Source of the DNA: Squalus acanthias | Lineage: Eukaryota | DNA: 64,000 nucleotides | NCBI GenBank assembly: GCA_030390025.1 | Contig: CM059427.1 | Coordinates: 186,496,001-186,560,000, forward strand | Direction: 5' to 3' | Shown here: positions 1 to 64,000 of the stretch, one piece after another | Layout of the letters: the number at the start of each line of letters is the position of its first letter | How positions within the stretch are numbered: position 1 is the stretch's first letter | The notes under the pieces: model-generated | Seen by the model: the letters and a program-made list of their open reading frames with translations, nothing else | The model's database searches: none | What the model was told of the DNA's origin: nothing | Program-made: the position numbers and the translations under genes

Positions 1-54
1 TGTGTGTGAAGACACAGCAAGAGGTGGAGGGGCTTAGGAAGGGAGTTCCAGAGG

Positions 55-600
55 TTAGGGTGGAGGGGAGATTGGAGCCATCGGGTGTGGGGGGATTGAG
101 ATCGAAGGCCGGAGGGGAGATTGGAAGGGTCGTGGGGAGATCGGAGGCCGCAGGGGGTGAGTGCAGAGAAGGGATGGATGGATTGGAAAGACCGGGGTGA
201 TGAAGGTGAGATCGGGAGGGTTGGGTCGGTGGGAGATCGTGGATTGGGGGTGTGCCCGATCAGGGAGCAGGTAAGCTGGATCCAGCAGGCAATTGGAAAG
301 GCACTTACCTGCTGGATCCAGCAGTCCTCGCCTCCCTTTAGCTGTCGGGTTTCTTGAGGTCCGGGAAACCCGGCCGGCCAGGGTTCAATTTAAAATGGAG
401 ATTAAATCTGAGGCAAGCCGCCTCATTATAATATTTAAATGACCAACCCACCTCCTGGGAGTGGGTTGGTTGTCCTGTCCCCCGTCCCACCATCGTTAAA
501 ACCGGAAGTGGGCGGGGTGGGGTAGGGTTTGTGATTTTTAACATGTTAACATCCCACCCGACCCAAACCCACCCATTTTAGGGGGTTTAAAATTACCCCC
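55..600. mobile_element. Non-autonomous DNA-transposon (MITE-like) fragment
   Basis: Absent from the paralogous intron of B. The core gctggatccagcag..gcacttacct..ctggatccagcagtcctc recurs at ~62640-62740. Ends aaaattaccccc. Confidence 0.55.
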
Positions 601-980
601 TTCAACTTTGTGCAACAGTACGCCAACTGTGTGAGATGTAAAACGTGCTGCCAATTCGCGATCGATCATTTTACACTATCGCACAAAGCCAAATTACCCC
701 CATGTTTCTGTAAGACAGCATCAGGATTGCTCCCTGGACAATAAGGAAAGGAATCCCAACATACCAATTTTTTCAGCTGCCAAGTTGTATTGCAGCAACA
801 ATTAAAACAACTCTGGGTTAGTCTTACTGAGAAAATTTGAAGAAAAGAAAGAAAGAAAGGAAGAAAGAAAAAAGAATATGCAGAAAATGCGCAGGAGTGA
901 AGTCTGTGCAAAATGTTAAATACAGAAGGAGACAGATGTTCACTGTGAAAAAACCTGCCAGTTGCCACCAACTCAAACAA

Positions 981-1278
981 TCGCGTCTCTCAGGATAGGA
1001 GGTCGGACATTTAGGACTGAGATGAGGAGAAATTTCTTCACTCAGAGGGTGGTGAACCTGTGGAATTCTCTACCACAGGAGGCTGTGGAGGCCAAGTCAC
1101 TGAATATATTTAAGAAGGAGATAGCTAGATTTCTAGACACAAAAGGCATCAAGGGGTATGGGGAGAGAGCGGGAATATGGTATTGAGATAGAGGATCAGC
1201 CATGATCATATTGCATGGCAGAGCAGACTCGAAGGGCCGAATGGCCTACTCCTGCTCCTATTTTTCTATGTTTCTATG
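981..1278 (+). mobile_element. CR1 LINE 3' fragment
   Basis: FRTEMRRNFFTQRVVNLWNSLP C-terminus and CR1 3'UTR (gggccgaatggcctactcctgctcct..ttctatg repeats); absent at the paralogous site in B. Confidence 0.9.
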
Positions 1279-1537
1279 TCCTTGCTTTAAGGATTATGTT
1301 AAAGTGAGACAGGCCCATGGAGCAGACGTGTGCCCATTTCACATGGGGGAGGCGAGCACTGGAGGCAGAATTTTGCCAAAATTCTTGAAATTCTGCATGG
1401 GATCTTCTTTGAACATTGATTCCAGGTAAATGAGGATTGCACTCGCCTGAAGGAAACCATATTTAAACCATTGCAAAATTGCTCTGTGCAAAATGTAGTT
1501 CTATGCAGCCTGCAGCCGCCACCAGCGGAACTCCATG

Positions 1538-2357
1538 GGGGCGGGTAAGGAGGCTGGACTGCCAGGAAAATGGCAGAATCTGGGGGCGGGTACACATCCC
1601 GCCCCCAACCCGCCTCCGTGCCATCTTCCCAGGAGGCGGGTAACCGACCCGCGCTGGGAGCCGCCTCCCCGAGGCGGGAAGGGGATTAGTGCCAATTAAC
1701 TGCCTGTTAACAGGTAGTTAACAGACAGTTTTTTTGAGCATCCCTATGTTCAGCCCTGAAGTGTGGGCTTCCCGACAGCTCCGAACCACACCAGGGCCAG
1801 CGAGGCGGGCCGTCGGTCTGCGGGGGTTGGAGGGGTCGAGATGTCTGGTGTGCAGGTGAGTGATGGGTGCAAGTGTGGAGAGATGAATGTGTGAGGTGAA
1901 TGTAAAGTGTTTTAATAAGTTTTACTTACCTTTACTTCTTCCTGCAGGCTTCATCCCTTCAGGTCTCGGGAGTCCCTCATCTCACCGGCACAGAAAGCAG
2001 AATGGCCACTGAACTGTCAAAAGCTGCAGCCTTCTGCTTTCTGCTCAGGAGAGATCAAGTGAGCCTGAGTGGAAGGGCTCAACTTAGAGGACAGATTGTC
2101 AGTGTTTGACAGCTTCACAGAGCCGTCAAACGCTGACATTTCATCTGTCAAAAGCTCTTGACAGATGAAACGTCACTCGCTGACGTCACCAGTAACCAGC
2201 TTTCCCTTAATTGGCCTACTAAGCCCGCTGGGCGGGCTTAACAAGGTCAATCAAGGGAAAATAGCATGGATTGGCCACAAATCGATGGAGGCGGGGCTAA
2301 AACCCGACAAGTTGGAGTCCCTCCTCCAAAAGCTCCCCAGTGAGAAAAAACAGCCCC
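1538..2357. mobile_element. Non-autonomous element (Harbinger-type MITE likely)
   Basis: Interrupts ctccatg/ttgctgg, which is contiguous in paralog B (~45955). Ends aaaaaacagccc. Internal TGACAG/CTGTCA inverted motifs. Confidence 0.6.
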
Positions 2358-2668
2358 ATGTTGCTGGCCGAGCCTCAGAATATTGGGCCTGTGATGTCAT
2401 GGAGTTGCCCAGGGCACAAAAATCTCATCATACTAAAAATCAAAAAGGTTTCATTTTTATAAATGTCTGTTGTCTTTTGGGATTTCAAGTCGCCCAAGTT
2501 GTACAATTTTTAAACAGTTCATAACTTTGACAAAAACGTGATGAAATGAAGTTATGACGATCAAAATGCAAAATAGCTTTATACAATTGTGGCCAATAAT
2601 TATTCTGGCTTTTCTCTGACCTCAGCAACTGGAAAATTCTAACACGTTGTTCTCTGTCTCTATCGCAG

Positions 2669-3010
2669 ATTCATATGAGAAGAGTTACACACTTTATCGA
2701 TCAGGCACAGATCACAGTGAACTCGACCTGATTTGCTATAATGTTTATGCTCCTTTGAACACTGCTGCATGGACCTGGAGGTCACGTCATCTTCAAAATC
2801 AGGAGGAAGAAATAGCATCTGTTTCAAAATCTCAGCTCATCAATGTAAACAGGACCTACTTTGGGAGTCGACTGGTGCCCACAGAGACAAAGTTTAATGG
2901 CAAGAACTTCAGTGTGAGGATTGTCCCTGTGCTGTTTGAAGATGCAGGAGTTTACACATGTTCTCTGGAATCATATAAAAGGGTGACCATTAAACTAATC
3001 ACAGTTAAAG
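2669..3010 (+). CDS. Paralog A exon: V-type Ig domain (D3)
   Basis: Acceptor tatcgcag|AT, donor G|gtagg, 342 nt, phase 1-1. Encodes LDLICY..AAWTW..NFSVRI..EDAGVYTC, with canonical B-strand Cys, C-strand Trp and DxGxYxC. Confidence 0.93.
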
Positions 3011-6000
3011 GTAGGAGACAGAATGTTGTCGTTATTTTCAGTGATCAAGTCATTGTTTAAAATCTAAATGATTTTCTTGTTTACACAGTCACAGCTGAAC
3101 CATCTGATGCAGTGACTGAGGGAGACACCGTTACCCTGACCTGCTCTGTCTCTGATGTCACTGGATCAATGAGACTAGCTTGGATCAGTACTGATGGCAA
3201 AACTGTTGGAGAAAAAACATTGAATGGATTGAATGGGGAAGAGAAATCATTGAGACTGATTATTCCGAAAGCTGACAGAGGCAGAGGGAAATGGAAATGT
3301 GCTTTGTTTCATCAAAACAGTCCCCGGGTTTTAGTCCCGTACTATCTGGAGCCCAGTGGTAAGTGACACAGGGTTTGCTCTTTATACTTATAAACTTGAT
3401 AGAAAATTCTTATCACTTATTGTTCTTGTTGCCCGAAGTAGCCCCTCATTTAATTGTAGTGTAATTAGTAGCATTGATTTGATTTAATTTAATTTAAATT
3501 AATTAAAGTGTAAGTCATGGCAGCACAGCTCGGCCCCGTGGTATGCTCCTCCTGCACTATGTGGGAAATCAGGGACACTTCCTGTGTCCCTGACGACCAG
3601 GTGTCTGGGAAGTGTATCCAGCTGCAGCTACTGGCAGATCGCATTGTGGCGCTGGAGCTGCGAATGGATACATACTGGAGCATTCGCGATGCTGAGGACC
3701 GTCATGGATAGCACGTTTAATCAGTTGGTCACACCACAGGTAAAGGCTGCACAGGCAGGAAGGGAATGGGTGACCGCCAGGAAGAGTAGTAGGCACAGGC
3801 AGGTAGTTCAGGGGGTCCCCTGTGGCCATCCCCCTCTCAAACAGATATACCGCTTTGGATATTGTTGAGGGAGATGGCTTATCGGGGGAAGGCAGCAGCA
3901 GCCAACTTCCTGGCACCATGGGTGGTTCTGCTGCACAGGATGGGAGGAAAAAGAGCGGGAGAGCTATAATGATAGGGGATTCTATTGTAAGGGGAATAGA
4001 TAGGCGTTTCTGCGGCCGCAAACGAGACTCCAGGATGGTATGTTGCCTCACTGGTGCAAGGGTCAAGGATGTCTCGGAGCGGCTGCAGGGCATTCTGGAG
4101 AGAGAGGGTGAACAGCCAGTTGTCGTGGTGCATATAGGTACCAACGATATAGGTAAAAAACGGGATGAGGTCCAAAAAGCTGAATATAGGGAGTTAGGAG
4201 GTAAATTAAAAAATAGGACCTCAAAGGTAGTAATCTCTGACGTGCTAGTCAGAGTAGAAATAGAAGGATATTTCAGATAAATACGTGGCTAGAGAATGGT
4301 GCAAGGGGGAGGGATTCAAATTCCTGGGACATTGGAACCGGTTCTGGGGGAGGTGGGACCAGTACAAACTGGACGGTTTGCACCTGGGCAGGACCGGAAC
4401 TGATGTCCAAGGGGGAGTGTTTGCTAGTGCTGTTGGGGAGGGTTTAAACTAAAATGGCAGGGGGTTGGTAACCTGTGCAGGGAAACAGAGGAAAAGGGAA
4501 ACAAGGATAGAAGCAAAAGACAGGAAGGAGAAAAGCAAAAGTGGAAGGCAGAGAAATCAAGGGTGTAAATCAAACATGGCCACAGTAAACAATAATCCAA
4601 ACTTCAGGCTCAGAGAAACTCATCTTCTCTGCCTGTCTCAGCTGATCCTGGAAACATTGGAGCCTCATCACTCTCATTCTAACTGAGGGCTCGTGCATTG
4701 TGAGCGCAAGAGCAGGAAACTCGAGGCTCTGGGTGGCCTCCTGAAACAGGCTTTAGGCGTCTTGTACATGCAATTCTGGGTCCTTATGCCAACTGGAGGA
4801 CCCCGATTGAAATTGGTGTACAGATGGGCGGAGCTTATGCTGGGCCAGCTCCAGCTCACTGTACCAGGTTTTGAGTGGATGAACCACTGGTGTTTAACAG
4901 GACCGTTGGAGGCCGCTCAAGAAATGGCCAGAAAACCTTTTAACAGTTACATTTCTGTGGAGCCAGGCGGAGATGGAGTCCTTCTCCTGGCTCCACAATA
5001 ATACTGCGGCCTGGGTTCGACCTCCACACAAGCTCACAGGTTTGGCTCCCCAAAGGACCTACCTGTGGGCTGGTTCAGCATCGAAGCTGGCTGGAATTCA
5101 TCAGGCCCCCACTGGGACACAACAATTGGCGTCTGCGTATCGTCTGTTTCATTCTAATGAGGGCTGATGGTGAATTTCATCTGGCCCCAGGCCGGCAGAG
5201 ACCGGCGCTCAAAACAATCACTTCACCAACTTGATGCCCATTTTGGGCGCAAGTTCAATTTCTCAGACTTGGAACCTGCAGATTTAAAAGCAGAGGAATG
5301 AAAGGGGACCTTAAAGAGCTTTATAAGATAATGAATGGAACAGAAAATATTGGTCTGGAGGAAAATCTCTGGACTGGTATAAGAGGCAGTTGGAGACTGT
5401 GATGATGAGACTGTGAGATTACATCGAAGGATTAGCTGGAGGAACCGACTATCTTCTCTCATCCCTTGTCTTTATTTATCCTCATAATAATAAGGTTGAG
5501 TCCACGAGGGTGCTGCCAGAAAATGAAAAGCGAAGGTGTAGTGTTAGGAGATTTAAATCAGTCAGAAAATATTAAAAGGAGGAAAAAGCATCAGTGGTAC
5601 ATGGCTGAAATAAAGAACAGAGGGAAAAGAAACAAAAAGAAGCATCAGCTATACTAGCTTAAAAAACTCACAGGATTGAAGGAAGCAAAAACCAGTTAGA
5701 CCGTTAAACTCACTGTGAATGCAGCTCTATCACCAACGTTATTTGGGCCGGATTCTCACACAGGTCTTGTGATTCACTGAGCAGTGGGAATTCCTACAGA
5801 GTATCCGTGATCGGCCCCAGACAGCAATTCACCAGCTCAACAGCACCTGTCCACGCACTGAGTGTTAATAATAGGCTCAGCAATATTACAAGGCAAGGTT
5901 TCACACCGAGCAGCACAGTGCGTGGATCCTGCGTTAGCTCCCACACTAGAAACCCCGCCAGAGGAACTTGGGGTCGATGTGAACTATCGGGTGTCTGACC

Positions 6001-9000
6001 GGCGGAGCGGGAGGGCGATGGACGGCCGCCCGATGGTGCTGACGGCAGGCCCAGTCCATGTTGACGGACGGGCCTCATTAGCATCACGCCGGCAGGCCTT
6101 GGGCAGAAATCGATGGGCCGACCGCCTGACTCCACCCGGCCAGCGCTAGGCCCGGGAGAAGATTGCCGCGGCAACAGTGACTGCAGGAATGGGGGGAAGG
6201 GGGACTGAGCCATTCCTGGCCATTTTCCGGGACATTATTATCCTGATTCCACCAGCCGGGAGGCCTCAAAATTCAACCACTCACTCCCTGAACAGTGGGA
6301 TTATTGGTAATTGAATACAATAGTACATTGAGGCTTGCAAACCAGATATTCGAGAAGACAATTACATTGATATGGAGAGTAAACTAAAGACAAATGATTA
6401 GGGGATAGCATGGTAGATCACATTCAATGTTCTGTTTAATAGTTTAAAATTAGGTTTGATAATCTTGACCATGATCAATGCCATGGGAGATGACCCAGTC
6501 CATCATAATTATACTGGAAGTCTGTCTACTGATGAAATTGTCCATTTAGCCTCATCTAGTGTTAAAATATTATATTAATTAAGAATTTGAAATAAAATAT
6601 TAAATTAAATGTACCATAGATAAACATTACAACAGCACACAATACTTTCAAAAACATGCATGGTAGCACTGTTAAACATTAAGGGGGAGAAATTCAGTAT
6701 CGCCCCATTTGGGGCACAATTATCAGCCGGGCGCAAAGATTAGCGCCTGGCACTAATTATCGCCTCCTACTGCAAACTTCACTTTTATCGCCCCTGGAGG
6801 TGATTGGAGCGCTAAATCAGGCGCTTCACACCTGTCTTAAGGTGCAAAGGCCAAGGAGCGAGGCGCTACCTCAGAGCGCTGGCGAAGCTCATGTGATGTC
6901 AGTCAGCAATGGAACACACACACAATGGCGCCAGCCAGTTCTGAAAGGGGAGGGTTGATCTTGCTTTCCATCCACATCCTGCTCATTGCAGCCTTGAATC
7001 TCGGCCTGGAGAGACCTGTACATCAAATCTGTTGGAAAGAACAATGGAGAGTAACAGGGAAAGAGCTCAGAGTGCAGCCCCAACAGTCTCTTCTAAATCG
7101 ATACAAGGAAGGGCAAATCAAAATGAACCTGCAAAGTGCTGCTCAGTACCCAAAACTCCTTCACACAGCGTTGAATCTCTCCAGAAGTCTCTCTCTCTCT
7201 TTCTCAGAATGCGTGGTTCAAAAATGTCACCAACAATAAAAGGCAGGAAGCGGTCACCTTTAAACAGCACTCCCCCAGTCCCTTCCTGACTGCAAAACGC
7301 TCCCCTCAACCTGTTGTTGCTAGCGGAAGGTGGTAAGGCAGGGGGCGCCACTCAATATCCGCTCCGGGGCGCTACCGGGGCGTTGCGCACTCGACTGACG
7401 TCACGATCTGCCGGCGCAGGAGATCGTGGCGGAAGTGTTTAGCGCCGCCGCAAAATGTCTAGTTAATTTCGCGAGCGGCGCAAACATCACCGCGCCCGGG
7501 CGCTAGTTGCTTTGCACCCCATTAGCGTCCTCTTAAGGCGCTAATGGGAGGCGCAACCAACTGAATTTTTCCCCCTAATAGTTTCAACAAAATTGCACTT
7601 TGTCAAAATAGGTGTTTTTTAAGTGAATGCCAGTTGCAGATCTGTGGCTGTCTCACACCTTGATGGTTAATGTCTCTCCAGACAGCACAGCCGAGATTGG
7701 GAAATCGCCACCTGGGGAATCTCAGGTGTGAATCTGTATTCTGCCACTCTGGTCAGGACAACACTTTCACATCCAGTTTATGCCAGTTTAGAAAATGAAT
7801 GACCCAATTTTGAGTTTATTCACTCCCTTTTCATTCCCTCAGAGCTGCTCACTTTAATTCTAAACCATTGCACCCACAAGAATCTGTTGAAAATAGTCAA
7901 ATCCAGACATGTAAAATGTGACAAAAAGAACACAACGTGGACTTGGTCTTGATGGAAATATTTGGTTCTCTGGCTCCCAGTGTTTAAAGCAGAATGTTGT
8001 CACTTTCCACATCTTTTATAGAATGACTGGCAGGAGTATTTAAATATTAAACGAGATGGAGAGTGAAACTAAAATCTCAACTTTGTCCTTCACAGTGAGA
8101 CCACTTCCGGAGATTTGGATCATCACAGTTTTGGGCTACTTGTTGGTTAAACTGGGCGTTGCTGTTGGACTAATTTGCTGCTTGAAGAGGATGACCAGAG
8201 TAAGAATTTCTTTAAGCTTTCCAGTAAATCAGGAATAAGTGCCGAGCTGTCACTTGGCTCTGAGAAAACTGATGTTTGTTGAACAGATATTATGTGGTCA
8301 CAAACTGTATTTTAAAATTTCATTTAAATATTGTACATTGTACTGAATTTAAAGGAATCATCAGTTAAAGAAAGCAATTGTTCCAAATTTGCTGAAATCT
8401 TAGAGCTTTGAATATTTTTCCTGATTCAAACAGCAATAACTTCCCTGCTCCCACTTTCCATCAGGCTCTGAGGAAGGAATCAGGGCGATCTCGGAGGGCC
8501 ATACCTGATTATCAATGAATGGACAATGCTCAAACTAGGAGCCCAATCTTTTAATATTTTTCATTGATTATCACAAATATTCCTCTTGGAAATTAGTAAC
8601 TTGAAAGTTGTCAGAAACCAATATTTGAACAGTTAAAGCACAAACAGTAAAAATTACAATAAAAGGAAATTACTAATGTATTTGGTGACAATTAATGAGG
8701 GCGATCATTTTAATGTGTGCTGTTATTCTTGTTGCTGTGACCTGGTGGCGCTAGAGAGCTGCAGTAGTGTTGGGGCCTAGAAATTAATTTGTCGCTCTAT
8801 AAACCACTTCCTCTGTGGCAGGTTTGGTTCACCTGATTTACTAAAAGGCAAATCTCAGTCGATTCAACAGCCAAGTTTCTGTTTCGGAGAGCCCTGTCGT
8901 GTTTATGTTCGAGGAAGGAGTGTTTCAAGGCTGTGTGCTTCTGGGTGAAGCGAGGCGTTGTAGAATGGGAACTATTGGGGTGAGAGGCACAGAAATGTGG

Positions 9001-10173
9001 TAACTAGTGGAAAGTTTGAACTTACATGAAGGATGTGAGGTAATCTGTATTGTTCAGGATGTTTACAGAGAATTACATAGAATTTACAGCACAGAAACAG
9101 ACATTCGGCCCAGCAGGACGGTGTCGGTGTTTATGCTCCACACGAGCCTCCTCCCACCCTACTTCATCTCACCCTATCGACATATCCTTCTATTCCTTTC
9201 TCCCTCATGTACTTATCCAGCTTCCCCTTAAATGAATCTGTGCTATTCGCCTAAAACACTGCATATGGTTGTGAGTTCCAGCGAGGAAGGAATAGGGAAA
9301 TCTCTGAGGGCCAAACCTGATTATCAATGAATGAAATAAAAACAGAACATTAATGAACATTGCTCACACTAGGAGCCCAATATTCTAGTTTTAAAATTTT
9401 TCATTTAATTTACTATTGCAAATATTCCTCTTGGAAATTGGAAGTTAGTAACTTGATTTTCGTCAGAAACCAATATTATTTGAACAGATGTTTGAAAAAG
9501 CACAACCAGTAAAAATACAATAAACTGAACAGTACGACCTGTATTTAGTGAAAATTAATGATTATGTTAAACTTTACATCAGATCACAGCTCAGGGAGGT
9601 AATAAAAGAGACAGAATCAGTAGCTTTAGTAGGAGAGCATTGTTCTGTCAGAAGCAGAGTTGTCAGTTCAAGGAGGTAACTTTACTGGTGAGGTCAGTCA
9701 ACCACAGGGAGAACCTCTTCGAAATGTGGTCACACTATGGCCATGAACTTCGAGCTCAATGGTGTGACCTTATTTTACATTCATACATTCATTGTAGGAA
9801 ATATCTTCCGCAATATCTTCTATCAGTAACTGGACTTAGTTAATCATTTTAATCAGGTCTGTTCCTTCCAATTACTGAAGTCTTTAATTGTTGAAATTAT
9901 CTCATTAACACTGAGCCAGTGATGTGTGGGTCATGGTCTGTTCTGTTGCCCATTCTGTAAAATTACTCCTCTATTCGACTTCCTCTTTATCCATCACTTC
10001 CAGTCCAGTGTTTATTATTGAAGGATAAGCTCTTTATTTAAAGCACATTTCTTGCCTCTTGTCAGATATCGAACAGCGGGAATCCACACGATGTGACAGG
10101 AAATGAAACAGATGATTCACAAGAAGCCGTCGCATTACAGACCCTGAACTCTGATACTGATCTGAGATCATAG
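2669..10173 (+). CDS. Paralog A (3' part): CD4/LAG-3-like four-Ig-domain type I membrane receptor; exons D3, D4, TM, cytoplasmic tail (leader, D1, D2 lie upstream of the window)
   Basis: Phase-compatible GT-AG exons 2669-3010, 3089-3358 and 8096-8199, then 8465-8518 or 10066-10173. The spliced product is V-set Ig + C2-set Ig + hydrophobic TM + short tail. Intron sequence at 1-2660 is homologous to the D2-D3 intron of paralog B. Confidence 0.85.
3089..3358 (+). CDS. Paralog A exon: C2-type Ig domain (D4) with WxC motif
   Basis: Acceptor ttacacag|TC, donor G|gtaagt, 270 nt, 78-bp intron from D3. Encodes VTAEPSDAVTEGDTVTLTC..LAW..GKWKC. Confidence 0.93.
3517..4596 (+). mobile_element. CR1 LINE ORF1 fragment (Cys-motif/leucine zipper + SGNH esterase), 3' truncated
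   Basis: CSSCTMWE, IPLSNRYTAL, IGDSIVRG and VVHIGTND motifs, with frameshifts. Confidence 0.9.
5745..6280. mobile_element. GC-rich MITE-like element
   Basis: Starts gggccggattct and ends aaaattcaacc, resembling the Harbinger-type TIRs elsewhere in the window. Confidence 0.45.
6683..7575. mobile_element. PIF/Harbinger (Tourist-like) MITE, family 1
   Basis: TIRs gggggagaaattcagt / actgaatttttccccc, TSD TAA (6680-6682, 7576-7578). Related copies at 44603-45403 and 52394-52944. Confidence 0.9.
8096..8199 (+). CDS. Paralog A transmembrane exon (intramembrane Lys, juxtamembrane CC)
   Basis: Acceptor ccttcacag|TG in phase 1, matching the D4 donor; donor AGA|gtaaga in phase 0. Encodes VRPLPEIWIITVLGYLLVKLGVAVGLICCLKRMTR. 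Confidence 0.85.
8465..8518 (+). CDS. Candidate proximal terminal cytoplasmic exon of paralog A (ALRKESGRSRRAIPDYQ*)
   Basis: Polypyrimidine acceptor cccactttccatcag|GCT in phase 0, stop TGA at 8516-8518, AATAAA near 8659. Confidence 0.4.
   Translation, partial: ALRKESGRSRRAIPDYQ
8470..9560 (+). repeat. Dispersed direct duplication of ~230-280 bp (8470-8698 and 9283-9560)
   Basis: gaggaaggaat..gagggcca.acctgattatcaatgaatg..ctaggagcccaat..aaatattcctcttggaaatt..gtcagaaaccaatatt..aattaatga is present twice. Confidence 0.85.
9070..9280 (-). mobile_element. CR1-type LINE 3' fragment
   Basis: Reverse complement of a CR1 tail (acagcacagaaacagacattcggccc..acttatccagcttccccttaaatg). Confidence 0.7.
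10066..10173 (+). CDS. Candidate distal terminal cytoplasmic exon of paralog A (ISNSGNPHDVTGNETDDSQEAVALQTLNSDTDLRS*)
   Basis: Acceptor tttcttgcctcttgtcag|ATA in phase 0, 35 open codons of acidic/polar tail, AATAAA near 10846. Confidence 0.55.
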   Translation: MSNSGNPHDVTGNETDDSQEAVALQTLNSDTDLRS

Positions 10174-10228
10174 AATGACTGATACAGCACAGAAGGAGGC
10201 CATTCAGCCCATCGTGCCTGTGCCCATC
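10170..10228 (-). mobile_element. Very short CR1 3' tail insertion with candidate TSD gagatc
   Basis: atagaat..acagcacagaaggaggccattcagcccatcg matches the reverse complement of the tail at ~54290-54350; gagatc on both sides. Confidence 0.65.
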
Positions 10229-11004
10229 GAGATCTGCAGTCTCTGGAAACTAGATCGATCCAACTTGGGAAACTTTAGAAATAGATTTGTGGTTTTATTC
10301 TGGAGTTATTTTGTGGTATTTTTTATGTAGCTGGTTTAGTTTATATCCCGAAGTGTCCATTTCAATAGTTCCCAGTCTCAGTATCTGTTACTTTACTTTA
10401 CAAGTCCTAACTTGCCAGGTCGCTATAAGAAATTCTAATGGGTGGAAAATCGTGCTGATGTTGGGCTGAATTCCTGATCTCCACTCGGGGCCGGTGAGGC
10501 TCCAGGCTGGGGACACAGTTTTATAACTGTAGGGACTGACGGTGACCCAGTGCTGCAGCCCGGTGTGGAGTTTGAAGTGTTGGGACGTGGATTTGTGACT
10601 GTGGGTCCCCAGTGAGTGATCTCAGCTGGACTCTCTCTGCAGAGGAGCTGAATGGAGCTGAGCTGCTACAAATGAGAAGGATTGAAACTCGGCTCAGTAA
10701 ATATGGGCGTCTCCCCTGCACCTCCCAGCACCTGTTCACACAACGAGATCGCGGAATCTCCGGAGAAGGTTGTCTCCATGCTCCCACCCAGGGAATTGTT
10801 TGCAGCAGAGTGCGACTCAAAGATTAACAGAAAAGAAACAGCATGAATAAAAGTTGTGGAAAAGTAAATCTGCAAATTAAAGTGGGAATGATTCCGGCTT
10901 TGGGAATGTTTTATTAATTTATCCTTAACAATCATTAAAAGCCCTGATAATCAATTGTTTGCTGATATTACTGATAGATTGTGATGAAGAGATTGGTTCG
11001 GAAT

Positions 11005-11240
11005 GGAATGGGAAAGTGTTTCCTTTTGTCATTGAATCTCTCCTGCCCTCCACCCTATCACAGACCTTCCCCTTTGTTCTTTCCTCCCTCTCTTTTCTCT
11101 GGCTCTCTACTTGCTTAAAAATTGTTAAATCTCTAACATCTGCCAGTTCAGTTGAAAGGATATCGAGCTGAAACATTAACTGTGTCTCTCCACAGATGCT
11201 GCCTGTCCTGCTGAGTATATCCAGCATTTTCTATTTTTAT
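11005..11240 (+). mobile_element. Penelope-like element terminal fragment (degenerate)
   Basis: gaaacattaactgtgtctctccacagatgctgcctgtcctgctgagtatatccagcatttt is similar to the arm of the 30087-30312 element. Confidence 0.6.
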
Positions 11241-11343
11241 TCCTCTTTAGGCACGTTGCAATAATGGGGGGAGTACATTTCCCTTTTCGTTTGACTCCAT
11301 TCTTTTAAACATTTGTGGAAATGCATCCAAGGTAATGGATCTG

Positions 11344-11436
11344 TGTACATGATAAACCCCTTCGAATCCAGCACAGCTCCAGTTCTGTACATGATAAACC
11401 CCTTCGAATCCAGCACAGCTCCAGTTCTGGACATGA
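11344..11436. repeat. 42-bp tandem duplication (about 2.2 copies)
   Basis: tgtacatgataaaccccttcgaatccagcacagctccagttc at 11344 and 11386. Confidence 0.95.
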
Positions 11437-11680
11437 CAAGACGGCTCAGCAAAAGCCTGAGATTGTTCTGTGTGAAACTTTCAGGCCTTTGATCTGCTCC
11501 TCGATTTCATAATAAACCTGGACTCACTTCCCCAGATTCTGGGTCACAAATTGTTTATCAAAATGTACAGAAGTATTACAGTGAATGAAAATGAGGCCAA
11601 GAGAGATTCCCTCAACTGAAGTGAGGTGTGATCTGGTTGCTGAGTCGTCGCCTCCTAATCCAAGTTCAGAGAGTCCCTTC

Positions 11681-13244
11681 TGTAAGGTTTCCAAAATTTG
11701 CAGATCCCCAAAACCTAAGGAAAAAGGACTTTGGAACTACCCCAGAGTGATAAAAATGCATTTGGACCTAACATAAGGAATTTAAGACCAAAACCAAGCT
11801 TTGGCATTTTAAAAGGACATGTCTGGACATGTGAGGGAGAAAAGGCTGCACAAGACGTGGGATCAACCTCTGTAAATAGCAGTTTTGTGTATTGCATTGT
11901 CTGGGAATCGGGATGACCTCACTCAAGCCCCAGCAAGCATTTAACATTTGACAATAGGCCCTGGGAGAAGGCAGCCCCACCCAAAACACAGGCCTCATTA
12001 AAACCTATCGCAGACCCATCAAAACCATGCATAATTCGAAGAATTCAAGACACCTTTTGAATATCCCCAGGCCCAAACAGGATGCCAGAAGCCTGTAAAC
12101 AATAAAACATCTAGTACAGCCATTACTTCATCAAAAACCAATCAGCCAGGTATCTATAGGAACAAGATTTGGCGTGTAGATAAAGGCCCTGCCTAAATGG
12201 GAGACATCGGAAGTCATCAGGACAATTTAACACCAAGATAAACCCATCAAAACTTAACAAGCCCGCAAAACCAAGACAATGGAATGAACAGGCCTCAACT
12301 GAAACCTAAATCACTTCAACACGAAACCGATTTAGTAAGGGGTTTTGGCGCGAAAAAGACAAAGGGTCTGAACTGTATAATTGAGGGCCTAATCCCCCAA
12401 GAAGGTCTCTCGCAGCTCTGTTCCAGTTGCAGCAAGTTCCAGCAAGACACTACCAGCCACATGACACGAGCAGGAGGAGGAGAGAAGCAGCAAGGCCACG
12501 AGGCAGACCTGGGGCGAGATCGGAGGCAAGGACAGACTAGGCCAGGCAAGGGCTGGAGCTGAGGCCACTGGGAGTGAGTCGGCATCGCTCAGCACACGAT
12601 CTAGCACTAGCAGCCACTAGCCAAGGTCACTGGAGGCTGGGAGCGAGTCGGCATCGCTCAGCACACGGTCCAACACTAACAGCCACTAGCCAAGGTCACT
12701 GGAGGCTGGGAGCGAGTCGGCATCGCTCAGCACACGGTCGAACCCCAGAAGGTACCGCCCCGACAAGCCTCCAATGCAACAAAACTCGACGACCAGACCA
12801 CCATCGCAGATTTCACAGACCGGTACCACGTGGGGACAGCAGGCACCAAAGGACAAAAGAGAGTACCTCAAAATCGCAATCAACTTACCTGGCTGAATTT
12901 CGCACTGTCAAAACCCCTGTTTGGTGAGCATTATCCCTGATCTCCTGAAACCGAAACCTAGCTCGATAGTGGGATTTTGGGGAGGGATAAGGGTTTTTGT
13001 ATTATGTCATTCTCCCTCGCCTGTACCATGTGTTCCCAAACCTGTTTAAGTGTTAAGTGTGTTTTAAGTTTGTTACCTTTTCTTTTAATAAAAACCAAAA
13101 TTCTTTCATCGTAACCTGTTGTCTACTGCATCTTTATTCACAACCCCTAAATAAGTCCAAGGTCTGGAACCTGGGACGTGGGAGCGATTCGAACCGCTCA
13201 CTGAGTCAGAGGTGAGGCTGACCCCTACCACACCACCCCCTACA
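11681..13244 (+). mobile_element. Solo LTR (~1.56 kb), ERV/Gypsy-type
   Basis: TGTAAGG...CCCTACA termini, 4-bp TSD cttc, TATA-like tataatt ~12375, AATAAA ~13087. Homologous inverted copy at 56163-57797. Confidence 0.88.
12568..12739 (+). repeat. 69-bp tandem repeat (2.5 copies) inside the solo LTR
   Basis: Units start at 12568, 12637 and 12706, each with the hairpin gagcga-gtcggca-tcgctc. Confidence 0.95.
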
Positions 13245-14878
13245 CTTCTCATCCATTGTCTGTTCCAGACTGAGGAGAATCTGTGGGAGATGAGTGACTA
13301 AATATCAAACTGTGTGGGAGAGGGAGGTCATTGGGAGGAGGGACGGCCCATCACCGCCTCAGGTGCCAGTGCTGCCCTCATCCTGAGAATAAATATAAAA
13401 ATGATCCTTTTTCAGTGTGTATTTTCCAGAAGTTTCCACCACAGCCTGCATTCTGCAGGGAAATAAAGTTTCATCTCATCTTAACTCTGCCCTCAAGTTA
13501 CATATTTTTACCCAGCTCCTGTAGTTTTATATTCATAATTCAACTTAAACTACCTAAATTGTCAGTCTCTCTCATCATTTTAAAGATTTTGATCATGTCA
13601 TGTGTCCCCCTCAGTCTTCTTCATAGAATCATAGAATGGTTTTTCCCTCAGGTACTTATCCAATTCCCTTTTGAAAGCCACAATTGAGTCTGCCTCCACC
13701 ATCCTTTCAGGCAGTGCATTCCAGATCCTAACCACTCGCTGCGTAAAAAAGTTTTTCCTCATGTCGCCTTTGGTTCTTCTGCCAATCACCTTAAATTTGT
13801 GTCCTCTGGTTCTCCACCATTCCACCAATGGGAACAGTTTCTCTCTATCTACTCTGTCCAGAACCCTCATGATTTTGAACACCTCTATCAAATCTCCTCT
13901 CAACCTTCTCTGCTCTAAGGAGAACAACCCCAGCTTCCCCTGTCTATCCACATAAATGAAGTCCCTCATCCCTGGAACCATTCTTGTAAATCTTTTCTGC
14001 ACCCTCTCTAAAGCCTTCACATCCTTCCTAAATTGCGGTGCCCAGAATAAGAACATAAGAACATAAGAAATAGGAGCAGGAATAGGCCACTTGGCTCCTC
14101 AAGATTCAATAGATCATGGCTGATCTTGGACTCAAAGCCACTTCCCTGCCCGCTCCCCATAACCCTTCACTCCCTTATCTTGTAAAAATCTGTCTATCTC
14201 CACCTTAAATGTATTTAATGACCCAGCCTCCACGGCTCTCTGGGGCAGAGAATTCGACAGATTTACGACCCTCTGAGAGAGGAAATTCCTCCTCATCTCA
14301 GTTCTAAAAGGGTGACCCTTTATTCTGAAACTATGCCCCCGAGTTCTAGAGTTCCCCACGAGGGGAAACATCCTCTCTGCATCTACCTTGTCGAGCCCCC
14401 TCAGTATCTTATATGTTTCAATAAGATCACCTCTCATTCTTCTAAATTCCAATGAGTATAGGCCCAAGCTGCTCAACCTTTCTTCATAAGTCAACCCCCT
14501 CATCTCAGGAAACAACCAAATTGGACACATTACTCCAGTTGAGGCCGAACCAGTGTTTTACACAGGTTCATCAGAACGTCCTTGCTTTTGTACTCTATTG
14601 GCTGGATTTTGTCAGTGGATGCGGGTTGGGGTCGGGTCAGGTGGTCGGCGGGTCCGGACCCCGCCTCCGATGTGAGGCGGGACAATGGAGCCATTTTGCC
14701 CTAATTAGGCACTTGATTTCCAGCGTGTGGGACCCCCTGGCCCAATGAGTCTTTTGGTCCTGAAACTCGCCTCTGATGACGTCATCTATGCAGCTGCATT
14801 TAAGGCCTGTAGCAGCCTTAGTTCTTTTTCTGCCTTACAACTTTTGCAATTTACTTCTGAGGGATTCGTGCAACAACC

Positions 14879-16886
14879 ATGTCAGGCACAAGACGGAAGT
14901 GTGCACCCCGCTTCGATGAGAACTCCCTCCAAGCTCTCATGGAGGGAGCAAGAGCGAATAAGGAAGTGCTGTTTCCTTCTTCAGGGAGGAAAAAGCCTCC
15001 ACAACAGACCAAAGCTGTGTGGCTGCAAGTGGCACAGGAGGTGAATGTCATTTCAATGTGCAGCTGAACCTGGCTGCAGTGCCGAAAGAGGTTTCATGAC
15101 CTTCTCCGCACAGGAAAAGTGAGTATTCCATCCACATGACCCTCAATCTCATCCCCATCGCCTCTCATCACCAGCACTCTGCTTTGACAACCTCCTCCTC
15201 CACATCCCACTTGACCCTTACATCCCTGCACCCTTACCCATTCCCTCTCTCTGTATGTACACATTCACTTAACTATTCGACTATGCAGCCCTCACACTCC
15301 CTATCACTGTGATGCTATGACAACAACTTACAACACACAAGAAGGGCCCTTGGTCTTGGCACCTCATTCCATCTTTGTGTCCTTCTAAGCATCAATGCTA
15401 TGGATTCTCTACACTCACTCCTTCATTCTCACTCAAACTCCACTTGTGTCCCTCATTGGAGGAAAAGAGAGCCCACAATAAGAGGGAGAGGGCGAGGACA
15501 GGAGTAGGGCCACCCTCAGTAGCCCAGCTCACCAGTGCAGAGGAGGCGGCCCTGGAGATCATGGGAGTGGAGGAGGATGCGCATGTGGGGGACGGACAGA
15601 CGGGCGCATCAGAGCAAGATTGTGACAGAATAGTTTTTCATCTCTCTCATTGACATTGCATGAGTGACTGATATTGATTCTGATGCTCTAACAGATTGAC
15701 TTATGATCATCTGCAGAATTCAATGTCCATACAATGTTTATCTCACATGTCTAACTCTTTCCTTTACTCCCCCACAGGACCATCGACAGCCTCCCTCCCC
15801 ACTGTCCAGGAGGAACAGCCTGAGATCCCAGACTCCTCGGAGGAAGCTGCAACCTCTGAGGGCACAGCGTCAGCTGAATTAAGCGCACCCAGCACCAGCG
15901 CAGACACTCACACCTCGGTGGGACCTTCGGGAGATAGATTAGAGTTGTCACCTGGTATATCACTGCTCACAAGTGAGCATCAGCAGATGGTGGAGACAGG
16001 GACAGCAGTGGAGAGTCCTCGTCGGAGGGTGCAGGGCACTCCCAGCTCGGCTCCACTGCATGTCGACCCTGTGCCTCCGGGTCCATCCAGAAAGAGAGCG
16101 GTGCTGGAACTCCAGGAACAGGTGCAGTAGTCTCTGGCAGATTTAGTCTCCAGGGTCGCTGTGAGTGTGGAGCGAATGGAAAAGTCCATCGCTTACATGA
16201 GCAGAGCCTTTGTGGAGGCATTGGCGCATGAACGCATCACCATGGAAAGGATGGCAACCTCCGTGGAAAGGATGGCTACTTCCGTGGTAAGGCTGGCTAC
16301 CATAGAGGAGAGGATGACTACGGTAGAGGAGAGGATCGCTACGGCCATGGAGGAGCTTAGTTGCCAGGGTCTTGAAAACATGGTCATTGTTCAGAATAGA
16401 CTGACATCTCTTGAGGAGCGATGATCAGCTATTGAGCAGAGAAACCAGACCTTCATGGAAGTCCTCTGGAGTAGGACTTCCAGTGCAGAAACGGGTCCTC
16501 ATGGCCCCCCTGAAGTGCAGCAAAGTGCTGTCAAGCCACTTGCTAGCTCTGAAGTGGGGCTGACCCATGAGAGGGATATTGGTGGCAGAGAACAAGGAAG
16601 TGGGGGCTCCTCTCCAAGCGCTCACATGACCATGCCACTGCAGAGCCCTTGGTCAGAGCCCCACCAGGGTCCTCAGCCAACTGAGATCGGCATCTCAGCC
16701 ACTGCACAGCCGCAGGAGCAGCAGACTCTTGCCGAACCCTCACAGGGTCGCAACCCCAAAGGACGGCCGCAAAAGGTGTCGAGACAGGAGCAGCAAGAAA
16801 GTGAGCAAGGGGCCTCCACATCTGCTGAAGCCACAGGGGAAGCACCACGTAGGAGTACGCGTAAGCGGAAGATAAAGCACAAGTAG
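14879..16886 (+). pseudogene. Harbinger Myb/SANT-like (trihelix) DNA-binding gene, three exons, in-frame stops
   Basis: APRFDENSLQALMEG..W..VAQEVN..TWLQCRKRFHDL (14879-15118, donor gtgagt); EKRAHNKRERARTG exon ~15462-15620; long exon ~15778-16886 with ERMATSV heptads and basic end RRSTRKRKIKHK. Confidence 0.88.
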
Positions 16887-17144
16887 TCACAAGGGTAGTA
16901 ACTTGGGTGTAATGTTGTGTTTATTTTTGAAAAGCCATCCTTGAATTGATGTGATAAAAAAACTTGATGGCAAACTGTTGAAGTTGTGGGCTGTGTCATT
17001 TCGCAAATGGGACTTCCACATTGAGGGCTTAGGGCGACTAGTAATTGTTGGTATGGAAGTCAGAGTGATAGGAATCTGCATGTTCTTGGCCATTGTCGAT
17101 GCTCTGGTAAAAAGGTGCGAGGCAAAAGTGTTTGATTGTGCAGG

Positions 17145-18404
17145 CTAAGTAAATCTGGCCAAGATGAGTGCGTCCCTTGCATCCCGGGCAGCAATGTGCT
17201 CGCGTGCTGCTGCTGCTGGTTGATGCGTCTCCACAAGCTGTTTGTTGTCGCTCTTCTCTCCTCCTCCTCCTCCTCCTCTTCCTCCTCATCTGAGGAGGCT
17301 ATGCGATGAGCCACTTGTACCTCAGGCAGCTGCAAGCTACAATGCTGTGCCATGTTGTGAAGTGCACAGCAGACCACGACGATTCTGGAGACCCTGGCTG
17401 CTGAGTACTGTAGGGCTCCACCTGATTTATCAAGACATCTGAATCGCATCTTCAGCAAGCCGATGGTTTGCTCGATTATGGATCTGGTGGAAATGTAGCT
17501 GGAGTTCTAGCGCTCCTCAGCTTCGTTGGATGGCCTCCTCAATGGCGTCATTAGCCACGTCTTCAAGGGATAGCCCTTGTCTCCAAGTAGCCATCCGAAA
17601 AAGTTGGTCTGGCAGACTGAAGAGCGGAGACACACTAGACTGCCGCAGGACGAAGGAGTCATGGCAACTGCCAGGGTACTTGGTGCAAATTGCAAAATTT
17701 CCTTCTGGTGGTCACACACCAGCTGCACGTTGAGGGAGTGGAAGCCCTTGCGGTTGACAAAAATACCTGGATTGTGATGGGGTGCCTTAAGGGCCACATG
17801 TGTGCAGTCCATGACGCCCTGCACCCTTGGAAAGCCTGCCAGATTAGCAAATCCAACCGCGTGCGCGGTTACACTTGCTTGATCCTTGGAGAAGTTAATG
17901 TAATTGTGCGTGATGGCAAAGAGGGCATTGGTTACCTGCGTGATACAAATGTGTGCGGCCACCTGGGAGATGCCGCTGATGTCTGCTCTTGATCCCTGGA
18001 ATGATCCTGAAGCAAAAAAGTTGAGTGCGGTGGTGACTTTGACGGCCACTGGTAAGGGGTGTCCACCCGCTCCTCTGGGCTCCAGGTCTTGCTGCAGCAT
18101 TGCGTAGATGTCACCCACTACCTCTCGCGAAAGTCTCAGCCTCCTTTGGCACTGCTGCTCAGTCATGTTGAGTTAGCTGACCCTCTGTCTGTAGACCCTG
18201 TTTTGGGGGTATCTCCTGCGACGACGTGCTTCCATGCGCTGGCGCCTTCTGGCCTGTGCAGCTTCAGCTGGGTGAGCAGCAGCTTGGGTCTCCTGTCGTT
18301 GCTGCTGCTGTTGGTGCTGCTGTTGTTCAGGGTTCTGCTGCTGCCGCAGCTGGTCTTCGTCCAGAATCTGATGTCTAGGAGGAAAGGAAATAAATGGTTC
18401 CCAT
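17145..18404 (-). pseudogene. Harbinger (HARBI1-like) DDE transposase, disrupted
   Basis: [44 protein letters not shown] and CCALHN motifs; frameshift ~17690, stop at 17507. Confidence 0.93.
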
Positions 18405-20326
18405 GCTGCTGGTATGTACCTCAGTTGAGGAAGCGCTCATTCAAGGTGGGGAGAGGGGTTTCCCACGAGGTCACACTGGAGATGGCTCTCAGCCTCCAAA
18501 CTTCCACAACAATGAGTAGGCCTGCTAAAAGTTCCCCCAGACCTGAGACAACAAAGTTCTGCCACCTGCAAATGATCAGTGGTGAAAACTCCTTTTTAAT
18601 GGTGGAGCTGCCGCTGTTAGTAAGCAATCCACTTGTGAGGCAGCCAGGATTAACTGGCGTGTTCCAGATGAGACGTGCAGCACGGGGGAAATGTGTTAAA
18701 TTCAGAAAGGCCTCTCAAACTGGGATTATAGAGGCAATTAACTGGTTGTTAAGGGCCTTAAGGGCCTATCCCGCCTCTTGGAGGTGGGATGGAAACGGGA
18801 TCTGAAACCCCGCTTTGGGGAAAATTGCTCAGAGGCGGGCTGGAGGCGGGATCGGAGCCGCCCGCCATTTTTTGCGAATTTAACACCTCACACGCCTCCA
18901 AACCCGCCTCCTCGGGCCTGGCAAAATCCAGCCCTATGCCTCTATTTATGAAGCCCAGGATCCCGTATACTTTTTAAACTGCTTTCTCAACCTGCCCTGC
19001 CACCTTCAACAATTTGTGCACATACACTCCCAGATCTCTCTGTTTATGCACCCACTTTAGAATTGTGCCCTTTAGTTTATATTGCCTCTCTTCGTTCTTC
19101 CTACCAAAATGTATCACTTCAGTCACTCACTAGACTTTGACATAACCAGAAGGAAACATTCACAGGGTTTAGGATCCTTCCTGTTTCTATGCAGAAGTTA
19201 CCGTTTTTAACCAGCTTCCACTGTTTCATTTTTACACGTACTATTTTAAAATAACATCTACAAAAATCTGACTACATTAAAAAGCATTACTTAGAATTCT
19301 ATTTGTGTAATTCCCACCTTTAGAAAGGATAGGGAAACTGGAAGAGGAGAAGGGGTAGCCTTATTGATTAAAGACACTATTAAAACAGTAGCAAAAGATG
19401 GTAGAGGTAAGGGAAAGCAATCAACGGCTACTCTGTGGTTAGAATTGAGCAACAAGAGAGGACAAAACTGAGTTGTCTACAGGCCTCCTGATAGCAGCAA
19501 TGAAGTGGCAGAATGTATTAATTTAGAGATTAGAGAGGCTTGTTGCAAAAGCAGAGTTGCTTTACTGGGAGACTTTAATTTTGATGCAGGCTGGGAAGAG
19601 CAGGTAGCTCAAGTCAAAAAGCAGTGAATTTTTTGAGTGCATTCAAGGTAGTTTTCTCGAGCAATATGTTCTCGAACCAACAAGAAGGCAGGCCATACTA
19701 GATTGAGTAATGAGTAATGAGCCAGACTTAGTGAATAATCTAACAGTAAGGGAACATTTATCTAACATTGATAATAATATGATTGAATTCAATGTTAGGT
19801 TTGAAAAGGAGAAACGTAACACTGTTACTAAGATTTTAGATTTTGGTAAAGCTAACTTTAACGAGATAAGGCAGAGACTGACGAGAGCAATCTGGTCAAA
19901 ACTGTCATCGGGTAAAACTACAGAGGAACAGTGGGAATTGTTCAAAAAGGAACTTAATGCAGGACCAGTCTATAACCCTAAGGGACAACTTACCAAATTA
20001 CTTACCAAATAAAACAGCCCTGGCTGACAAAAGAGGTGAGAGATAACATCAAACTACAGGAAAGAGCATAGAGAAGTGCAAAGAATAGTGTAGATCCAGG
20101 GGACTGGGAGAGATATAAAGAACAGCAAAGCAAAACAGAAAACTAGTAAGAGCTGCAAAAAGGGAACGAAAAGAAACCTGTGAGAGATATCAAGATTAAC
20201 ACAAAAAGTTTTACAATTACATTTGAAGAAAAAGAGTAGTCAAGTGTAATGTGGGCCTTTAAAAACAGATGCTGGTAATATTGCAAATTAAATTAAGTAA
20301 TGGCAGACTTGTTCAATAATGACTTT

Positions 20327-23300
20327 GGGCTCGATTTTGCCAGGCCCGAGGAGGCGGGATTGGAGGCATGTGTGTTGTAAAAACCGCAAAAAATGGCGGG
20401 CAGCTCTGATCCCGCCTCCAACCCGCCTCCGAGCAATTTTCCCACATTCGGGGTTTCAGACCCCGTTTCCATCCCGCTTCCAAGAGGCGGGATAGGCTCT
20501 TAATGTCACTATCTACCAGTTAAGTGCCTCTATAATCCCATTTTGAGAGGCCTTTCTGATTTTAACACTTTTCCCCCATCCTGCACGTCTCCTCTGGAAC
20601 ACGCCAGTGAATCCTGGCGGCCTCACAAGTGGATTGCTTACGAACAGCTGCAGCTCCACCATTAAAAAGGAGTTTTCACCAATGATCATTTGCAGGTGGG
20701 AGAACTTTGTTGCCTCAGGTCTGGGGGAACTTTTAGCAGGGCTACACATTGTTGTGGAAGTTTGGAGCCTGACACCCATCTCCAGTGTGACCTCCTGGGA
20801 AACTCCTCTCCCCACCTTGACTGAGTGCTTCCTCAACTGAGATATATACCAGAAGCATGGGAACCATTAATTTCCTTTCCATCTGGACTTCAGAATCGGA
20901 CGAAGACCAGTCGCGGCAGCAGCATAACCCTGAACAACAGCACCACCAACAACAGGAGCAACACCAGGAGCGGTAAGCTGCTGCTCACCCAACTAAAGCT
21001 GCGCAGGCCAGAAGGTGCCAGCGTGCGACCACATAGCTGCCCGGGATGAAAGGGACGCACTCATCTTGGCCAGATTTGCTTAGCCTGCACAATCAAACAC
21101 TTTTGCCTTGCACCTTCTTACCAGAGCATCGACAATGGACAAGCACCTGCGGATTCCTATCACTCTGACCACCATACTGACAATTGCAAGTTGCCCTAAG
21201 CCCTCAGTGTGGAAGTCCCATTTGCGAAATGACACAGGCCACAACTTCAACAGTTTGCCATCAAATCTGTTTATCATCACAATTCAAGGATGACTTGTAA
21301 AAAATCAATACAACAGAACACCCAAGTGACTACCCTTGTGACTACTTGTGCTTTATCTTCCTCTTAAGTGTGCTCCTACGTGGTGCTTCCCCTGTGGCTT
21401 CAGCAGATGTGGAGGCCCCTTGCTCACTTTCTTGCTGCTCCTGTCTTGATGCCTTTGGCGGGCGTCCTCTGGGGTTGCGACCCTCTGAGGGCTCGGCAAC
21501 AGTCTGCTGCTCCTGCGGCTGTGCAGGGGATGAGACGCCGAGCTCAGTTGGGTGAGGACTCTGGTGGGGCTCTGACCGAGGGCTTTGTAGTGGCATGGTC
21601 GTGTGAGCACTTGGATAGGAGCCCCCACTTCCTTGTTGTCTGCCACCAACATCCCTCTCATGGGTCAGCCCCACTTCAGAGCTAGCAAGTGGCTTGACAG
21701 CACCTTGCTGCACTTCAGGGGAGCCATGAGGACATGTTTCAGCACTGGAAGTCCTACTCCAGAGGACTTCCATGAAGGTCTGGTTTGTATGCTCAGTAGT
21801 TGACCATCGCTCCTCAAGAGATGTCATTCTATTCTGAACAATGAATATGTTTTCAAGACCCTGGCGACTAAGCTCCTCCATGGCCGTAGACATCCTCTCC
21901 TCTACTGTAGTCATCCTCTCCTCTACGGTAGCCATCCTTTCCACGGAGGTAGCCATCCTTTCATTGGAGGTAGCCATCCTTTCCACGGAGGTAGCCATCC
22001 TTTCCATGGAGGTAGCCATCCTTTCTGTGGTGATGCGTTCATGCGCCAATGCCTCCACAAAGGCTCTGCTCATGTTTGCGATGGACTCCTCCATTTGCTC
22101 CATGCTCGCAGTGACCCTGGAGACAAAACCTGCCAGAGACTCCTGCACCTGTTCCTGGAGTTCCACCTCCTTCTGGATGGACCCGGAGGCACAGGGTTGA
22201 CATACAGCTGAGCCGAGCTGGCAGAGTCCTGCACCCTCCAACGAGGACACTCCACTGCTGTCCCTGTCTCCACCATCTGTTGATGCTCACTTGTGATCTG
22301 TGATACACCAGGTGACAACACTACTCTATCTCGCGAAGGTCCCACCGAGGTGTGATTGCCTGCGCTGGTGCTGGGTGCGATGAATTCTGCTGACGTGCGC
22401 CCTCAGGGGTTGCAGCTTCCTCTGAGGAGTCTGGGGGCTCAGGCTGTTCCTCCTGGGCAGTGGGGACGGGGGCTCTCGATGGTCCTGTGGGGGAGTAAAG
22501 GAAAGAGTTAGAGATGTGAGATAAAGGTTGCATGCACATTGAATTGTGCAGATGATCATAAGTCAATCTGTTAGAGCATCAGAATCATTATCAGTCACTC
22601 ATGCAATGTCAATGAGAGAGATGCTAAACTATTCTGTCACAAGCTTGCTGTGATGTGCCCGTCTGTCCGTCCCCCACTTGCGAATCGTCCTCCACTCCGG
22701 CGATCTCTAGGGCCGCCTCCTCCAAAGTGGTGAGCTGGGCTACTGAGGGTGGCCCTCCTCCTGTCCTTGCTCTTTCCCTCTTATTGTGGGCTCTCCTTTC
22801 CTGCAATGAGGGACACAAGTGGAGTTTGAGTGAGAATGAATGAGTGAGTGGAGAGAATCCATAGCATTGATGTTTAGAAGGAGACAAAGGGCCCTCCCTG
22901 TGTGTTGTAAGTTGTTGTCATTGCATCACAGTTATAGGGAGTGTGAGGGCTGCATGGTTGAATAGTTAAGTGAATGTGATCATAGAGAGAGAGGGAATGG
23001 GTAAGAGTGCAGGGATGTCAGTGTCAAGTGGGATGTGGAGGAAGAGGTTGGCAAAGCAGAGTGCTGGTGAGGAGAGGCGATAGGGATAAGTTTGAGGCTG
23101 ATGGGAATGTCATACTCACTTTTCCTGTGCGGAGAAGGTCATGAAACCTCTTCTGCACTGCAGCCAGGTTCTGTTGCACATAGAAATTTTGTTTACCTCT
23201 TGGGCCACTTGCAGCCACACAGCTTTAGTCTGCTGGGGAGGCTTTTTCCTCCCTGAGGAAGGAAGAGCACCTCCTTATTTGCTCTTGCTCCCTCCACCAG

Positions 23301-23638
23301 AGCTTGGAGGGAGGCCTCATCGAATCTCGGAGCACACTTTGGTCTACTGGTGGACATAATTGGTGAAGGAAGCGCTCAGAACAATGGGCATAAAGTTTAA
23401 AGGCTGAAAAAGAAGCAAGGCTGCTTGCAGGCCTTAAATCCAGCAGCATTGATGATGCCATCAGAGGCGACTTTCTGCATGAAAAGACTCATTGGGTCAG
23501 GGGTTTCCACACGCTGAAAATCAAGTGCCCAATTAGGGCAAAATCGCACTTTTTCCCACTTCACATCGGAGTCGGAAACCTGACACGACGAACACTTGAC
23601 ACGCCCCCCAGCCCGCCCCCAATGACAAAATCCAGCCC
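20327..23638. mobile_element. PIF/Harbinger copy 2, inverted relative to copy 1, transposase core deleted
   Basis: TIRs gggctcgattttg / caaaatccagccc, TSD TTT. Colinear with the reverse complement of 14599-18934 except for ~1 kb missing at ~21027. Confidence 0.93.
21342..23370 (-). pseudogene. Myb/SANT-like gene of Harbinger copy 2
   Basis: 302-aa open last-exon ORF 21342..22250 with expanded ERMATSV heptads; upstream exons (KRFHDLLRTGK, ERRAHNKRERARTGGG) frameshifted. Confidence 0.85.
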
Positions 23639-23674
23639 TTTGTGTCAGTCTTCACAGTAAAGGAATAGGATATT

Positions 23675-24398
23675 GGGCCGGATATTCCAATCCCTACGGG
23701 TGGGTAAGCGCTGTGTGCCCACCCGTAGGGACATCGCAAATGCCGGTTTCAGGCATGCACTGCGCATGCACTGGAAACCGGCATTCCCAATCTGTCAAGA
23801 AAGCTCTTGACAGATCCTTCAGCTGCCCGGGAGAGGGTCCTCTGCGGGCGGATAGTTCCGCTTTTTGGAGACCCTCCGCCCGCAGAAAACCCTTACAATT
23901 CTTGCGCCTGATAAAAGCAGGCGTAAGGCCTGCTTTTACCAGAATAAGAGTTGAAAAAAAGTTTTAAAAAAAAATTTCCACTGATTTATTTTTAGCCCCG
24001 TAAAAAACTTTAATTATTTTTTACAAAAATTTAAAGTTTTGTTTAAAATAGTTAATTTATTGTACTTTGAAGTCATTTTAAAAATGTGATTTTTTTTTTA
24101 ATTTATTTAAAGTTTTACTATGTTTTGGGGGTGATCTCCATTCATATATTGGACAGGTCTTCCTGTCAAATGTATGAAAGGAGATTCCCTTCTATGATTG
24201 GCTCCCCATAGCCCACGTGATCCCAGGGACGCTGCGAAGTACCTGCGCCTCTGGGATACGTGGGCCCTGCGCACTGGTAGTTTGGAGAGGCCCAGCATCG
24301 GAACTGTGCGCCTCCTGGGAGCCCTCAGGTAAGGGCGCAGATTTTTCCAGATCGCAGCCCTCCGCCCGCGGGAGGCCTGCGATCAGAATATCTGGGCC
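23675..24398. mobile_element. Harbinger-type MITE, family 2 (divergent)
   Basis: TIRs gggccggatattc / gaatatctgggcc, flanks att/aat, AT-rich centre; similar to 26088-26847 and 35154-35914. Confidence 0.85.
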
Positions 24399-25408
24399 AA
24401 TATACCTAACATTCCAGGCAAACTAATAAAGCACTGAAACTTATTAAAGATAATGTAAGCAAGAAAATAGTAGTATAACAAATAAATGGCACTAAAGCCT
24501 ACTCCTGCTCCTATTTCTTATGTTCTTATGTTCTTACATCCCCAGGACCTGATGGTTTCCACCCCAGGGTTTTAAAGGAAGTAGGTGAGGAAATTGCAGA
24601 TACTTTAGTCATAATCTTCAGAAGCTCTCTCAATTCAAGAATTGTCCCTTTAGATTGGAAAATTTCAAATGTAACTCCATTATTTAAGAAAGATGAGAGA
24701 AACAAGGAAATTATAGACCTGCCAGTCTAATATCTGTTATGGGGAAGTTATTGGAATCTATAATTAAGGACAGAGTGACTGAGCACATGGAGAGATTTGA
24801 GCTGATTAGAGAGAGTCAACATGGATTTGTAAAGCCTATGTCATGTCTAACGAACCTAAATGATTCTTTTCAGGATGTAACTAAAGTAGTAGACAGGGCA
24901 ATGTCTATGGATGTAGTTTATATGGACTTCCAGAAGGCATTGGGTAAGGTTCCACATAAGAGACTGTTAGCTGAGTTTAAAGCTCTTGGAATTGAAGCCA
25001 AATTATTGACCTGGTTAGGAGATTGGTTAGGCGATTGAAGAATTAACCTTACAGGCGAAACATGCTAATGAACCCATCCCCGGGATTTGGGATGTTGTCA
25101 CTGTTCATGGCTGGAGGCGGCAGGGATTCCCGGTCTGTCCTTATTCTGTAGCGGAGCTGGAACCCCAGAAATTTGACCCTGGCACTTCATGTTATAACAC
25201 CCCTTTCATTATAAAACAGCAGATTCTCCTATTTACCATGAGGTCTGCCATTTGAGATCCTACAGTAACATTTAAAATAACAGATCCCAAGACTGACCCC
25301 TTTGCAACCCATCCCGAAATGTTTTTGAGCTTGATAGTTCCCATTTTGAGCTACCCTCTGTTTCTTTTTTTGAGCCAATTTTCTACTTCAGTTCAAACGC
25401 GCACAACA

Positions 25409-25594
25409 CCAATGATATCTGAACCCTGAGCTGAAAAGGAAGAGGAAGCTCGCCTGCCCTATGGTTTCACAAGAGACAACGTCAATTACTTTGTGCAGAG
25501 CAACGACTGAGAACCTCAGTGTGTTGTGTGTCGCTGTGCTGGGAGCTTTGCTGCTCAGTCTCTGGACTTCTTCACTAGTCTCTTCCCACAAGGT
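25409..25594 (+). other. Orphan leader-like exon preceded by CCAAT and tandem GGAA (ETS-type) motifs
   Basis: ccaat at 25409, aaggaagaggaag at 25436-25448. Frame from ATG 25461 reads ..ENLSVLCVAVLGALLLSLWTSSLVSSHK, then donor aag|gtaggc at 25593. Confidence 0.35.
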
Positions 25595-26087
25595 AGGCAA
25601 TATTACTGCAATCATTGTTTTTAAAGGATTGATTTAAATGTGGTTTGAATAACTGAACGCATTGCTTAAAGATCTTGTCCCTTTTTGATCTTTTACTCTT
25701 TCAGATCAGTTCTTCTGTTGCACCCTGTTTCTCTTTAGACTAAACAATGGCATCAAGTGCTAATTTATTTGGCTTTGTCTAATTTTTCATAAAGGTCTAA
25801 GAATGAGGTTTCTTACAACTAAATGACTGCCATCTTTTAAGTCCGAAACTAGCGTCTTAAATCTGAACAAAGCAAACTACATAGGTATGAGGGGCGAGTT
25901 GGCTGAGGTAGATTGGGAAACTAGATTAAAAGATTTGATGGTAGATAAGCAATGGCAAACATTTAAAGAAATAATTTGCAACGTGTATACATTCATTTTA
26001 GGAATAAAAACCCTACGGGAAAAGTGGTCGAACTGTGGCTAACAAGAGAAGTTAAATATAGTATTAGATTAAAGGAAGAGGCTTATT

Positions 26088-26847
26088 GGGCCAGAAATTC
26101 GGCTCCCTTGCTTCCCGCGGGTGCAAGGATCGCGTGCGCACCTACCTACCGCGCCTGCCGTTGACGCCTGGGCTCGCGAGGAATTCGGCTCCTGGGCCTC
26201 CCCCAACTGCGCAGTGCTTGCGTATCCCAGGGGCGTAGTTAGTGCGATGCATCCCCTGGGTTCACGTGGGCCATGGAGAGCCAATGGCAGCAGAACATCT
26301 TTCATTCATAGATTTGACAGGAAGATCTGTCAAATCTATGAATACAGATCGGCCCCAAAACATCCCTAAAACTAGAAAAAAAATTTTTTTTAAAAATCAC
26401 ATTTTTAAAACAACTATAAATAACATAAATTAACTATTTTAAACAAAAATTTAAATTTTTGAAAAAAATAATTACACTTTTTAACGGGGCTAAAACTAAT
26501 CTTACCTTTCTTTAAAGTAATTAAAAAAGATAAATCTGTGAAAAAAATGTTTAAATTTGAATAAAATCACCACTTACCTTGTTAAAAGAAGGCCTTGCGT
26601 CTCCTTTTTCAATGTGTATCTTCTCCGTGTTTACCCTCACGGAGGAACCTGTAAAAAAAACCGAAGTGTGAGGCGGACGCGCTGGCCCTCCGACGTGCGC
26701 GTTCGACCTCTGAACCCCTTCCTTCAGGGGAACGGAAGTGCCGGTTTCCCACGCATGCGCTGTGCATGCAAGAAACCGGCACTTTCGTTCCGTCCACGGG
26801 TGAGTACATAGTGCGTACTCACCCGTGGCGAGCCTAATTTCTGCCCC
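26088..26847. mobile_element. Harbinger-type MITE, family 2
   Basis: TIRs gggccagaaatt / aatttctgcccc, TSD ATT; reverse-complement homolog of 35154-35914. Confidence 0.92.
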
Positions 26848-27283
26848 ATTATGTTGCCAAAAGGAGAATTAAGCCTGAGGATTGGGAGGATTTTAGAATT
26901 CAGCAAAACATGACCAAGAAATTGATAAAAAGAGAGAAAATAGAATATGAAAGTAAACTAGCAAGAGACATAAAAACAGATTGTAAAAAGGAAGTGTTTA
27001 ACAAAAGTAATGGTGGGTCCCTTAAAGGCAGAGAGTGGAGAAATTATGATGAGGAATCAGGAACTGGCAGAAACATTAAACAAATACTTTGTCTTCATGG
27101 TAGAAGACACAAAAAACCTTCTGGAAATAGTGGGGAACCAAGGCTCTAGTGAGAATGAGGAACCTTAAAGATGTTAGTATTAGTAAAGAAATAGTACTGG
27201 AGAAATTAATTGGAATAAAAGTCGAGAAATCCCCAGGACCTGACGGCCTGCAGCCTCGGGTGTTAAAAGAGGTGGCTACAGAG

Positions 27284-27556
27284 GTTTGACACGTTGGACC
27301 CCCTGGGACACATCTCATTGTCTTGGCTGTGCTCTTAGTGTGTCTTAGTGTGTCTTTGATGTAGGGAAATATTTGAATAGATTTTGTCTGTGTTTAAATT
27401 GTGAATTCTGGGAGATTCTCTCACTGCTAACTTACCTGAGGAAGGAGCGACAGCTCCGAAAGCTTGTAAAATTAAATAAATCTGTTGGACTATAACCTGG
27501 TGTTGTGCGACTTCTCATTTTTGTCCACCCCAGTCCAACGCCGGCATCTCCACATC
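27284..27556 (+). mobile_element. Penelope-like element terminal fragment with 9-bp TSD
   Basis: gctacagag duplicated (27275-27283, 27557-27565) within CR1; contains a hammerhead core and AATAAA. Confidence 0.75.
27432..27469 (+). ncRNA. Minimal type I hammerhead ribozyme-like motif
   Basis: UUAC-CUGAGGA-a-GGAGC(gaca)GCUCC-GAAAGCUU-GUAA: conserved cores, stems I and II, palindromic stem III. Confidence 0.7.
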
Positions 27557-27729
27557 GCTACAGAGATAGTGGGTGCATTTGTTTTGATCTTCCAGAATTT
27601 CCTAGATTTTAGAATGGTCCCCATGGATTGGAAGGTAGCACACGTAACCACAAGAAAGGAGGGAGAGAGAAAAAGCAAGATCAAAGAGGTTTGGATGCTT
27701 TTCAAAATTGTTAAAAGTTTCAATAGTCT

Positions 27730-29744
27730 ACATGGAGTGGTCTGGCTGGTGCTGAATTACTTTTTGGTGACTTAAAGGCTTGTGCACAAACCATTAGCTT
27801 CCAGACATGGGTGACCTAGTAAGACTTCCTCTTGGCATTGAGCATGACTAGGAGAGCGAGCAGAGGTCACACAGAGCACGACAAGCTGCTAGAAGAGGGA
27901 GGATGAGGAGGGGGAGTAGTGCTCTCAGCAGGAGGCCATATCCGCAGAGAGCCTTTAGGGAGCAGATCTGTTGGAGAACAAATTTCTGGAGTGTTGTGAT
28001 GCCCTGGAAGTCCGTTTGAACATTGATATCTGCAACTACAATGACAGCAGTCTGAGCTTCCACTGCAGCACTCAGACGTTGGGCAGATGCTGCTTGTGCT
28101 GCAATGGAAGCTGAGATATCGGCCATCAGATGCTGCATCCTGGTTGGTTCCACAGGTGTTCTGCTGGAGGTAGCCACCCGTTCCATGCTGGAAATGATGG
28201 GCTCCAAGCTCTGCGCAAAGCCCTGTGCCAAGTTGGTGCCTGAGTCGTCCATGCTCCTTAACATTGAACGTAGGCTTTCTAGCAGACTTTCCAGTGCACC
28301 AAGCATTTCTGTGTGTAAACCCATCAGACTTCTTGTGTAGCCTAGCCCATCAAAGTCATTAGCTGAGTCCTCTGCATCAGAACAAGTGTACGACATCGCC
28401 GTCTGGCAAGCTGGTACCTGCGCTATCATTTCCCCCTGCCCTGGCTGCAGCGCACTTGTGCCCGGTGTCTCACCACGTGCAGAACCCGCCTCTTTCCTAT
28501 CTAAATTACACGCAATGTCAGTATGTGAACTGGTAGCTGCAACTGTGAAATCGAGTGATGGTGTGTCTTCATCTTCACGGTCTTCCTGCTCTTCCTCCAC
28601 TGCCTGAGCAGGTTGTAGTTCTTGGGTATTTGAAATCAAAAAGGGTTGTGGTGAGGGGAGAGGAGAAAGTAAGAAGTGCGCGCTTACACCATCTGCAGCT
28701 TTTCAGTCAAAAGAGATTGTGGGATGGGGGAGAAGTGGGATGAGAGAAGGAGGATTAGGTTTGTGGATACCCTCATCTTCAATGGCTTCAGCCCCACCGG
28801 TGGCCACGGCCTCAGCAATGGCCCTTCCCATAATGGCCAGCATCGTAGCTCCATAGGGGTTAGAACATGCAGGTGCGCCTCTCCATCCTCCGGTTAGTTC
28901 CTGCTACGTCCGGTTGTGCACCACCTTCTCCTGCAAGAGAGGGAAGTGTGTCAGTGAGTGTGGTGCAATCTGTTTGGGTGATGTGGCTGTTAGGGTTCAA
29001 TAGCTGCCAGTGTGTGCGAGCTGTGAGATGTGGCTTTGAGGCTTGCAAAAGTGCTAAGTGTGTGAGGGTGAGGTGAAGCATATGAAAGTTTGGGTTGAGT
29101 CCTGATTGATAGAGATTGTAGGAAGGTGATTGCTAGGGGTGTAGTGAATTGAGCAGTGGCTGAGGCTAGTAGTGCAGTTGGTAGGATATGGCATTTGAAG
29201 ATGCATTCACTGACCTTGAACACTCGTGTGAGGTCATTAAACTTCTTCCTGCACTGCATCCATTTTCTTGGAACTATACACCTGGCATTGACATCCATGG
29301 CTATCTCTTGCTGCTGCCTTTTGAGCAAGTGCCTGGAGGACCTCCTGCCCCCCTGAGGATACAAGACATCTCTCCTCTGTTACACCTCTTCAACCACGAC
29401 CACCAGTGCAGCGACCGAAAACCTTGGTACACGCTCTCTCCCATGGTCAGCCATTGTTGATTGTTGCACAGCTCACTATTCCCAATGATGTCAGCACCTC
29501 CAGAGCCACAATCCACCTCCCCTTTAAGGCAAGATTTATGTAGTGCTAGGCTCTCACGAAATTGGATCCCCTGCTGCTGCGTGCAGCTAATGAACAGCGC
29601 GGGAGCACTGGCTTCACGCAAAGATTATGGTAATACGCAGGCAGCACAAAGTTGTCATCCTGCCTGCATTTCAATCACCGAGCATGGGTTAATCACACAT
29701 CGCGATCCCTGCACACACTTTCGAGGGTTATTCAATTTAACCCC
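27730..29744 (-). mobile_element. Partial Harbinger element of another family: Myb/SANT-like pseudogene, one TIR-like end
   Basis: RKWMQCRKKFNDLTRV (28990..29364), middle exon ~28750-28935, coiled-coil-like last exon 27848..28639; terminus caatttaacccc at 29744. Confidence 0.75.
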
Positions 29745-30086
29745 TACTACCTTTGAAGAATTCTGTTTGGAAATCTATAAAGAGAAGTATTACTGCCCAT
29801 TTACAGTTATCTGGGCCTTGGCAGTTCAGTGAAGGCTGTCAATGTGGTTAATCCAAAACAGTGACACTAAGAGAACCATCTACTGCTTTGGGTCACTCAC
29901 ATGACCTAAGTCAGGACCAGCTAAACAAGCCCATGACCATTTCATTATTGTCCGACATTTTAAAGATCCATAAGAGAAATTTTAGTTTGTGTTTCGGAGT
30001 GGGTATTATACGTTTTATTTGTATCGCTAATTATAAAAATGCTTAGTTTCACGTAACTTTCAGATACAAGGCTCACAATATAAGGT

Positions 30087-30312
30087 AGCAAAATACTGCG
30101 GATGCTGGAAATCCGAAATAACAACAGAAAACGCTGGAAAAACTCAGCAGGCCAGGCAGCATCCGTGGAGAGAGAAAGAGAGTTAACCTTTCAGGTCGAT
30201 GACCTTTCATCAGTTCTGATGAAAGGTCATCGACCTGAAACGTTAACTCTCTTTCTCTCTCCACGGATGCTGCCTGGCCTGCTGAGTTTTTCCAGCGATT
30301 TCTGTTGTTATT
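30087..30312. mobile_element. Palindromic Penelope-derived insertion with 14-bp flanking direct repeat
   Basis: ~100-bp arms (30115-30213 / 30215-30314) nearly perfectly complementary; tcacaatataaggt at 30073-30086 and 30313-30326. Confidence 0.85.
30212..30248 (+). ncRNA. Minimal type I hammerhead ribozyme-like motif (mutated mirror copy on - strand)
   Basis: AGUU-CUGAUGA-a-AGGUC(auc)GACCU-GAAACGUU-AACU. Confidence 0.7.
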
Positions 30313-30588
30313 TCACAATATAAGGTGTCAGCCGGGCTCAGTGGTAGCATACTCGCAGGTATGTTTGAGGCAGAGACAATTGCATCTTTAAGGGAAAACT
30401 GGATGAATATTTGAGGCAGGGTAAGATTTAGGGCTTTGAGAGAGAGTGGGGCAGTGGGGTTAGTTTTTGGATTGTTCGAGCAAAGTGCTGGCACAGACAC
30501 AACGGGACAAATTCTTCTGTGATGTAATCTTCAATGTCTCTATAGAAAGGAGGGATGGCATTGAGGATTATAGTTAACAATTATCTTT

Positions 30589-32409
30589 GGCCGTGATCTT
30601 ACTAACCTCGGCGGGTCCTTGACGGGCGACGTTGGTGGCGGGTCCCGACCCAGCTGCTGGCTCCATCCCAGCCTCTGAAATGAATTTGCCTTGATTGGGC
30701 TTGTTAAGCCCGCCCAGTGCGTTTCCCGGCCAATTAAAGGAAGCGGGTCTGATGACCTCATTTGATGATGTGTCATCAACCGGTTTCCTTAAAGGCACCA
30801 TGCCCAAATTTAGTTTGACATTTGTGCTGTCAGTGTTCTACAGCATTGAGGTGCTGCAAACACTGACAAGCACTGCACACAAGTGCAGGACTGCACCCAG
30901 GCTGTCCCATGACTCCCTCCATATGATTATGGAGGGAGTCACAGCACACAGGGAGGTCCTCTTCCCTTCCCATGGGCGGAAGAGACCTCCCTAGGAGATC
31001 AACACAGCCTGGTTGCACATTGCAGAGGAGGGCACGAGCAGGTATGCGGTCAGGAGGACCTGGGTGCAGTGCCGCAAATGTTTCAATGATCTCATTCGAT
31101 CATGAAATGTTCGTACAAAGCCACACTGAACCTCATCCTGCTGTGCCCCTCACCACTTCCCCATCACTCTGCCTTCCCTACCCTACTCCTGCACATCCTT
31201 ACTCACACCAAATTTCCTTGGACCGCCACTCATCCCTCTCTATCTATATTATCACATCCCTATCTCACTAGCCACCCCTTACATTCACCCTCATCCTAGT
31301 GCAATCATACCAACTAACAGCATAGAAGGGTAGCTACTTGGGTGTTTTATGCAATGTTCATGTAAATTTTCTGTTAATGTGGTGTCAAACATTGAAACCT
31401 TCATTTTGAATACTTTGCGTTCTTGGACAGATTTGTGTGCACATTTGGATGTGGCTTAGTGAGTTGCAGTGAATGGTGAGACATAACGGCACCCCCGCAA
31501 TGGTGATGAATGTGAAAGGAATGGCTTGGGCATTGTTTGGGATGCTTTATGCTGTTGGTGTGGGGTGGTGCCAACCTGGCGCATCACGTGGCACCCAGGG
31601 TGTACATCGTTAAGTGAAGTAAATCTGGCCATGGTGAGGCCATCCCTGGCCTCCTGGGCAAAATGTGGTTGGGTGCAAATGCCCTGTGTCCTGTGCAGCA
31701 TCAGTTGATCACGGAGAAGGTTGGTTTGTCGTTGGTGCTGCTGGTGTGCCTGATGCTGCTGGTGTGCCTGGTGATGCTGGTGTGCCTGGTGATGCTGGTG
31801 TGCCTGGTGATGCTGGGGTTGGGTCTAATCATGGTGGGATTCTGAGGACCAAGGTGAGAGTTTCAAGGGCACCCATGCTGATGGAATAGATGGCAGGTGA
31901 AGTAAAGATGACAGAAGTGACCTGTCAGTGGTGGGAGTGGTAATGAGGTCAGGCTGGATGGAGACTTGTGTAAAGACTTGCAGCATCCTGAATCTGCAGT
32001 GAAAATGCAGTTTAGAGAAGCTAGTGGTGAAGGGAATATTTCTCAATCAGCTGGGAGCTTTGACTTGATATTTGAAGCTGTCAACTCATCAGCTGATTCA
32101 ATGGCCACTGACCTCCCGCCTCAGCTTCACGGACGAGGTCGAGGCACAGCGGGAAACTGGTGGGCAACCTGTCAAATCCAAAATGCTGGGAAAAAGCCAT
32201 TGATAAGTGGCTGTAAACAAGCCACTAATGATTTTAATTGCCTCCCCCGTCGCTGCGTGTCGCGTCTGCTCAGCGCTGACAGACCCGACATTTGGTAAAG
32301 GCGCGTGGCGGGGGTTCACAGCGGGGTCCTGACCCGCTGAGGGAAAAAAACACTTCCCCACCCGACCCGCTACCGATCGTGCCTGCTGACCCCCCGCAAA
32401 ATCCAGCCC
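30589..32409. mobile_element. Non-autonomous Harbinger derivative with Myb exon-1 remnant
   Basis: TSD TTT, right TIR caaaatccagccc. APRLSHDSL..REVLFP..W..RRTWVQCRKCFNDL at ~30870-31100; 18-bp repeats 31733-31815. Second copy at 48245-54733. Confidence 0.85.
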
Positions 32410-33214
32410 TTTGTATCTATCAGAAAAAGCCTAATCCTTGAGGTAGTCATTTACTTTTTATGGTTCTGCCTGGGATGTAGAGGAGCAAGAAATGCTGCTG
32501 AGAGAATACGACAAAGACGGAGATCTTGTGCAAGGAATGATGTCTCTTCAACTTCATTCCAGCCCAGTTCCACACACGCACACACACACATTAGAGAGAA
32601 AGAACTTGTATTTATTTACTGAGCTTGACATCAAGACAGCATTTAACCAAGTGCGGCACCAAGGAGCCCCAGTAAAACTGAAGTCAATGGGGATGAGGGG
32701 GGACGATGGTTGTGGTCATTTCAAGCCAATTATCTGAACCCTATGACATCACTGCCAGCCATATTGGAAGATTAGGAATCCATTTGGTGCCCAAATAATG
32801 GACGCTACGCCGGCAAATTTCTAGGCCTATAAGTCCCAGCCTCAAGATAGACTGGTTCCAACTCCAGGTTGTTAATTTGATACAATCTCATTTACAAAGA
32901 GTTTCATTGTTCAATACAGAGAGCATCAACCTGAGGGAAGGCTACCAAATAGATCACACAACTGATATGCAAAACGTAGCGTTGCTCAAGAGTGATGGAA
33001 CTAAGTTGACTCTGATTTGGCTCAGTGTTAGTGATGGACACACCAATACTTTCCTTTTGGTAACTAGTTCTTTTAACCCTAATCCTGACCAGTAGTTTAT
33101 ATTATTTTACATCGATTTGTGAGATGGTATCCTGTAATATCCTTTCACTGGGGTGCAAAACAGCCTGGTAAAAGTCTTTCAAAAAGGCACAACAAATATT
33201 TTTATTAATAATTC

Positions 33215-33855
33215 ATTCTCAGGATATGGACATCGCTGGTAAGGCCAGCATTTTGCCCATCTCTAGTTGCCCTTGAGAAGGGGGTGGTGGGCCTTCTTCT
33301 TGAACCGCTGCAGTCCATGTGGTGAAGTTACTCCTACAATGCTCTTAGGTAGAGATTTCAAGAATATAGACAGGATGACATGTGACTTGGAGGGGAACTT
33401 GGAGGTGATGGTGTTCCCATACACCTGCTGCCCTTGTCCTTCTAGATGGCAGAGGTGGCAGGTTTTAGAGGTGCTGCTGAAAAAGCCTTGGCGAGTTGTA
33501 GATAGGACACACTGCAGCCACAGTGTGTCAGTGGTGGAAGGACTGAATGTTTAAAGTTGTGGATGGGTTACCGATCAAGTGGACAGCTTTATTCCTGATA
33601 GTGTTGAGCCACTTGAGTGTTGTTGCAGCTGCATCCTTCCTTGTAAGTGGAGAGTATTCCATCACATTCCTGACTTGTACCTTGTAGGTGGTGGAGAGGC
33701 TTTGTGGAATCAGGAGATGAGACACTCGCCATAGAATACCCAGCCTCTGACCTGCTCTGGTCGCCATGGTATTTATATGGCTGGTACAGTTGAATTTCTG
33801 GTCAGTGTCAATGTCGATGTAAATGGTGGGGATTTGCCGATGATAATGACATTGC
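33215..33855 (-). mobile_element. CR1/L2-group LINE (second family) 3' fragment
   Basis: YKVQVRNVMEYSPL motif; same family as 46140-47015 and 58347-60350. Confidence 0.85.
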
Positions 33856-34355
33856 AAGCATGTTATTATATAAACATGATCAATAAATGGAGCAGCAGTG
33901 AATAAGAAAATGCTAATTGCTGTTAATCCATACCCTCAGTTATATAAAATTCAGTAGTTTTCTGATCAGTGTAAGTGAACATTGTGGTGGAGAAATCTTT
34001 TGCAAGTTTACTTTTTGTCCATTCTTCCTACAATAGGTCAGTACATTTCTCTTTTTATTCCATTTTATTTACTTTATTTTCAGTTGCATATTAGGATGAG
34101 TAACTTTCATTACACTTCTCACAGGAAGAGGTGGAGTACTTTACTGAAGACATTTTTGGACATTTCACAGTTCCAAGTTAGAATGGGGAAATAATTTGTA
34201 AAGCTCTTTTACCTCATTTCATTTCTTCACAGTCTGAAGTGTTAAACATATTCAGGAAATGTGCCTCGGTTTTACATCTAGTGGTTTTCTGGTGCTATAT
34301 CTATATCTATATCTACATGTATATTTCTTACAGGCAAAGAGACGGAATCTGTGAA

Positions 34356-34443
34356 ATGAGGCTACGATTTTTCTGCAGCAAAATGCCAGCTGGTTTGATG
34401 TTCAGTTTCTTTGTGTTTCTACTTCCGTCTGTTTTCACACAAA
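34356..34443 (+). CDS. Paralog B signal peptide exon (MRLRFFCSKMPAGLMFSFFVFLLPSVFTQ)
   Basis: ATG at 34356 (second ATG 34383), hydrophobic core, donor A|gtaagt in phase 1 compatible with D1. An upstream acceptor tttcttacag at 34333 suggests a separate 5'UTR exon. Confidence 0.75.
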
Positions 34444-34477
34444 GTAAGTGCCTTATTTCCACCAATCACATTCATAT

Positions 34478-36822
34478 GGGCCCGGATTCTGCGGTGGGTA
34501 TGACCTCATACTCTGAGAGTACGCCGTCATACCGCCTTTGAAATATTCCCCAAGTTCGGGATTTTCACTTGCGCATGTGCTGAATCCCGATCTTGCGATC
34601 TGTCAAGGTGCGCCGTGACGGATGATCCGCACCGCCTTGGAAATCACAATTGCCGGCACAGAGTTGGGCTCGTTGCCCATCAATTGCCCAGCAATTACCT
34701 CCGGAAATTTTACGGACGCAGGAGCCTGTTTCTATGGACGTGTTTTGATGGAGGAAACTATTTTTGTCGGTCGATTAAGGTTCAAATGGCCGTGCCTTTC
34801 AATTTGAAGCATATGTAGTGTGAGACGGTGCAGTCCAGACACCCAATCTTCAAGACCAGCAAACATGGCAAACTACAATCAAAAGAGGAACATTTTTCCA
34901 GCTTGACCTTTAATACAAAGTGAAACAGATGTACACAAGCACACAAGGAAATATTTGTGGCATTGTGTTACAAAGAACATAGTTATCACAGGGAGCACCC
35001 ATGTTCAAATAGCCTGGATAAAAACATTTCCTGTAGTCAAAACAGACTTCTCACAGCGCAGTGCGTGCCCTCAGGATGTTTGACTTTGCTCAGACTTTTA
35101 AGCAGAAATCAATGCAAGATTTCTAGGATAACTTTTAGTTTTGTTTCAACAATGGGCCAGAAATTCGGGTCTCCACGGGTGAGTACGCGCTGGGTACTCA
35201 CCCGTAGACCCAACGAAAGTGCCGGTTTCGCGCATGCACTGTGCATGCGCTGGAAACCGGAACTTCCGTTACCCTGAAGGAAGGGGGTTCAGAGGTCGAA
35301 TGCGTGCGCCGGAGAGGCAGCGCGTAGACCTCGAACTTCTTTTTTTTTCAGGTTTCTCCATGAGGGTAACTACGGAGAAGCTGCGCGGGGAAAAAGGAGG
35401 CGCAAGTCCTGCCTTTAACAAGGTAAGTGGTGAATTAAGTGCAATTTAAACATTTTTTCAACAGATTTATCTTTTTTACATACTTTAAAGAAAGGTAAGT
35501 TTATTTTTAACACCGTTAAAAAGTGTAATTAATTTTTTCAAAAATTTAAATTTTTGTTTAATGTAGTTAAGTTATGTAATTTATAGTTATTTTTAAAATG
35601 TGATTTAAAAAAAAAAAATATTTGAAGTTTTAGTTAGGTTTTGGGGCCGATCTCTTCATAGATTTGACAGGTCTTCCTGTCAAATCTATGAATGAAGATT
35701 CCCTGCTCCGATTGGCTCTCCATGGCCCATGTGATCCCAGGGGACGCTTCGAACTAACTGCGCCCCTGGGATACGCAAGCACTGCGCGCCGGCAGCTGCA
35801 GGAGGCCCAGGAGCCGAAGTCCACGCGGGCCTGAAGCACAACGGCAGGCGCGGCAGGTAAGGACACGGCGATCCTTGCACCCTGCGGGAAGCCGGCGAGC
35901 CGAATTGCTGGCCCAATGTGTAGCGAGCGGCTGTTATCTTTCGTGTACTTTAGCTTTATATCATTAAACGGAGGGCACACGTCCAAATCGTACAATCGAA
36001 CAGTAGTTAAAGATTTCTTTAGTTATTTTTGCAAGTTTCATGTGAACACATTATTTAGCATACTCTATTCTACATGCAGTTACATTCTGAAAATTAAATT
36101 GATTGCTCATGAAAAAATATCCTTTAGAAACACAGAAGGCCAGACAGATAGGCAGATAGAAAGTATTCACTTTAATTACTTGGGAAGTTGATAAGAAAGT
36201 TAAATAAAGTGAACATCTATCAGATTTAAGCGACCAATTCTGTCCTTTCAACTCAAAAACGAACAACGTAACAAACACTATATCGATATAATGCATCTAC
36301 AATATGAAAAATAGATTTATCTATTACCAGTCTAAATGAGGACTGAATAATATATTTTAATCCTGAAAGTTAACATTGAATATATGGCTGGGAATCTCTT
36401 TCTGAAGTTCAACAACGTTACTTGTCGGAGTGTTAGACCTTTACTGAGTATCAAAACAGAAAGTTGTAAACATCGGGACTAATAAATTGTGATATATGAA
36501 ATAAGTTCAAGTACCAGTTTAATTAAAAGTTTTAGAAGTTTTTAGAAGCTTTTAAACAGTTTTTAAAATGTAATTTAAATGGAAGAGACTGCGAGACGTT
36601 TCTGTGGGCGTGGCTTAGTTTTGGCAGGTTTTGTGGGCGTGTCTTCCCTTACGCATAGGCTGTACGCTGCGCGCTGCCTCCCTGATGTCATACGCTGCGC
36701 AGAGCTCTGCAGCACAGAAGAGCAAGTCTCCGTTCTGGGCCTCGCACAAGGTAAGTTTGTTTATCTTTTCATAGGTCGGCGGCGTACTCCGTAGCTAGAC
36801 CGCCGACCACAATTTTTCGGCC
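34478..36822. mobile_element. Probable non-autonomous Harbinger-type element in intron 1 of paralog B, with nested MITE
   Basis: Degenerate TIRs gggcccggattct / aatttttcggcc and inverted subterminal gagtacgccg / cggcgtactc. Confidence 0.55.
35154..35914. mobile_element. Harbinger-type MITE, family 2
   Basis: TIRs gggccagaaattcgg / ccgaattgctggccc, TSD AAT; internal hairpin tagatttgacag..ctgtcaaatcta. Confidence 0.92.
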
Positions 36823-37573
36823 ATTCTTTCAATTTATCATAGTGTTTAATGAATTCACACACCTAGTATTCAGAAAGCAAGTAAAGTCTTTATTTTCATG
36901 TCCCTGCTCCTTTAAACAGGATGTGTAAGTTCCCTTTTCAGATTCCAGCAATGGAACAACATAATGACCCGGATTTTCCGGGGTCTATGACGGCGTACGT
37001 GGTGCGTGCACGGTCGGAAGTGCCCCGCAGGTTCTCGGTTTCTACATGAGCTGCACATGCACGAAAACCAAGTGCTGGTTTATCTCTGTCACGTGTCTCT
37101 TCAGACAAGGTGGGTGGAGGGGCGGACGCAGGAACCGCCTGATCTCCGCCCACCTTGGGAAACCCTGTCACAGGACAAACAGGGTGGAGACTCGACATAA
37201 CCGTATCCTGCCCCAATTTCTCTCCCTGAGCTCCTGCCCACCCTGATAATGCCCCCTGTAGACCAGGAGTCAGGAGGAGATTTGGAGCTTTTATTTTCTG
37301 TAACATGGAATTAACCATGTGCACTCTTTTTACTTTGGTTATTTTTTGTAGTAATGATGTATGTTCTGATAACTCTAGTAATAGATACACTGAATGTATA
37401 ATGGATTTGTTCTGTTTTTCTCTGTAATAGTGTCTGCAGTGAAGGCAACATGATCAGTTGATTATAAAAATATGACGATAAATAAATGAACTCCAATATA
37501 AATAATTACAAATATGGGATTAAGGAGTTGTGATTTGATATTAAAATACTTACATTGTTCCTCTTTCTAACAG

Positions 37574-37914
37574 GAAACACAAATCATATGTATTTTTTGG
37601 ATGAGGGAGATGACATTCCATTAAAAGGACCGGACAATCCTGGGAATGGCCCTGTTGTCTGGGAATGGAAACCACACTCAGGGCAAGAAATCCAGCGACT
37701 GGTTACTTTTCACAAAGGGAGTTCGAGTCGGTGGACGCACAATGGAACAATCACATTGGAAACAAGGAGTTGTACAAAAAGGCATTGCAGGATGGTGGTT
37801 CCATTAATCTGAGAATTAGAAAACCCACATTTAAACTTGCGGGATCGTTCATCTTGACTCAAACACAGCCAAGTAATAAAAGGCTGAAACAGTACGAAAT
37901 ATTTGGGATCAAAG
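37574..37914 (+). pseudogene. Paralog B exon D1: cysteine-free V-like Ig domain with 1-nt deletion near 37735
   Basis: Acceptor ttctaacag|GA, donor G|gtgagt. The N-half (..IPLKGP..VVWEWKP..RLVTFHK..RW) and the C-half (AQW..SINLRIRKPTFKLAGSFIL..YEIFGIK) are in different frames (ORFs 37555 and 37665). Confidence 0.8.
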
Positions 37915-38163
37915 GTGAGTGCAACAAAGTCTAGAAAAGGTTCATTAATATGAATCTCCAAAAATAATTTTACTTGTACAGATGAGAGATTGCCAGGATC
38001 ACGTGAGATTTATATCACCCAGTGCAGAGAGCATCTCTCATTAAAACAACCTGGGGAAAGATTCTGCTCATTGTTTCTCCTGAAATGGTCAACATGAGTA
38101 AAAACATTTCGACAATTTCACCAGAAATATCAAACCGAGAAATCTACCACATGAGATATTATG

Positions 38164-40346
38164 ATCCAGGAGCTAATAAACTGCAAGCGCAAGGCATTCC
38201 TGATCTGGAAACAGCAACACAACTCGAGAGCAAGAAAGCAGCTCTACAGACGCCTGAAGGCCGAGGTCCGACAAAAAACTCGCGACCTAAAGAACAGATG
38301 GTGGCTGGAGAAAGTGCAGGAGATCCAGCAGCTAGCCGACAACCACGACATGCGTGGATTCTTTAGCACAGTTAGACCGCCTACGGCCCAAGCACCCAAG
38401 GTCCTATCCCACTGCGGGCCAAGAACGGAGAGGGAGGCAGTCAGTGCCCGCTGGAAGGAGCACTTCGAAGATCTCTTAACCGAGACTCTGTCTTCGATGC
38501 GAGTGTCCTCAACTCCATCCCGCAGCATGCTACCCATCACCATCTCAGCACAACCCCAGCCCGGCATGAGGTTGAAAAGGCCATCCAACAACTGAAGATC
38601 AACAAGGCCTCAGGAGCAGATGGAATCCCTGCCGAGGTGCTAAAGCATGGCGGAGAAGCACTACTGGCGCGAATTCATGAACTCATTTCTCTTATCTGGA
38701 AGGAGGAGAGCATGCCAGGGGATCTCAGAGACGCCGTAATTGTGACCATCTTCAAGAAAGGTGACAAGTCCGATTGCGGTAATTACAGAGGAGTTTCCCT
38801 GCTGTCTGCCACAGGGAAAGTCATCGCAAGAATCCTCCTCAATCGCCTTCTCCCAGTGGCTGAAGAGCTCCTCCCAGAGTCGCAATACGGATTCCGCCAC
38901 TAAGGGGCACAATGGACATGATCTTCACTGCGCATCAATTACAAGAGAAATGCAGGGAACAGCACCAACCGCTGTACATGGCCTTCTTTGCCCTCACAAA
39001 GGCCTTTGACACTGTCAACTGTGAGGGATTATGGAGTGTCCTCCTCAAATTCGGCTTGCCCTCAAAAGTTTGTCACCAACCTCCGCCTGCTTCACGACGA
39101 CATGCAAGTCGTGATACTGACCAACGGTTCCACCACAGACCCAATTCATGTACGGACCAGGGTCAAGCAAGGCTGTGTCATTGCACAAACGCTCTTCTCG
39201 ATCTTCCTTGCAGCAATGCTCTATCTCACGCTCAGTAAGCTCCCCACTGGGGTGGAGCTAATTTACAGAACAAACAGGAAACTGTTCAAACTCTGTTGCC
39301 TCCAGTCCAGATCAAGGTCGTCCCTTCCTCTGTCGTCAAATTACAGTATGCAGACGACGCTTGCGTCTGCGCACACTCGGAGGTCGAACTCCAAACCATC
39401 GTTTACACCTTCACCGAAGCGTACGAGAGCATGGGCCTTACACTAAACATCCGTCAGACAAAGGTCCTCTACCAACCTGCCCCCGCCACACAGTACTGCT
39501 CCCCGATTATCAAAATCCATGACAAGGCCTTGGACAACGTGGACCACTTTCCATACCTCTGGAGCCTACTGTCAACAAGGGCAGACGTCGATGACGAAGT
39601 CCAACACCGCCTTCAGTGTGCCAGTGCAGCCTTCGGTCGCCTGAGGAAGAGAGTGTTTGAAGACCAGGACCTCAAACCCGGCACCAAGCTCATGGACTAC
39701 AGAGCAGTAGTAATACCCGCCCTCCTGTATGCCTCAGAGACATGGACCATGTAAAGCAGGCACCTCAAAGCACTGGAGAGGTACCACCAATGCTGCCTCC
39801 GCAAGATCCTGCAAATCCATTGGCAGGAGAGGCGCACCAACGTCAGTGTTCTCGCTCAGGCGAACATCCCCAGCATCGAAGCTTTGACCACGCTCGATCA
39901 GCTCCAATGGACGGGTCACATCGTCTGCATGCCCGATACGAGACTCCCAAAACAAGCGCTCTACTCGGAGCTCTGACACGGCAAGAGAGCCCCAGGTGGG
40001 CAGAGGAAACGCTTCACGGACACCCTCAAAGCCTCCTTGAAAAAGTGCAACATCCCCACCGACACCTGGGAATCCCTGGCACAAGACTGTACAAAGTGGA
40101 AGAAAAGCATCCGGGAAGGCGCTGAATACCTCGAGTCTCTTCGCCGGGAGCAAGCGGAAGCCAAGCGCAAACAGCAGAAGGAGCGCACGTCAACCCAAGC
40201 ACCCCACCCACCCACCCCTTCAACCACCGTCTGCCCCACCTGTGACAGAGACTGTAGGTCCCACATTGGACTCATCAGTTACCTGAGAACTCATTTTTAA
40301 CGTGGAAACAAGTCATGTTTGGTTCCGGGGGACTGCCTGAGAAGAA
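38164..40346 (+). mobile_element. RTE-clade LINE, 5'-truncated
   Basis: ARWKEHFEDLL, LPESQYGFR, VKQGCVIA, LQYADD, LLYASETWT and C-terminal CPTCDRDCRSHIGLISYLRTH; several frameshifts; possible TSD attatg. Confidence 0.93.
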
Positions 40347-41700
40347 TTATGGTCTGTACCCTGGCTCACTTTCTGTAAGATGTACTAATTCTGTTACCAA
40401 ACCAATAGATCACTTGTAGTAATAAGCCTCAGCGCGATGGGACAGGAATAAGATTGGCCAGTATCACTGCTCCTGATTGCTATCCAGTGAACCTGTTCGA
40501 TGTGTCACTTGGTTGAGGTCCCAGAGGAAGTCAAGCATCCCTGGAACTTGTACTCTGCCAAAAAGTTAATGCCTTCAGGAAAAATCGCATGGCAGAGAAA
40601 AATCAATAGATTGTGTCAATTCAATAATATTAAAATTTTTTAGTATAAATAAATCAAAATCTTTAGTTTCTGCCAACTAAGGATGTTGCTAAACAGCTGT
40701 ACTTCCTGGTTGGTTGATGTGATTAACATCTAAATGAGGCTGAGGTCACTGTCAAATGAACTTGGTACAAAATATAATTCAATCCTGAAATGTCGTAGTG
40801 GCCAAAATATGACCCTGACTGTACTGGGCCTGGACCATTGCTCCTGAGGTGTTGGCGCAAACTGCACCAGAATGTGTTGACCATAACAGAAAGTCAACTC
40901 ATTTACATTTGTTAGTGGCACTCATGGTACATAGTGCCTGGTACACGGGGAATGTCACACGGGTCGGGCACCAGAGTGTTGGGTGCCAGCAGCTAATGGA
41001 TGGCACCATTATTTTGGCCTGACATTGGAATTAAAGTCCCTGTTGAAGATTTGATTCTTACTTGTCATGCTGTAGGTGGGACTGAAAGTCAGGGTGGGCA
41101 TTTTTAGAAGAAGCCTCTCCTGAAGTGCCGTTCCTGATGGACGCTCAATGATTGGAGCCCTGCTCAGGAGCATTTTGGGAGTTCACTAATTTCAATAACT
41201 TCTGGGGCTGTAATGACTTTTGATGTGGATTTTGTGCACAGGCTCCCAGTGCGTGTGTTGACTGGTTTTACTGAAGTGTGCGAGGCACATTGAGAACAGA
41301 GTGGGACTGGAGCCTTCTCCATGTCTGATAATATGGGCGCTAATTTCCATCACACCCTCCTCTGGTGAGTTTCCATCACCTGTCCATTGTGGTGTCGACT
41401 TTCCCAAATGTCATCCAAACCATGTAACCTTAACCTGACCCCGGATACTCCAGCAGGGTCAGGGGTAAAGGTCATCGGCCGCACTCTGGCTCACTTACGC
41501 TGGCAGAGCTGGACCGAGAATTTTCAGGCTCACTGTGTTATTCTACTGCTAAAATGCACTTGTGTGTAATCTGGCCTGACTCTTTAATGCAGCAAGGTAC
41601 AAGTGCTGATGATGGGCACATCTTACGGTCAGTTAGAACCTAATCGTTGGATTGTACATGCCACTACTTACACGAAATCTTATTGATTTGTTTTTCACAG

Positions 41701-41970
41701 TTGAGTCAAGTCCACAGAGGCCTTTGCTGGGCAGTGAAGTTACACTCAGCTGTACCATCTCCAAACTCTCAGATACAGTCAGTCTTCAATGGAAACAGAG
41801 AGACTCATCTCAGCCGAACAGGAGCAACACTGATCAGATCCGACTAAATAACACAGTCTATCTGATAGTCAAACATGTTGCAGTAGAGGATAAGGAGTTG
41901 TACGCGTGTGAAGTGCAGGAACATGGATCCATTTTTCTCACAGGAAAAGCTGATTTTTCTATGAACCAAT
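41701..41970 (+). CDS. Paralog B exon D2: C2-type Ig domain
   Basis: Acceptor tttttcacag|TT, donor T|gtaagt, 270 nt. Encodes VESSPQRPLLGSEVTLSC..LQW..VYLIV..EDKELYAC, with sequons NRS and NNT. Confidence 0.92.
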
Positions 41971-43035
41971 GTAAGTGCAGTTACCTCACAGTAGATATTA
42001 AAGAGTTACTAATATAAAACTGTTACACACAAAGGACAGGGAGCACAGAGACAGCATATGCTTTTACTAGAGACTGGGACCTTATTTTCTTTTTGAGACA
42101 TTGGTGTAAATATAACATTGCAATACAGTGGGCAAATATCAACAACCAGGTCTAGATGGATCTGACAATAAATAGCAAAAGAGTTGAAGGTGGAGAGCAA
42201 CATTCTCACACAGCTCATCAGTTACCAAAACACAGAGACAATTCTTTTCTAAATATGGTTCCCTTTACTCACTGCAAGGGCACAGCATTAAAGGCCAGGC
42301 CTAAATATTTACTCAGTGCTCGTCCAATACACACACCTCAGGTACAACACTGACTGACTTTAGTTGAACATCATCGGTAGTACAAGAATTGTACAAGCAG
42401 TTATGGTGCTCTGCGATTGTTAACATCTGAGATCAATAGATTGGGAGTGGAGGGAGGGCGGATAGTTTTAATGTGGCCTGGTTCTGTACAGGTAACTGAA
42501 TGGGGAACCACTTCACCAGCTGTTGAGAGGCAAGTGTGGCAGAGGAACAAGGCTACAGCCAATATTTGTTTTTCTTGTCTAGAATTGTCAAAGTAAATGA
42601 CGCTGTTTAACATCAGAAGGTAGAAAATCTGAATTGCTGCATGTTTTTTTCATAAGTGGACCCGAAGTATAAAACAAAAACAGCAAATGCTTTCAGTAAC
42701 ATAGCATCTTGAAGAAAGAAAAACATACGCTTCACTGAGGAAGAATGAAGTGGACATCAATCATCAGTGAGAACGTTAAGAGAGGAGACTGAAAGCTTGG
42801 TCAAAGAGATATGTTTTCAGTATGTGTGAAGACACAGCCAGAGGTGGAGGGGTTTAGGGAGAGAGTTCCAGAGGTTCGGGCTGAGGGAACAGAAGGTTTT
42901 GACACCAATAGAGGGAGGAGTCAGCGAGAGGACTACAGGGAACGTAAAAGGAGGTAATTCTGCAGGAGGTTGCAGAGGTAAAATGGGTTGAGGCTGTGGA
43001 GTGATTTGTAGATGACAATGAGGATTTTATATTCG

Positions 43036-43442
43036 GTGGCATAGTGGTTAGCACTGGTGCCTCACAGCGCCAGGGACCCGGGTTCGAATCTGACCTCGGG
43101 TGACTGTCTGTGTGGAGTTTGCACATTCTCTGCGTGGGTTTCCTCCGGGTGCTCCGGTTTCCTCCCACAGTCCAAAAATGTGCGGGTTAGGTTGATTTGG
43201 CTATGATAAATTGACCCTTAGTGTTAGGGGGGGATTAAATATGTGGGGTTATGGGGATAGGATGGGATATGTTAGGGGGAATTAAATACGTGGGGTTATG
43301 GGGGTAGGGTGGGATATGTGTACTGTGGGGATTAAAGCAGGGACAGTGTACTGGACTTGGATGATCAGCCATGATCGTATTGAATGGTGGAGCAGGCTCG
43401 ACGGGCCGAATGGCCTACTCCTGCTCCTAGATTCTATGTTTC
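43036..43442 (+). mobile_element. tRNA-derived V-SINE (HE1-like) with CR1-type tail
   Basis: A box tggcatagtgg, B box ggttcgaatc, V-domain ctgtgtggagtttgcacattctc..gggtttcctccgggtgctccggtttcctcccaca, TSD tatattcg. Confidence 0.92.
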
Positions 43443-43847
43443 TATATTCGATGTGTTGAGGGACAGGGAGCTAGTATGTGCCAGTGAGGATGGGCGAGGA
43501 GGTTTTAGTGTGGGAGAGAATGCAGACAGGTAATTTTGATTTTGTGCGATAGTAATTCATCTTTGTGAGATATAAAACGTGTTGCCAATTCGATGTCACC
43601 TGCTTTACACTATCGCACAAAGGCTAATTACCCCCATGTTTCTGTGAGAAAGCATCAGGATTGCTCCCTGGACAATAAGGAAAGGATTTCCAATGTTCCA
43701 ATCTTGTCAACTGCCAAGTTGTATTGCAACAGCAATTAAAATGACTGTTGGATAGTCTTGGTGAGAAAATTTGAAGGCTTTAGTAGAAATAGAGAAAAAG
43801 AAAGTAAGAAAGAAAGTGAGAAAGAAAGAAAGCAAGAAAGAATGTGC

Positions 43848-45610
43848 TGTTGAGATTAGCCTATTTGTTAATATTAACTTATCTCAAGTCTTTCAAATAA
43901 TCAGGATCGACTGCTAACCAATATGGCGGGAATATTGTGTTTTGTCAGGGTTTAAGATGGAATATAACACACTAGTAACACAGCAAAAACATACGACCGT
44001 AAGATACAGCTAGTACCGGTCCCGATCGGACGGACGGCTGGCGTGCGCCAACAGTTCTCCGGCTTGTGGCCTTCCTCTCTCTCGTCTAGAACCTCCAAGA
44101 ATGGGTTGAGTTCGCTCCCTGAAGAGTGTTAGACCAGTCTCACTCTTGTATAGCTCTCCCCTCCACCGTCTGTGCTAAGAACTTTTAGGGTCTTGCTATT
44201 ATTCCCTTTTCAGGGGTGGGCCTGATGTACAATATGGACAGGACTATTTGACCTGTAAGGTTTCTTCCTAAACCAATGGCACGGCGAGTTCTTTCTCTCA
44301 ACTCTCAGAGGAAAACCCTCCCCAAGTTTGGAGTCAGACATGCCATTCTTGGCCTTCAGATGTTCGTAGCTGCTTGTTATCAGTTATTTATGTTCAAGCT
44401 GTTCATGTAACTTTAGCTGTGCAAAACTATGTCATTCCATTATCAAACTATTGTACCATGGAATGAATCATTAAATTCCCAAAGGTATCCTCTATTCTGT
44501 TCTCACACACTGGTTAACTTATGCATTTTAAAGTAGTTTTGTTAAACCAAGTCAAAATTCTAACTTACAAACAGCAGATAGCTAGCTTGGTAAGAAGATT
44601 ATTGCGGAAAAATTCGGTTGATTCGCGCCTCCCGTTAGTGCCCTAAGAGGGCGCTAACGGGGCGCAAACCAACTAGCGCCCGAGCGCGGCGAGGTTTGCG
44701 CTGCTCGCAAGATTGACCAGACATTTTGCGGTGGCGTTAAACACTACCGCCACGATCTCCTGCCCCCGCAGATCGTGACGACAGTCGAGCGTGCAACGCC
44801 CCGGTAGCGCCCCGGATCGGATATTGAGTCGCGCCCCCTGCCTTAGCACCTGCCGCTAGGAACGACAAGTAATGGGGAACGTTTTCAAGTCGGGAAGGGG
44901 CTGGGGGTGCGCTATTTAAAGCCGGGCGCTTCCTGCATTTTTTGTTGGCAAAATTTTGGGGTTTAACGCTGCCCTAATGAGGTTTGGCCCTCAGCACCAC
45001 TTTTGAGGTTCCTAAGCACCGAGCTCTTTCCCTGCGCCTATCCTTTAGTGCTTCCACACAATCAGTTTTGAGGCCTCTCCAGGTCGAGATTCAAGGCTGC
45101 AATGAGCAGGGTGTGGCTGGCCAGCAAGATGGCCCCTCCCCTTTAAGAACTGGATGGCACCAGTCTGTCTGGCTTCCATGGTAATTGGCATCGCCTGAGC
45201 TTCGGTAATGTTCTGAGGTAGCGCCTCACTTCCTGACGTTTGCGCCTTAAGAGAGGTGTGTAGCGCCTGATTTAGCGCTCAAATCACCTTCGGGGCGATA
45301 GAGGCAAATTTTGCAGTCGGAGGCGATAATTAGCACCAGGCGCTAAACTTTGCGCCCGGCCAGTATTAGCGCCCCAAAATGGGCGATACCGAATTTCTCC
45401 CACTATATATATCCGTCACAGTGTCGATGCTATAACATCCGCAGAGAACCAAAACACAAGCGGATTCTAAGCATCTATCTAGTTATTCTAATACTATTCT
45501 GATGAGACTTTTTGTCTCCAGTTCTAATACAGTCATGTAAACACAGTCTTATTCGCGTCACAGTTTCATTCTCATAACCCCATATAACTTGGATACCCTA
45601 TTTTCTAACA
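43848..45610. mobile_element. Probable solo LTR (~0.96 kb) with nested MITE
   Basis: TGTTGAGA...TCTAACA termini, flanks gtgc/gtac, absent from the paralogous site in A (~880). Confidence 0.7.
44603..45403. mobile_element. Harbinger MITE, family 1 (inverted relative to 6683-7575)
   Basis: Degenerate TIRs ggaaaaattcgg / ccgaatttctcc, TSD TAT. Confidence 0.88.
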
Positions 45611-46139
45611 GTACAGAAAATGCACAGGTATAAAGCCTGTGCAGAATGGTCAATGCAGATGTGGACAGATGTTCACTGTGAAAAAACCTACAAGTTGCCA
45701 CCAACTCAAACAACAGCGACCTTGCTTTAAGGATTATGTTAAAGTGGGCCAGGCCCATGGAGCAGACTTGTACCCATTTTACATGGGGGAGGTGAGCTCT
45801 GAGGCAGAATTTTGCACAAACTCGTTACAGTTCAGCAGAGGACCTTCTTTGAATAATTATTCCATGTAAATGAGGATTGAACTTGCCTGAAGGAACCATA
45901 TTTGTTCCGTTGCAAAATTCTAAGCAACCTGCAGCCGCCACCAGCAGGACTCCATGTTGCTGGCCCAGCCTCAGAATATTGGGCCTGTGATGTCATGGTG
46001 TCATCCATGGCACAAAAACCTCATCATATTAAAAATCAAAAAGGTTTCATTTTTCTAAATTTCTGTTGTCTTTTGGGAATTGAATTCAAACAATTTGTAC
46101 AATTTTGAAAAAATTCATAGTTTTGACAAAACCTTTTTT

Positions 46140-47015
46140 CATTCATTCCAGGGACGTGGGTGTCTCTGGCAAGGCCAGCATTTATTGTCCCTCCCTTATT
46201 GCCCTTGAGAAGCTGGTGGTGAGCCGCTTTCTTGAACCGCTGCAGTCCCTGTGGTGAAGGTACTCCCATGGTGCTGTTAGGGAGGGAGTTCCAGGATTTT
46301 GACCAAGCGATGATGAAGGAACAGTGATATATTTCCAAGTCAGGATGATGTGTGATTTGGAGGGGAATTTGGAGGTAGTGGCGTTCCCATGTGCCTGCTG
46401 CCCTTATACTTCTGGGTTTGGGAGGTGCTGTCGAACAAGCCTTGGCGAGTTGCTGCAGTGCATCTTGTAGATGGTACACACTGTAGCCACGGTACGCCGG
46501 TGGTGGAGGGAGTGAATGTTTAAGGTAGTGGATGGGGTGCCAATCAAGCGGGCTGCTTTGTCCTGAATTGTGTCGCACTTTGAGTATTATTGGAGCTGCA
46601 TTCATCCAGGCAAGTGGAGAGTATTCCATCACACTCCTGGCTTGTGCCTTGTCGATGGTGGAAAGCCTTTGGGGAGCCAGGCAGTAAGTCACTCACCGCA
46701 GAATACCTAACTTCTGATCTGCTCTTGTAGCCGCAGTATTTATGCGGCTGGTCTAATTTCTGGTCAATGTTGACCCCAGGATGTTGATGGTGGGGGATTC
46801 GACGAATGTTACTTGCCACTTATCAGCCCCAGCCTGAATGTTGTCCAGGTCTTGCTGCATGCGGGCATGGACTGCTTCATTATCTGAGGAGTTGTGAATG
46901 GAACTGAACACCGTGCGGTCATTAGTGAACATCCCACTTCTGACCTTATGTTGGAGGGAAGGTCATTGATGAAGCAGCTGAAGATGGTTGGGCCTAGGGC
47001 ACTGCCCTGAGGAAC
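46140..47015 (-). mobile_element. CR1/L2-group LINE (second family) 3' fragment
   Basis: VPQGSALGPTIF and RSVMEYSPLAW motifs; absent from the paralogous intron of A. Confidence 0.88.
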
Positions 47016-47148
47016 TTGATCAAATGAAGTAATGAAGATCAAAATGCAAGTATTTTTATATAATTGTGGTCAGTAATTAGTCTGGCTTTTCTCTGCAGCT
47101 CAGCAATTGTAAAATTCTAACACGTTGTTCTCTGTCTCTCTATTGCAG

Positions 47149-47487
47149 ATTTATATCAAGAGAGTTACACGCTTTATCGATCAGGCACAGATCACAATGA
47201 ACTCGACCTGATTTGCTATTATGCTTCTTCTTTCAACACTGCTGCATGGACCTGGAGGTCACGTCATCTTCAAAATCAGGAGAAAGCAATAGCATCTGCT
47301 TCGATATCTCAGCTCATCAATGTAGACAGGACCTACTTTGGGAGTCGACTGGTGCCCACAGTGGCAAAGTTTAATGGCAAGAACTTCAGTGTGAGGATTG
47401 TCCCTGTGCTGTTTGAAGATGCAGGAGTTTACACATGTTCTCTGGAATCATATAAATTTGTGACCATTAAACTAATCACAGTTAAAG
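47149..47487 (+). CDS. Paralog B exon D3: V-type Ig domain
   Basis: Acceptor tattgcag|AT, donor G|gtagg, 339 nt open; paralogous to 2669-3010. Confidence 0.93.
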
Positions 47488-47565
47488 GTAGGAGACAGAA
47501 TGCTGCCGTTGTTTTCAGTGATCAAGTTATTGTTTAAAATCTAAATGATTTTCTTGTTTACACAG

Positions 47566-47835
47566 TCACAGCTGAACCATCTGATGCCGTGACTGAGGGA
47601 GACACCGTTACCTTGACCTGCTCTGTCTCTGATGTCACTGAATCAATGAGACTTGTTTGGATCAATAGTGATGGCAAAACTGTTGGAGAAAAAACATTGA
47701 ATGGATGGAATAGGGAAGAGAAATCATTGAGACTGATTATTCAGAAAGCTGACAGAGGCAGAGGGAACTGGATATGTGCTTTGTTTTATCAAGACAGGCC
47801 CCGGGTTTTAGTCCCGTACTATCTGGAGCCCAGTG
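47566..47835 (+). CDS. Paralog B exon D4: C2-type Ig domain with WxC (GNWIC)
   Basis: Acceptor ttacacag|TC, donor G|gtaagt, 270 nt; paralogous to 3089-3358, with the same 78-bp upstream intron. Confidence 0.93.
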
Positions 47836-49498
47836 GTAAGTGACTCAGGGTTTGCTCTTTATATTTATAATCTCGATAGAAAAATTCTGGTCACTTATTG
47901 TTCTTGTTGCCAGAAGTAGCCCCTCCTTTATATCCTGTGTGTGAGGCTCTACAGTGGGGCAGAGCCTCAGAAAATCTACCCTGAGATAACTCAGCACGGC
48001 CTGGGATCGAGCTTGGAACTTTCCTGGACTGTATGTCTCAACTATGCTCTTGGTAAACTCACTGAGACAGGGCAAAGTTTTTTTGTGACAATAAAGTGGT
48101 ACAGAAGCCGATTCTATTGGTTTTCTGACCCAGAATCAATCAGAATGTTGAGGTTGAATGCCCAGAAAATCACAGCCAAAACTAATTCCCAGCTGCAAAA
48201 ATTGTAATTGAAACTCTCCGTTCTTCAGGCTCAGAGAAACTCTTCGGCAGGATTTTCCTCACTCGGCGGGTCCGTGGAGGGCGACGTCTGTGACAGGTCC
48301 CAACCCCAATGCTGGCTCCATCCTGGCCTCTGAAATGAATTGACCTTGATGGGGCTTATTAAGCCCGCCCAGCGAGTTTCCCGGCCAATTAGAGGAAGCA
48401 GGTCTGGTGACGTCATTTGATGACGGGTCATCAGCCGATTTCCTTCAAGGGACCATGGCCAACTTTCTTTTGAAATTTGTGCTGTCAGTATTCTACAGCA
48501 TTGAGATGCTGCAAACACTGACAAGCACTGCACAGAGGCACAGGGCTGCACCCAGGCTCTCCCATGACTCCCTCCATATGCTAATGGAGGGAGTCACAGC
48601 ACACAGGGAGATCCTCATTCCTTCCCATGGGCGAAAGAGACCTCCCCAGGAGGTCAACACAGTCTGGTTGCACATTGCAGAGGAGGGCATGAACAGGGAT
48701 GTGGTCAGGAGAACCTGGGTGCAGTACTAAAAATGTTTCAATGATCTCTTTAGATCAGGAAACGTGAGTAGAAAGCCACACTCAGCCTTATCCTGCTGTG
48801 CCTTTCATCACATCCCCATCACTCTGCCTTCCCTACCCTACTCCTGCACATCCTTACTCACACCAACTTACCTTGCACATGCACCCATCCCTCTCTATCT
48901 ACCTTATCACATCCCCATCTTACTAGCCACTCCTCACACTCAACCTCATCCTAGTGCAATCAGACCAACTAACAACACACAAGAGTAGGCACTTGGGTGT
49001 TTTATGCAATGTTCATGTAAAGTTTCTGTGGTGTCAAACATTGAAACCTTTATTTTCCTGTTCTTGGACAGATTTATGTGCACCTTTGGAAGTGGCTGAG
49101 TGAGTTGCAGTGAACGGTGAGACATAACGTTACCCACCACAATGGTGATGAGTGTTAAAGGAATGGCTTGGGCATTGTAGGGTTGCTTTATGGTGTTTGT
49201 GTGGGGTGGTGCCATCCTGGCGCATCATGTCGCAGCCAGGGTGTACAGCATCCAGTGAAGTAAATCTGGCCATGGTGAGGCCATCCCTGGACTCCCAGGC
49301 AGCAATGTAGTCGAGTGCTGATGCCTGCGTCCTGGGTACCATCAGGTGATTGTGGAGAAGGATGGTGTAGTTGTTGGTGCTGTTGGTGTGCCTGGTGCTG
49401 CTGGTGTGCCTGGTGATGCAGGTGTTGGGGCTGATCGTGGTGGGATTTTAAGGACCAAGGTGAGAGACTTTCAAGGGCACCCATGCTGATGGAATAGA

Positions 49499-52400
49499 AA
49501 CATAGAAACATAGAAGATAGGAGCAGGAGTAGGCCATTCAGCCCCTTGAGCCTGCTCCGCTATTCAATGCGATCATAGCTGATCATCCAAATTCAGTACC
49601 CTGTCCTTGCTTTCTCCCCATATCCCTTGATCCCCTTAGCCTTAAGAAATATATCGAACTCCTTCTTGAATATATTTAATGAATTGGCCTCAACTGCCTT
49701 CTGTGGTAGAGAATTCCACAGGTTCACCACTCTCTGGGTGAAGAAATTCTTCCCCATCTCAGTCCTAAATGGCTTACCCCTTATCCTTAGACTGTGACCC
49801 CTGGTTCTGGACTCCCCGCCATCGGGAACATCCTTCCTGCATCTAGTCTGTCTAGTCCTGTTAGAATTTTATAAGTTTCAATGAGATCCCCTCTCATTCT
49901 TCTGAACTCTAGCGAATATAAAACTAATCGACCCAATCTCTCTTCATACGTCATTCCTGCCATCCCAGGTATCAGTCTGGTGAATCTTCGCTGCACTCCC
50001 TCCATTGTAAGAACATCCTTCTTCAGATAAGGCGACCAAAACTGCACACAATACTCAAGGTGTGGTCTCACCAAGGCCCTGTACAACTGCCGCAAGACAT
50101 CCTTGCTCCAGTACTCGAATCCTCTCGCTATGAAGGCCAACATACCATTTGCCTTCTTAACCGCCTGCTGCACCTGCATGCTTACCTTCAGCGACTGGTG
50201 CACAAGGACACCCAGGTCTCGTTGCACTTCCCCTTTTCCCAAGCTATTGCCGTTCAGATAATAATCTGCCTTCCTGTTTTTGCCACCAAAGTGGATAACC
50301 TCGCATTTATCCACATTATACTGCATCTGCCATGCATCTGCCCAATCACCCAACCTGTCCAAATCATACTGGAGTTTCTCTGCATCCTCCTCACAACACA
50401 CACGCCCACCCAGCTTTGTGTCATCTGCAAACTTGGAGATATTACATCTAGTTCTCTCGTCTGGATCAGTAATATATATTGTGAATAACTGGGGTCCTAG
50501 CACTGATCCCTGCGGTACTCCACGAGTCACTGCCTGCCACTCGGAAAATGACCCGTTTATTCCAACACTTTGCTTCCTGTCTGCCAACCAGTTTTCTATC
50601 CAAGTCAGTACCTTACCCCCAATCCCATGTGCTTTAATTTTGCACGCTAATCTCTTATGCAGGACCTTATCGAAAGCCTTCTGAAAGTCCAATTATACCA
50701 CATCCACTGGTTCTCCCTTATCTATTCTACCAGTTACATCCTCAAAAAATTCCAGTAGATTAGTCAAGCATGATTTACCTTTCGTAAATCCATGTTGACT
50801 TTGTCCGATCCTGTCACTGTTTTCCAAGTGCTCTGCTATTACATCTTTTATAATGGACTCTAGCATTTTCCCCACAACCGATGTCAGGCTTACCAGACTG
50901 TAATTCCCCATTTTCTCTCTACCACCTTTTTAAAATAGTGGCGTTATATTAGCTACCCTCCAATCCATGCGAACTGTTCCAGAGTCTATAGAATTTTGGA
51001 AGATGACCAGCAATGTATCAACTATTTCTCAGGCCACTTCCTTAAGTACCCTAGGATGTAGATTATCAGGCCCTGGGGATTTATCGGCCTTCAATCCCAT
51101 CAATTTCCCTAACACCATTTCCCTACAAATACTGATTTCATTCAGTTCCTCCCTCTCATTCGACCCTATGTTCCCCAACATCTCTGGGTGTTTATTTGTG
51201 TCCTCCTTTGTGAAGACAGAACCAAAGTATGTATTTAATTGGACTGCCATTTCTTTGCTCCCCATTATAAATTCCCCTGATTCTAACTGCAAGGGACCTA
51301 CGCTTGACTTCACCAATCTTTTTCTCTTCACATATCTATAGAAGCTTTTACAGTCAGTTTTTATTTTCCCTGCAAGCTTACTCTCATACTCTATTTTCTC
51401 CCTCTTAATTAATCCCTTTGTCCTCCTTTGCTGAATCCTAAACTGCTCCCAATCCTCAGGTTTGCTGCTTTTTCTGGCCAATTTATATGTGCTCTCCTTG
51501 GATCTTATGCTATCCCTAATTTCCCTTGTTAGCCACGGTTGAGTCACCTTTTTTGTTTTATTTTTATGCCAAACAGAGATGAACAAATTCTGTAGTTCAT
51601 CCATGCGATCTTTAAATGTTTGCCATTGCCTATCCACCGTCGACCCTTTAAGCAACATTCCCCAACACATCCTAGCCAACTCGTGCCACATACCATCATA
51701 TTTTCCTTTATTTAAATTCAGTACCCTAGTCTCGGAGTCAACCATTACTTCACTCTCCATCTTAATGAAGAATACTATCATATTATGATCGCTCCTCCCC
51801 AAGGGGCCTCGCACAACAAGATTGCTAATTAATCCTTTCTCATTACATAATACTCAGTCTAAGATGGCCTGATCTCTAGTTGATTCCTCGATATATTGGT
51901 CCACTAACCCATCCCATATACAGTCAAGGAATTCCTCTTCCACAGTATTGTTACTAATTTGGTTAGCCCAATCTATATGTAGATTAAAGTCACCCATGAT
52001 AACTGCAGTGCCCTTATTGCACGCATCTCTAATTTTCCATTTAATGCAATCCCCAACCTCATCATTACTGTTTGGGGGTCTGTATACAACTCCCACTAAC
52101 GTTTTCTGCCCCTTGGTATTTCTCAGCTCTACCCATACAGATTCCACATCATCAGAGCTAATATCCTTCCTTACTATTATGTTAATCTCCTCTTTAACCA
52201 GAAATACTACCCCACCTCCTTTTACTTTTTGCCTGTCCTTCCTGAATATTGAATACCCCTGGATGTTGAACTCCCAGCCTTGGTCACCCTGGAGCCATGT
52301 CTCCATAATCCCAATTATATCATACCATTTACATCTATTTGCGCAGCTAATTCATCCACCTTATTGTGAATGCTCCTCGCATTAAGACACAAATGTACCA

Positions 52401-53811
52401 GGGAAAGAGCTTAGAGTGCAGCCCCAACAGTCTCTTCTAAATCGATACAAGGAATGGCAAATCAAAATGAACCTGCAAAGTGCTGCTCAGTACCCAAAAC
52501 TCCTTCACACAACGTTGAATCTCTCCAGATGTCTCTCTCTCTCTCTCTCAGAATGCGTAGTTCAAAAATGGCACCAACAATAAAAGGCAGGAAGCGGTCA
52601 CCTTTAAATAGCGCTCCCCCAGTCCCTTCATGACTGCAGAACGCTCCCCTCAACCTGTCGTTGCTAGCGTCAGGCGGTAAGGCAGGGGGCGCCACTCAAT
52701 ATCCGCTCCGGGGCGATACCGGGGCGTTGCACACTCGACTGACGTCACGATCTGCCGGCGCAGGAGATCATGGCGGTAGTGTTTAGCGCCGCCGCAAAAT
52801 GTCTAGTTAAGTTCGCGAGCGGCGCAAAGATCGCTTCGTCCGGGCGCTAGCTGCTTTGCGCCCCATTAGCGCCCTCTTAAGGCGCTAACGGGAGGCACAA
52901 CCAACTGAATTTTTCCCCCAAACAACCAACTGAATTTTTCCCCCAAAGCCTTCAGTCTTGTTTTTTTAACACTCTTAGACCTTTTAGAATTATTGTTTAC
53001 TGTGGCCATGTTTGATTTACACCCTTGATTTCTCTGACTTCCACTTTTGCTTTTCTCCTTCCTGTCTTTTCCTTCTATCATTGCTTCCCTTTCCTCTGTC
53101 TCCCTGCACAGGTTCCCAACCCCCTGCCATTTTAGTTTAAACCCTCCCCAACAGCATTAGCAAACACTCCCCCCAGGACATCGGTCACGGTCCTGCCCAG
53201 GTGCAAACCGTCCAGTTTGTACTGGTCCCACCTCCCCCAGAATTATTTCCAATGTCCCAGGATTTTGAATCCCTCCCCCTTGCACCATTCTTCTAGCCAT
53301 GTATTCATCTGAAATATCCTTCTATTTCTACTCTGACTAGTACGTGGCACTGGTAGCAATCCTGAGATTACTAACTTTGAGGTCCTATTTTTTAATTTAC
53401 CACCTAACTTCCTATTTTCAGCTTTACGGACCTCATCCCATTTTTTACCTATATCATTGGTACCTATATGCACCACGACAACTGGCTGTTCACCCTCCCC
53501 CTCCAGAATGCCCTGCAGCCGCTCCGAGACATCCTTGACCCTTGCACCAGGGAGGCAACATACCATCCTGGAGTCTCGTTTGCGGCCGCAGAAATGCCTA
53601 TCTATTCCCCTTACAATAGAATCCCCTATCACTATAGCTCTCCCGCTCTTTTTCCTCCCGTCCTGTGCAGCAGAACCACCCATGGTGCCAGGAAGTTGGC
53701 TACTGCTGCCTTCCCCCGACAAGCCATCCTCCTCAACAATATCCAAAGTGGTATATCTGTTTGAGAGGGGGATGGCCACAGGAGACCCCTGCACTACCTG
53801 CCTGCGCCTAC
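49499..53811 (-). mobile_element. Near full-length CR1 LINE (esterase ORF1, EN+RT ORF2), disrupted
   Basis: ORF1 53243..53794 (GDSIVR, HIGTND); ORF2 pieces with [29 protein letters not shown] and KFADDTK; (ttctatgt)n tail; probable TSD taga. Confidence 0.95.
52394..52944. mobile_element. One-ended family-1 MITE fragment with duplicated TIR, inside CR1
   Basis: Matches 7055-7575; caaccaactgaatttttcccccaaa twice; aaa on both sides. Confidence 0.85.
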
Positions 53812-53894
53812 TAGATGGCAGGTGAAGTAGAGATGACAGAAGCGATCTGTCAATGATTGGAAAGGTAATGAGGTCAGACTGGATGGAGACCCAG

Positions 53895-54350
53895 GGATGG
53901 GGGATCTTATCTACAAGGACAGGTTGGAGAAGATTGATTTGTTTTCATTAGAGCAAAGGAAGTTGAGGGGTGATTTGATAGATGTGTGCAAATTATGACG
54001 GGTTAGGATAGGTTAGACGGGGAAAGGCTGTTCCCACTAGTTGATGGTACAAGGACTAGGGGACACAGATTTAAGGTTTTGGGCAAGAGATACAGGTGGA
54101 TGTGAGGAGAAACTTTTTTACGCAGCGAGTGGTGAGGACCTGGCACTCGCTGCCGACGGACGTGGTGGAAGCGGAGACCCTCTATGTTTTCAAGGGGAGA
54201 CTGGATAGGCACTTGAGGGAAATAAACTTGTAGGGCTACAAGGATAGAACGGGGGAATAGGACTGACTTGATTGCTCTGCAGAGAGCCGGCACAGACTCG
54301 ATGGGCCGAATGGCCTCCTTCTGTGCCGTGATGACTCTATGACTCTATGA
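53895..54350 (+). mobile_element. CR1 LINE 3' fragment
   Basis: CR1 C-terminal coding remnant and tail gatgggccgaatggcctccttctgtg..(gactctat)n. Confidence 0.85.
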
Positions 54351-55063
54351 CTTGTGTAAAGACTTGCAGATTTCTGAATTTGTAGTGGAAATGCAGTTTA
54401 GAGAAGCTAGTGGTTTACGGAACATTTCTCAATCAACTGGGAACTTTGACTTGACATTTGAAGCTGTCAAACTCATCAGCTGATTCAATGGCCACTGACC
54501 TCCCGCCTCAGCTTCACGGACGAGGTCGAGGCACAGCGGGAAACTGGTGGGTGACCGGTCAAATTCAAAAAGCTGGTAAACAAGCCACTAATGATTTTAA
54601 TTGCCTCATTTGCCGCTGAGTATTGGGTCTACTCAGCGCTGACAGACCCGACATTTGGTAAAGGCGCATGGCGGTGGGTTCCCACCAGACCCGCCACCGA
54701 TCACGCCTGCTGACCCCCCACAAAATCCAGCCCTACTTCTCTGCCTGTTTCAAATGATCTTGGAAACATCTGTGCCTCTTCACTTTTTTTAAATTCATTT
54801 ATGGAATGTGTGCATCATTGGCAAGGCCAGCATTTATTGCTCGTCCCTAATTGGCCTTGAGAGGACACCCTCCATCATGTTGCGTGGCACTACCACCATG
54901 CTAAATGTGATAGATTCAGAACAGATCTAGCAGCTCTAAACTGAGCACCCATGAGGCGCTGTGGGCCATCAGCAGCAGCAGAATTGTATTCCACCACAAT
55001 CTGTAACCTCCTGGCTCGGCATATCCCTCACTCTACCATTACCACCAAACCAGGGGACCAACC

Positions 55064-58000
55064 AAGGGTGTGACGAGAATGAGGAACTTAAAGAAATTAT
55101 TATTAGTAAAAAAACAGTACTAGCAAAATTAATGGGAATAAAAGTCGACAAATCCCAAGGACCGGATGACCTACATCCTAGGGTTTTGAAAGAGGTGGCC
55201 ATTGGAATAGTGGATGCATTGGTTGTCATCTTCCAAAATTCTATAGATTCTGGAACGGTTCCTGCAGATTGGAGGATAGCAAATGTAACCCTGCTATTTA
55301 AGAAAGGAGGGAGAGAGAAAACGGGGAACTACAAACCTGTTAGCCTCACATCAGTAGTTGCGAAAATTCTGGAATCTATTATAAAGGATGCAATACCTGG
55401 GCACTTAGAAACTAATAGTGAGATTGGGCAGAGTCAACATGGATTTATGAAAGAGAAATCCTGTTTGATAAACCTATTGGAGTTCTTTGAGGATGTAACT
55501 AGTGGAGTAGACAAAGGGGACCGGTAGATGTGGTGTATCTGGATTTTCAGAAGGCCTTCAATAAGGTCCCACACAAGAGGTTGGTGAACAAAATTAGGGC
55601 ACATGGAATTGGGGGTAATATACTAGCATGGATTGAGAATTGGTTAACAGACAGAAAACAAAGAGTAGGGATAAACGGGTCTTTTTCAGGATGGCAGGCT
55701 GTGACTAGTGGGGTACCGCAAGGATCGGTGCTTGGGCCCCAGCTATTCACAATCTATATCAATGATTTGGATGAGGGAACTAAATGTAACATTTCCAAAT
55801 TTGCTGATGATACAAAGCTAGGTGGCAGTGTCAGTTGTGAAGAAGATGTGAAGAGGCTTCAAGGGGATCTCGACAGGCTCAGTGAGTGGGCGAGAACATG
55901 GCAGATGGAATATAATGTGGATAAATGTGAAGTTAACCACTTTGGTTGAAAAAACAGAAAGGCAGAGTATTTCCTAAATGGTGAAAGTTTGGGGAATGCA
56001 GATGCTCAAAGGGTCCTGGGTGTCCTTGTACACGAGTCACTGAAAGTGAATGTGCAGGTGCAGCAAGCCATTAGGAAGGTTAATGGTATGCTGGCCTTCA
56101 TTACAAGAGGATTTGAGTACAGGAGTAAAAAAGTCTTACTCCAATTAAATAGGGCTTTGGTGTGTAGGGGGTGGTGGTTTGTGTCAGCTTCACCTCTGAC
56201 TTCTGAGCGGTTCGAATCGCTCCCATTCCCTTGGTTCTCGACCTTGGACTTATTTGGGGGTTGTGACAAAAGGTGCAGCAGACAACTGAGTTTGATGAAA
56301 GAACTTCAATCTTTATTCAAAGGGTAAAACACAAATAACAACACTCTTAACACTCTAAAGGTGGGGAACACTTCGGTACAAGCGAGGGAAATGACAGTAG
56401 AACAATACTTCACCCCTCCCAACCCCACTTTACTAGCTAAGTTAGGTTTTGAAGGACCAGGGATAATGCTCACCAATGCTTTGACAGTTGGGCTAAATCG
56501 CGGTTTTGGGGTTCGCTGATTATGGCGGTTAGTGTCTGCCGTACCCCGTATGCGGTAGAGGACTTCACCTGCGTATCTGGTCAGTCTTCGCGAGTCCGCT
56601 GATGCGGTAGGATGTCGTTTTGGATTTATCTGGTGAGTACCCAATTTCTTTGGTTTAGCAATAGGGCTTAGAGTCTTTGGGGAAATCTTACCCAGGGGTA
56701 AGTCAGGAGTAGATTGTAGAGTGGAAACTTTGCGGTTCTTCAGGTTTTTCTTCCCTTGAGTTGGTCTTTGTTGGTCGTGGTGGCCTGCTATTACCCGGTC
56801 AGTTGGGGGTAATATGCGGTTGTTGGTTTCTTGAGGCCTTTGGTTTCCGCGATGGTTTTAGGCCTTGTCTGGTGTGTCGGTCAACCTCGTGGAGCCGTCG
56901 GTGACTTGGTGTTGCTTGTTGCTCCGGGTGGCTGTGTTGGGACCGTTGTTGGAGGTCCGTCGAGGTGGTATCTTCACGAGCTGGACTCAGGTGTGTCTGA
57001 GTGGTGAGCGATGCCGACTCGCTTCCAGCTCAGCTTGTCTTCTTCCTTGTTTCTTCTTCTTCTGCTGACCACTGAACTGCTTAACGGGCCTTCAATTATA
57101 CGGAATTGAAGTGGCCTTATCTACCCGCCAAATCTACTCAGTTCATTGTCTGGTTTTGGCGGGCTCGTTAATCGATAATGACTTACTAGCGCGTTAACTG
57201 GTTTTTTAACAGGCCTTCAATCTCACCCATTGAACATGGCCTTATCTACCCGCCAAATCTGCTCAGTTCATTGTCTGATTTTGGCACGCCTGTCACCAGT
57301 AACTGCTCTGTAAGTGTCAAATGGCTTTTGGGATGCTTTGCATCCTGTTGATCTCCTTGGTTGATCACTGGTGATCGATTTCGTGTTTTGGGTTTCTAGG
57401 CTGGACTCGGTCTTACTATAGAATGGTCCTGAGTGGGTTTTGTTATGCATGTTTTCTGATGGGCCCTGTAATCGGTTTGATGGGGCCTGTTGTTTTGGGT
57501 GGGACTGTCTTCTCCCAGGGTCTATTGTCAAAATGTTAATGTCTGCTGGGGCTTGAGTGGGGTCATCCCGGTTCCCCAGACAGTGTAATTAACTGCAATA
57601 GCCAAAACTGCTTTTACAGAGGTCGAGCCCACCTCCTTGTCCCTTTACAGGCCCAGACATGGTTTTAAAATGCCAAAACTTGGTTTTTGGTCTTAAATTC
57701 CTTAGGTTAGGCCCAAATGCAATTTTATCACTCTGAGGTAGTTCCAAAGTCCTTTTTCCTTAGGTTTTGGGGATCTGTAAATTTTGGAAACCTTACAGGT
57801 GAGACCACACCTGGAGTACTGTGTACAATTTTGGTTTCCTTACCTAAGGAAGGATATACTTGCCATAGAGGGAGTGCAACGAAGGTTCACGAGATTGATT
57901 CCTGGGATGGCGGGACTGTCATATGAGAAGAGATTGAGTAAACTAGGCCTGTATTCTCTTGAATTCAGAAGAATGAGAGGGGATCTCATTGAAGCATAGA

Positions 58001-58345
58001 AAATTATTACAGGGCTTGATAGGATGGATGCTGGGGAGTCTAGAACCAGGGGCCACAGCCTCAAGATAAAGGGTAGACCATTCAGGACTGAGATGAGAAG
58101 AAATTTATTCACACAGAGGTTGGTGAATCTTTGGAATTCTCTACCCCAGAGAGCTGTGGAGGCTCAGTCATTAGGTATATTCAAAACAGAAGTCGATAGA
58201 TTTCTGACTAGTAAGGACATCAAGGGATATGGCGATAGGGCCAGTGAATGGAGTTGAGGCAGAAAATCAGCCATGATCTCATTGAATGGCGGAGCAGGCT
58301 CGAAGGGCCGAATGGCCTACTCCTGCTCCTATTTCTTAGGTTCTT
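55064..58345 (+). mobile_element. CR1 LINE (RT half) with nested solo LTR
   Basis: ORFs 54961..55527, 55530..55949 (KFADDTK), 57784..57999 and 58024..58257; probable TSD aacc. Confidence 0.93.
56163..57797 (-). mobile_element. Solo LTR (~1.63 kb), same family as 11681-13244
   Basis: TG..CA ends, 4-bp TSD ggtg within CR1, terminal ~60 bp nearly identical to the first copy; internal 49-bp direct repeat at 57112 and 57237. Confidence 0.9.
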
Positions 58346-58346
58346 A

Positions 58347-60350
58347 ACCCTGGTTCAACAAGGAGTGTAGAAGAGCATGCCAGGAGCAGCACCAGGCATA
58401 CCTAAAAATGAGGTGCCAACCTAGGGAAGCTGCAACACAGGACTACATGCATGCTAAACAGCGGAAGCAGCATGCTATAGACAGGGCTAAGCGATCCCAC
58501 GATCAACGGATCAGATCAAAGCTCTGCAGTCCTGCCACATCCAGTCGTGAATGGTGGTGGACTATTAAACAACTAACGGGAGGAGGAGGCTCCAGGAATA
58601 TCCGCATCCTCAATGATGGTGGAGCCCAGCACGTGAGTGCAAAAGACAAGGCTGAAGCGTTTGCAACCAACTTCAGCCAGAAGTGCCAAGTGGATGATCC
58701 ATCTCGGTCTACTCCCGAGGTCCCCACCATCACAGAAGCCAGTCTTCAGCCAATTCAATTCACTCCACGTGATATCAAGAAACGGCTGAGTGCACTGGAT
58801 ACAGCAAAGACTCTGGGCCCCGACAACATCGCAGCTATCGTGCTGAAGACTTGTGCTCCAGAACTAGCCGTGCCTCTAGCCAAGCTGTTCCAGTACAGCT
58901 ACAACACTGGCATCTATCTGACAATGTGGAAAACTGCCCAGGTATATCTAGTCCACAAAAAGCAGGACAAATCCAACCCGGCTAATTACCGCCCCATCAG
59001 TTAACTCTCAATCATCAGCAAAGTGATGGAAGGTGTCATCAACAGTGCTATCAAGCGGCACTTACTCACCAATAACCTGCTCACTGATGCCCAGTTTGGG
59101 TTCCACCAGGACCACTGAGCTCCCAACCTCATTACAGCCTTGGTCCAAACATGGACAAAGGAGCTGAATTCCAGAGGTGAGGTGAGAGTGACTGCACTTG
59201 ACATCAAGGCAGCATTTGACCGAGTCTGGCATCAGGGAGCCCTAGTAAAACTGAAGTCAATGGGAATCAGGGGAAAACGCTCCACTGACTGGGGTCATAC
59301 CTAGCACAAAGGAAGATGGTTGTGGTGGTTGAAGGTCAATCATCACAGCCCCAGGACATTGCTGCAGGAGTTCCTCAGGGCAGTGTCCTAGGCCCAACCA
59401 TCTTCAGCTGCTTCACAAATGACCTTCCCTCCAACATAAGGTCAGAAATGGGGATGTTCACTGATGACTGCACAGTGTTCAGCGCCATTCACAACTCCAC
59501 AGATAATGAAGCAGTCCATGCCCGCATGCAACAAGAGCTGGACAATGTTCAGGCTTGGGCTGATAAGTGACAGGTAACATTCGCGCCACAGAAGTGCCAG
59601 GCAATGACTATCTCCAACATGTGAGAGTCTAACCACCTCCCCTTGACATTCAATGGCATTACCATCGCCGAATCCGCCACTATCAACATCCTGGGGGTCA
59701 CCTTTAACCAGAAACTTAACTGGACCAGCCATATAAATACTGTGGCAACAAGGGCAGGTCAGAGGCTAGCTATTCTGCGGTGAGTGTCTCAGCTCCTGAC
59801 TCCACAAAGCACTTCCACCATCTACAAGGCACAAGTAAGGAGTGTGATGGAATACTCTCCACTTGCCTGGATGAGTGCAGCACTAACAACACTCAAGAAG
59901 CTCGACACCATCCAGGACAAAGCAGCCGGCTTGATTGGCACCCCATCCACCATCTTAAACATTCACTCCCTCCACCACCAGCGTACCATGACTGCAGTGT
60001 ATACCATCTACAAGATGCACTGCAGCAACTCGCCAAGGCTTCTTCAGCAGCACCTCCCAAACCCGCAACCTCTTCCACCTAGAAGGATAATGGCATAGGT
60101 GCATGGGAACACCACCACCTCCAAGTTCCCCTCCAAGTCACACACCATCCTGACTTAGAAGTATATCGCCGATCCTTCATCGTCGCTGGGTCAAAATCCT
60201 GAAACTCCCTACCTAACGGCACTGTGGGAGTACCTTCACCACACGGACTGCAGTGGTTCAAGAAGGTGGCTCACCACCACCTTCTCAAGGGCAACTAGGG
60301 ATGGGCAATAAATGTTGGCCTTACCAGCGACGCCCAGATTCCATCAAAAC
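58347..60350 (+). mobile_element. CR1/L2-group LINE (second family) RT and 3' end; its 5' part is at ~54863-55063
   Basis: [24 protein letters not shown] and RSVMEYS motifs; inserted in a - strand copy of the same family (54790-54862 + 60362-60600). Confidence 0.9.
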
Positions 60351-62072
60351 AAATTTTAAAAAAGGTGGTGGTGAGCCGCCTACTTGAACCGCTGCAGTCT
60401 ATGCGGTGAAGGTTCTCCCACAGTGCTGTTAGGTAGGGAATTCCAGGATTTTACCCAGCGACGATAAAGGAACGGCGATATATTTCCAAGTCACGATGGT
60501 GTGTGACTTGGAGGGGAACTTGCAGGGGATGGTGTTCCCAGGTGCCTGCTGCCCTTGTCCTTCTAGGCGGTAGAGTTCGCGGCTTTGGGAGGTACTGTCG
60601 AACTTAAATCAAACTTAAATAAACAAAAATTCATTCCAACTGAGGGCTAGTGCATTGTGTGTGCAAAAGCAGGGAACTCAAGGCTGCAGAGCCACTGGCC
60701 CTCATTATAATATATGTAAATTAGCTCATTTGGGAACTCCACAGGCACAACATGGGAAGGGGAAAAATCTTCAAGGTGATTCATGGAGATTAACTTTGGA
60801 GTTGATATGAAATCGAAACAGCTTCTTCCCCATTTTGCTGTCAATAATAATTACACTGGTAGTGCAGAATTTCTGAATTTGCTCTCAGAGTCTGTGAGCA
60901 CAGGTTGGGAGGGCCACTCAGGTACAAATCTGTTCACATGTGCAGCCTTCTGTAAACTGATACAGAAGAGACATATGCTGGAATTGGGAAAAGCAGAGAC
61001 AATGCCACTCTAGAGCCAAGTCTACCATCCACCTTATGTGAGTCTATAAACTCGAAGTGTGTAGATATCGTGTGTTAGCAGTGTGCTAGATTTCACAATG
61101 TTTCTGTGCTTTTGGAAAGTGGATGAACAGTTCCCAGAGCGCTGTGCATTTTCCACCTTGATGCTCCATCAAGCTTGCAGTGAAGTGCTGATAGCCTGCA
61201 TTGGAAGGTAAGATTGTAAAAGGAGGCAAAGTGTGAGCTCGCTTACTTTAGCAACCCTTGGGAGATCAGCAAATGACCTCCTCATCTACTCCTTGGGTCA
61301 CTAAGCAGTTTGTAAGATGGGGGAGAGGAGGGAGCAGAGGAGGCAGAGACTACCTTGATTTTGGACAAAAAATGTCCATGAACTCTTGCATCAAAGATCA
61401 CAATTGAGGCTGTGGGAAGGGAGGTCTGAAGAGGTGGTATGTGGTGGAGGAGGAGAGTTTGCAGTGGTCCAGCATCACCCTGGAGTGTTGGGGATATTTG
61501 GTCACAGGGTGATGCCATGAAATGATCCAGAATGTGCTCCCCACCATATGGAGGGCAAGAAAGTCCATCTAAATTTCTGGAGCTTTTCTCTGCCCTGGTT
61601 ACACAAACAGACGAAATACCTGTGGAAAAGCAAAGAATAGATGAGGTTGAAAAAGGCAGCTGGTTGTGTCCAAATATATTTTTCTCTCCTCTTCCAAATC
61701 TCCATGTTGCTCCTCGGTGACATCATGCACAGGATCAACATCCATATGTATGTTGAGGACACCCAGCTCTCCCTCTCGACCATTTCCCACGACCGCCATG
61801 ATGACCTGTGATCTTCAGCCTTCAGCCACAGTCTGGAAATACCACGGAATCTCTCCTCCTCTTCATTTCTCCGCACTGCTTTAAAAACATTCTCCATACC
61901 CATTTAAAAAAAATATTGAGTCTGATCTCCTAATTTTCATATCAAGGTATGTTGAAGCCGTCCGAGATCTCTGCTCTCCTACAATGTTGGCAAACCTGAT
62001 TTTCATCGGTCCACAATTGGCGATCGTGCCTTCAGCTGCCTAAGCCCTAAGCTCTGGAATTCCCACACTAAG

Positions 62073-62740
62073 GCCGGAATTTTAATTGGGAGGCTGGTTG
62101 GGAGTGGTGGGGGCATTGCTAGGAAGCGGTCGGGAAACCCGGGACAGTGGGTTTCCTGCAGGCCCTGGCGAATTTAACGGCAGTACCTGATTAGCATTTC
62201 ATAGGTCTATTTCCCACCCATAGCCAGCCAGATAGAGAGGCTGGCTAGCTGCGGGCGGGTAGGCCTGTGGCACTAGGCCGCAGAGATGAGTGAGGGAGGG
62301 ATTGGGTTGGGGCTGGCGGATGGTGGGGAGACAGAGGAGGTTTGGCGGCGAGGAAAGCTTCGGGGCCGGAGGATCGATGGGGGTGGGGGGAGGGAATGGA
62401 AGCATCTGGGCTGGACGATCAGGGGGAAGGGAAGCATGGGGGCCAGAGCAACGGGGGGAGGAGAGGATCAGGGCTGGAGGAGCATCTGGGCTGAAGGCGG
62501 GAGTCAGCGGCCTCGTGTGGTTTTGAGGCCTTGTGGGAGTGATCAGAGGCCTCAGAGCTCGTGGGGAGCTCGGAGGCCTCAAGGGGGGGATCGGAGGCCT
62601 CGTGGGGGGTCTCCGATCGCGGGTGTGGGTCAGGCAGCAACGCTGGATCCAGCAAGTAAGTATAAAGGCACTTACCTCCTGGATCTAGCAGTCCTCTCCT
62701 TCCTTTAGCTGGCGGGTTCCCCGAGGCCTGAGAAACCCTC
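62073..62740. mobile_element. MITE-like element related to 55-600
   Basis: Starts ggccggaattttaattggg; shared core at 62640-62740; G-rich low-complexity centre. Confidence 0.6.
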
Positions 62741-63250
62741 CATGGCCTCGCTCCTTCCTATCTCTGTAATCTCCTTCAGCCCCACAACCCCTCGAGATAT
62801 CTGCGCTCATCTAATTCTGCCCTCTTGAGCATCCCTGATTATACTCGTTCAACCTTTGGAGGCCGTGCCTTCTGTTGCCTAGGCCCTGAGCTCTGGAATT
62901 TCCTGCCTAAACCTCTCCGCCTCGCTACCTCTCTTTCCTCCTTTAAGACGCCCCTTAACACCTACACCTTTACCAAGCTTTTGGGCACCTGCCCTAATTT
63001 ATCCTTATGTGGCTTGGTGTCAAATTATTTTTTTTGTCTTTAATAATCCAGTGAAGCGCCTTGGGATGTTTTACTACATTAAAGGCGCTATATAAATACA
63101 AGTTGTTGTAGTTGTTGTACTATTCCATGATTCTAAAGACGCTATATCAATTCAAGTTGTTGTTTTTCGCTTTATGTATTTTTTCACTCTTTGTCAAGTG
63201 CCTTGGAACTTTCCTTTCATTAAAAGTGCTATATAAATGTAAGTATTATT
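62741..63250 (+). mobile_element. L2-like LINE 3' end with reiterated tail
   Basis: GGRAF..GPELWNFLP motif; tail aaagg.gctatataaat.caagt present three times. Confidence 0.75.
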
Positions 63251-63412
63251 TGTTAAATCTTTGGGGGCTGAGACAATGTCTGAGAAACCACAATCCATTA
63301 TAGTAAGTGTATCTATAGGAAATTGACTTTCGCTCTTTGTTCTATGCAGCTTCTTACTGGGGAGTGTATGTGCTGTGTCACTTTGGAAATGAATCATAAC
63401 TAATAATTTACC

Positions 63413-63550
63413 TAGGAACATAGGAACAGGAGTAGGCCATTTAGCCCCTTGAGCCTGTTCCACCATTCAATGAGATTATGGCTGATCTGTGACCTAATTC
63501 CATATATTCGCCTTTGCCCCATATCCCTTAATACCTTTGGTTAACAAAAA
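63413..63550 (-). mobile_element. CR1 3' tail fragment
   Basis: taggaacataggaacaggagtaggccatttagcccc..gcctgttccaccattcaatgagat. Confidence 0.8.
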
Positions 63551-63574
63551 TGAATTCTCTACAGTATTACAGTG

Positions 63575-64000
63575 TCAGCCGTCACAGAGTTGGTAGCAAT
63601 CTTGTCTCTGAGTCAGAAGGTTGTGGGTTCAAGTCCCACTGCAGAGACTTGAGTGCAAAAATCTAGACTGACACTCCAGTGCAGTACTGAGGGAGTGCTG
63701 CATGGTTGGATCTGCTGTCTTTTGGATGAGATGTTAAAACGAGGTTGTGTCTGCAGTCTCAGGTGGAAGTAAAATATCCCATGGCACTATTTCGAAGTTA
63801 TCCCCGATGTCCTGGCCAATATTCATCCCTCAATCAACTTCACTAAAACAGATTATCTGGTCATTATCACATTGCTGTTTGTGGGAGCTTGCTGTCGCTG
63901 TCGCTGCCATGGTTCCTACATTACAACAGTGACCACACCTCAAAAGTACTTTCATTGGCTGTAAAGCACTTTGGGACGTCCCGAGGTCCTGAAAGGTGCG
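63575..64000 (+). mobile_element. DeuSINE-type SINE (SacSINE1-like)
   Basis: tRNA-like head (agttggtagc..ggttcaagtccc), Deu-like core gtgcagtactgagggagtgctgca..ggatgagatgttaaa, L2-like tail ttggctgtaaagcactttggga. Confidence 0.8.

Follow-up and report, generated by a model that had tools for sequence, protein, structure and literature searches.

Two tandem members of an unnamed, CD4/LAG-3-like receptor family, probably with activating and inhibitory forms, in the shark Squalus acanthias

Introduction

Does a shark locus that encodes four-Ig receptors of CD4/LAG-3 shape hold CD4 or LAG-3 themselves, or members of another immune receptor family? The question is raised by a 64,000-nt stretch of the Squalus acanthias genome, the whole of which was analysed here and is called the window. 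CD4 and LAG-3 reportedly constitute one family, as proposed by Triebel in 1990, and in both of them a continuous β-strand leads from strand G of the V domain into strand A of the C2 domain. To our knowledge, no diversified paired receptor family of the NK or myeloid type with a defined ligand is established in cartilaginous fishes. The reading that we consider probable, taken as a whole, is that the window contains two tandem members, neither of them CD4 nor LAG-3, of a receptor family that is old, multigene, and unnamed, comprises type I membrane proteins of activating and inhibitory forms, and occurs in sharks and rays as well as in some bony fishes, and that the first of these members (gene A) would be a receptor of the activating type.

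Results

A receptor gene with four Ig domains is present twice, in tandem, in the window, both copies lying on the + strand with canonical AG/GT exon borders (Table 1); no other conserved gene was found in the 64,000 nt, only repeats. Of gene A, only the 3′ half lies inside the window, D1 and D2 being upstream of its start. The two same-strand paralogs described in the initial annotation stand, but the composite protein that it assembled from leader to tail does not, being stitched from two genes. The block on the gene A side is colinear with its partner on the gene B side, which is interrupted by repeat insertions, and D3-D4 shows 92% DNA identity (blastn), by which, at the level of sequence, gene B is a recent duplicate. 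A and B are identical at 95 of 112 aligned residues in D3 and at 77 of 89 in D4, and in a tree of D3 domains they are sisters (support 0.895) that group with Pristiophorus domains of both of the tail types described below (support 0.74). The two copies differ by 31 non-synonymous and 6 synonymous changes, giving a dN/dS of 1.6 which, as a rough estimate from so few differences, is indistinguishable from neutrality, so that no claim of positive selection is made.

Table 1. Exons of the two receptor genes and the duplicated block, in positions of the window
Feature	Positions	Strand	Details
Duplication block, gene A side	607-3452	+	partner 43541-47930; blastn of 1-14000 against 14001-64000
Gene A D3, V-type Ig	2669-3010	+	342 nt, phase 1 to 1; sequence, splice sites
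Gene A D4, C2-type Ig, KWKC = WxC	3089-3358	+	270 nt, phase 1 to 1
Gene A TM exon, RPLPEIWIITVLGYLLVKLGVAVGLICCLKRMTR, mid-helix lysine	8096-8199	+	104 nt, phase 1 to 0
Gene A final coding exon, tyrosine-free tail of 35 residues	10066-10173	+	phase-0 acceptor; TAG 10171-10173
Gene B leader, MPAGLMFSFFVFLLPSVFTQ	34356-34443	+	in-frame ATGs 34356, 34383; donor phase 1
Gene B D1, cysteine-free V-like	37574-37914	+	341 nt, frame broken in this assembly
Gene B D2, C2-type, strand F YxC	41701-41970	+	270 nt, phase 1 to 1; junction FGIK-VES
Gene B D3	47149-47487	+	339 nt, phase 1 to 1; one codon fewer than A (BC loop)
Gene B D4, NWIC	47566-47835	+	270 nt, phase 1 to 1

The proposed rule of one domain per phase-1 exon holds for D2, D3, and D4, but not for D1 of gene B as assembled. 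The tight V-to-C2 junctions are also borne out, since in FGIK-VES (gene B) and ITVK-VTA (gene A) the two exons meet without intervening linker residues; in gene A, D3 and D4 are separated by an intron of 78 nt. According to Pfam, D3 is V-set-like (in gene A, V-set with E 3.5e-5, under the curated cut-off), and D2 and D4 correspond to the ig, Ig_3, and Ig_2 models, the D4 of gene A reaching 27.5 bits with ig, over the cut-off, and the D2 of gene B exceeding the cut-offs of Ig_2, Ig_3, C1-set, and ig. For D1, neither half of the gene B exon gave a Pfam match. Nonetheless, the alignment of 14 members fits a V-C2-V-C2 plan, and hhalign superimposes D1-D2 on D3-D4 with a probability of 98.3% (E 2.2e-14, 166 contiguous columns), D1 on D3 with 95.8%, and D2 on D4 with 95.3%, the D1-D4, D1-D2, and D3-D4 controls giving at most 1.8%. 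This points to an ectodomain derived from a V-C2 unit that was duplicated in tandem. The WxC motif of D4 is conserved in the 14 aligned members (W in 13, C in 14), and all 14 have YxC in D2. In CD4 and LAG-3, strand F of D2 and that of D4 each carry WxC (PMC10768021, section 3.6), so half of this feature is present in the family.

Public runs, which are coded and carry no tissue label and whose RNA nature is a guess, were aligned to the window. Contigs from runs X2 and X4 contain the joints from 3010 to 3089 and from 3358 to 8096, that is, D3 to D4 and D4 to TM, both GT..AG, and runs X1 and X2 have depth over the exons but none in the intron bins of unique sequence, 4660-5659 and 7660-8059. 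Each side of a joint is supported by 26-29 letters with 88% likeness, and each of the four runs aligned departs from the window sequence at constant positions (e.g., 2822 and 3191), so the reads may stem from a relative or a paralogue.

The TM exon of gene A is matched by 14 homologues (tblastn, best E 1.9e-13). Its helix, GYLLVKLGVAVGLICC, places a lysine at position 13 of about 23 residues, and this is the sole motif of the kind in all six frames of the window. The tail exon had been missed by the initial annotation and was located by tblastn with the tails of the homologues P0006, P0081, P0029, P0091, and P0092 (E 7e-10 to 4e-7). The resulting cytoplasmic part has 43 residues, CCLKRMTR followed by ISNSGNPHDVTGNETDDSQEAVALQTLNSDTDLRS, and is devoid of tyrosine or any other docking motif. 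In particular, Cx(C/H) is absent from the tail, whose last 35 residues come from a single exon, an additional tail exon being absent, and (F/Y)xxL(D/E) is absent as well, the tail having no F or Y. A TM lysine combined with a short tyrosine-free tail is what would be expected of a receptor wired for activation, as had been proposed. Judging from the lysine, gene A would signal by pairing with an aspartate in the TM helix of an ITAM-bearing adaptor like DAP12 or FcR-gamma.

The state of gene B is less clear. Its leader is matched by the N-termini of 15 homologues (tblastn), but the length of the D1 exon puts D1 out of frame; the frame switches near 37728-37740, the entry frame meets a TGA at 37810-37812, and the homologue P0006 is continuous across the site. 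A short intron behind this frame change was discarded, because the GT..AG pairs read by eye give 60, 64, or 70 nt, all of the wrong length class and too short. Neither tblastn nor blastn found a TM exon for gene B anywhere in the window, including the 16 kb downstream of it, where LINE and other repeats have inserted, and neither ITIM-type exons nor further Ig exons were found in the window. Together with a dN/dS close to the neutral expectation, the broken frame and the missing TM exon favor a dead copy, a pseudogene in decay that would leave the window with a single working gene. However, D2, D3, and D4 have open frames and undamaged splice sites, the D1 frameshift could be an assembly error, and the NCBI models in another shark omit D1 (P0005). 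Moreover, proteins of eight Ig domains and 850-1030 residues are common among the relatives, so the D4 of gene B could splice to a further cassette, and one contig of run X4 continues from the end of a D4 into what resembles the start of a D1. Gene B would be a pseudogene or, alternatively, open a longer gene as its first cassette, and we give the dead copy an even chance.

To place the two genes, homologues were collected. Among 1.84 billion representative proteins, a phmmer search with the D3 exon returned 77 at E<=1e-3, of which 30 reach E<=1e-10, and a profile of 14 full-length members matched 119 proteins, 115 of them chondrichthyan (E<=4e-62). The family is therefore multigene, as the initial annotation had supposed, with many relatives per species and expansions that are species-specific. 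Nearly all of the 115 are called 'uncharacterized', and none bears the name CD4 or LAG-3; likewise, all 10 clusters and all 10 representatives queried are 'uncharacterized' or 'hypothetical'. Six of the 115 have automatic names such as obscurin-like, VCAM1-like, or CD276 homologue. Inside the cluster of one queried representative, an isoform is named CEACAM5-like. A nurse shark cDNA product annotated as 'obscurin-like protein' (AGQ17915.1) is also a member of the family. The range extends from chimaera, sharks, and rays to sturgeon, eels, and salmonids; the more distant kin, in sturgeon, bichir, eels, tarpon, and salmonids, again have two tail types, the ray-finned fish relatives showing either ITIM/YxN tails or short tails with a charged TM. 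A literature search that covered few subscription journals retrieved neither a description nor a name for this shark receptor family. The main text of PMC10768021, a detailed study of how CD4/LAG-3 evolved, does not mention such genes and has 0 occurrences of 'multigene' or 'uncharacterized', and that of Venkatesh 2014 has no 'obscurin'.

The tails divide the chondrichthyan relatives sharply. The Lys-TM motif is found in 22 of the 115, from sharks and rays, and an ITIM-like tail with IHY[AGS]x[IVL] in 42 of them, and no protein has both; the 51 with neither are in many cases fragments. For example, P0146, of the ITIM type, and P0006, of the Lys-TM type, share 97% identity across 85% of the length of P0146. 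In the long-tailed sister genes the TM is plain, and the tail contains YxN, IHYxx(I/V/L), and (I/V)IYxx(I/V/L), the YxN being kept next to the membrane (LYSNA, VYSNI, IYENV). This mutual exclusion agrees with the idea that the locus belongs to an analogue of the paired NK/myeloid clusters, in which the long-tailed sisters would engage SH2 phosphatases and counteract the activating forms, in the manner of the KIR, LILR, SIRP, and CD300 pairs. Also, the same split weighs against the alternative that the family is a generic IgSF group of the adhesion or B7 type, without paired signalling. The six automatic names would agree with such a group, and the best PDB match of the D4 exon is CD276, over residues 1-36 alone (E 3e-4); nonetheless, CD276 is not in the top 60 PDB matches with the family profile, and a strict Lys-TM versus ITIM division with species-specific expansions bears the marks of immune paired receptors rather than of adhesion molecules, which makes a generic group very unlikely.

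Returning to the paired-receptor family, its relation to CD4 and LAG-3 was assessed by searching the family profile against 177,635 PDB sequences. Human LAG-3 (7tzg) comes first (E 1.4e-12), with further LAG-3 entries at ranks 3 and 4 and CD4 at rank 6 (E 2.1e-10). The LAG-3 match runs from strand F of a V domain through the entire C2 domain, including WxC, thereby crossing the V-to-C2 junction, and its best single stretch has an i-E of 1.3e-5, compared with 6.8e-5 for pIgR at rank 2. Titin and NCAM are also high in this ranking, and for the D1-D2 half no stretch matched CD4 or LAG-3. The relationship put forward initially is in line with these ranks and with alignments that cross the junction and WxC; a specific kinship with CD4/LAG-3, weak in score, is thus suggested. 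Single-exon phmmer searches of D3 and D4 against the PDB gave MXRA8, CEACAM1, PD-L1, CD276, and antibody chains, with no family placement. Pfam on the exons and on the 14 full-length members gave generic Ig models alone, and PF05790, the C2-set model of the Atlas CD4 cluster, is not among the 13 families for P0006 nor among the 25 listed of the 38 families for the 14 members.

The ESM Atlas provided additional leads, its scores having neither alignment nor E-value. For P0006, the CD4 and CD4-1 clusters rank 5 and 8, with Contactin-2 above CD4, and for its D3-D4 part LAG3 ranks 6. However, two g6f-like clusters hold ranks 2 and 3 for P0006 (0.97), above CD4, which raises the alternative that the family is nearest to G6F/G6F-like and of a thrombocyte or platelet type, rather than NK/myeloid or closest to CD4/LAG-3. 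A similarity of G6F-like to CD4/LAG-3 is said to have been noted by Ohashi et al. in 2010, which would fit this alternative. Also, teleost G6fL is described in PMC3528668 as a molecule with four Ig-like domains that spans the membrane once and bears, in its cytoplasmic part, YxN, a motif kept by the long-tailed members of the family. Nonetheless, no G6F or G6F-like name appears among the 33 matches of a ray-finned-fish profile or the 119 of the shark profile, the Atlas scores come without alignment or E-value, and the family tails are ITIM-like, against the ITAM that defines G6fL signalling. The YxN and ITAM spread over two exons in G6F/G6F-like have no counterpart in the tyrosine-free tail of gene A. 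On balance, an affiliation of the family to G6F-like is unlikely.

For a CD4/LAG-3-related family, the remaining question is whether the window could be bona fide shark CD4 or LAG-3 accompanied by a pseudogene fragment. The ectodomain plan is shared, both molecules are high in the PDB profile search, and such an arrangement has a precedent in S. canicula, the small-spotted catshark, where pseudogene fragments adjoin CD4 (PMC10768021, section 3.2). Moreover, the initial annotation had counted the intronless D1 against CD4/LAG-3, an argument that is invalid, because the text of PMC10768021 gives a D1 without intron for both shark CD4 and shark LAG-3. However, the tail decides otherwise. According to the same text (Takizawa et al. 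2023, PMC10768021), shark CD4 is defined by Cx(C/H), the LCK-binding motif, in a long tail with an extra exon, and LAG-3 by (F/Y)xxL(D/E); gene A has none of these, and its TM contains a lysine. This separates it from both molecules, as had been anticipated. Also, automatic annotation does label shark CD4 and LAG-3 by name (PMC10768021, main text), though it so named 0 of the 115 relatives, and there are many copies per species. We therefore regard bona fide CD4 or LAG-3 as a hardly credible identity for the window.

Discussion

The data are best accommodated by a family that has the CD4/LAG-3 ectodomain plan in dozens of copies with opposing tails. Expression in immune cells and recognition of a ligand would be expected of such receptors. 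A bolder reading, which we hold to be rather improbable, is that the family constitutes a third, hitherto undescribed lineage within the CD4/LAG-3 superfamily, older than the divergence of cartilaginous from bony fishes and organized as a paired activating/inhibitory multigene system from the start; its members would be polymorphic innate receptors of the NK or myeloid type in sharks and rays, possibly with MHC class II-like ligands, like CD4 and LAG-3. If this were true, the family would offer a living picture of the ancestor of CD4 and LAG-3. In any case, these genes make a set with which the origin of the CD4/LAG-3 pair and the paired receptors of cartilaginous fishes could be tested.

Compared with CD4 and LAG-3, the family is alike in the V-C2-V-C2 order with one phase-1 exon per domain, in the lack of a V-C2 linker (FGIK-VE, ITVK-VT), in the WxC of D4 strand F, and in the origin by V-C2 tandem duplication; the D1 without intron is shared with the shark molecules, and a cysteine-poor D1 with some CD4 molecules. 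The differences are the YxC instead of WxC in D2, the tails, which are either Lys-TM and short or ITIM-like and lack Cx(C/H) and (F/Y)xxL(D/E), the copy number per genome, which is high and includes members with eight Ig domains, and the absence of a CD4/LAG-3 name in the annotations examined.

G6F-like is the closest named cluster by language-model features, with four Ig-like domains, a single TM, and YxN in common. However, G6fL, the product of a single gene of thrombocytes, signals through an ITAM of its own, whereas the tail of gene A is tyrosine-free and those of its sister genes are ITIM-like.

Finally, the organization resembles that of KIR, LILR/PIR, SIRP, and CD300, of NITR, LITR, and DICP in fishes, and of MDIR in skate, in being a tandem multigene cluster. 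As in paired Ig receptor clusters, near-identical ectodomains are followed by either a charged TM and short tail or an ITIM tail, the expansions are lineage-specific, and the differences between paralogues are mostly amino-acid-changing. The skate MDIR are described in PMC3031540 as V-type domains related to CD300/TREM/pIgR, in contrast to the V-C2-V-C2 of the shark family, and no MDIR-named protein is among the 119 profile matches, though skates are well represented there. The ectodomains of KIR, LILR, and LITR are of C2 type, whereas that of the shark family is V-C2-V-C2, of the CD4/LAG-3 type.

Exon organization of the two receptor copies

The window consists of repeat-rich vertebrate DNA throughout (N count 0) and holds two sets of Ig-domain exons, belonging to gene A and gene B, tandem copies of a receptor gene with four Ig domains (D1 to D4). 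For gene A, the D3, D4, and transmembrane (TM) exons of the initial annotation stand on the sequence, and the tail exon, which it had missed, was located by a tblastn search that used tail sequences of database homologues. Because the homology between the copies starts only past gene B D2 (A 607 = B 43541), the D1 and D2 exons of gene A lie upstream of the window start. The tight V-to-C2 junctions first described are borne out, with zero linker residues (FGIK-VES and ITVK-VTA). The WxC motif of D4 reads KWKC in gene A and NWIC in gene B.

Coordinates of receptor exons and mobile elements in the window
Feature	Position	Strand	Details
Gene A D3 exon	2669-3010	+	342 nt, phase 1
Gene A D4 exon	3089-3358	+	270 nt, phase 1; preceding intron 78 nt
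Gene A transmembrane exon	8096-8199	+	104 nt; enters phase 1, leaves phase 0
Gene A final coding exon	10066-10173	+	phase 0 start, TAG stop; tblastn with homologue tails
ORF-bearing repeat of ~1.5 kb, first copy	15375-16886	+	inverted relative to second copy
DDE_Tnp_4 (Harbinger-type) transposase ORF	17507-18166	-	E 3.8e-11
ORF-bearing repeat of ~1.5 kb, second copy	21342-22887	-	
Gene B leader	ATG 34383, further in-frame ATG 34356; donor after 34443	+	from sequence
Gene B D1 exon	37574-37914	+	341 nt
Gene B D2 exon	41701-41970	+	
Gene B D3 exon	47149-47487	+	
Gene B D4 exon	47566-47835	+	
LINE-type element	49787-52306	-	RVT_1 reverse-transcriptase ORF E 2.3e-19, upstream ORFs

The composite picture of a receptor complete from leader to tail holds for the exons, but gene B D1 is out of frame and the gene B TM exon is absent from the window. 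Gene B D1 is entered in one frame (…VVWEWKPHSGQEIQRLVTFHKGSSSRW), which meets a stop at 37810-37812, and left in another (DAQWNNHIGNKELY…YEIFGIK). P0006, a full-length sawshark (Pristiophorus) homologue with a lysine in the center of its TM segment, is open straight across the spot of the frame change. Therefore, this exon as assembled lacks a single base that would make it an open exon of 342 nt, and the missing base may be either an assembly slip or a genuine lesion. As for the second TM exon, neither tblastn nor blastn at word size 7 found it up to position 64000. The colinear homology between the copies stops at A 7578 = B 52922, ~0.5 kb short of the gene A TM exon, and the stretch downstream of gene B D4 is filled by LINE reverse-transcriptase and other repeats.

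The transposase ORF is flanked by the inverted ~1.5-kb repeat copies, whose ORFs encode proteins rich in serine and glutamine that contain MERMATS-type repeats and have no match in Pfam. The LINE-type element is inserted downstream of gene B D4, at the place matching the gene A D4-TM intron, and LINE-related fragments are present at 3787-4596 and 52989-53813. At 34356-34385, the signal peptide is preceded by two in-frame starts (MRLRFFCSK-MPAGLMF…), of which the first is also the start in the annotated homologues P0006, P0082, P0003, and P0092. A comparable two-ATG arrangement is described for the nurse shark CD4 cDNA by Takizawa et al. (PMC10768021).

Splicing in public sequencing runs

In a screen of public runs for 2669-3358, the best run contained 0.33 of the sampled words, and none reached half. 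Four runs were aligned to 2660-8659 at 88% likeness (X1, X2, X4, and X21), their RNA nature being only a guess and their tissue not given. Contigs in X2 and in X4 join 3010 to 3089 and 3358 to 8096, both joints being GT..AG with 26-29 letters per side, and loose ends at 3087 in X1 and X4 carry end-of-D3 sequence. X1 and X2 show depth over the D3, D4, and TM bin and zero in unique intron bins, an RNA pattern, and coverage of X21 is everywhere, DNA-like. These data support the D3-D4-TM splice model. Fixed differences from the window occur in all four aligned runs (e.g., at 2822 and 3191), so the reads may come from another individual, from a relative, or from a paralogue.

One X4 contig leaves the end of D4 at 3359 into 93 letters off the window, which open D1-like (…NYIYFFH); in this run, only guessed to be RNA, the contig reads as the transcript of an eight-Ig paralogue with D4 spliced to a second D1. 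Another X4 contig (record 29, organism B) spans 6174-6679 and 7576-8124 without the intervening repeat; therefore, the ~0.9-kb repeat (6680-7575, gene A D4-TM intron) is missing in that source.

A multigene family in cartilaginous and ray-finned fishes

A search with the gene A D3 exon among 1.84 billion representatives returned 77 proteins at E<=1e-3 and 30 at E<=1e-10. The top ten clusters cover catsharks, bamboo sharks, bullhead shark, sevengill shark, sawshark, sawfish, manta rays, skate, and elephant shark, and among ten weaker representatives are sturgeons, bichirs, eels, and tarpon; all entries in both sets are "uncharacterized" or "hypothetical," with one isoform in a Heptranchias cluster carrying the name CEACAM5-like. 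The multigene character proposed at the outset is supported by a profile from 14 full-length members (A1), which retrieved 119 proteins, 115 of them chondrichthyan at E<=4e-62, with several loci in many species; a single sawshark cluster at 90% identity comprises 15 distinct sequences. The only other names within the 115 are obscurin-like (2), VCAM1-like (1), and CD276 homologue (3). About 40 A1-profile proteins, 850-1030 residues long, comprise eight Ig domains. Among annotated isoforms or genes, P0005 has its leader spliced to D2, and P0016 lacks D2; therefore, domain number varies within the family.

A profile of ray-finned members yielded 33 proteins, from elopomorphs (tarpon, eels, and others) and salmonids barring one weak centipede match, almost all unnamed and one named CEACAM1-like. 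The genes are already in public annotation, unnamed, and a cDNA product from nurse shark was submitted under the name "obscurin-like protein" (AGQ17915.1). Literature searches covering main texts and few subscription journals returned no account of the family, which also goes unmentioned in the main text of the 2023 CD4/LAG-3 study (PMC10768021).

Two tail types and divergence of the copies

The C-terminal part of full-length homologues is of one of two kinds: a gene A-like TM segment (…GYLLVKLG…) with a short tail matching the gene A last exon, or a plain hydrophobic TM segment with a long tail bearing YSN, (E/D)IHYAS(V/I), and (I/V)IYAQI. The motifs IHYASV and VIYAQI match the ITIM consensus, (S/I/V/L)xYxx(I/V/L). 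By regular-expression count over 115 proteins, 22 have the lysine TM, 42 the IHY motif, none both, and 51 neither (many of these fragments). No ITIM-type exon was found within the window. P0146, of the IHY type, shares 97% identity with P0006 across 85% of its length. A tree built on 185 D3 domains places gene A and gene B as sisters (support 0.895), in one group with sawshark domains of either tail type (support 0.74); therefore, the ectodomains track lineage, not tail type, which is the pattern of paired activating/inhibitory receptor families. The ray-finned relatives (P0212-P0240) also come in two forms: some carry YxN plus ITIM-like tails with V(Y)SNI … VVYASV or VIYSTL, and short-tailed ones have R/K (eels) or R/E (salmonids) inside their TM region, …VVRVVIVVLATLGMLKVL…. 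The two forms in eels and salmonids suggest that the paired design predates the split between cartilaginous and bony fishes.

The gene A product is most likely an activating-type receptor, whose lysine, midway through the membrane, would associate with an aspartate in an ITAM adaptor and whose short tail would give no signal of its own; ITIM-type sisters would counteract it via SH2 phosphatases. Both the adaptor pairing and the phosphatase opposition are inferred from motifs. A mid-helix lysine is typical of DAP12 partners, and an arginine near the outer leaflet is typical of FcR-gamma partners. This adaptor rule has exceptions, as PMC8102735 shows.

Between gene A and gene B, 17 of 112 aligned residues differ in D3, plus one codon in the BC loop, and 12 of 89 in D4. 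The 31 nonsynonymous and 6 synonymous coding differences (dN 0.070, dS 0.044), set against 4/78, 15/133, and 8/94 aligned bases in flanking noncoding DNA, give no indication that purifying selection has acted between the copies. This divergence may reflect diversifying selection or decay of gene B, the counts being too small to separate the two.

Relationship to CD4, LAG-3, and other receptors

According to Takizawa et al. 2023 (PMC10768021), what defines shark CD4 is a long tail that has an extra exon and contains a CxH motif, and what defines shark LAG-3 is (F/Y)xxL(D/E). The cytoplasmic part of gene A is CCLKRMTR followed by ISNSGNPHDVTGNETDDSQEAVALQTLNSDTDLRS; because it has neither CxC/CxH nor F or Y, gene A is neither CD4 nor LAG-3, and the initial annotation was right that the CD4 Lck-type motif is absent. 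Its other argument, that the D1 intron is missing, is uninformative in sharks, where that source describes both genes without it (PMC10768021).

Against 177,635 distinct PDB sequences, the A1 profile ranked human LAG-3 first (7tzg, E 1.4e-12), with further LAG-3 entries third and fourth and CD4 sixth (E 2.1e-10). The best LAG-3 stretch aligns the family from D3 strand F through the whole of D4 with LAG-3 D1 strand F through D2, covering kWaC/pWGC and the terminal YkLev/YNLTV, and a second stretch aligns with LAG-3 D3-D4. Within the family, hhalign matched D1-D2 to D3-D4 (98.3%, E 2.2e-14), pairing D1 with D3 and D2 with D4, and the cross controls fail; this internal match is the V-C2 duplication proposed for CD4/LAG-3. 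While these ranks favor the kinship, pIgR stands second with a similar single-stretch score, titin and NCAM also rank high, and no stretch of the D1-D2 half matches CD4 or LAG-3; D2 carries YxC, not WxC. Pfam returned generic Ig models only. In the ESM Atlas, Contactin-2 and two g6f-like clusters ranked above CD4 for the whole protein, and LAG3 stood at rank six for D3-D4. The balance tips slightly toward a specific kinship of the family with CD4/LAG-3, whether or not G6F-like is included.

PMC3528668 describes G6F-like as a fish receptor that has four Ig domains, YxN, and an ITAM; YxN is common to it and the family's long tails, and no G6F-named protein was among the hits of the shark or ray-finned profiles. 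We conclude that this is a paired-receptor multigene family on the CD4/LAG-3 ectodomain plan, like known paired activating/inhibitory families in its ectodomains grouped by lineage and, among chondrichthyan relatives, its two mutually exclusive tail types.

What the first reader, a model, noticed from the sequence alone, without database searches (positions are those of the whole stretch)
8096..8199. Lysine in the middle of the transmembrane helix (GYLLVKL) followed by CC
Seen: IWIITVLGYLLVKLGVAVGLICCLKR, and neither candidate tail has an ITIM, ITAM or CxC. Known: a TM Lys/Arg with a short motif-free tail is the hallmark of receptors that pair with acidic TM residues of DAP12, DAP10, FcR-gamma or CD3. 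Tyr followed by Lys is loosely reminiscent of TCR TM segments, and juxtamembrane Cys are palmitoylated in CD4. Inference: paralog A is an adaptor-coupled activating receptor, and inhibitory ITIM partners may exist elsewhere in the cluster.
Basis: partly seen in the sequence, partly recalled or inferred. Interest (0 to 1): 0.82.

Follow-up and report, generated by a model that had tools for sequence, protein, structure and literature searches.

The report
Shark activating-receptor exon with membrane lysine
This short exon encodes the membrane-spanning helix, with a buried lysine, of a shark immune receptor gene from a large undescribed family that comes in "activating-type" and "inhibitory-type" versions, much like the paired receptors of mammalian natural killer cells.

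Summary
Window 8096-8199 (+) is a clean exon with an AG acceptor and a GT donor. It reads RPLPEIWIITVLGYLLVKLGVAVGLICCLKRMTR. Its phase fits the upstream D4 Ig exon. Spliced contigs in two RNA-like public runs join 3358 to 8096 exactly.

The gene belongs to a family of "uncharacterized" four-Ig-domain proteins in sharks, rays and basal ray-finned fishes. Of 78 chondrichthyan members, 22 from 14 species carry this helix with the Lys, and none of the 22 has an ITIM. Thirty-two have a neutral helix, and 27 of those have ITIM tails. Lys-type and ITIM-type genes interleave on a D4 tree, which is the classic paired-receptor pattern.

The ectodomain of a homolog matches CD4 and LAG-3 best among solved structures.

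Two side remarks hold less well. The CC pair is not conserved. The tail has no Tyr but is not motif-free, because it carries a conserved acidic motif.

Coupling to a DAP12/FcRgamma/CD3zeta-like adaptor remains an inference and could not be tested here. I found no description of the family in the searched literature.

The parts
2669..3010 (+). D3 exon of gene A (V-like Ig domain, ...DAGVYTC), phase 1 at both ends
   Evidence: Sequence and splice sites. Pfam V-set E 3.1e-5, just under the curated cut-off. tblastn with family proteins. D3-D4 joint 3010|3089 in runs X2 and X4.
3089..3358 (+). D4 exon of gene A (C2-like Ig domain with a KWKC 'WxC' motif). It ends with the first base (G) of a split codon.
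   Evidence: Pfam ig E 3.6e-6, above the cut-off. Joints.
3359..8095 (+). Intron of 4737 bases between D4 and the TM exon. It is largely transposon-derived: reverse-transcriptase-like open frames and very high copy depth in the DNA-like run X21.
   Evidence: Open frames. Repeat matches elsewhere in the window. Depth table and GT..AG joint.
8096..8199 (+). TM exon (the finding). The split codon G+TG reads Val, followed by RPLPEIWIITVLGYLLVKLGVAVGLICCLKRMTR. Phase 1 in, phase 0 out.
8149..8151 (+). AAA codon of the mid-membrane lysine
   Evidence: Invariant in 23 of 23 unique homologous helices, window included.
8176..8181 (+). TGC TGC, the juxtamembrane Cys-Cys pair, which is not conserved in the family
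   Evidence: Cys at +9 in 10 of 23 and at +10 in 9 of 23 unique helices.
10066..10173 (+). Cytoplasmic tail exon (phase 0) with stop: ISNSGNPHDVTGNETDDSQEAVALQTLNSDTDLRS*. Assigned by homology only; no transcript evidence.
   Evidence: AG at 10064-10065. tblastn of the P0006 C-terminus, E 9.6e-13. Same tail in P0091, P0092, P0094, P0097 and P0098.
34356..47835 (+). Paralog B: leader about 34356-34490, D1 about 37546-37925, D2 about 41646-41969, D3 47149-47487, D4 47566-47835. No TM or tail exon of either type was found in the remaining 16 kb.
   Evidence: A/B DNA homology ends about 95 bases after D4.

Best explanation
Window 8096-8199 is the transmembrane exon of gene A, an activating-type member of a multigene family of type I receptors. 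The family has four Ig domains arranged V-C2-V-C2, as in CD4 and LAG-3, and is found in sharks, rays and basal ray-finned fishes. It has two versions. One has a neutral helix and a long tail with two ITIMs, the inhibitory design. The other has this helix, with an invariant Lys in the membrane core, and a short Tyr-free tail. Shown here: the exon, its splicing to D4, the conservation of the Lys, the mutually exclusive tail types and the CD4-like fold. Inferred: the buried Lys pairs with an acidic TM residue of a dimeric ITAM adaptor of the DAP12/FcRgamma/CD3zeta kind. That pairing would be needed for stable surface expression and would convert ligand binding into Syk/ZAP70-type activation, opposed by the ITIM paralogs.
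For: - Exon, frame and splice sites.
- Exact D4-TM joint 3358|8096 (GT..AG) in one contig each of runs X2 and X4. Exon depth was 33-169 against 0-24 in the flanking intron bins.
- Family: 69 HMMER hits, 29 below 1e-10; 78 chondrichthyan proteins.
- 22 of 78 carry the helix, in 14 species (6 sharks, 8 batoids). 0 of 22 have an ITIM. 32 of 78 have a neutral TM, and 27 of those have at least one ITIM.
- With the Lys position left free in the search pattern, 26 of 26 matches have Lys.
- The conservation moment of the helix, with the Lys column excluded, points 3.5 degrees from the Lys. 30 of 10,000 shuffles were as strong and as well aimed.
- Lys-type and ITIM-type genes interleave on a D4 tree: 17 changes against a shuffle mean of 15.5, with strongly supported (starred) Lys/ITIM sister pairs P0006/P0085 and P0109/P0134.
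- P0006 (Lys type) and P0085 (ITIM type) are 97% identical over the ectodomain.
- AlphaFold puts the Lys inside a single helix, residues 443-474 of P0006.
Against: - No adaptor was identified. I could not search a shark genome or protein set for DAP12, FcRgamma or CD3zeta, and two literature searches gave nothing for cartilaginous fish.
- The transcript contigs are only 90-99% like the window. They carry T>C at 8132 (Leu to Ser), so they may come from another individual, species or paralog. Each joint rests on one short contig per run, with 29 letters on the shorter side.
- The last ~40 bases of D4 are identical in A and B, so the D4 side of the joint is not gene-specific.
- The tail carries a conserved acidic motif of unknown role, so it may signal on its own.
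- The helical-face test used sequences collected with a pattern that fixes some positions, and the sequences are related to each other.
- The 5' half of gene A lies outside the window, so its intactness is not shown.
Confidence: 0.7

Rival explanations
1. The Lys is conserved for another intramembrane partnership. Examples are homo- or hetero-oligomerisation with a non-ITAM partner, or retention and quality control. Under this reading the conserved acidic tail (TGNETDD...EAVALQTLNSDTDLR) is the real signalling or sorting element.
For: The tail motif is conserved between sharks (Pristiophorus, Heptranchias, Scyliorhinus) and a skate (Amblyraja P0143). No adaptor was identified.
Against: Stingray and manta Lys-type members keep the helix but have an unrelated basic tail (RRGRARGHRRR...), so the helix is conserved independently of the tail. 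The strict exclusion between Lys and ITIM is the signature of adaptor-coupled paired receptors.
Confidence: 0.15
2. Gene A is a shark CD4 or LAG-3 orthologue, meaning a co-receptor that uses palmitoylated juxtamembrane Cys and a kinase-binding or inhibitory tail.
For: The best structural matches of the homolog's ectodomain are CD4 and LAG-3. D4 has a WxC motif. The profile hits LAG-3 at 3e-12.
Against: No Cx(C/H) or (F/Y)xxL(D/E) is present in either candidate tail. These motifs define shark CD4 and LAG-3 according to PMC10768021, section 3.2. The family is multigene with ITIM and Lys forms. D2 has YxC, not WxC. The CC pair is not conserved.
Confidence: 0.03
3. The exon is a chance open frame or a relic of a dead gene and is not used.
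For: Gene A's 5' part is outside the window. The D4-TM intron is full of transposon sequence.
Against: The splice sites and phases are exact. Spliced contigs and exon-only depth are seen in RNA-like runs. tblastn gives E 2e-16. D3, D4, TM and tail exons are all open.
Confidence: 0.02

Closest known systems
DAP12/FcRgamma-coupled activating members of paired Ig receptor families (mammalian activating KIR and LILRA; teleost NITR and LITR). Named from my own knowledge, not from a call.
   Same: Type I Ig receptor with a basic residue in the membrane core and a short tail without ITIM or ITAM. ITIM-bearing paralogs have near-identical ectodomains in the same gene cluster. Ectodomain and tail type are reshuffled over time.
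   Different: The ectodomain is a CD4-like V-C2-V-C2 rod, not KIR/LILR C2 domains or NITR V domains. The tail has its own conserved acidic motif. The adaptor is unknown.
CD4 / LAG-3 family
   Same: Four domains V-C2-V-C2, with long strands running from D1 into D2 and from D3 into D4 in the model. Foldseek's top 7 PDB hits are CD4 or LAG-3, E 1e-17 to 7e-16. VIA-align gives Z 17.7 for four-domain CD4 and Z 15.6 at rmsd 2.6 A over 170 residues for rat CD4 D3-D4. D4 has WxC.
   Different: No Cx(C/H) or (F/Y)xxL(D/E) tail. TM Lys or ITIM tails instead. Many genes per genome. D2 has YxC. Sequence similarity appears only at profile level and is no better than to CEA.
Skate/zebrafish MDIR (modular domain immune-type receptors), the paired Ig receptor family already described in a cartilaginous fish
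   Same: A multigene family of activating and inhibitory Ig receptors in a skate (passages of PMC3031540).
   Different: MDIR domains are described as CD300/TREM/pIgR-like V domains. None of the 78 family proteins, including skate ones, carries that name. I could not fetch MDIR sequences to compare directly.
TCR-CD3 transmembrane assembly
   Same: The principle only: one basic TM residue against a pair of acidic residues. This is from my own knowledge.
   Different: Here Tyr at -4 is invariant and lies on the Lys face.

Membership tests
Adaptor-coupled activating immunoreceptor (paired-receptor design) | Type I membrane protein with Ig ectodomain | tested here: met
   Pfam Ig hits on the D3 and D4 exons. 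Homolog model: leader, four Ig domains and one helix.
Adaptor-coupled activating immunoreceptor (paired-receptor design) | Lys or Arg in the core of the TM helix, conserved | tested here: met
   Lys is the 13th of about 24 hydrophobic residues. It is present in 26 of 26 homologous helices when that position is left free in the pattern.
Adaptor-coupled activating immunoreceptor (paired-receptor design) | Short cytoplasmic tail without ITIM or ITAM | tested here: met
   The spliced tail has about 40 residues and the read-through tail 17. Neither contains Tyr. 0 of 22 Lys-type relatives have an ITIM.
Adaptor-coupled activating immunoreceptor (paired-receptor design) | ITIM-bearing paralogs with closely similar ectodomains | tested here: met
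   27 of 78 family proteins have a neutral TM plus ITIMs. P0006 and P0085 are 97% identical over the ectodomain. The two types interleave on the tree. None was found inside this window.
Adaptor-coupled activating immunoreceptor (paired-receptor design) | Lys-dependent association with an acidic-TM ITAM adaptor | not testable with these tools
   This needs co-expression and co-immunoprecipitation. No shark adaptor sequence could be obtained, and literature searches gave nothing.
CD4/LAG-3 family | V-C2-V-C2 four-domain ectodomain of CD4 type | tested here: met
   Tested on homolog P0006, not on the window's own joined product.
CD4/LAG-3 family | WxC motif in strand F of both D2 and D4 (PMC10768021, sections 3.1 and 3.6) | tested here: not met
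   D4 has KWKC in gene A and NWIC in gene B. D2 has YxC: LYACEV in gene B and LYTCEV in P0006.
CD4/LAG-3 family | Tail motif Cx(C/H) for CD4 or (F/Y)xxL(D/E) for LAG-3 (PMC10768021 abstract and section 3.2) | tested here: not met
   Neither motif is in either candidate tail.
CD4/LAG-3 family | Specific sequence similarity above other Ig families | tested here: inconclusive
   Family profile against PDB: LAG-3 3e-12 and CD4 4.5e-9, but CEA 5.6e-13. Single window exons hit only generic Ig proteins.

The most novel reading that the evidence does not exclude
The family is a third, fish-only lineage of the CD4/LAG-3 superfamily, lost in teleosts other than eels and in tetrapods. In cartilaginous fishes it expanded into a rapidly reshuffling cluster of activating (TM-Lys) and inhibitory (ITIM) receptors. 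That would make it an NK-receptor-like system built on a CD4 scaffold, possibly sensing MHC class II-like or other polymorphic ligands. The invariant Tyr/Lys helix face would date adaptor-coupled activation to before the shark-ray split.
Probability: 0.2. Interest if true: 0.8.

Novelty: new member of a known kind. Interest (0 to 1): 0.55.

Why it matters
Paired activating and inhibitory Ig receptors are central to innate lymphocyte and myeloid control in mammals, but very few are described in cartilaginous fishes, the oldest lineage with adaptive immunity. This finding points to a whole family, annotated only as "uncharacterized", that shows the full paired design. Its transmembrane lysine helix is conserved between sharks and rays, and its ectodomain resembles CD4 and LAG-3 most closely.

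The family gives a concrete handle on two questions. The first is when charge-mediated adaptor coupling arose. The second is whether the CD4/LAG-3 scaffold was once used more widely than as a T-cell co-receptor.

The mechanism itself, a buried Lys paired with an adaptor, is textbook. The surprise is moderate and lies in the family, not in the principle.

Tried and rejected
- **TM exon of paralog B.** I looked by tblastn and blastn and found none in 47835-64000. A hydrophobicity scan gave only repeat-like or unconvincing frames.
- **ITIM-type TM or tail exons in the window.** None at E up to 5.
- **Alternative splicing between Lys and ITIM ends in one gene.** The isoforms I fetched differ at the N-terminus only. 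P0006 and P0085 differ at scattered ectodomain sites, so I treat them as separate genes.
- **Atlas search with TM plus tail.** Best score 0.84, which is uninformative.
- **Word-based search with the TM plus tail region.** Only 3 Pristiophorus proteins, so there is no evidence that other families share this module.
- **Bony-fish side.** 9 proteins, all unnamed.
- **Single-exon PDB searches.** Generic Ig hits only.
- **Literature.** Searches for a description of the family or of shark adaptors found none. PMC10768021 does not mention such genes; I read its outline, section 3.2 and passages. Subscription journals and supplementary files were not seen, and Supplementary Files of PMC10768021 may hold further CD4/LAG-3-like sequences.
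- **Poly(A) signal scan.** Not decisive.
- **TM-to-tail junction 8199|10066.** It therefore rests on homology only.
Full report
**Observation.** Window 8096-8199 on the + strand is an exon-like unit. It follows ...ttcacAG and is followed by GTaaga. Read from 8098 it gives RPLPEIWIITVLGYLLVKLGVAVGLICCLKRMTR without a stop, while the other two frames are closed. The hydrophobic run lies between Glu and Lys-Arg, and the Lys (AAA, 8149-8151) is its 13th of about 24 residues, so it sits in the membrane core. The CC pair is at 8176-8181.

**Anatomy in the window.**
- Two Ig exons lie upstream on the same strand. D3 (2669-3010) is V-like and ends ...DAGVYTC. D4 (3089-3358) is C2-like with KWKC.
- D4 ends with one base (G) of a split codon, and the TM exon begins with two (TG). 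The phases fit and the junction codon reads Val.
- The 4.7 kb intron between them is mostly transposon sequence.
- The TM exon ends in phase 0.
- tblastn with the C-terminus of database protein P0006 found a phase-0 tail exon at 10066-10173, preceded by AG. It reads ISNSGNPHDVTGNETDDSQEAVALQTLNSDTDLRS followed by a stop.
- Reading through the donor instead gives VRISLSFPVNQE and a stop.
- Neither tail has Tyr, CxC or CxH.
- A second gene, paralog B, lies at about 34.4-47.8 kb with leader, D1, D2, D3 and D4. Its DNA homology to A ends about 95 bases after D4. No TM or tail exon of either type was found in its remaining 16 kb.
- The 5' half of gene A lies before the window.
Exons were searched singly.

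**Transcripts.** The run search returned 24 runs that hold up to a third of the sampled words of D3-D4. I laid four of them on 2660-8400 at 90% likeness or more.
- Runs X1 and X2 (organism A) and X4 (organism B) behave like RNA. Depth is 33-169 over the TM exon bin, against 0-24 in the flanking intron bins. X1 and X2 have no depth in the non-repeat intron.
- X21 behaves like DNA.
- A joint from 3357 to 8095, "cut +1", meaning 3358|8096 with GT..AG ends and 4737 bases skipped, is present in one contig each of X2 (depth 17) and X4 (depth 230). It is absent from X1 and X21.
- The D3-D4 joint 3010|3089 is also present in X2 and X4.

Caveats on the transcript evidence:
- The contigs are short, with 29 letters on the shorter side of the joint.
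- They are 90-99% like the window and carry T>C at 8132 (Leu to Ser, as in several homologs).
- The 3' end of D4 is identical in A and B.
- The joint therefore shows that a D4 exon of this type is spliced to this TM exon, or to a near-identical one. The source could be a relative or a paralog.
- One X4 contig leaves D4 at 3359 for sequence that is not in the window. This suggests that another D4-like exon is spliced elsewhere.

**Family and conservation of the Lys.**
- HMMER with the D3 exon against 1.84 billion representatives gave 69 hits, 29 of them below 1e-10.
- All ten whose names I looked up are "uncharacterized" or "hypothetical" proteins of sharks, rays, sturgeons, bichirs and eels.
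- A word-based search with the full-length homolog P0006 gave 78 chondrichthyan proteins.
- Of these 78, 22 carry the helix ...[G/A/V/L]YL[L/F/V][V/I]KL..[A/G].GL... (19 found by script, and 3 variants confirmed).
- The 22 come from 14 species: 6 sharks and 8 batoids.
- With the Lys position left free in the pattern, 26 of 26 matching proteins among all 148 fetched have Lys.
- In 23 unique helices, window included, Tyr -4, Leu -3, Lys 0, Leu +1 and Gly +6 are invariant. Part of that invariance is imposed by the pattern; the Lys is not.
- The conservation moment of the helix, with the Lys column left out, points 3.5 degrees from the Lys. In 30 of 10,000 shuffles it was as strong and as well aimed. 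The strength alone was matched in 1,575 of 10,000. This is soft support for a conserved protein-contact face centred on the Lys. The sequences are related, and some positions were fixed by the collecting pattern.

**Paired design.**
- Of the 78 proteins, 32 have a neutral helix of a different, mutually similar sequence (...VVIFGSLALLLIIIL...).
- Of those 32, 27 have at least one [SIVL]xYxx[IVL] match, typically IHYGSI plus VIYAQI. Five have short or truncated tails.
- Three more models end in the same VIYA... tail without a helix.
- 21 models stop inside the ectodomain.
- None of the 22 Lys-type proteins has an ITIM. Their tails after the helix hold no Tyr, apart from one Tyr each in P0114 and P0148.
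- P0006 (Lys type) and P0085 (ITIM type) of one species are 97% identical over the ectodomain and diverge right after D4.
- On a D4 tree of 22 Lys-type, 24 ITIM-type and the two window rows, the tail type needs 17 changes, against a shuffle mean of about 15.5, so it is not clustered at all. Starred branches force at least 3 changes, and two starred sister pairs are Lys/ITIM. Three ITIM rows without a D4 hit were dropped. The tree has only 90 columns and used the quick method.
- Consecutive locus numbers on the same large records suggest that the two types are neighbours. Examples are Hypanus LOC132405176 to 181, Mobula hypostoma LOC134348858 to 860, and Chiloscyllium chiPu_0019109 to 111 on one 257 kb contig.
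- Sturgeon and eel members also have helices with Lys or Arg and short tails, but of unrelated sequence.

**Tail and CC.**
- The tail is not motif-free. ...TGNETDD.QEAVALQTLNSDTDLR is nearly the same in Pristiophorus, Heptranchias and Scyliorhinus. It is recognisable in the skate Amblyraja (P0143) and absent from stingray and manta members, which have a basic tail. Its role is unknown.
- The CC pair is not a family feature. Cys is at +9 in 10 of 23 unique helices and at +10 in 9 of 23. Palmitoylation is possible here but is not what is conserved.

**Fold and relation to CD4/LAG-3.**
- AlphaFold2 of P0006 with a 23-sequence family alignment (mean pLDDT 81) gives a leader, four Ig domains and one helix at 443-474 that contains the Lys. 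Long strands run from D1 into D2 and from D3 into D4.
- Foldseek against the PDB ranks CD4 (five chains) and LAG-3 (two chains) as the top seven, with E from 1e-17 to 7e-16 over about 420 columns. pIgR follows at 1.4e-15.
- VIA-align on Foldseek's list gives Z 17.7, 17.7, 16.6 and 15.9 for four-domain CD4. Rat CD4 D3-D4 scores Z 15.6 at rmsd 2.6 A over 170 residues. The next unrelated rows score about 13.9, and LAG-3 D3-D4 scores Z 12.9 at 22% identity.
- The family profile hits LAG-3 at 3e-12 and CD4 at 4.5e-9 in PDB sequences, but CEA at 5.6e-13. The window's single exons hit only generic Ig proteins.
- D4 has the WxC motif that PMC10768021 calls very unusual and typical of D2 and D4 of CD4/LAG-3. 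D2 here has YxC.
- The tails lack the Cx(C/H) and (F/Y)xxL(D/E) motifs by which that paper identifies shark CD4 and LAG-3.
- The family therefore works on a CD4-like scaffold but is not CD4 or LAG-3. A deeper common origin is possible and unproven.

**Mechanism.** The shown steps are a real, spliced TM exon, a Lys in the membrane core conserved across sharks and rays, strict exclusion between Lys and ITIM, and recurrent reshuffling of ectodomain and tail type. Established knowledge of paired immunoreceptors, recalled rather than taken from a call, then suggests the following. A buried Lys with a short Tyr-free tail marks receptors that assemble through that Lys with an Asp pair of a disulfide-linked ITAM adaptor dimer (DAP12, FcRgamma or CD3zeta). 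A mid-helix Lys is the geometry seen with DAP12. I put about 0.7 on adaptor coupling. Which adaptor is involved cannot be said. Rival readings and their refuting results are listed in the Rival explanations section of this report.

**Novelty.** The principle is well known. The family appears undescribed in the open literature I could search. Those searches cover neither subscription journals nor supplements. The only described paired Ig family of a cartilaginous fish that I met in the literature, MDIR, is reported as CD300/pIgR-like (passages of PMC3031540). Other first-stage notes of this scan report further Lys-helix exons 39 kb upstream and 1.6 Mb downstream in this genome. I did not test them.

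**Limits.** No adaptor was identified. The tail junction has no transcript support. The transcript contigs may come from relatives or paralogs.

Noticed in passing
window 10066-10173 and homologs P0091, P0092, P0094, P0097, P0098, P0143: The short tail of Lys-type members carries a conserved acidic motif (TGNETDD...EAVALQTLNSDTDLR). It is shared by sharks and a skate and replaced by a basic Arg-rich tail in stingrays and mantas. Its function is unknown.
   Followed up: partly
window 47835-64000: Paralog B has leader and D1-D4 exons but no recognisable TM or tail exon in the 16 kb that follow. Homology to gene A stops about 95 bases after D4.
   Followed up: partly
window 3359 (run X4 loose end): One transcript-like contig leaves a D4-like exon at its donor and continues into 93 letters that are not in the window. 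This suggests a paralog spliced to a different next exon.
   Followed up: partly
window 8096: The DNA-like run X21 (organism H) has a 6-base insertion just inside the TM exon's 5' end. It adds two codons, matching the longer VRVR/VRAR linker of several homologs.
   Followed up: no
window 3500-4600 and 6680-7580: Transposon pieces sit inside the D4-TM intron. They have reverse-transcriptase-like open frames, copies elsewhere in the window on both strands, and depth in the millions in run X21. They are also covered in the RNA-like runs.
   Followed up: no
proteins P0152, P0153, P0155 (sturgeons) and P0022, P0004 (eel): Bony-fish members of the family also have helices with a mid-membrane Lys (sturgeon) or Arg plus Lys (eel) and short tails, but with helix sequences unrelated to the shark one. 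This is either independent acquisition or deep divergence.
   Followed up: partly
proteins P0001 (1710 aa), P0004 (2139 aa), P0003, P0082-P0090: Many database models string two to five four-domain units together. These are probably run-on gene models across tandem genes, though real multi-unit receptors are not excluded.
   Followed up: no
window 31732 and 49377: Short tandem repeats translate as Leu/Val/Cys-rich hydrophobic runs (LLVCLVMLVC...) and mimic TM segments in a hydrophobicity scan.
   Followed up: no

Follow-up and report, generated by a model that had tools for sequence, protein, structure and literature searches.

A tandem array of predicted paired Ig receptors with a CD4/LAG-3-like ectodomain and variable D3 loops in Squalus acanthias

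Genes of the locus and their array

The window analysed here is a stretch of 64,000 nucleotides from Squalus acanthias (assembly GCA_030390025.1, contig CM059427.1, positions 186,496,001 to 186,560,000); exon coordinates refer to it, and the features described lie on its forward strand. The focal exons (47149..47835) encode D3 and D4 of an eight-Ig receptor with two ITIMs, the gene for which is termed gene B. Its leader (signal peptide) exon (34356..34443) was located by tblastn with homologs and by exon boundaries, and comparison with homologs defined D1, a Cys-less V-type domain (37574..37914, 341 nt), and D2, a C2-type Ig domain (41701..41970). D3 (47149..47487) is a V-set Ig domain in which C23, W and C104 are present, with a V-set match (E 4.6e-5) that is under the curated cut-off; it includes a hypervariable, Tyr-rich BC (CDR1-like) loop (47217..47240) and a variable FG (CDR3-like) region (47442..47459). 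A 78-nt GT-AG intron (47488..47565), spliced out in a contig of run X1, separates D3 from D4 (47566..47835), a C2-type Ig domain with a WxC motif. The exons for D5-D8, a neutral transmembrane (TM) exon and the tail exons lie directly downstream of the window; the tail is multi-exon and its ITIMs are IHYGSI and VIYAQI. Splicing of D3 to D4 was observed in runs X1, X3 and X5 from one study, termed RNA-like here as a guess backed by splice junctions only, in which D4 is joined to a Lys TM exon (of the gene A type described below, in a contig of run X1), to a neutral TM exon or to D5.

The second gene, gene A, which served as comparator, has D3 at 2669..3010, D4 at 3089..3358, a TM exon with an intramembrane lysine at 8096..8199 and, at 10066..10173, a short cytoplasmic exon that lacks tyrosine motifs and corresponds to the tails of the homologs P0044, P0045 and P0048. 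Gene A is a four-Ig gene of the predicted activating type. A conserved, locally duplicated segment follows the Lys TM exon (8466-8519 and 9283-9561), is present at 15 of 17 such loci, and could be an alternative short tail exon.

Searches of the same genome returned at least 43 D3-D4, at least 40 D1 and at least 40 D2 matches, nearly all on contig C3 at 186.4-189.5 Mb, where at least 32 (about 35) tandem genes of a V-C2-V-C2 elasmobranch family occupy 3 Mb in blocks of both orientations; D2-type exons on C3 number at least 32. Because the best 40 of 57-80 candidates were scored, these counts are lower bounds, skewed to well-preserved copies. Among the TM exons of the array 14 carry Lys, 3 have Lys replaced by Ile, 6 are degenerate and 16 are neutral. 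Similar ectodomains combined either with ITIM tails or with a charged TM residue, the arrangement that characterises paired receptors, are present, with the type of each D3 copy assigned by its nearest downstream TM exon and ITIMs read in gene B only.

Sequence comparison also points to ectodomain exchange between the predicted activating and inhibitory genes, a second property of paired receptors. D3 distances within types (0.098) are no smaller than those between types (0.093), the nearest D3 neighbour belongs to the other type in 10 of 23 copies, and D3 loops are common to both. Site incompatibility is 0.39, compared with 0.16-0.19 in simulations without exchange; in a permutation test on neighbours, recombination was of borderline significance (p 0.07).

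Other features of the array concern individual copies. The Lys to Ile replacement in three activating-type TM exons (L045-L047) would abolish adaptor pairing. A divergent subfamily of D3-type exons (L030, L098-L101) is without both cysteines, its members lying near TM exons in which Gln replaces Lys (L048-L053) and several copies being broken; two other D3 copies (L024, L097) are both without the F-strand cysteine, with frames still open. Insertions break one D3 exon (L021) and one D1 exon (L092), and LINE-like retroelement remnants, identified by eye, fill introns (38200-40300, 49790-51853 and others). Identical D1 exons at separate sites (L070/L071, L078/L079) reflect recent segmental duplication or assembly duplication. 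An outlying, intact-looking copy (L010) is located on C26 at 26.27 Mb, about 4.4 Mb from an MHC class I-like exon cluster (C26, 30.7-38.4 Mb).

Divergence of the focal pair and selection across the family

The region of the focal exons (47149-47835) and that of their comparator in gene A (2669-3358) align at 92% over 922 nt. The first-pass annotation of this DNA had described the divergence as almost entirely amino-acid changing, and its counts are accurate: outside the loop D3 has 12 replaced residues and 2 purely synonymous codons, D4 has 12 replaced residues and 3 synonymous changes, and the BC loops differ by an indel (NVYAPL vs YASSF, the latter one codon shorter). What is not confirmed is that this exceeds chance. 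Since neutrality alone predicts nonsynonymous and synonymous changes at about 3:1, the observed 26 and 6, over about 444 and 144 sites, are unremarkable; dN/dS is 1.42-1.76 (kappa 1-3), not different from 1 (one-sided p 0.15-0.30), and it was dropped as evidence for selection. The intron has the 78-nt length that had been noted and, described there as nearly identical, is about as diverged (4/78, 5.1%) as the exons (32/588, 5.4%), the flanks being above both (8.5-12%). The AGG/TTT codon difference at 47457-47459, described as a three-base swap, is real and has intermediates among the paralogs, that position being ATG in 14 of 25 copies, TTT in 8, AGG in 2 and CTT in 1. The reported sequon difference (NRT/DRT, 47325-47327) is present too, with D in 19 of 25 copies and N in 6. 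The D4 distance of the pair is unusually high, at the 94th percentile among all pairs. Two compared copies cannot by themselves demonstrate selection; the pairwise dN/dS observation is ordinary, and it is the family with its D3 loop, not the pair ratio, that gives the locus its value. The first-pass annotation had overlooked that the two genes represent the inhibitory and activating types of one array and that D1 of gene B is frameshifted in this assembly.

Across the larger paralog sample the proposal of diversifying selection, which the first-pass annotation had placed on putative ligand-facing surfaces chasing candidate MHC or pathogen ligands, fared differently by domain, gaining support for D3, above all its BC loop, and none that is robust for D4. 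With 25 D3 copies, M2a is preferred to M1a (LRT 79; 23% of sites, omega 4.7). Because M1a/M2a read any fast site as selected, the fast site class was given its own synonymous rate, and under this stricter test the D3 signal persists (omega 2.7, LRT 12.3, p 4.5e-4); it was kept when five suspect copies were removed (omega 3.2). The site models were implemented in our own code (GY94/F3x4), an HKY tree supplying the branch lengths, which were scaled by a single factor. The codon sets left out four frameshifted D1 copies of 30 and two D1 duplicates, two D2 duplicates of 30, the D3-type copy with an insertion (L021), D7 of L029, D8 of L023 and the five divergent D3-type copies (L030, L098-L101). 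The strict D3 result depends on the BC loop, the alignment of which is ambiguous; without it the LRT is 1.7-3.6, which is not significant.

The fast D3 sites are concentrated in the N-terminus and in the BC and FG loops, with a posterior above 0.9 at 10 of 24 CDR-like codons compared with 7 of 93 others (Fisher p 1.7e-4). Over the whole of D3, piN is 0.085 and piS 0.052 (bootstrap P 0.015); the excess is found in the BC loop (0.34 vs 0.12), the FG region (0.22 vs 0.07) and the N-terminus (0.23 vs 0.08), of which the BC and FG regions were taken from the pair described in the first-pass annotation and the N-terminal region was picked post hoc. Intron pairwise diversity is 0.066. Tree-free allele counts, which are conservative, give ratios of 1.28 for whole D3 (p 0.12), 2.64 for BC (p 0.02) and 0.79 for FG. 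Among the 25 copies the BC loop takes 22 different sequences, with a Tyr content of 35% compared with 5% elsewhere, and D3 columns that are variable in the array also vary between species (Spearman 0.50, or 0.43 with BC removed). On this basis the D3 loops, above all BC, have likely been diversified by selection.

No comparable signal was retained for the other domains. In plain comparisons of M2a with M1a the LRT is 79 for D1, 44 for D2, 35 for D4, 13 for D7 and 0 for D8, but the signal in D1, D2 and D4 is gone with a fast synonymous class (D1 omega 1.33, p 0.10; D2 LRT 0.09; D4 LRT 0.19, p 0.66), and the D7 value, from the plain model only, was not accepted as proof of selection. In D1, from which both canonical Ig cysteines are absent in all copies and relatives (37574-37914; L057-L085), a C'C''-C''-D patch is the most variable of the family, with piN of 0.19 but also piS of 0.14; the last residues of D2 are variable as well.

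The most serious alternative, which we nevertheless consider unlikely, is that the array is indeed one of paired receptors but under relaxed constraint, its D3 loops being varied by TAT/AAT slippage and patchwork conversion from diverged copies, with no positive selection. The BC loop, on which the strict signal rests, is rich in TAT/AAT codons; the D3 framework (piN 0.043, piS 0.035), D2, D4 (0.037, 0.035) and D7 (0.033, 0.032) all have piN close to piS, which in the framework means that recent constraint has been weak; and the fast D1 patch, as above, has high piS too. Against this, 22 of 26 variant bases in ungapped BC columns fall at codon positions 1-2 (p 0.036), D3 length variants (110-117 codons) are all in frame, and pure synonymous alleles are no more frequent at selected D3 codons (0.25 per codon) than elsewhere (0.27). 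Furthermore, under the same regime there is almost no variation in the homologous loop of D7 (piN 0.046), and in neutral simulations with block-wise exchange only 1 of 51 reached an LRT of 12.3 with omega above 1, a test that the D3 signal passes narrowly.

A reading of gene B as a pseudogene or null allele that differs from gene A through neutral decay is very unlikely. In this assembly its D1 exon has 341 nt, compared with 342 in 26 of 30 copies, i.e. a 1-nt frameshift near 37733, which together with the unexceptional dN/dS of the pair and the broken copies in the array might suggest decay. The missing base, however, falls within a run of G, where either an assembly error or a private allele could account for it; contigs from four runs at gene B D1 have the extra base, though these may be from paralogs, the closest combining features of gene B and of paralog L057. 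D2-D8, the TM exon and the tail all have open frames, in run X5 a D2 end specific to gene B is spliced to D3 and a contig of 96 nt matches the gene B loop exactly, and most differences within the pair are states common to other paralogs. Point nonsense changes in the intact sets number 0, compared with about 21 expected, in a count biased to the best-matching copies; some copies are broken, but the family overall is therefore not in decay.

Relatives, fold and comparison with known systems

Every one of the 70 matches of a D3 search, and of 120 among the matches listed for a family profile, comes from a cartilaginous fish and has no functional family name; a nurse shark homolog (AGQ17915.1) is labelled 'obscurin-like'. 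Homolog tails have ITIMs or a TM lysine. The profile search also reached full-length uncharacterised relatives, the 20 looked up being from Heptranchias, chimaera, bichir, sturgeons, bowfin, eels, tarpon, bonefish, pike, huchen, mormyrid, characin, knifefish and carps. The shark profile and the bony-fish profile can be aligned over their full length (E 3e-87), and a GYLxxK TM motif is present in bowfin and sturgeon as well. In some single proteins, i.e. P0133 (Anguilla rostrata, 2139 aa) and shark P0001-P0003, the four-domain unit is repeated at least three times.

An AlphaFold model of homolog P0048 (pLDDT 77) gave LAG-3/CD4 at all of Foldseek ranks 1-8, with 12-18% identity to those structures. 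Structure rows of the Atlas included g6f-like and CD4 at a TM score of about 0.4, below the bar for naming; a single-domain PDB search gave generic Ig matches only, and an Atlas feature search generic Ig clusters. The array further resembles CD4/LAG-3, which occur in jawed vertebrates including sharks, in its V-C2-V-C2 ectodomain, one exon per domain and WxC in D4, as these are described in PMC10768021, and continuous G-A strands are predicted across V-C2. By contrast, CD4 and LAG-3 are single genes, and the array comprises at least 32 copies, with four- and eight-domain forms and a Cys-less D1, and D2 has a YxC-type motif, WxC being found in 0 of 30 copies. Whereas the tails of CD4 and LAG-3 bear Cx(C/H) or (F/Y)xxL(D/E), those of the array have classical ITIMs or accompany a TM lysine: gene A and gene B both lack the LCK-binding Cx(C/H) motif of the CD4 tail, and the multi-exon tail of gene B does not match the single-exon (F/Y)xxL(D/E) tail of LAG-3. 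Despite its domain order, D4 motif and fold matches, and a variable D1 patch covering the C''-D edge by which human CD4 contacts MHC class II (PMC10768021, section 3.6), the array is most improbable as a set of multiplied CD4/LAG-3-type T-cell co-receptors binding MHC class II, given these differences, the low identity and, according to section 3.2 of the same source, the presence in sharks of separate true CD4 and LAG-3 genes.

The DICPs of ray-finned fish and coelacanth are similarly a clustered multigene family of repeated two-domain units (bioRxiv 10.1101/2021.06.11.448072), and their domains are described there as having C23 and C104, most with extra cysteines. The array does not conform to this, D1 being without either canonical residue, D3 having the canonical pair only and extra cysteines being absent; the C23 plus C104 pattern in D1 and D2 is not matched. 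Nor is there a DICP name among the array homologs, and 0 of 50 MHC class I matches lie on the main array contig, C3, the outlying copy on C26 being about 4.4 Mb from a class I cluster. Like the array as predicted, DICPs include inhibitory and activating forms. Membership of CD4, LAG-3 or DICP was rejected on tails, the D2 WxC motif and cysteines.

Gene conversion has shaped the paired Ig receptors KIR, LILR, SIRP and Siglec. CEACAM genes resemble the array in combining common ectodomains with opposite signalling, as predicted for the array, and in having inverted blocks of genes, exchange of exons and nonsynonymous hot spots (PMC5112662). The array differs from all of these in its CD4-like rod and in the predicted position of the hot spots, which fall at the D2-D3 elbow and along the D1 C''-D edge and not on the N-terminal CC'FG face. 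Teleost G6F-like (an Atlas name) is among the nearest predicted structures, with a four-Ig CD4-related fold; it has an ITAM tail, judging by a reference title in PMC10768021, whereas no ITAM was found in the 70 array homologs scanned. No description of the family was found in the literature searched, coverage of which was thin on subscription journals. Fast-evolving loops are a familiar feature of paired receptors; a version on a CD4 scaffold was not found described in that literature.

Proposed recognition system

Taken together, the available evidence is that the array probably comprises at least 32 CD4/LAG-3-shaped paired inhibitory and activating immune receptors, in which membrane-distal loops of D3 have likely been selected to track changing ligands. 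Members with ITIMs would recruit SHP phosphatases and those with a TM lysine would pair with a DAP12-type adaptor, while gene conversion would keep the inhibitory and activating ectodomains alike. In the Ig topology, the N-terminus and the BC and FG loops of D3 presumably face D2, and the variable end of D3 together with that of D2 would form a putative binding site at the D2-D3 elbow. KIR likewise have an interdomain binding site. The D1 C''-D patch would form a second putative site. In Xenopus CEACAM pairs, conversion aligns the activating and inhibitory ectodomains, after which nonsynonymous changes gather at binding faces (PMC5112662), a pattern that the array resembles.

As to what drives the changes, the most likely candidate, held tentatively, is pathogen surface proteins that engage inhibitory members and against which activating look-alikes would act; polymorphic MHC comes second and is a more doubtful candidate. 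To our knowledge, no polymorphic paired receptors on a par with KIR, LILR or NITR have been established in cartilaginous fish, and NITR homologs are lacking there according to work cited in bioRxiv 10.1101/2021.06.11.448072. It may be, though we regard this as speculative and rather improbable, that in cartilaginous fish this unnamed family takes the place of KIR/LILR on a CD4 scaffold, as an ancient jawed-vertebrate paired-receptor system, with relatives from chimaera and bichir to eel, pike and carps, that reads polymorphic MHC via the antibody-like Tyr-rich loop at the D2-D3 elbow. If so, CD4-scaffold paired receptors would give sharks germline 'missing-self' recognition. With its opposite predicted tails and mappable loops, the array of about 35 genes provides concrete candidates for tests against shark MHC or microbes, and in the proposed reading it would represent the CD4 scaffold reused for innate recognition.
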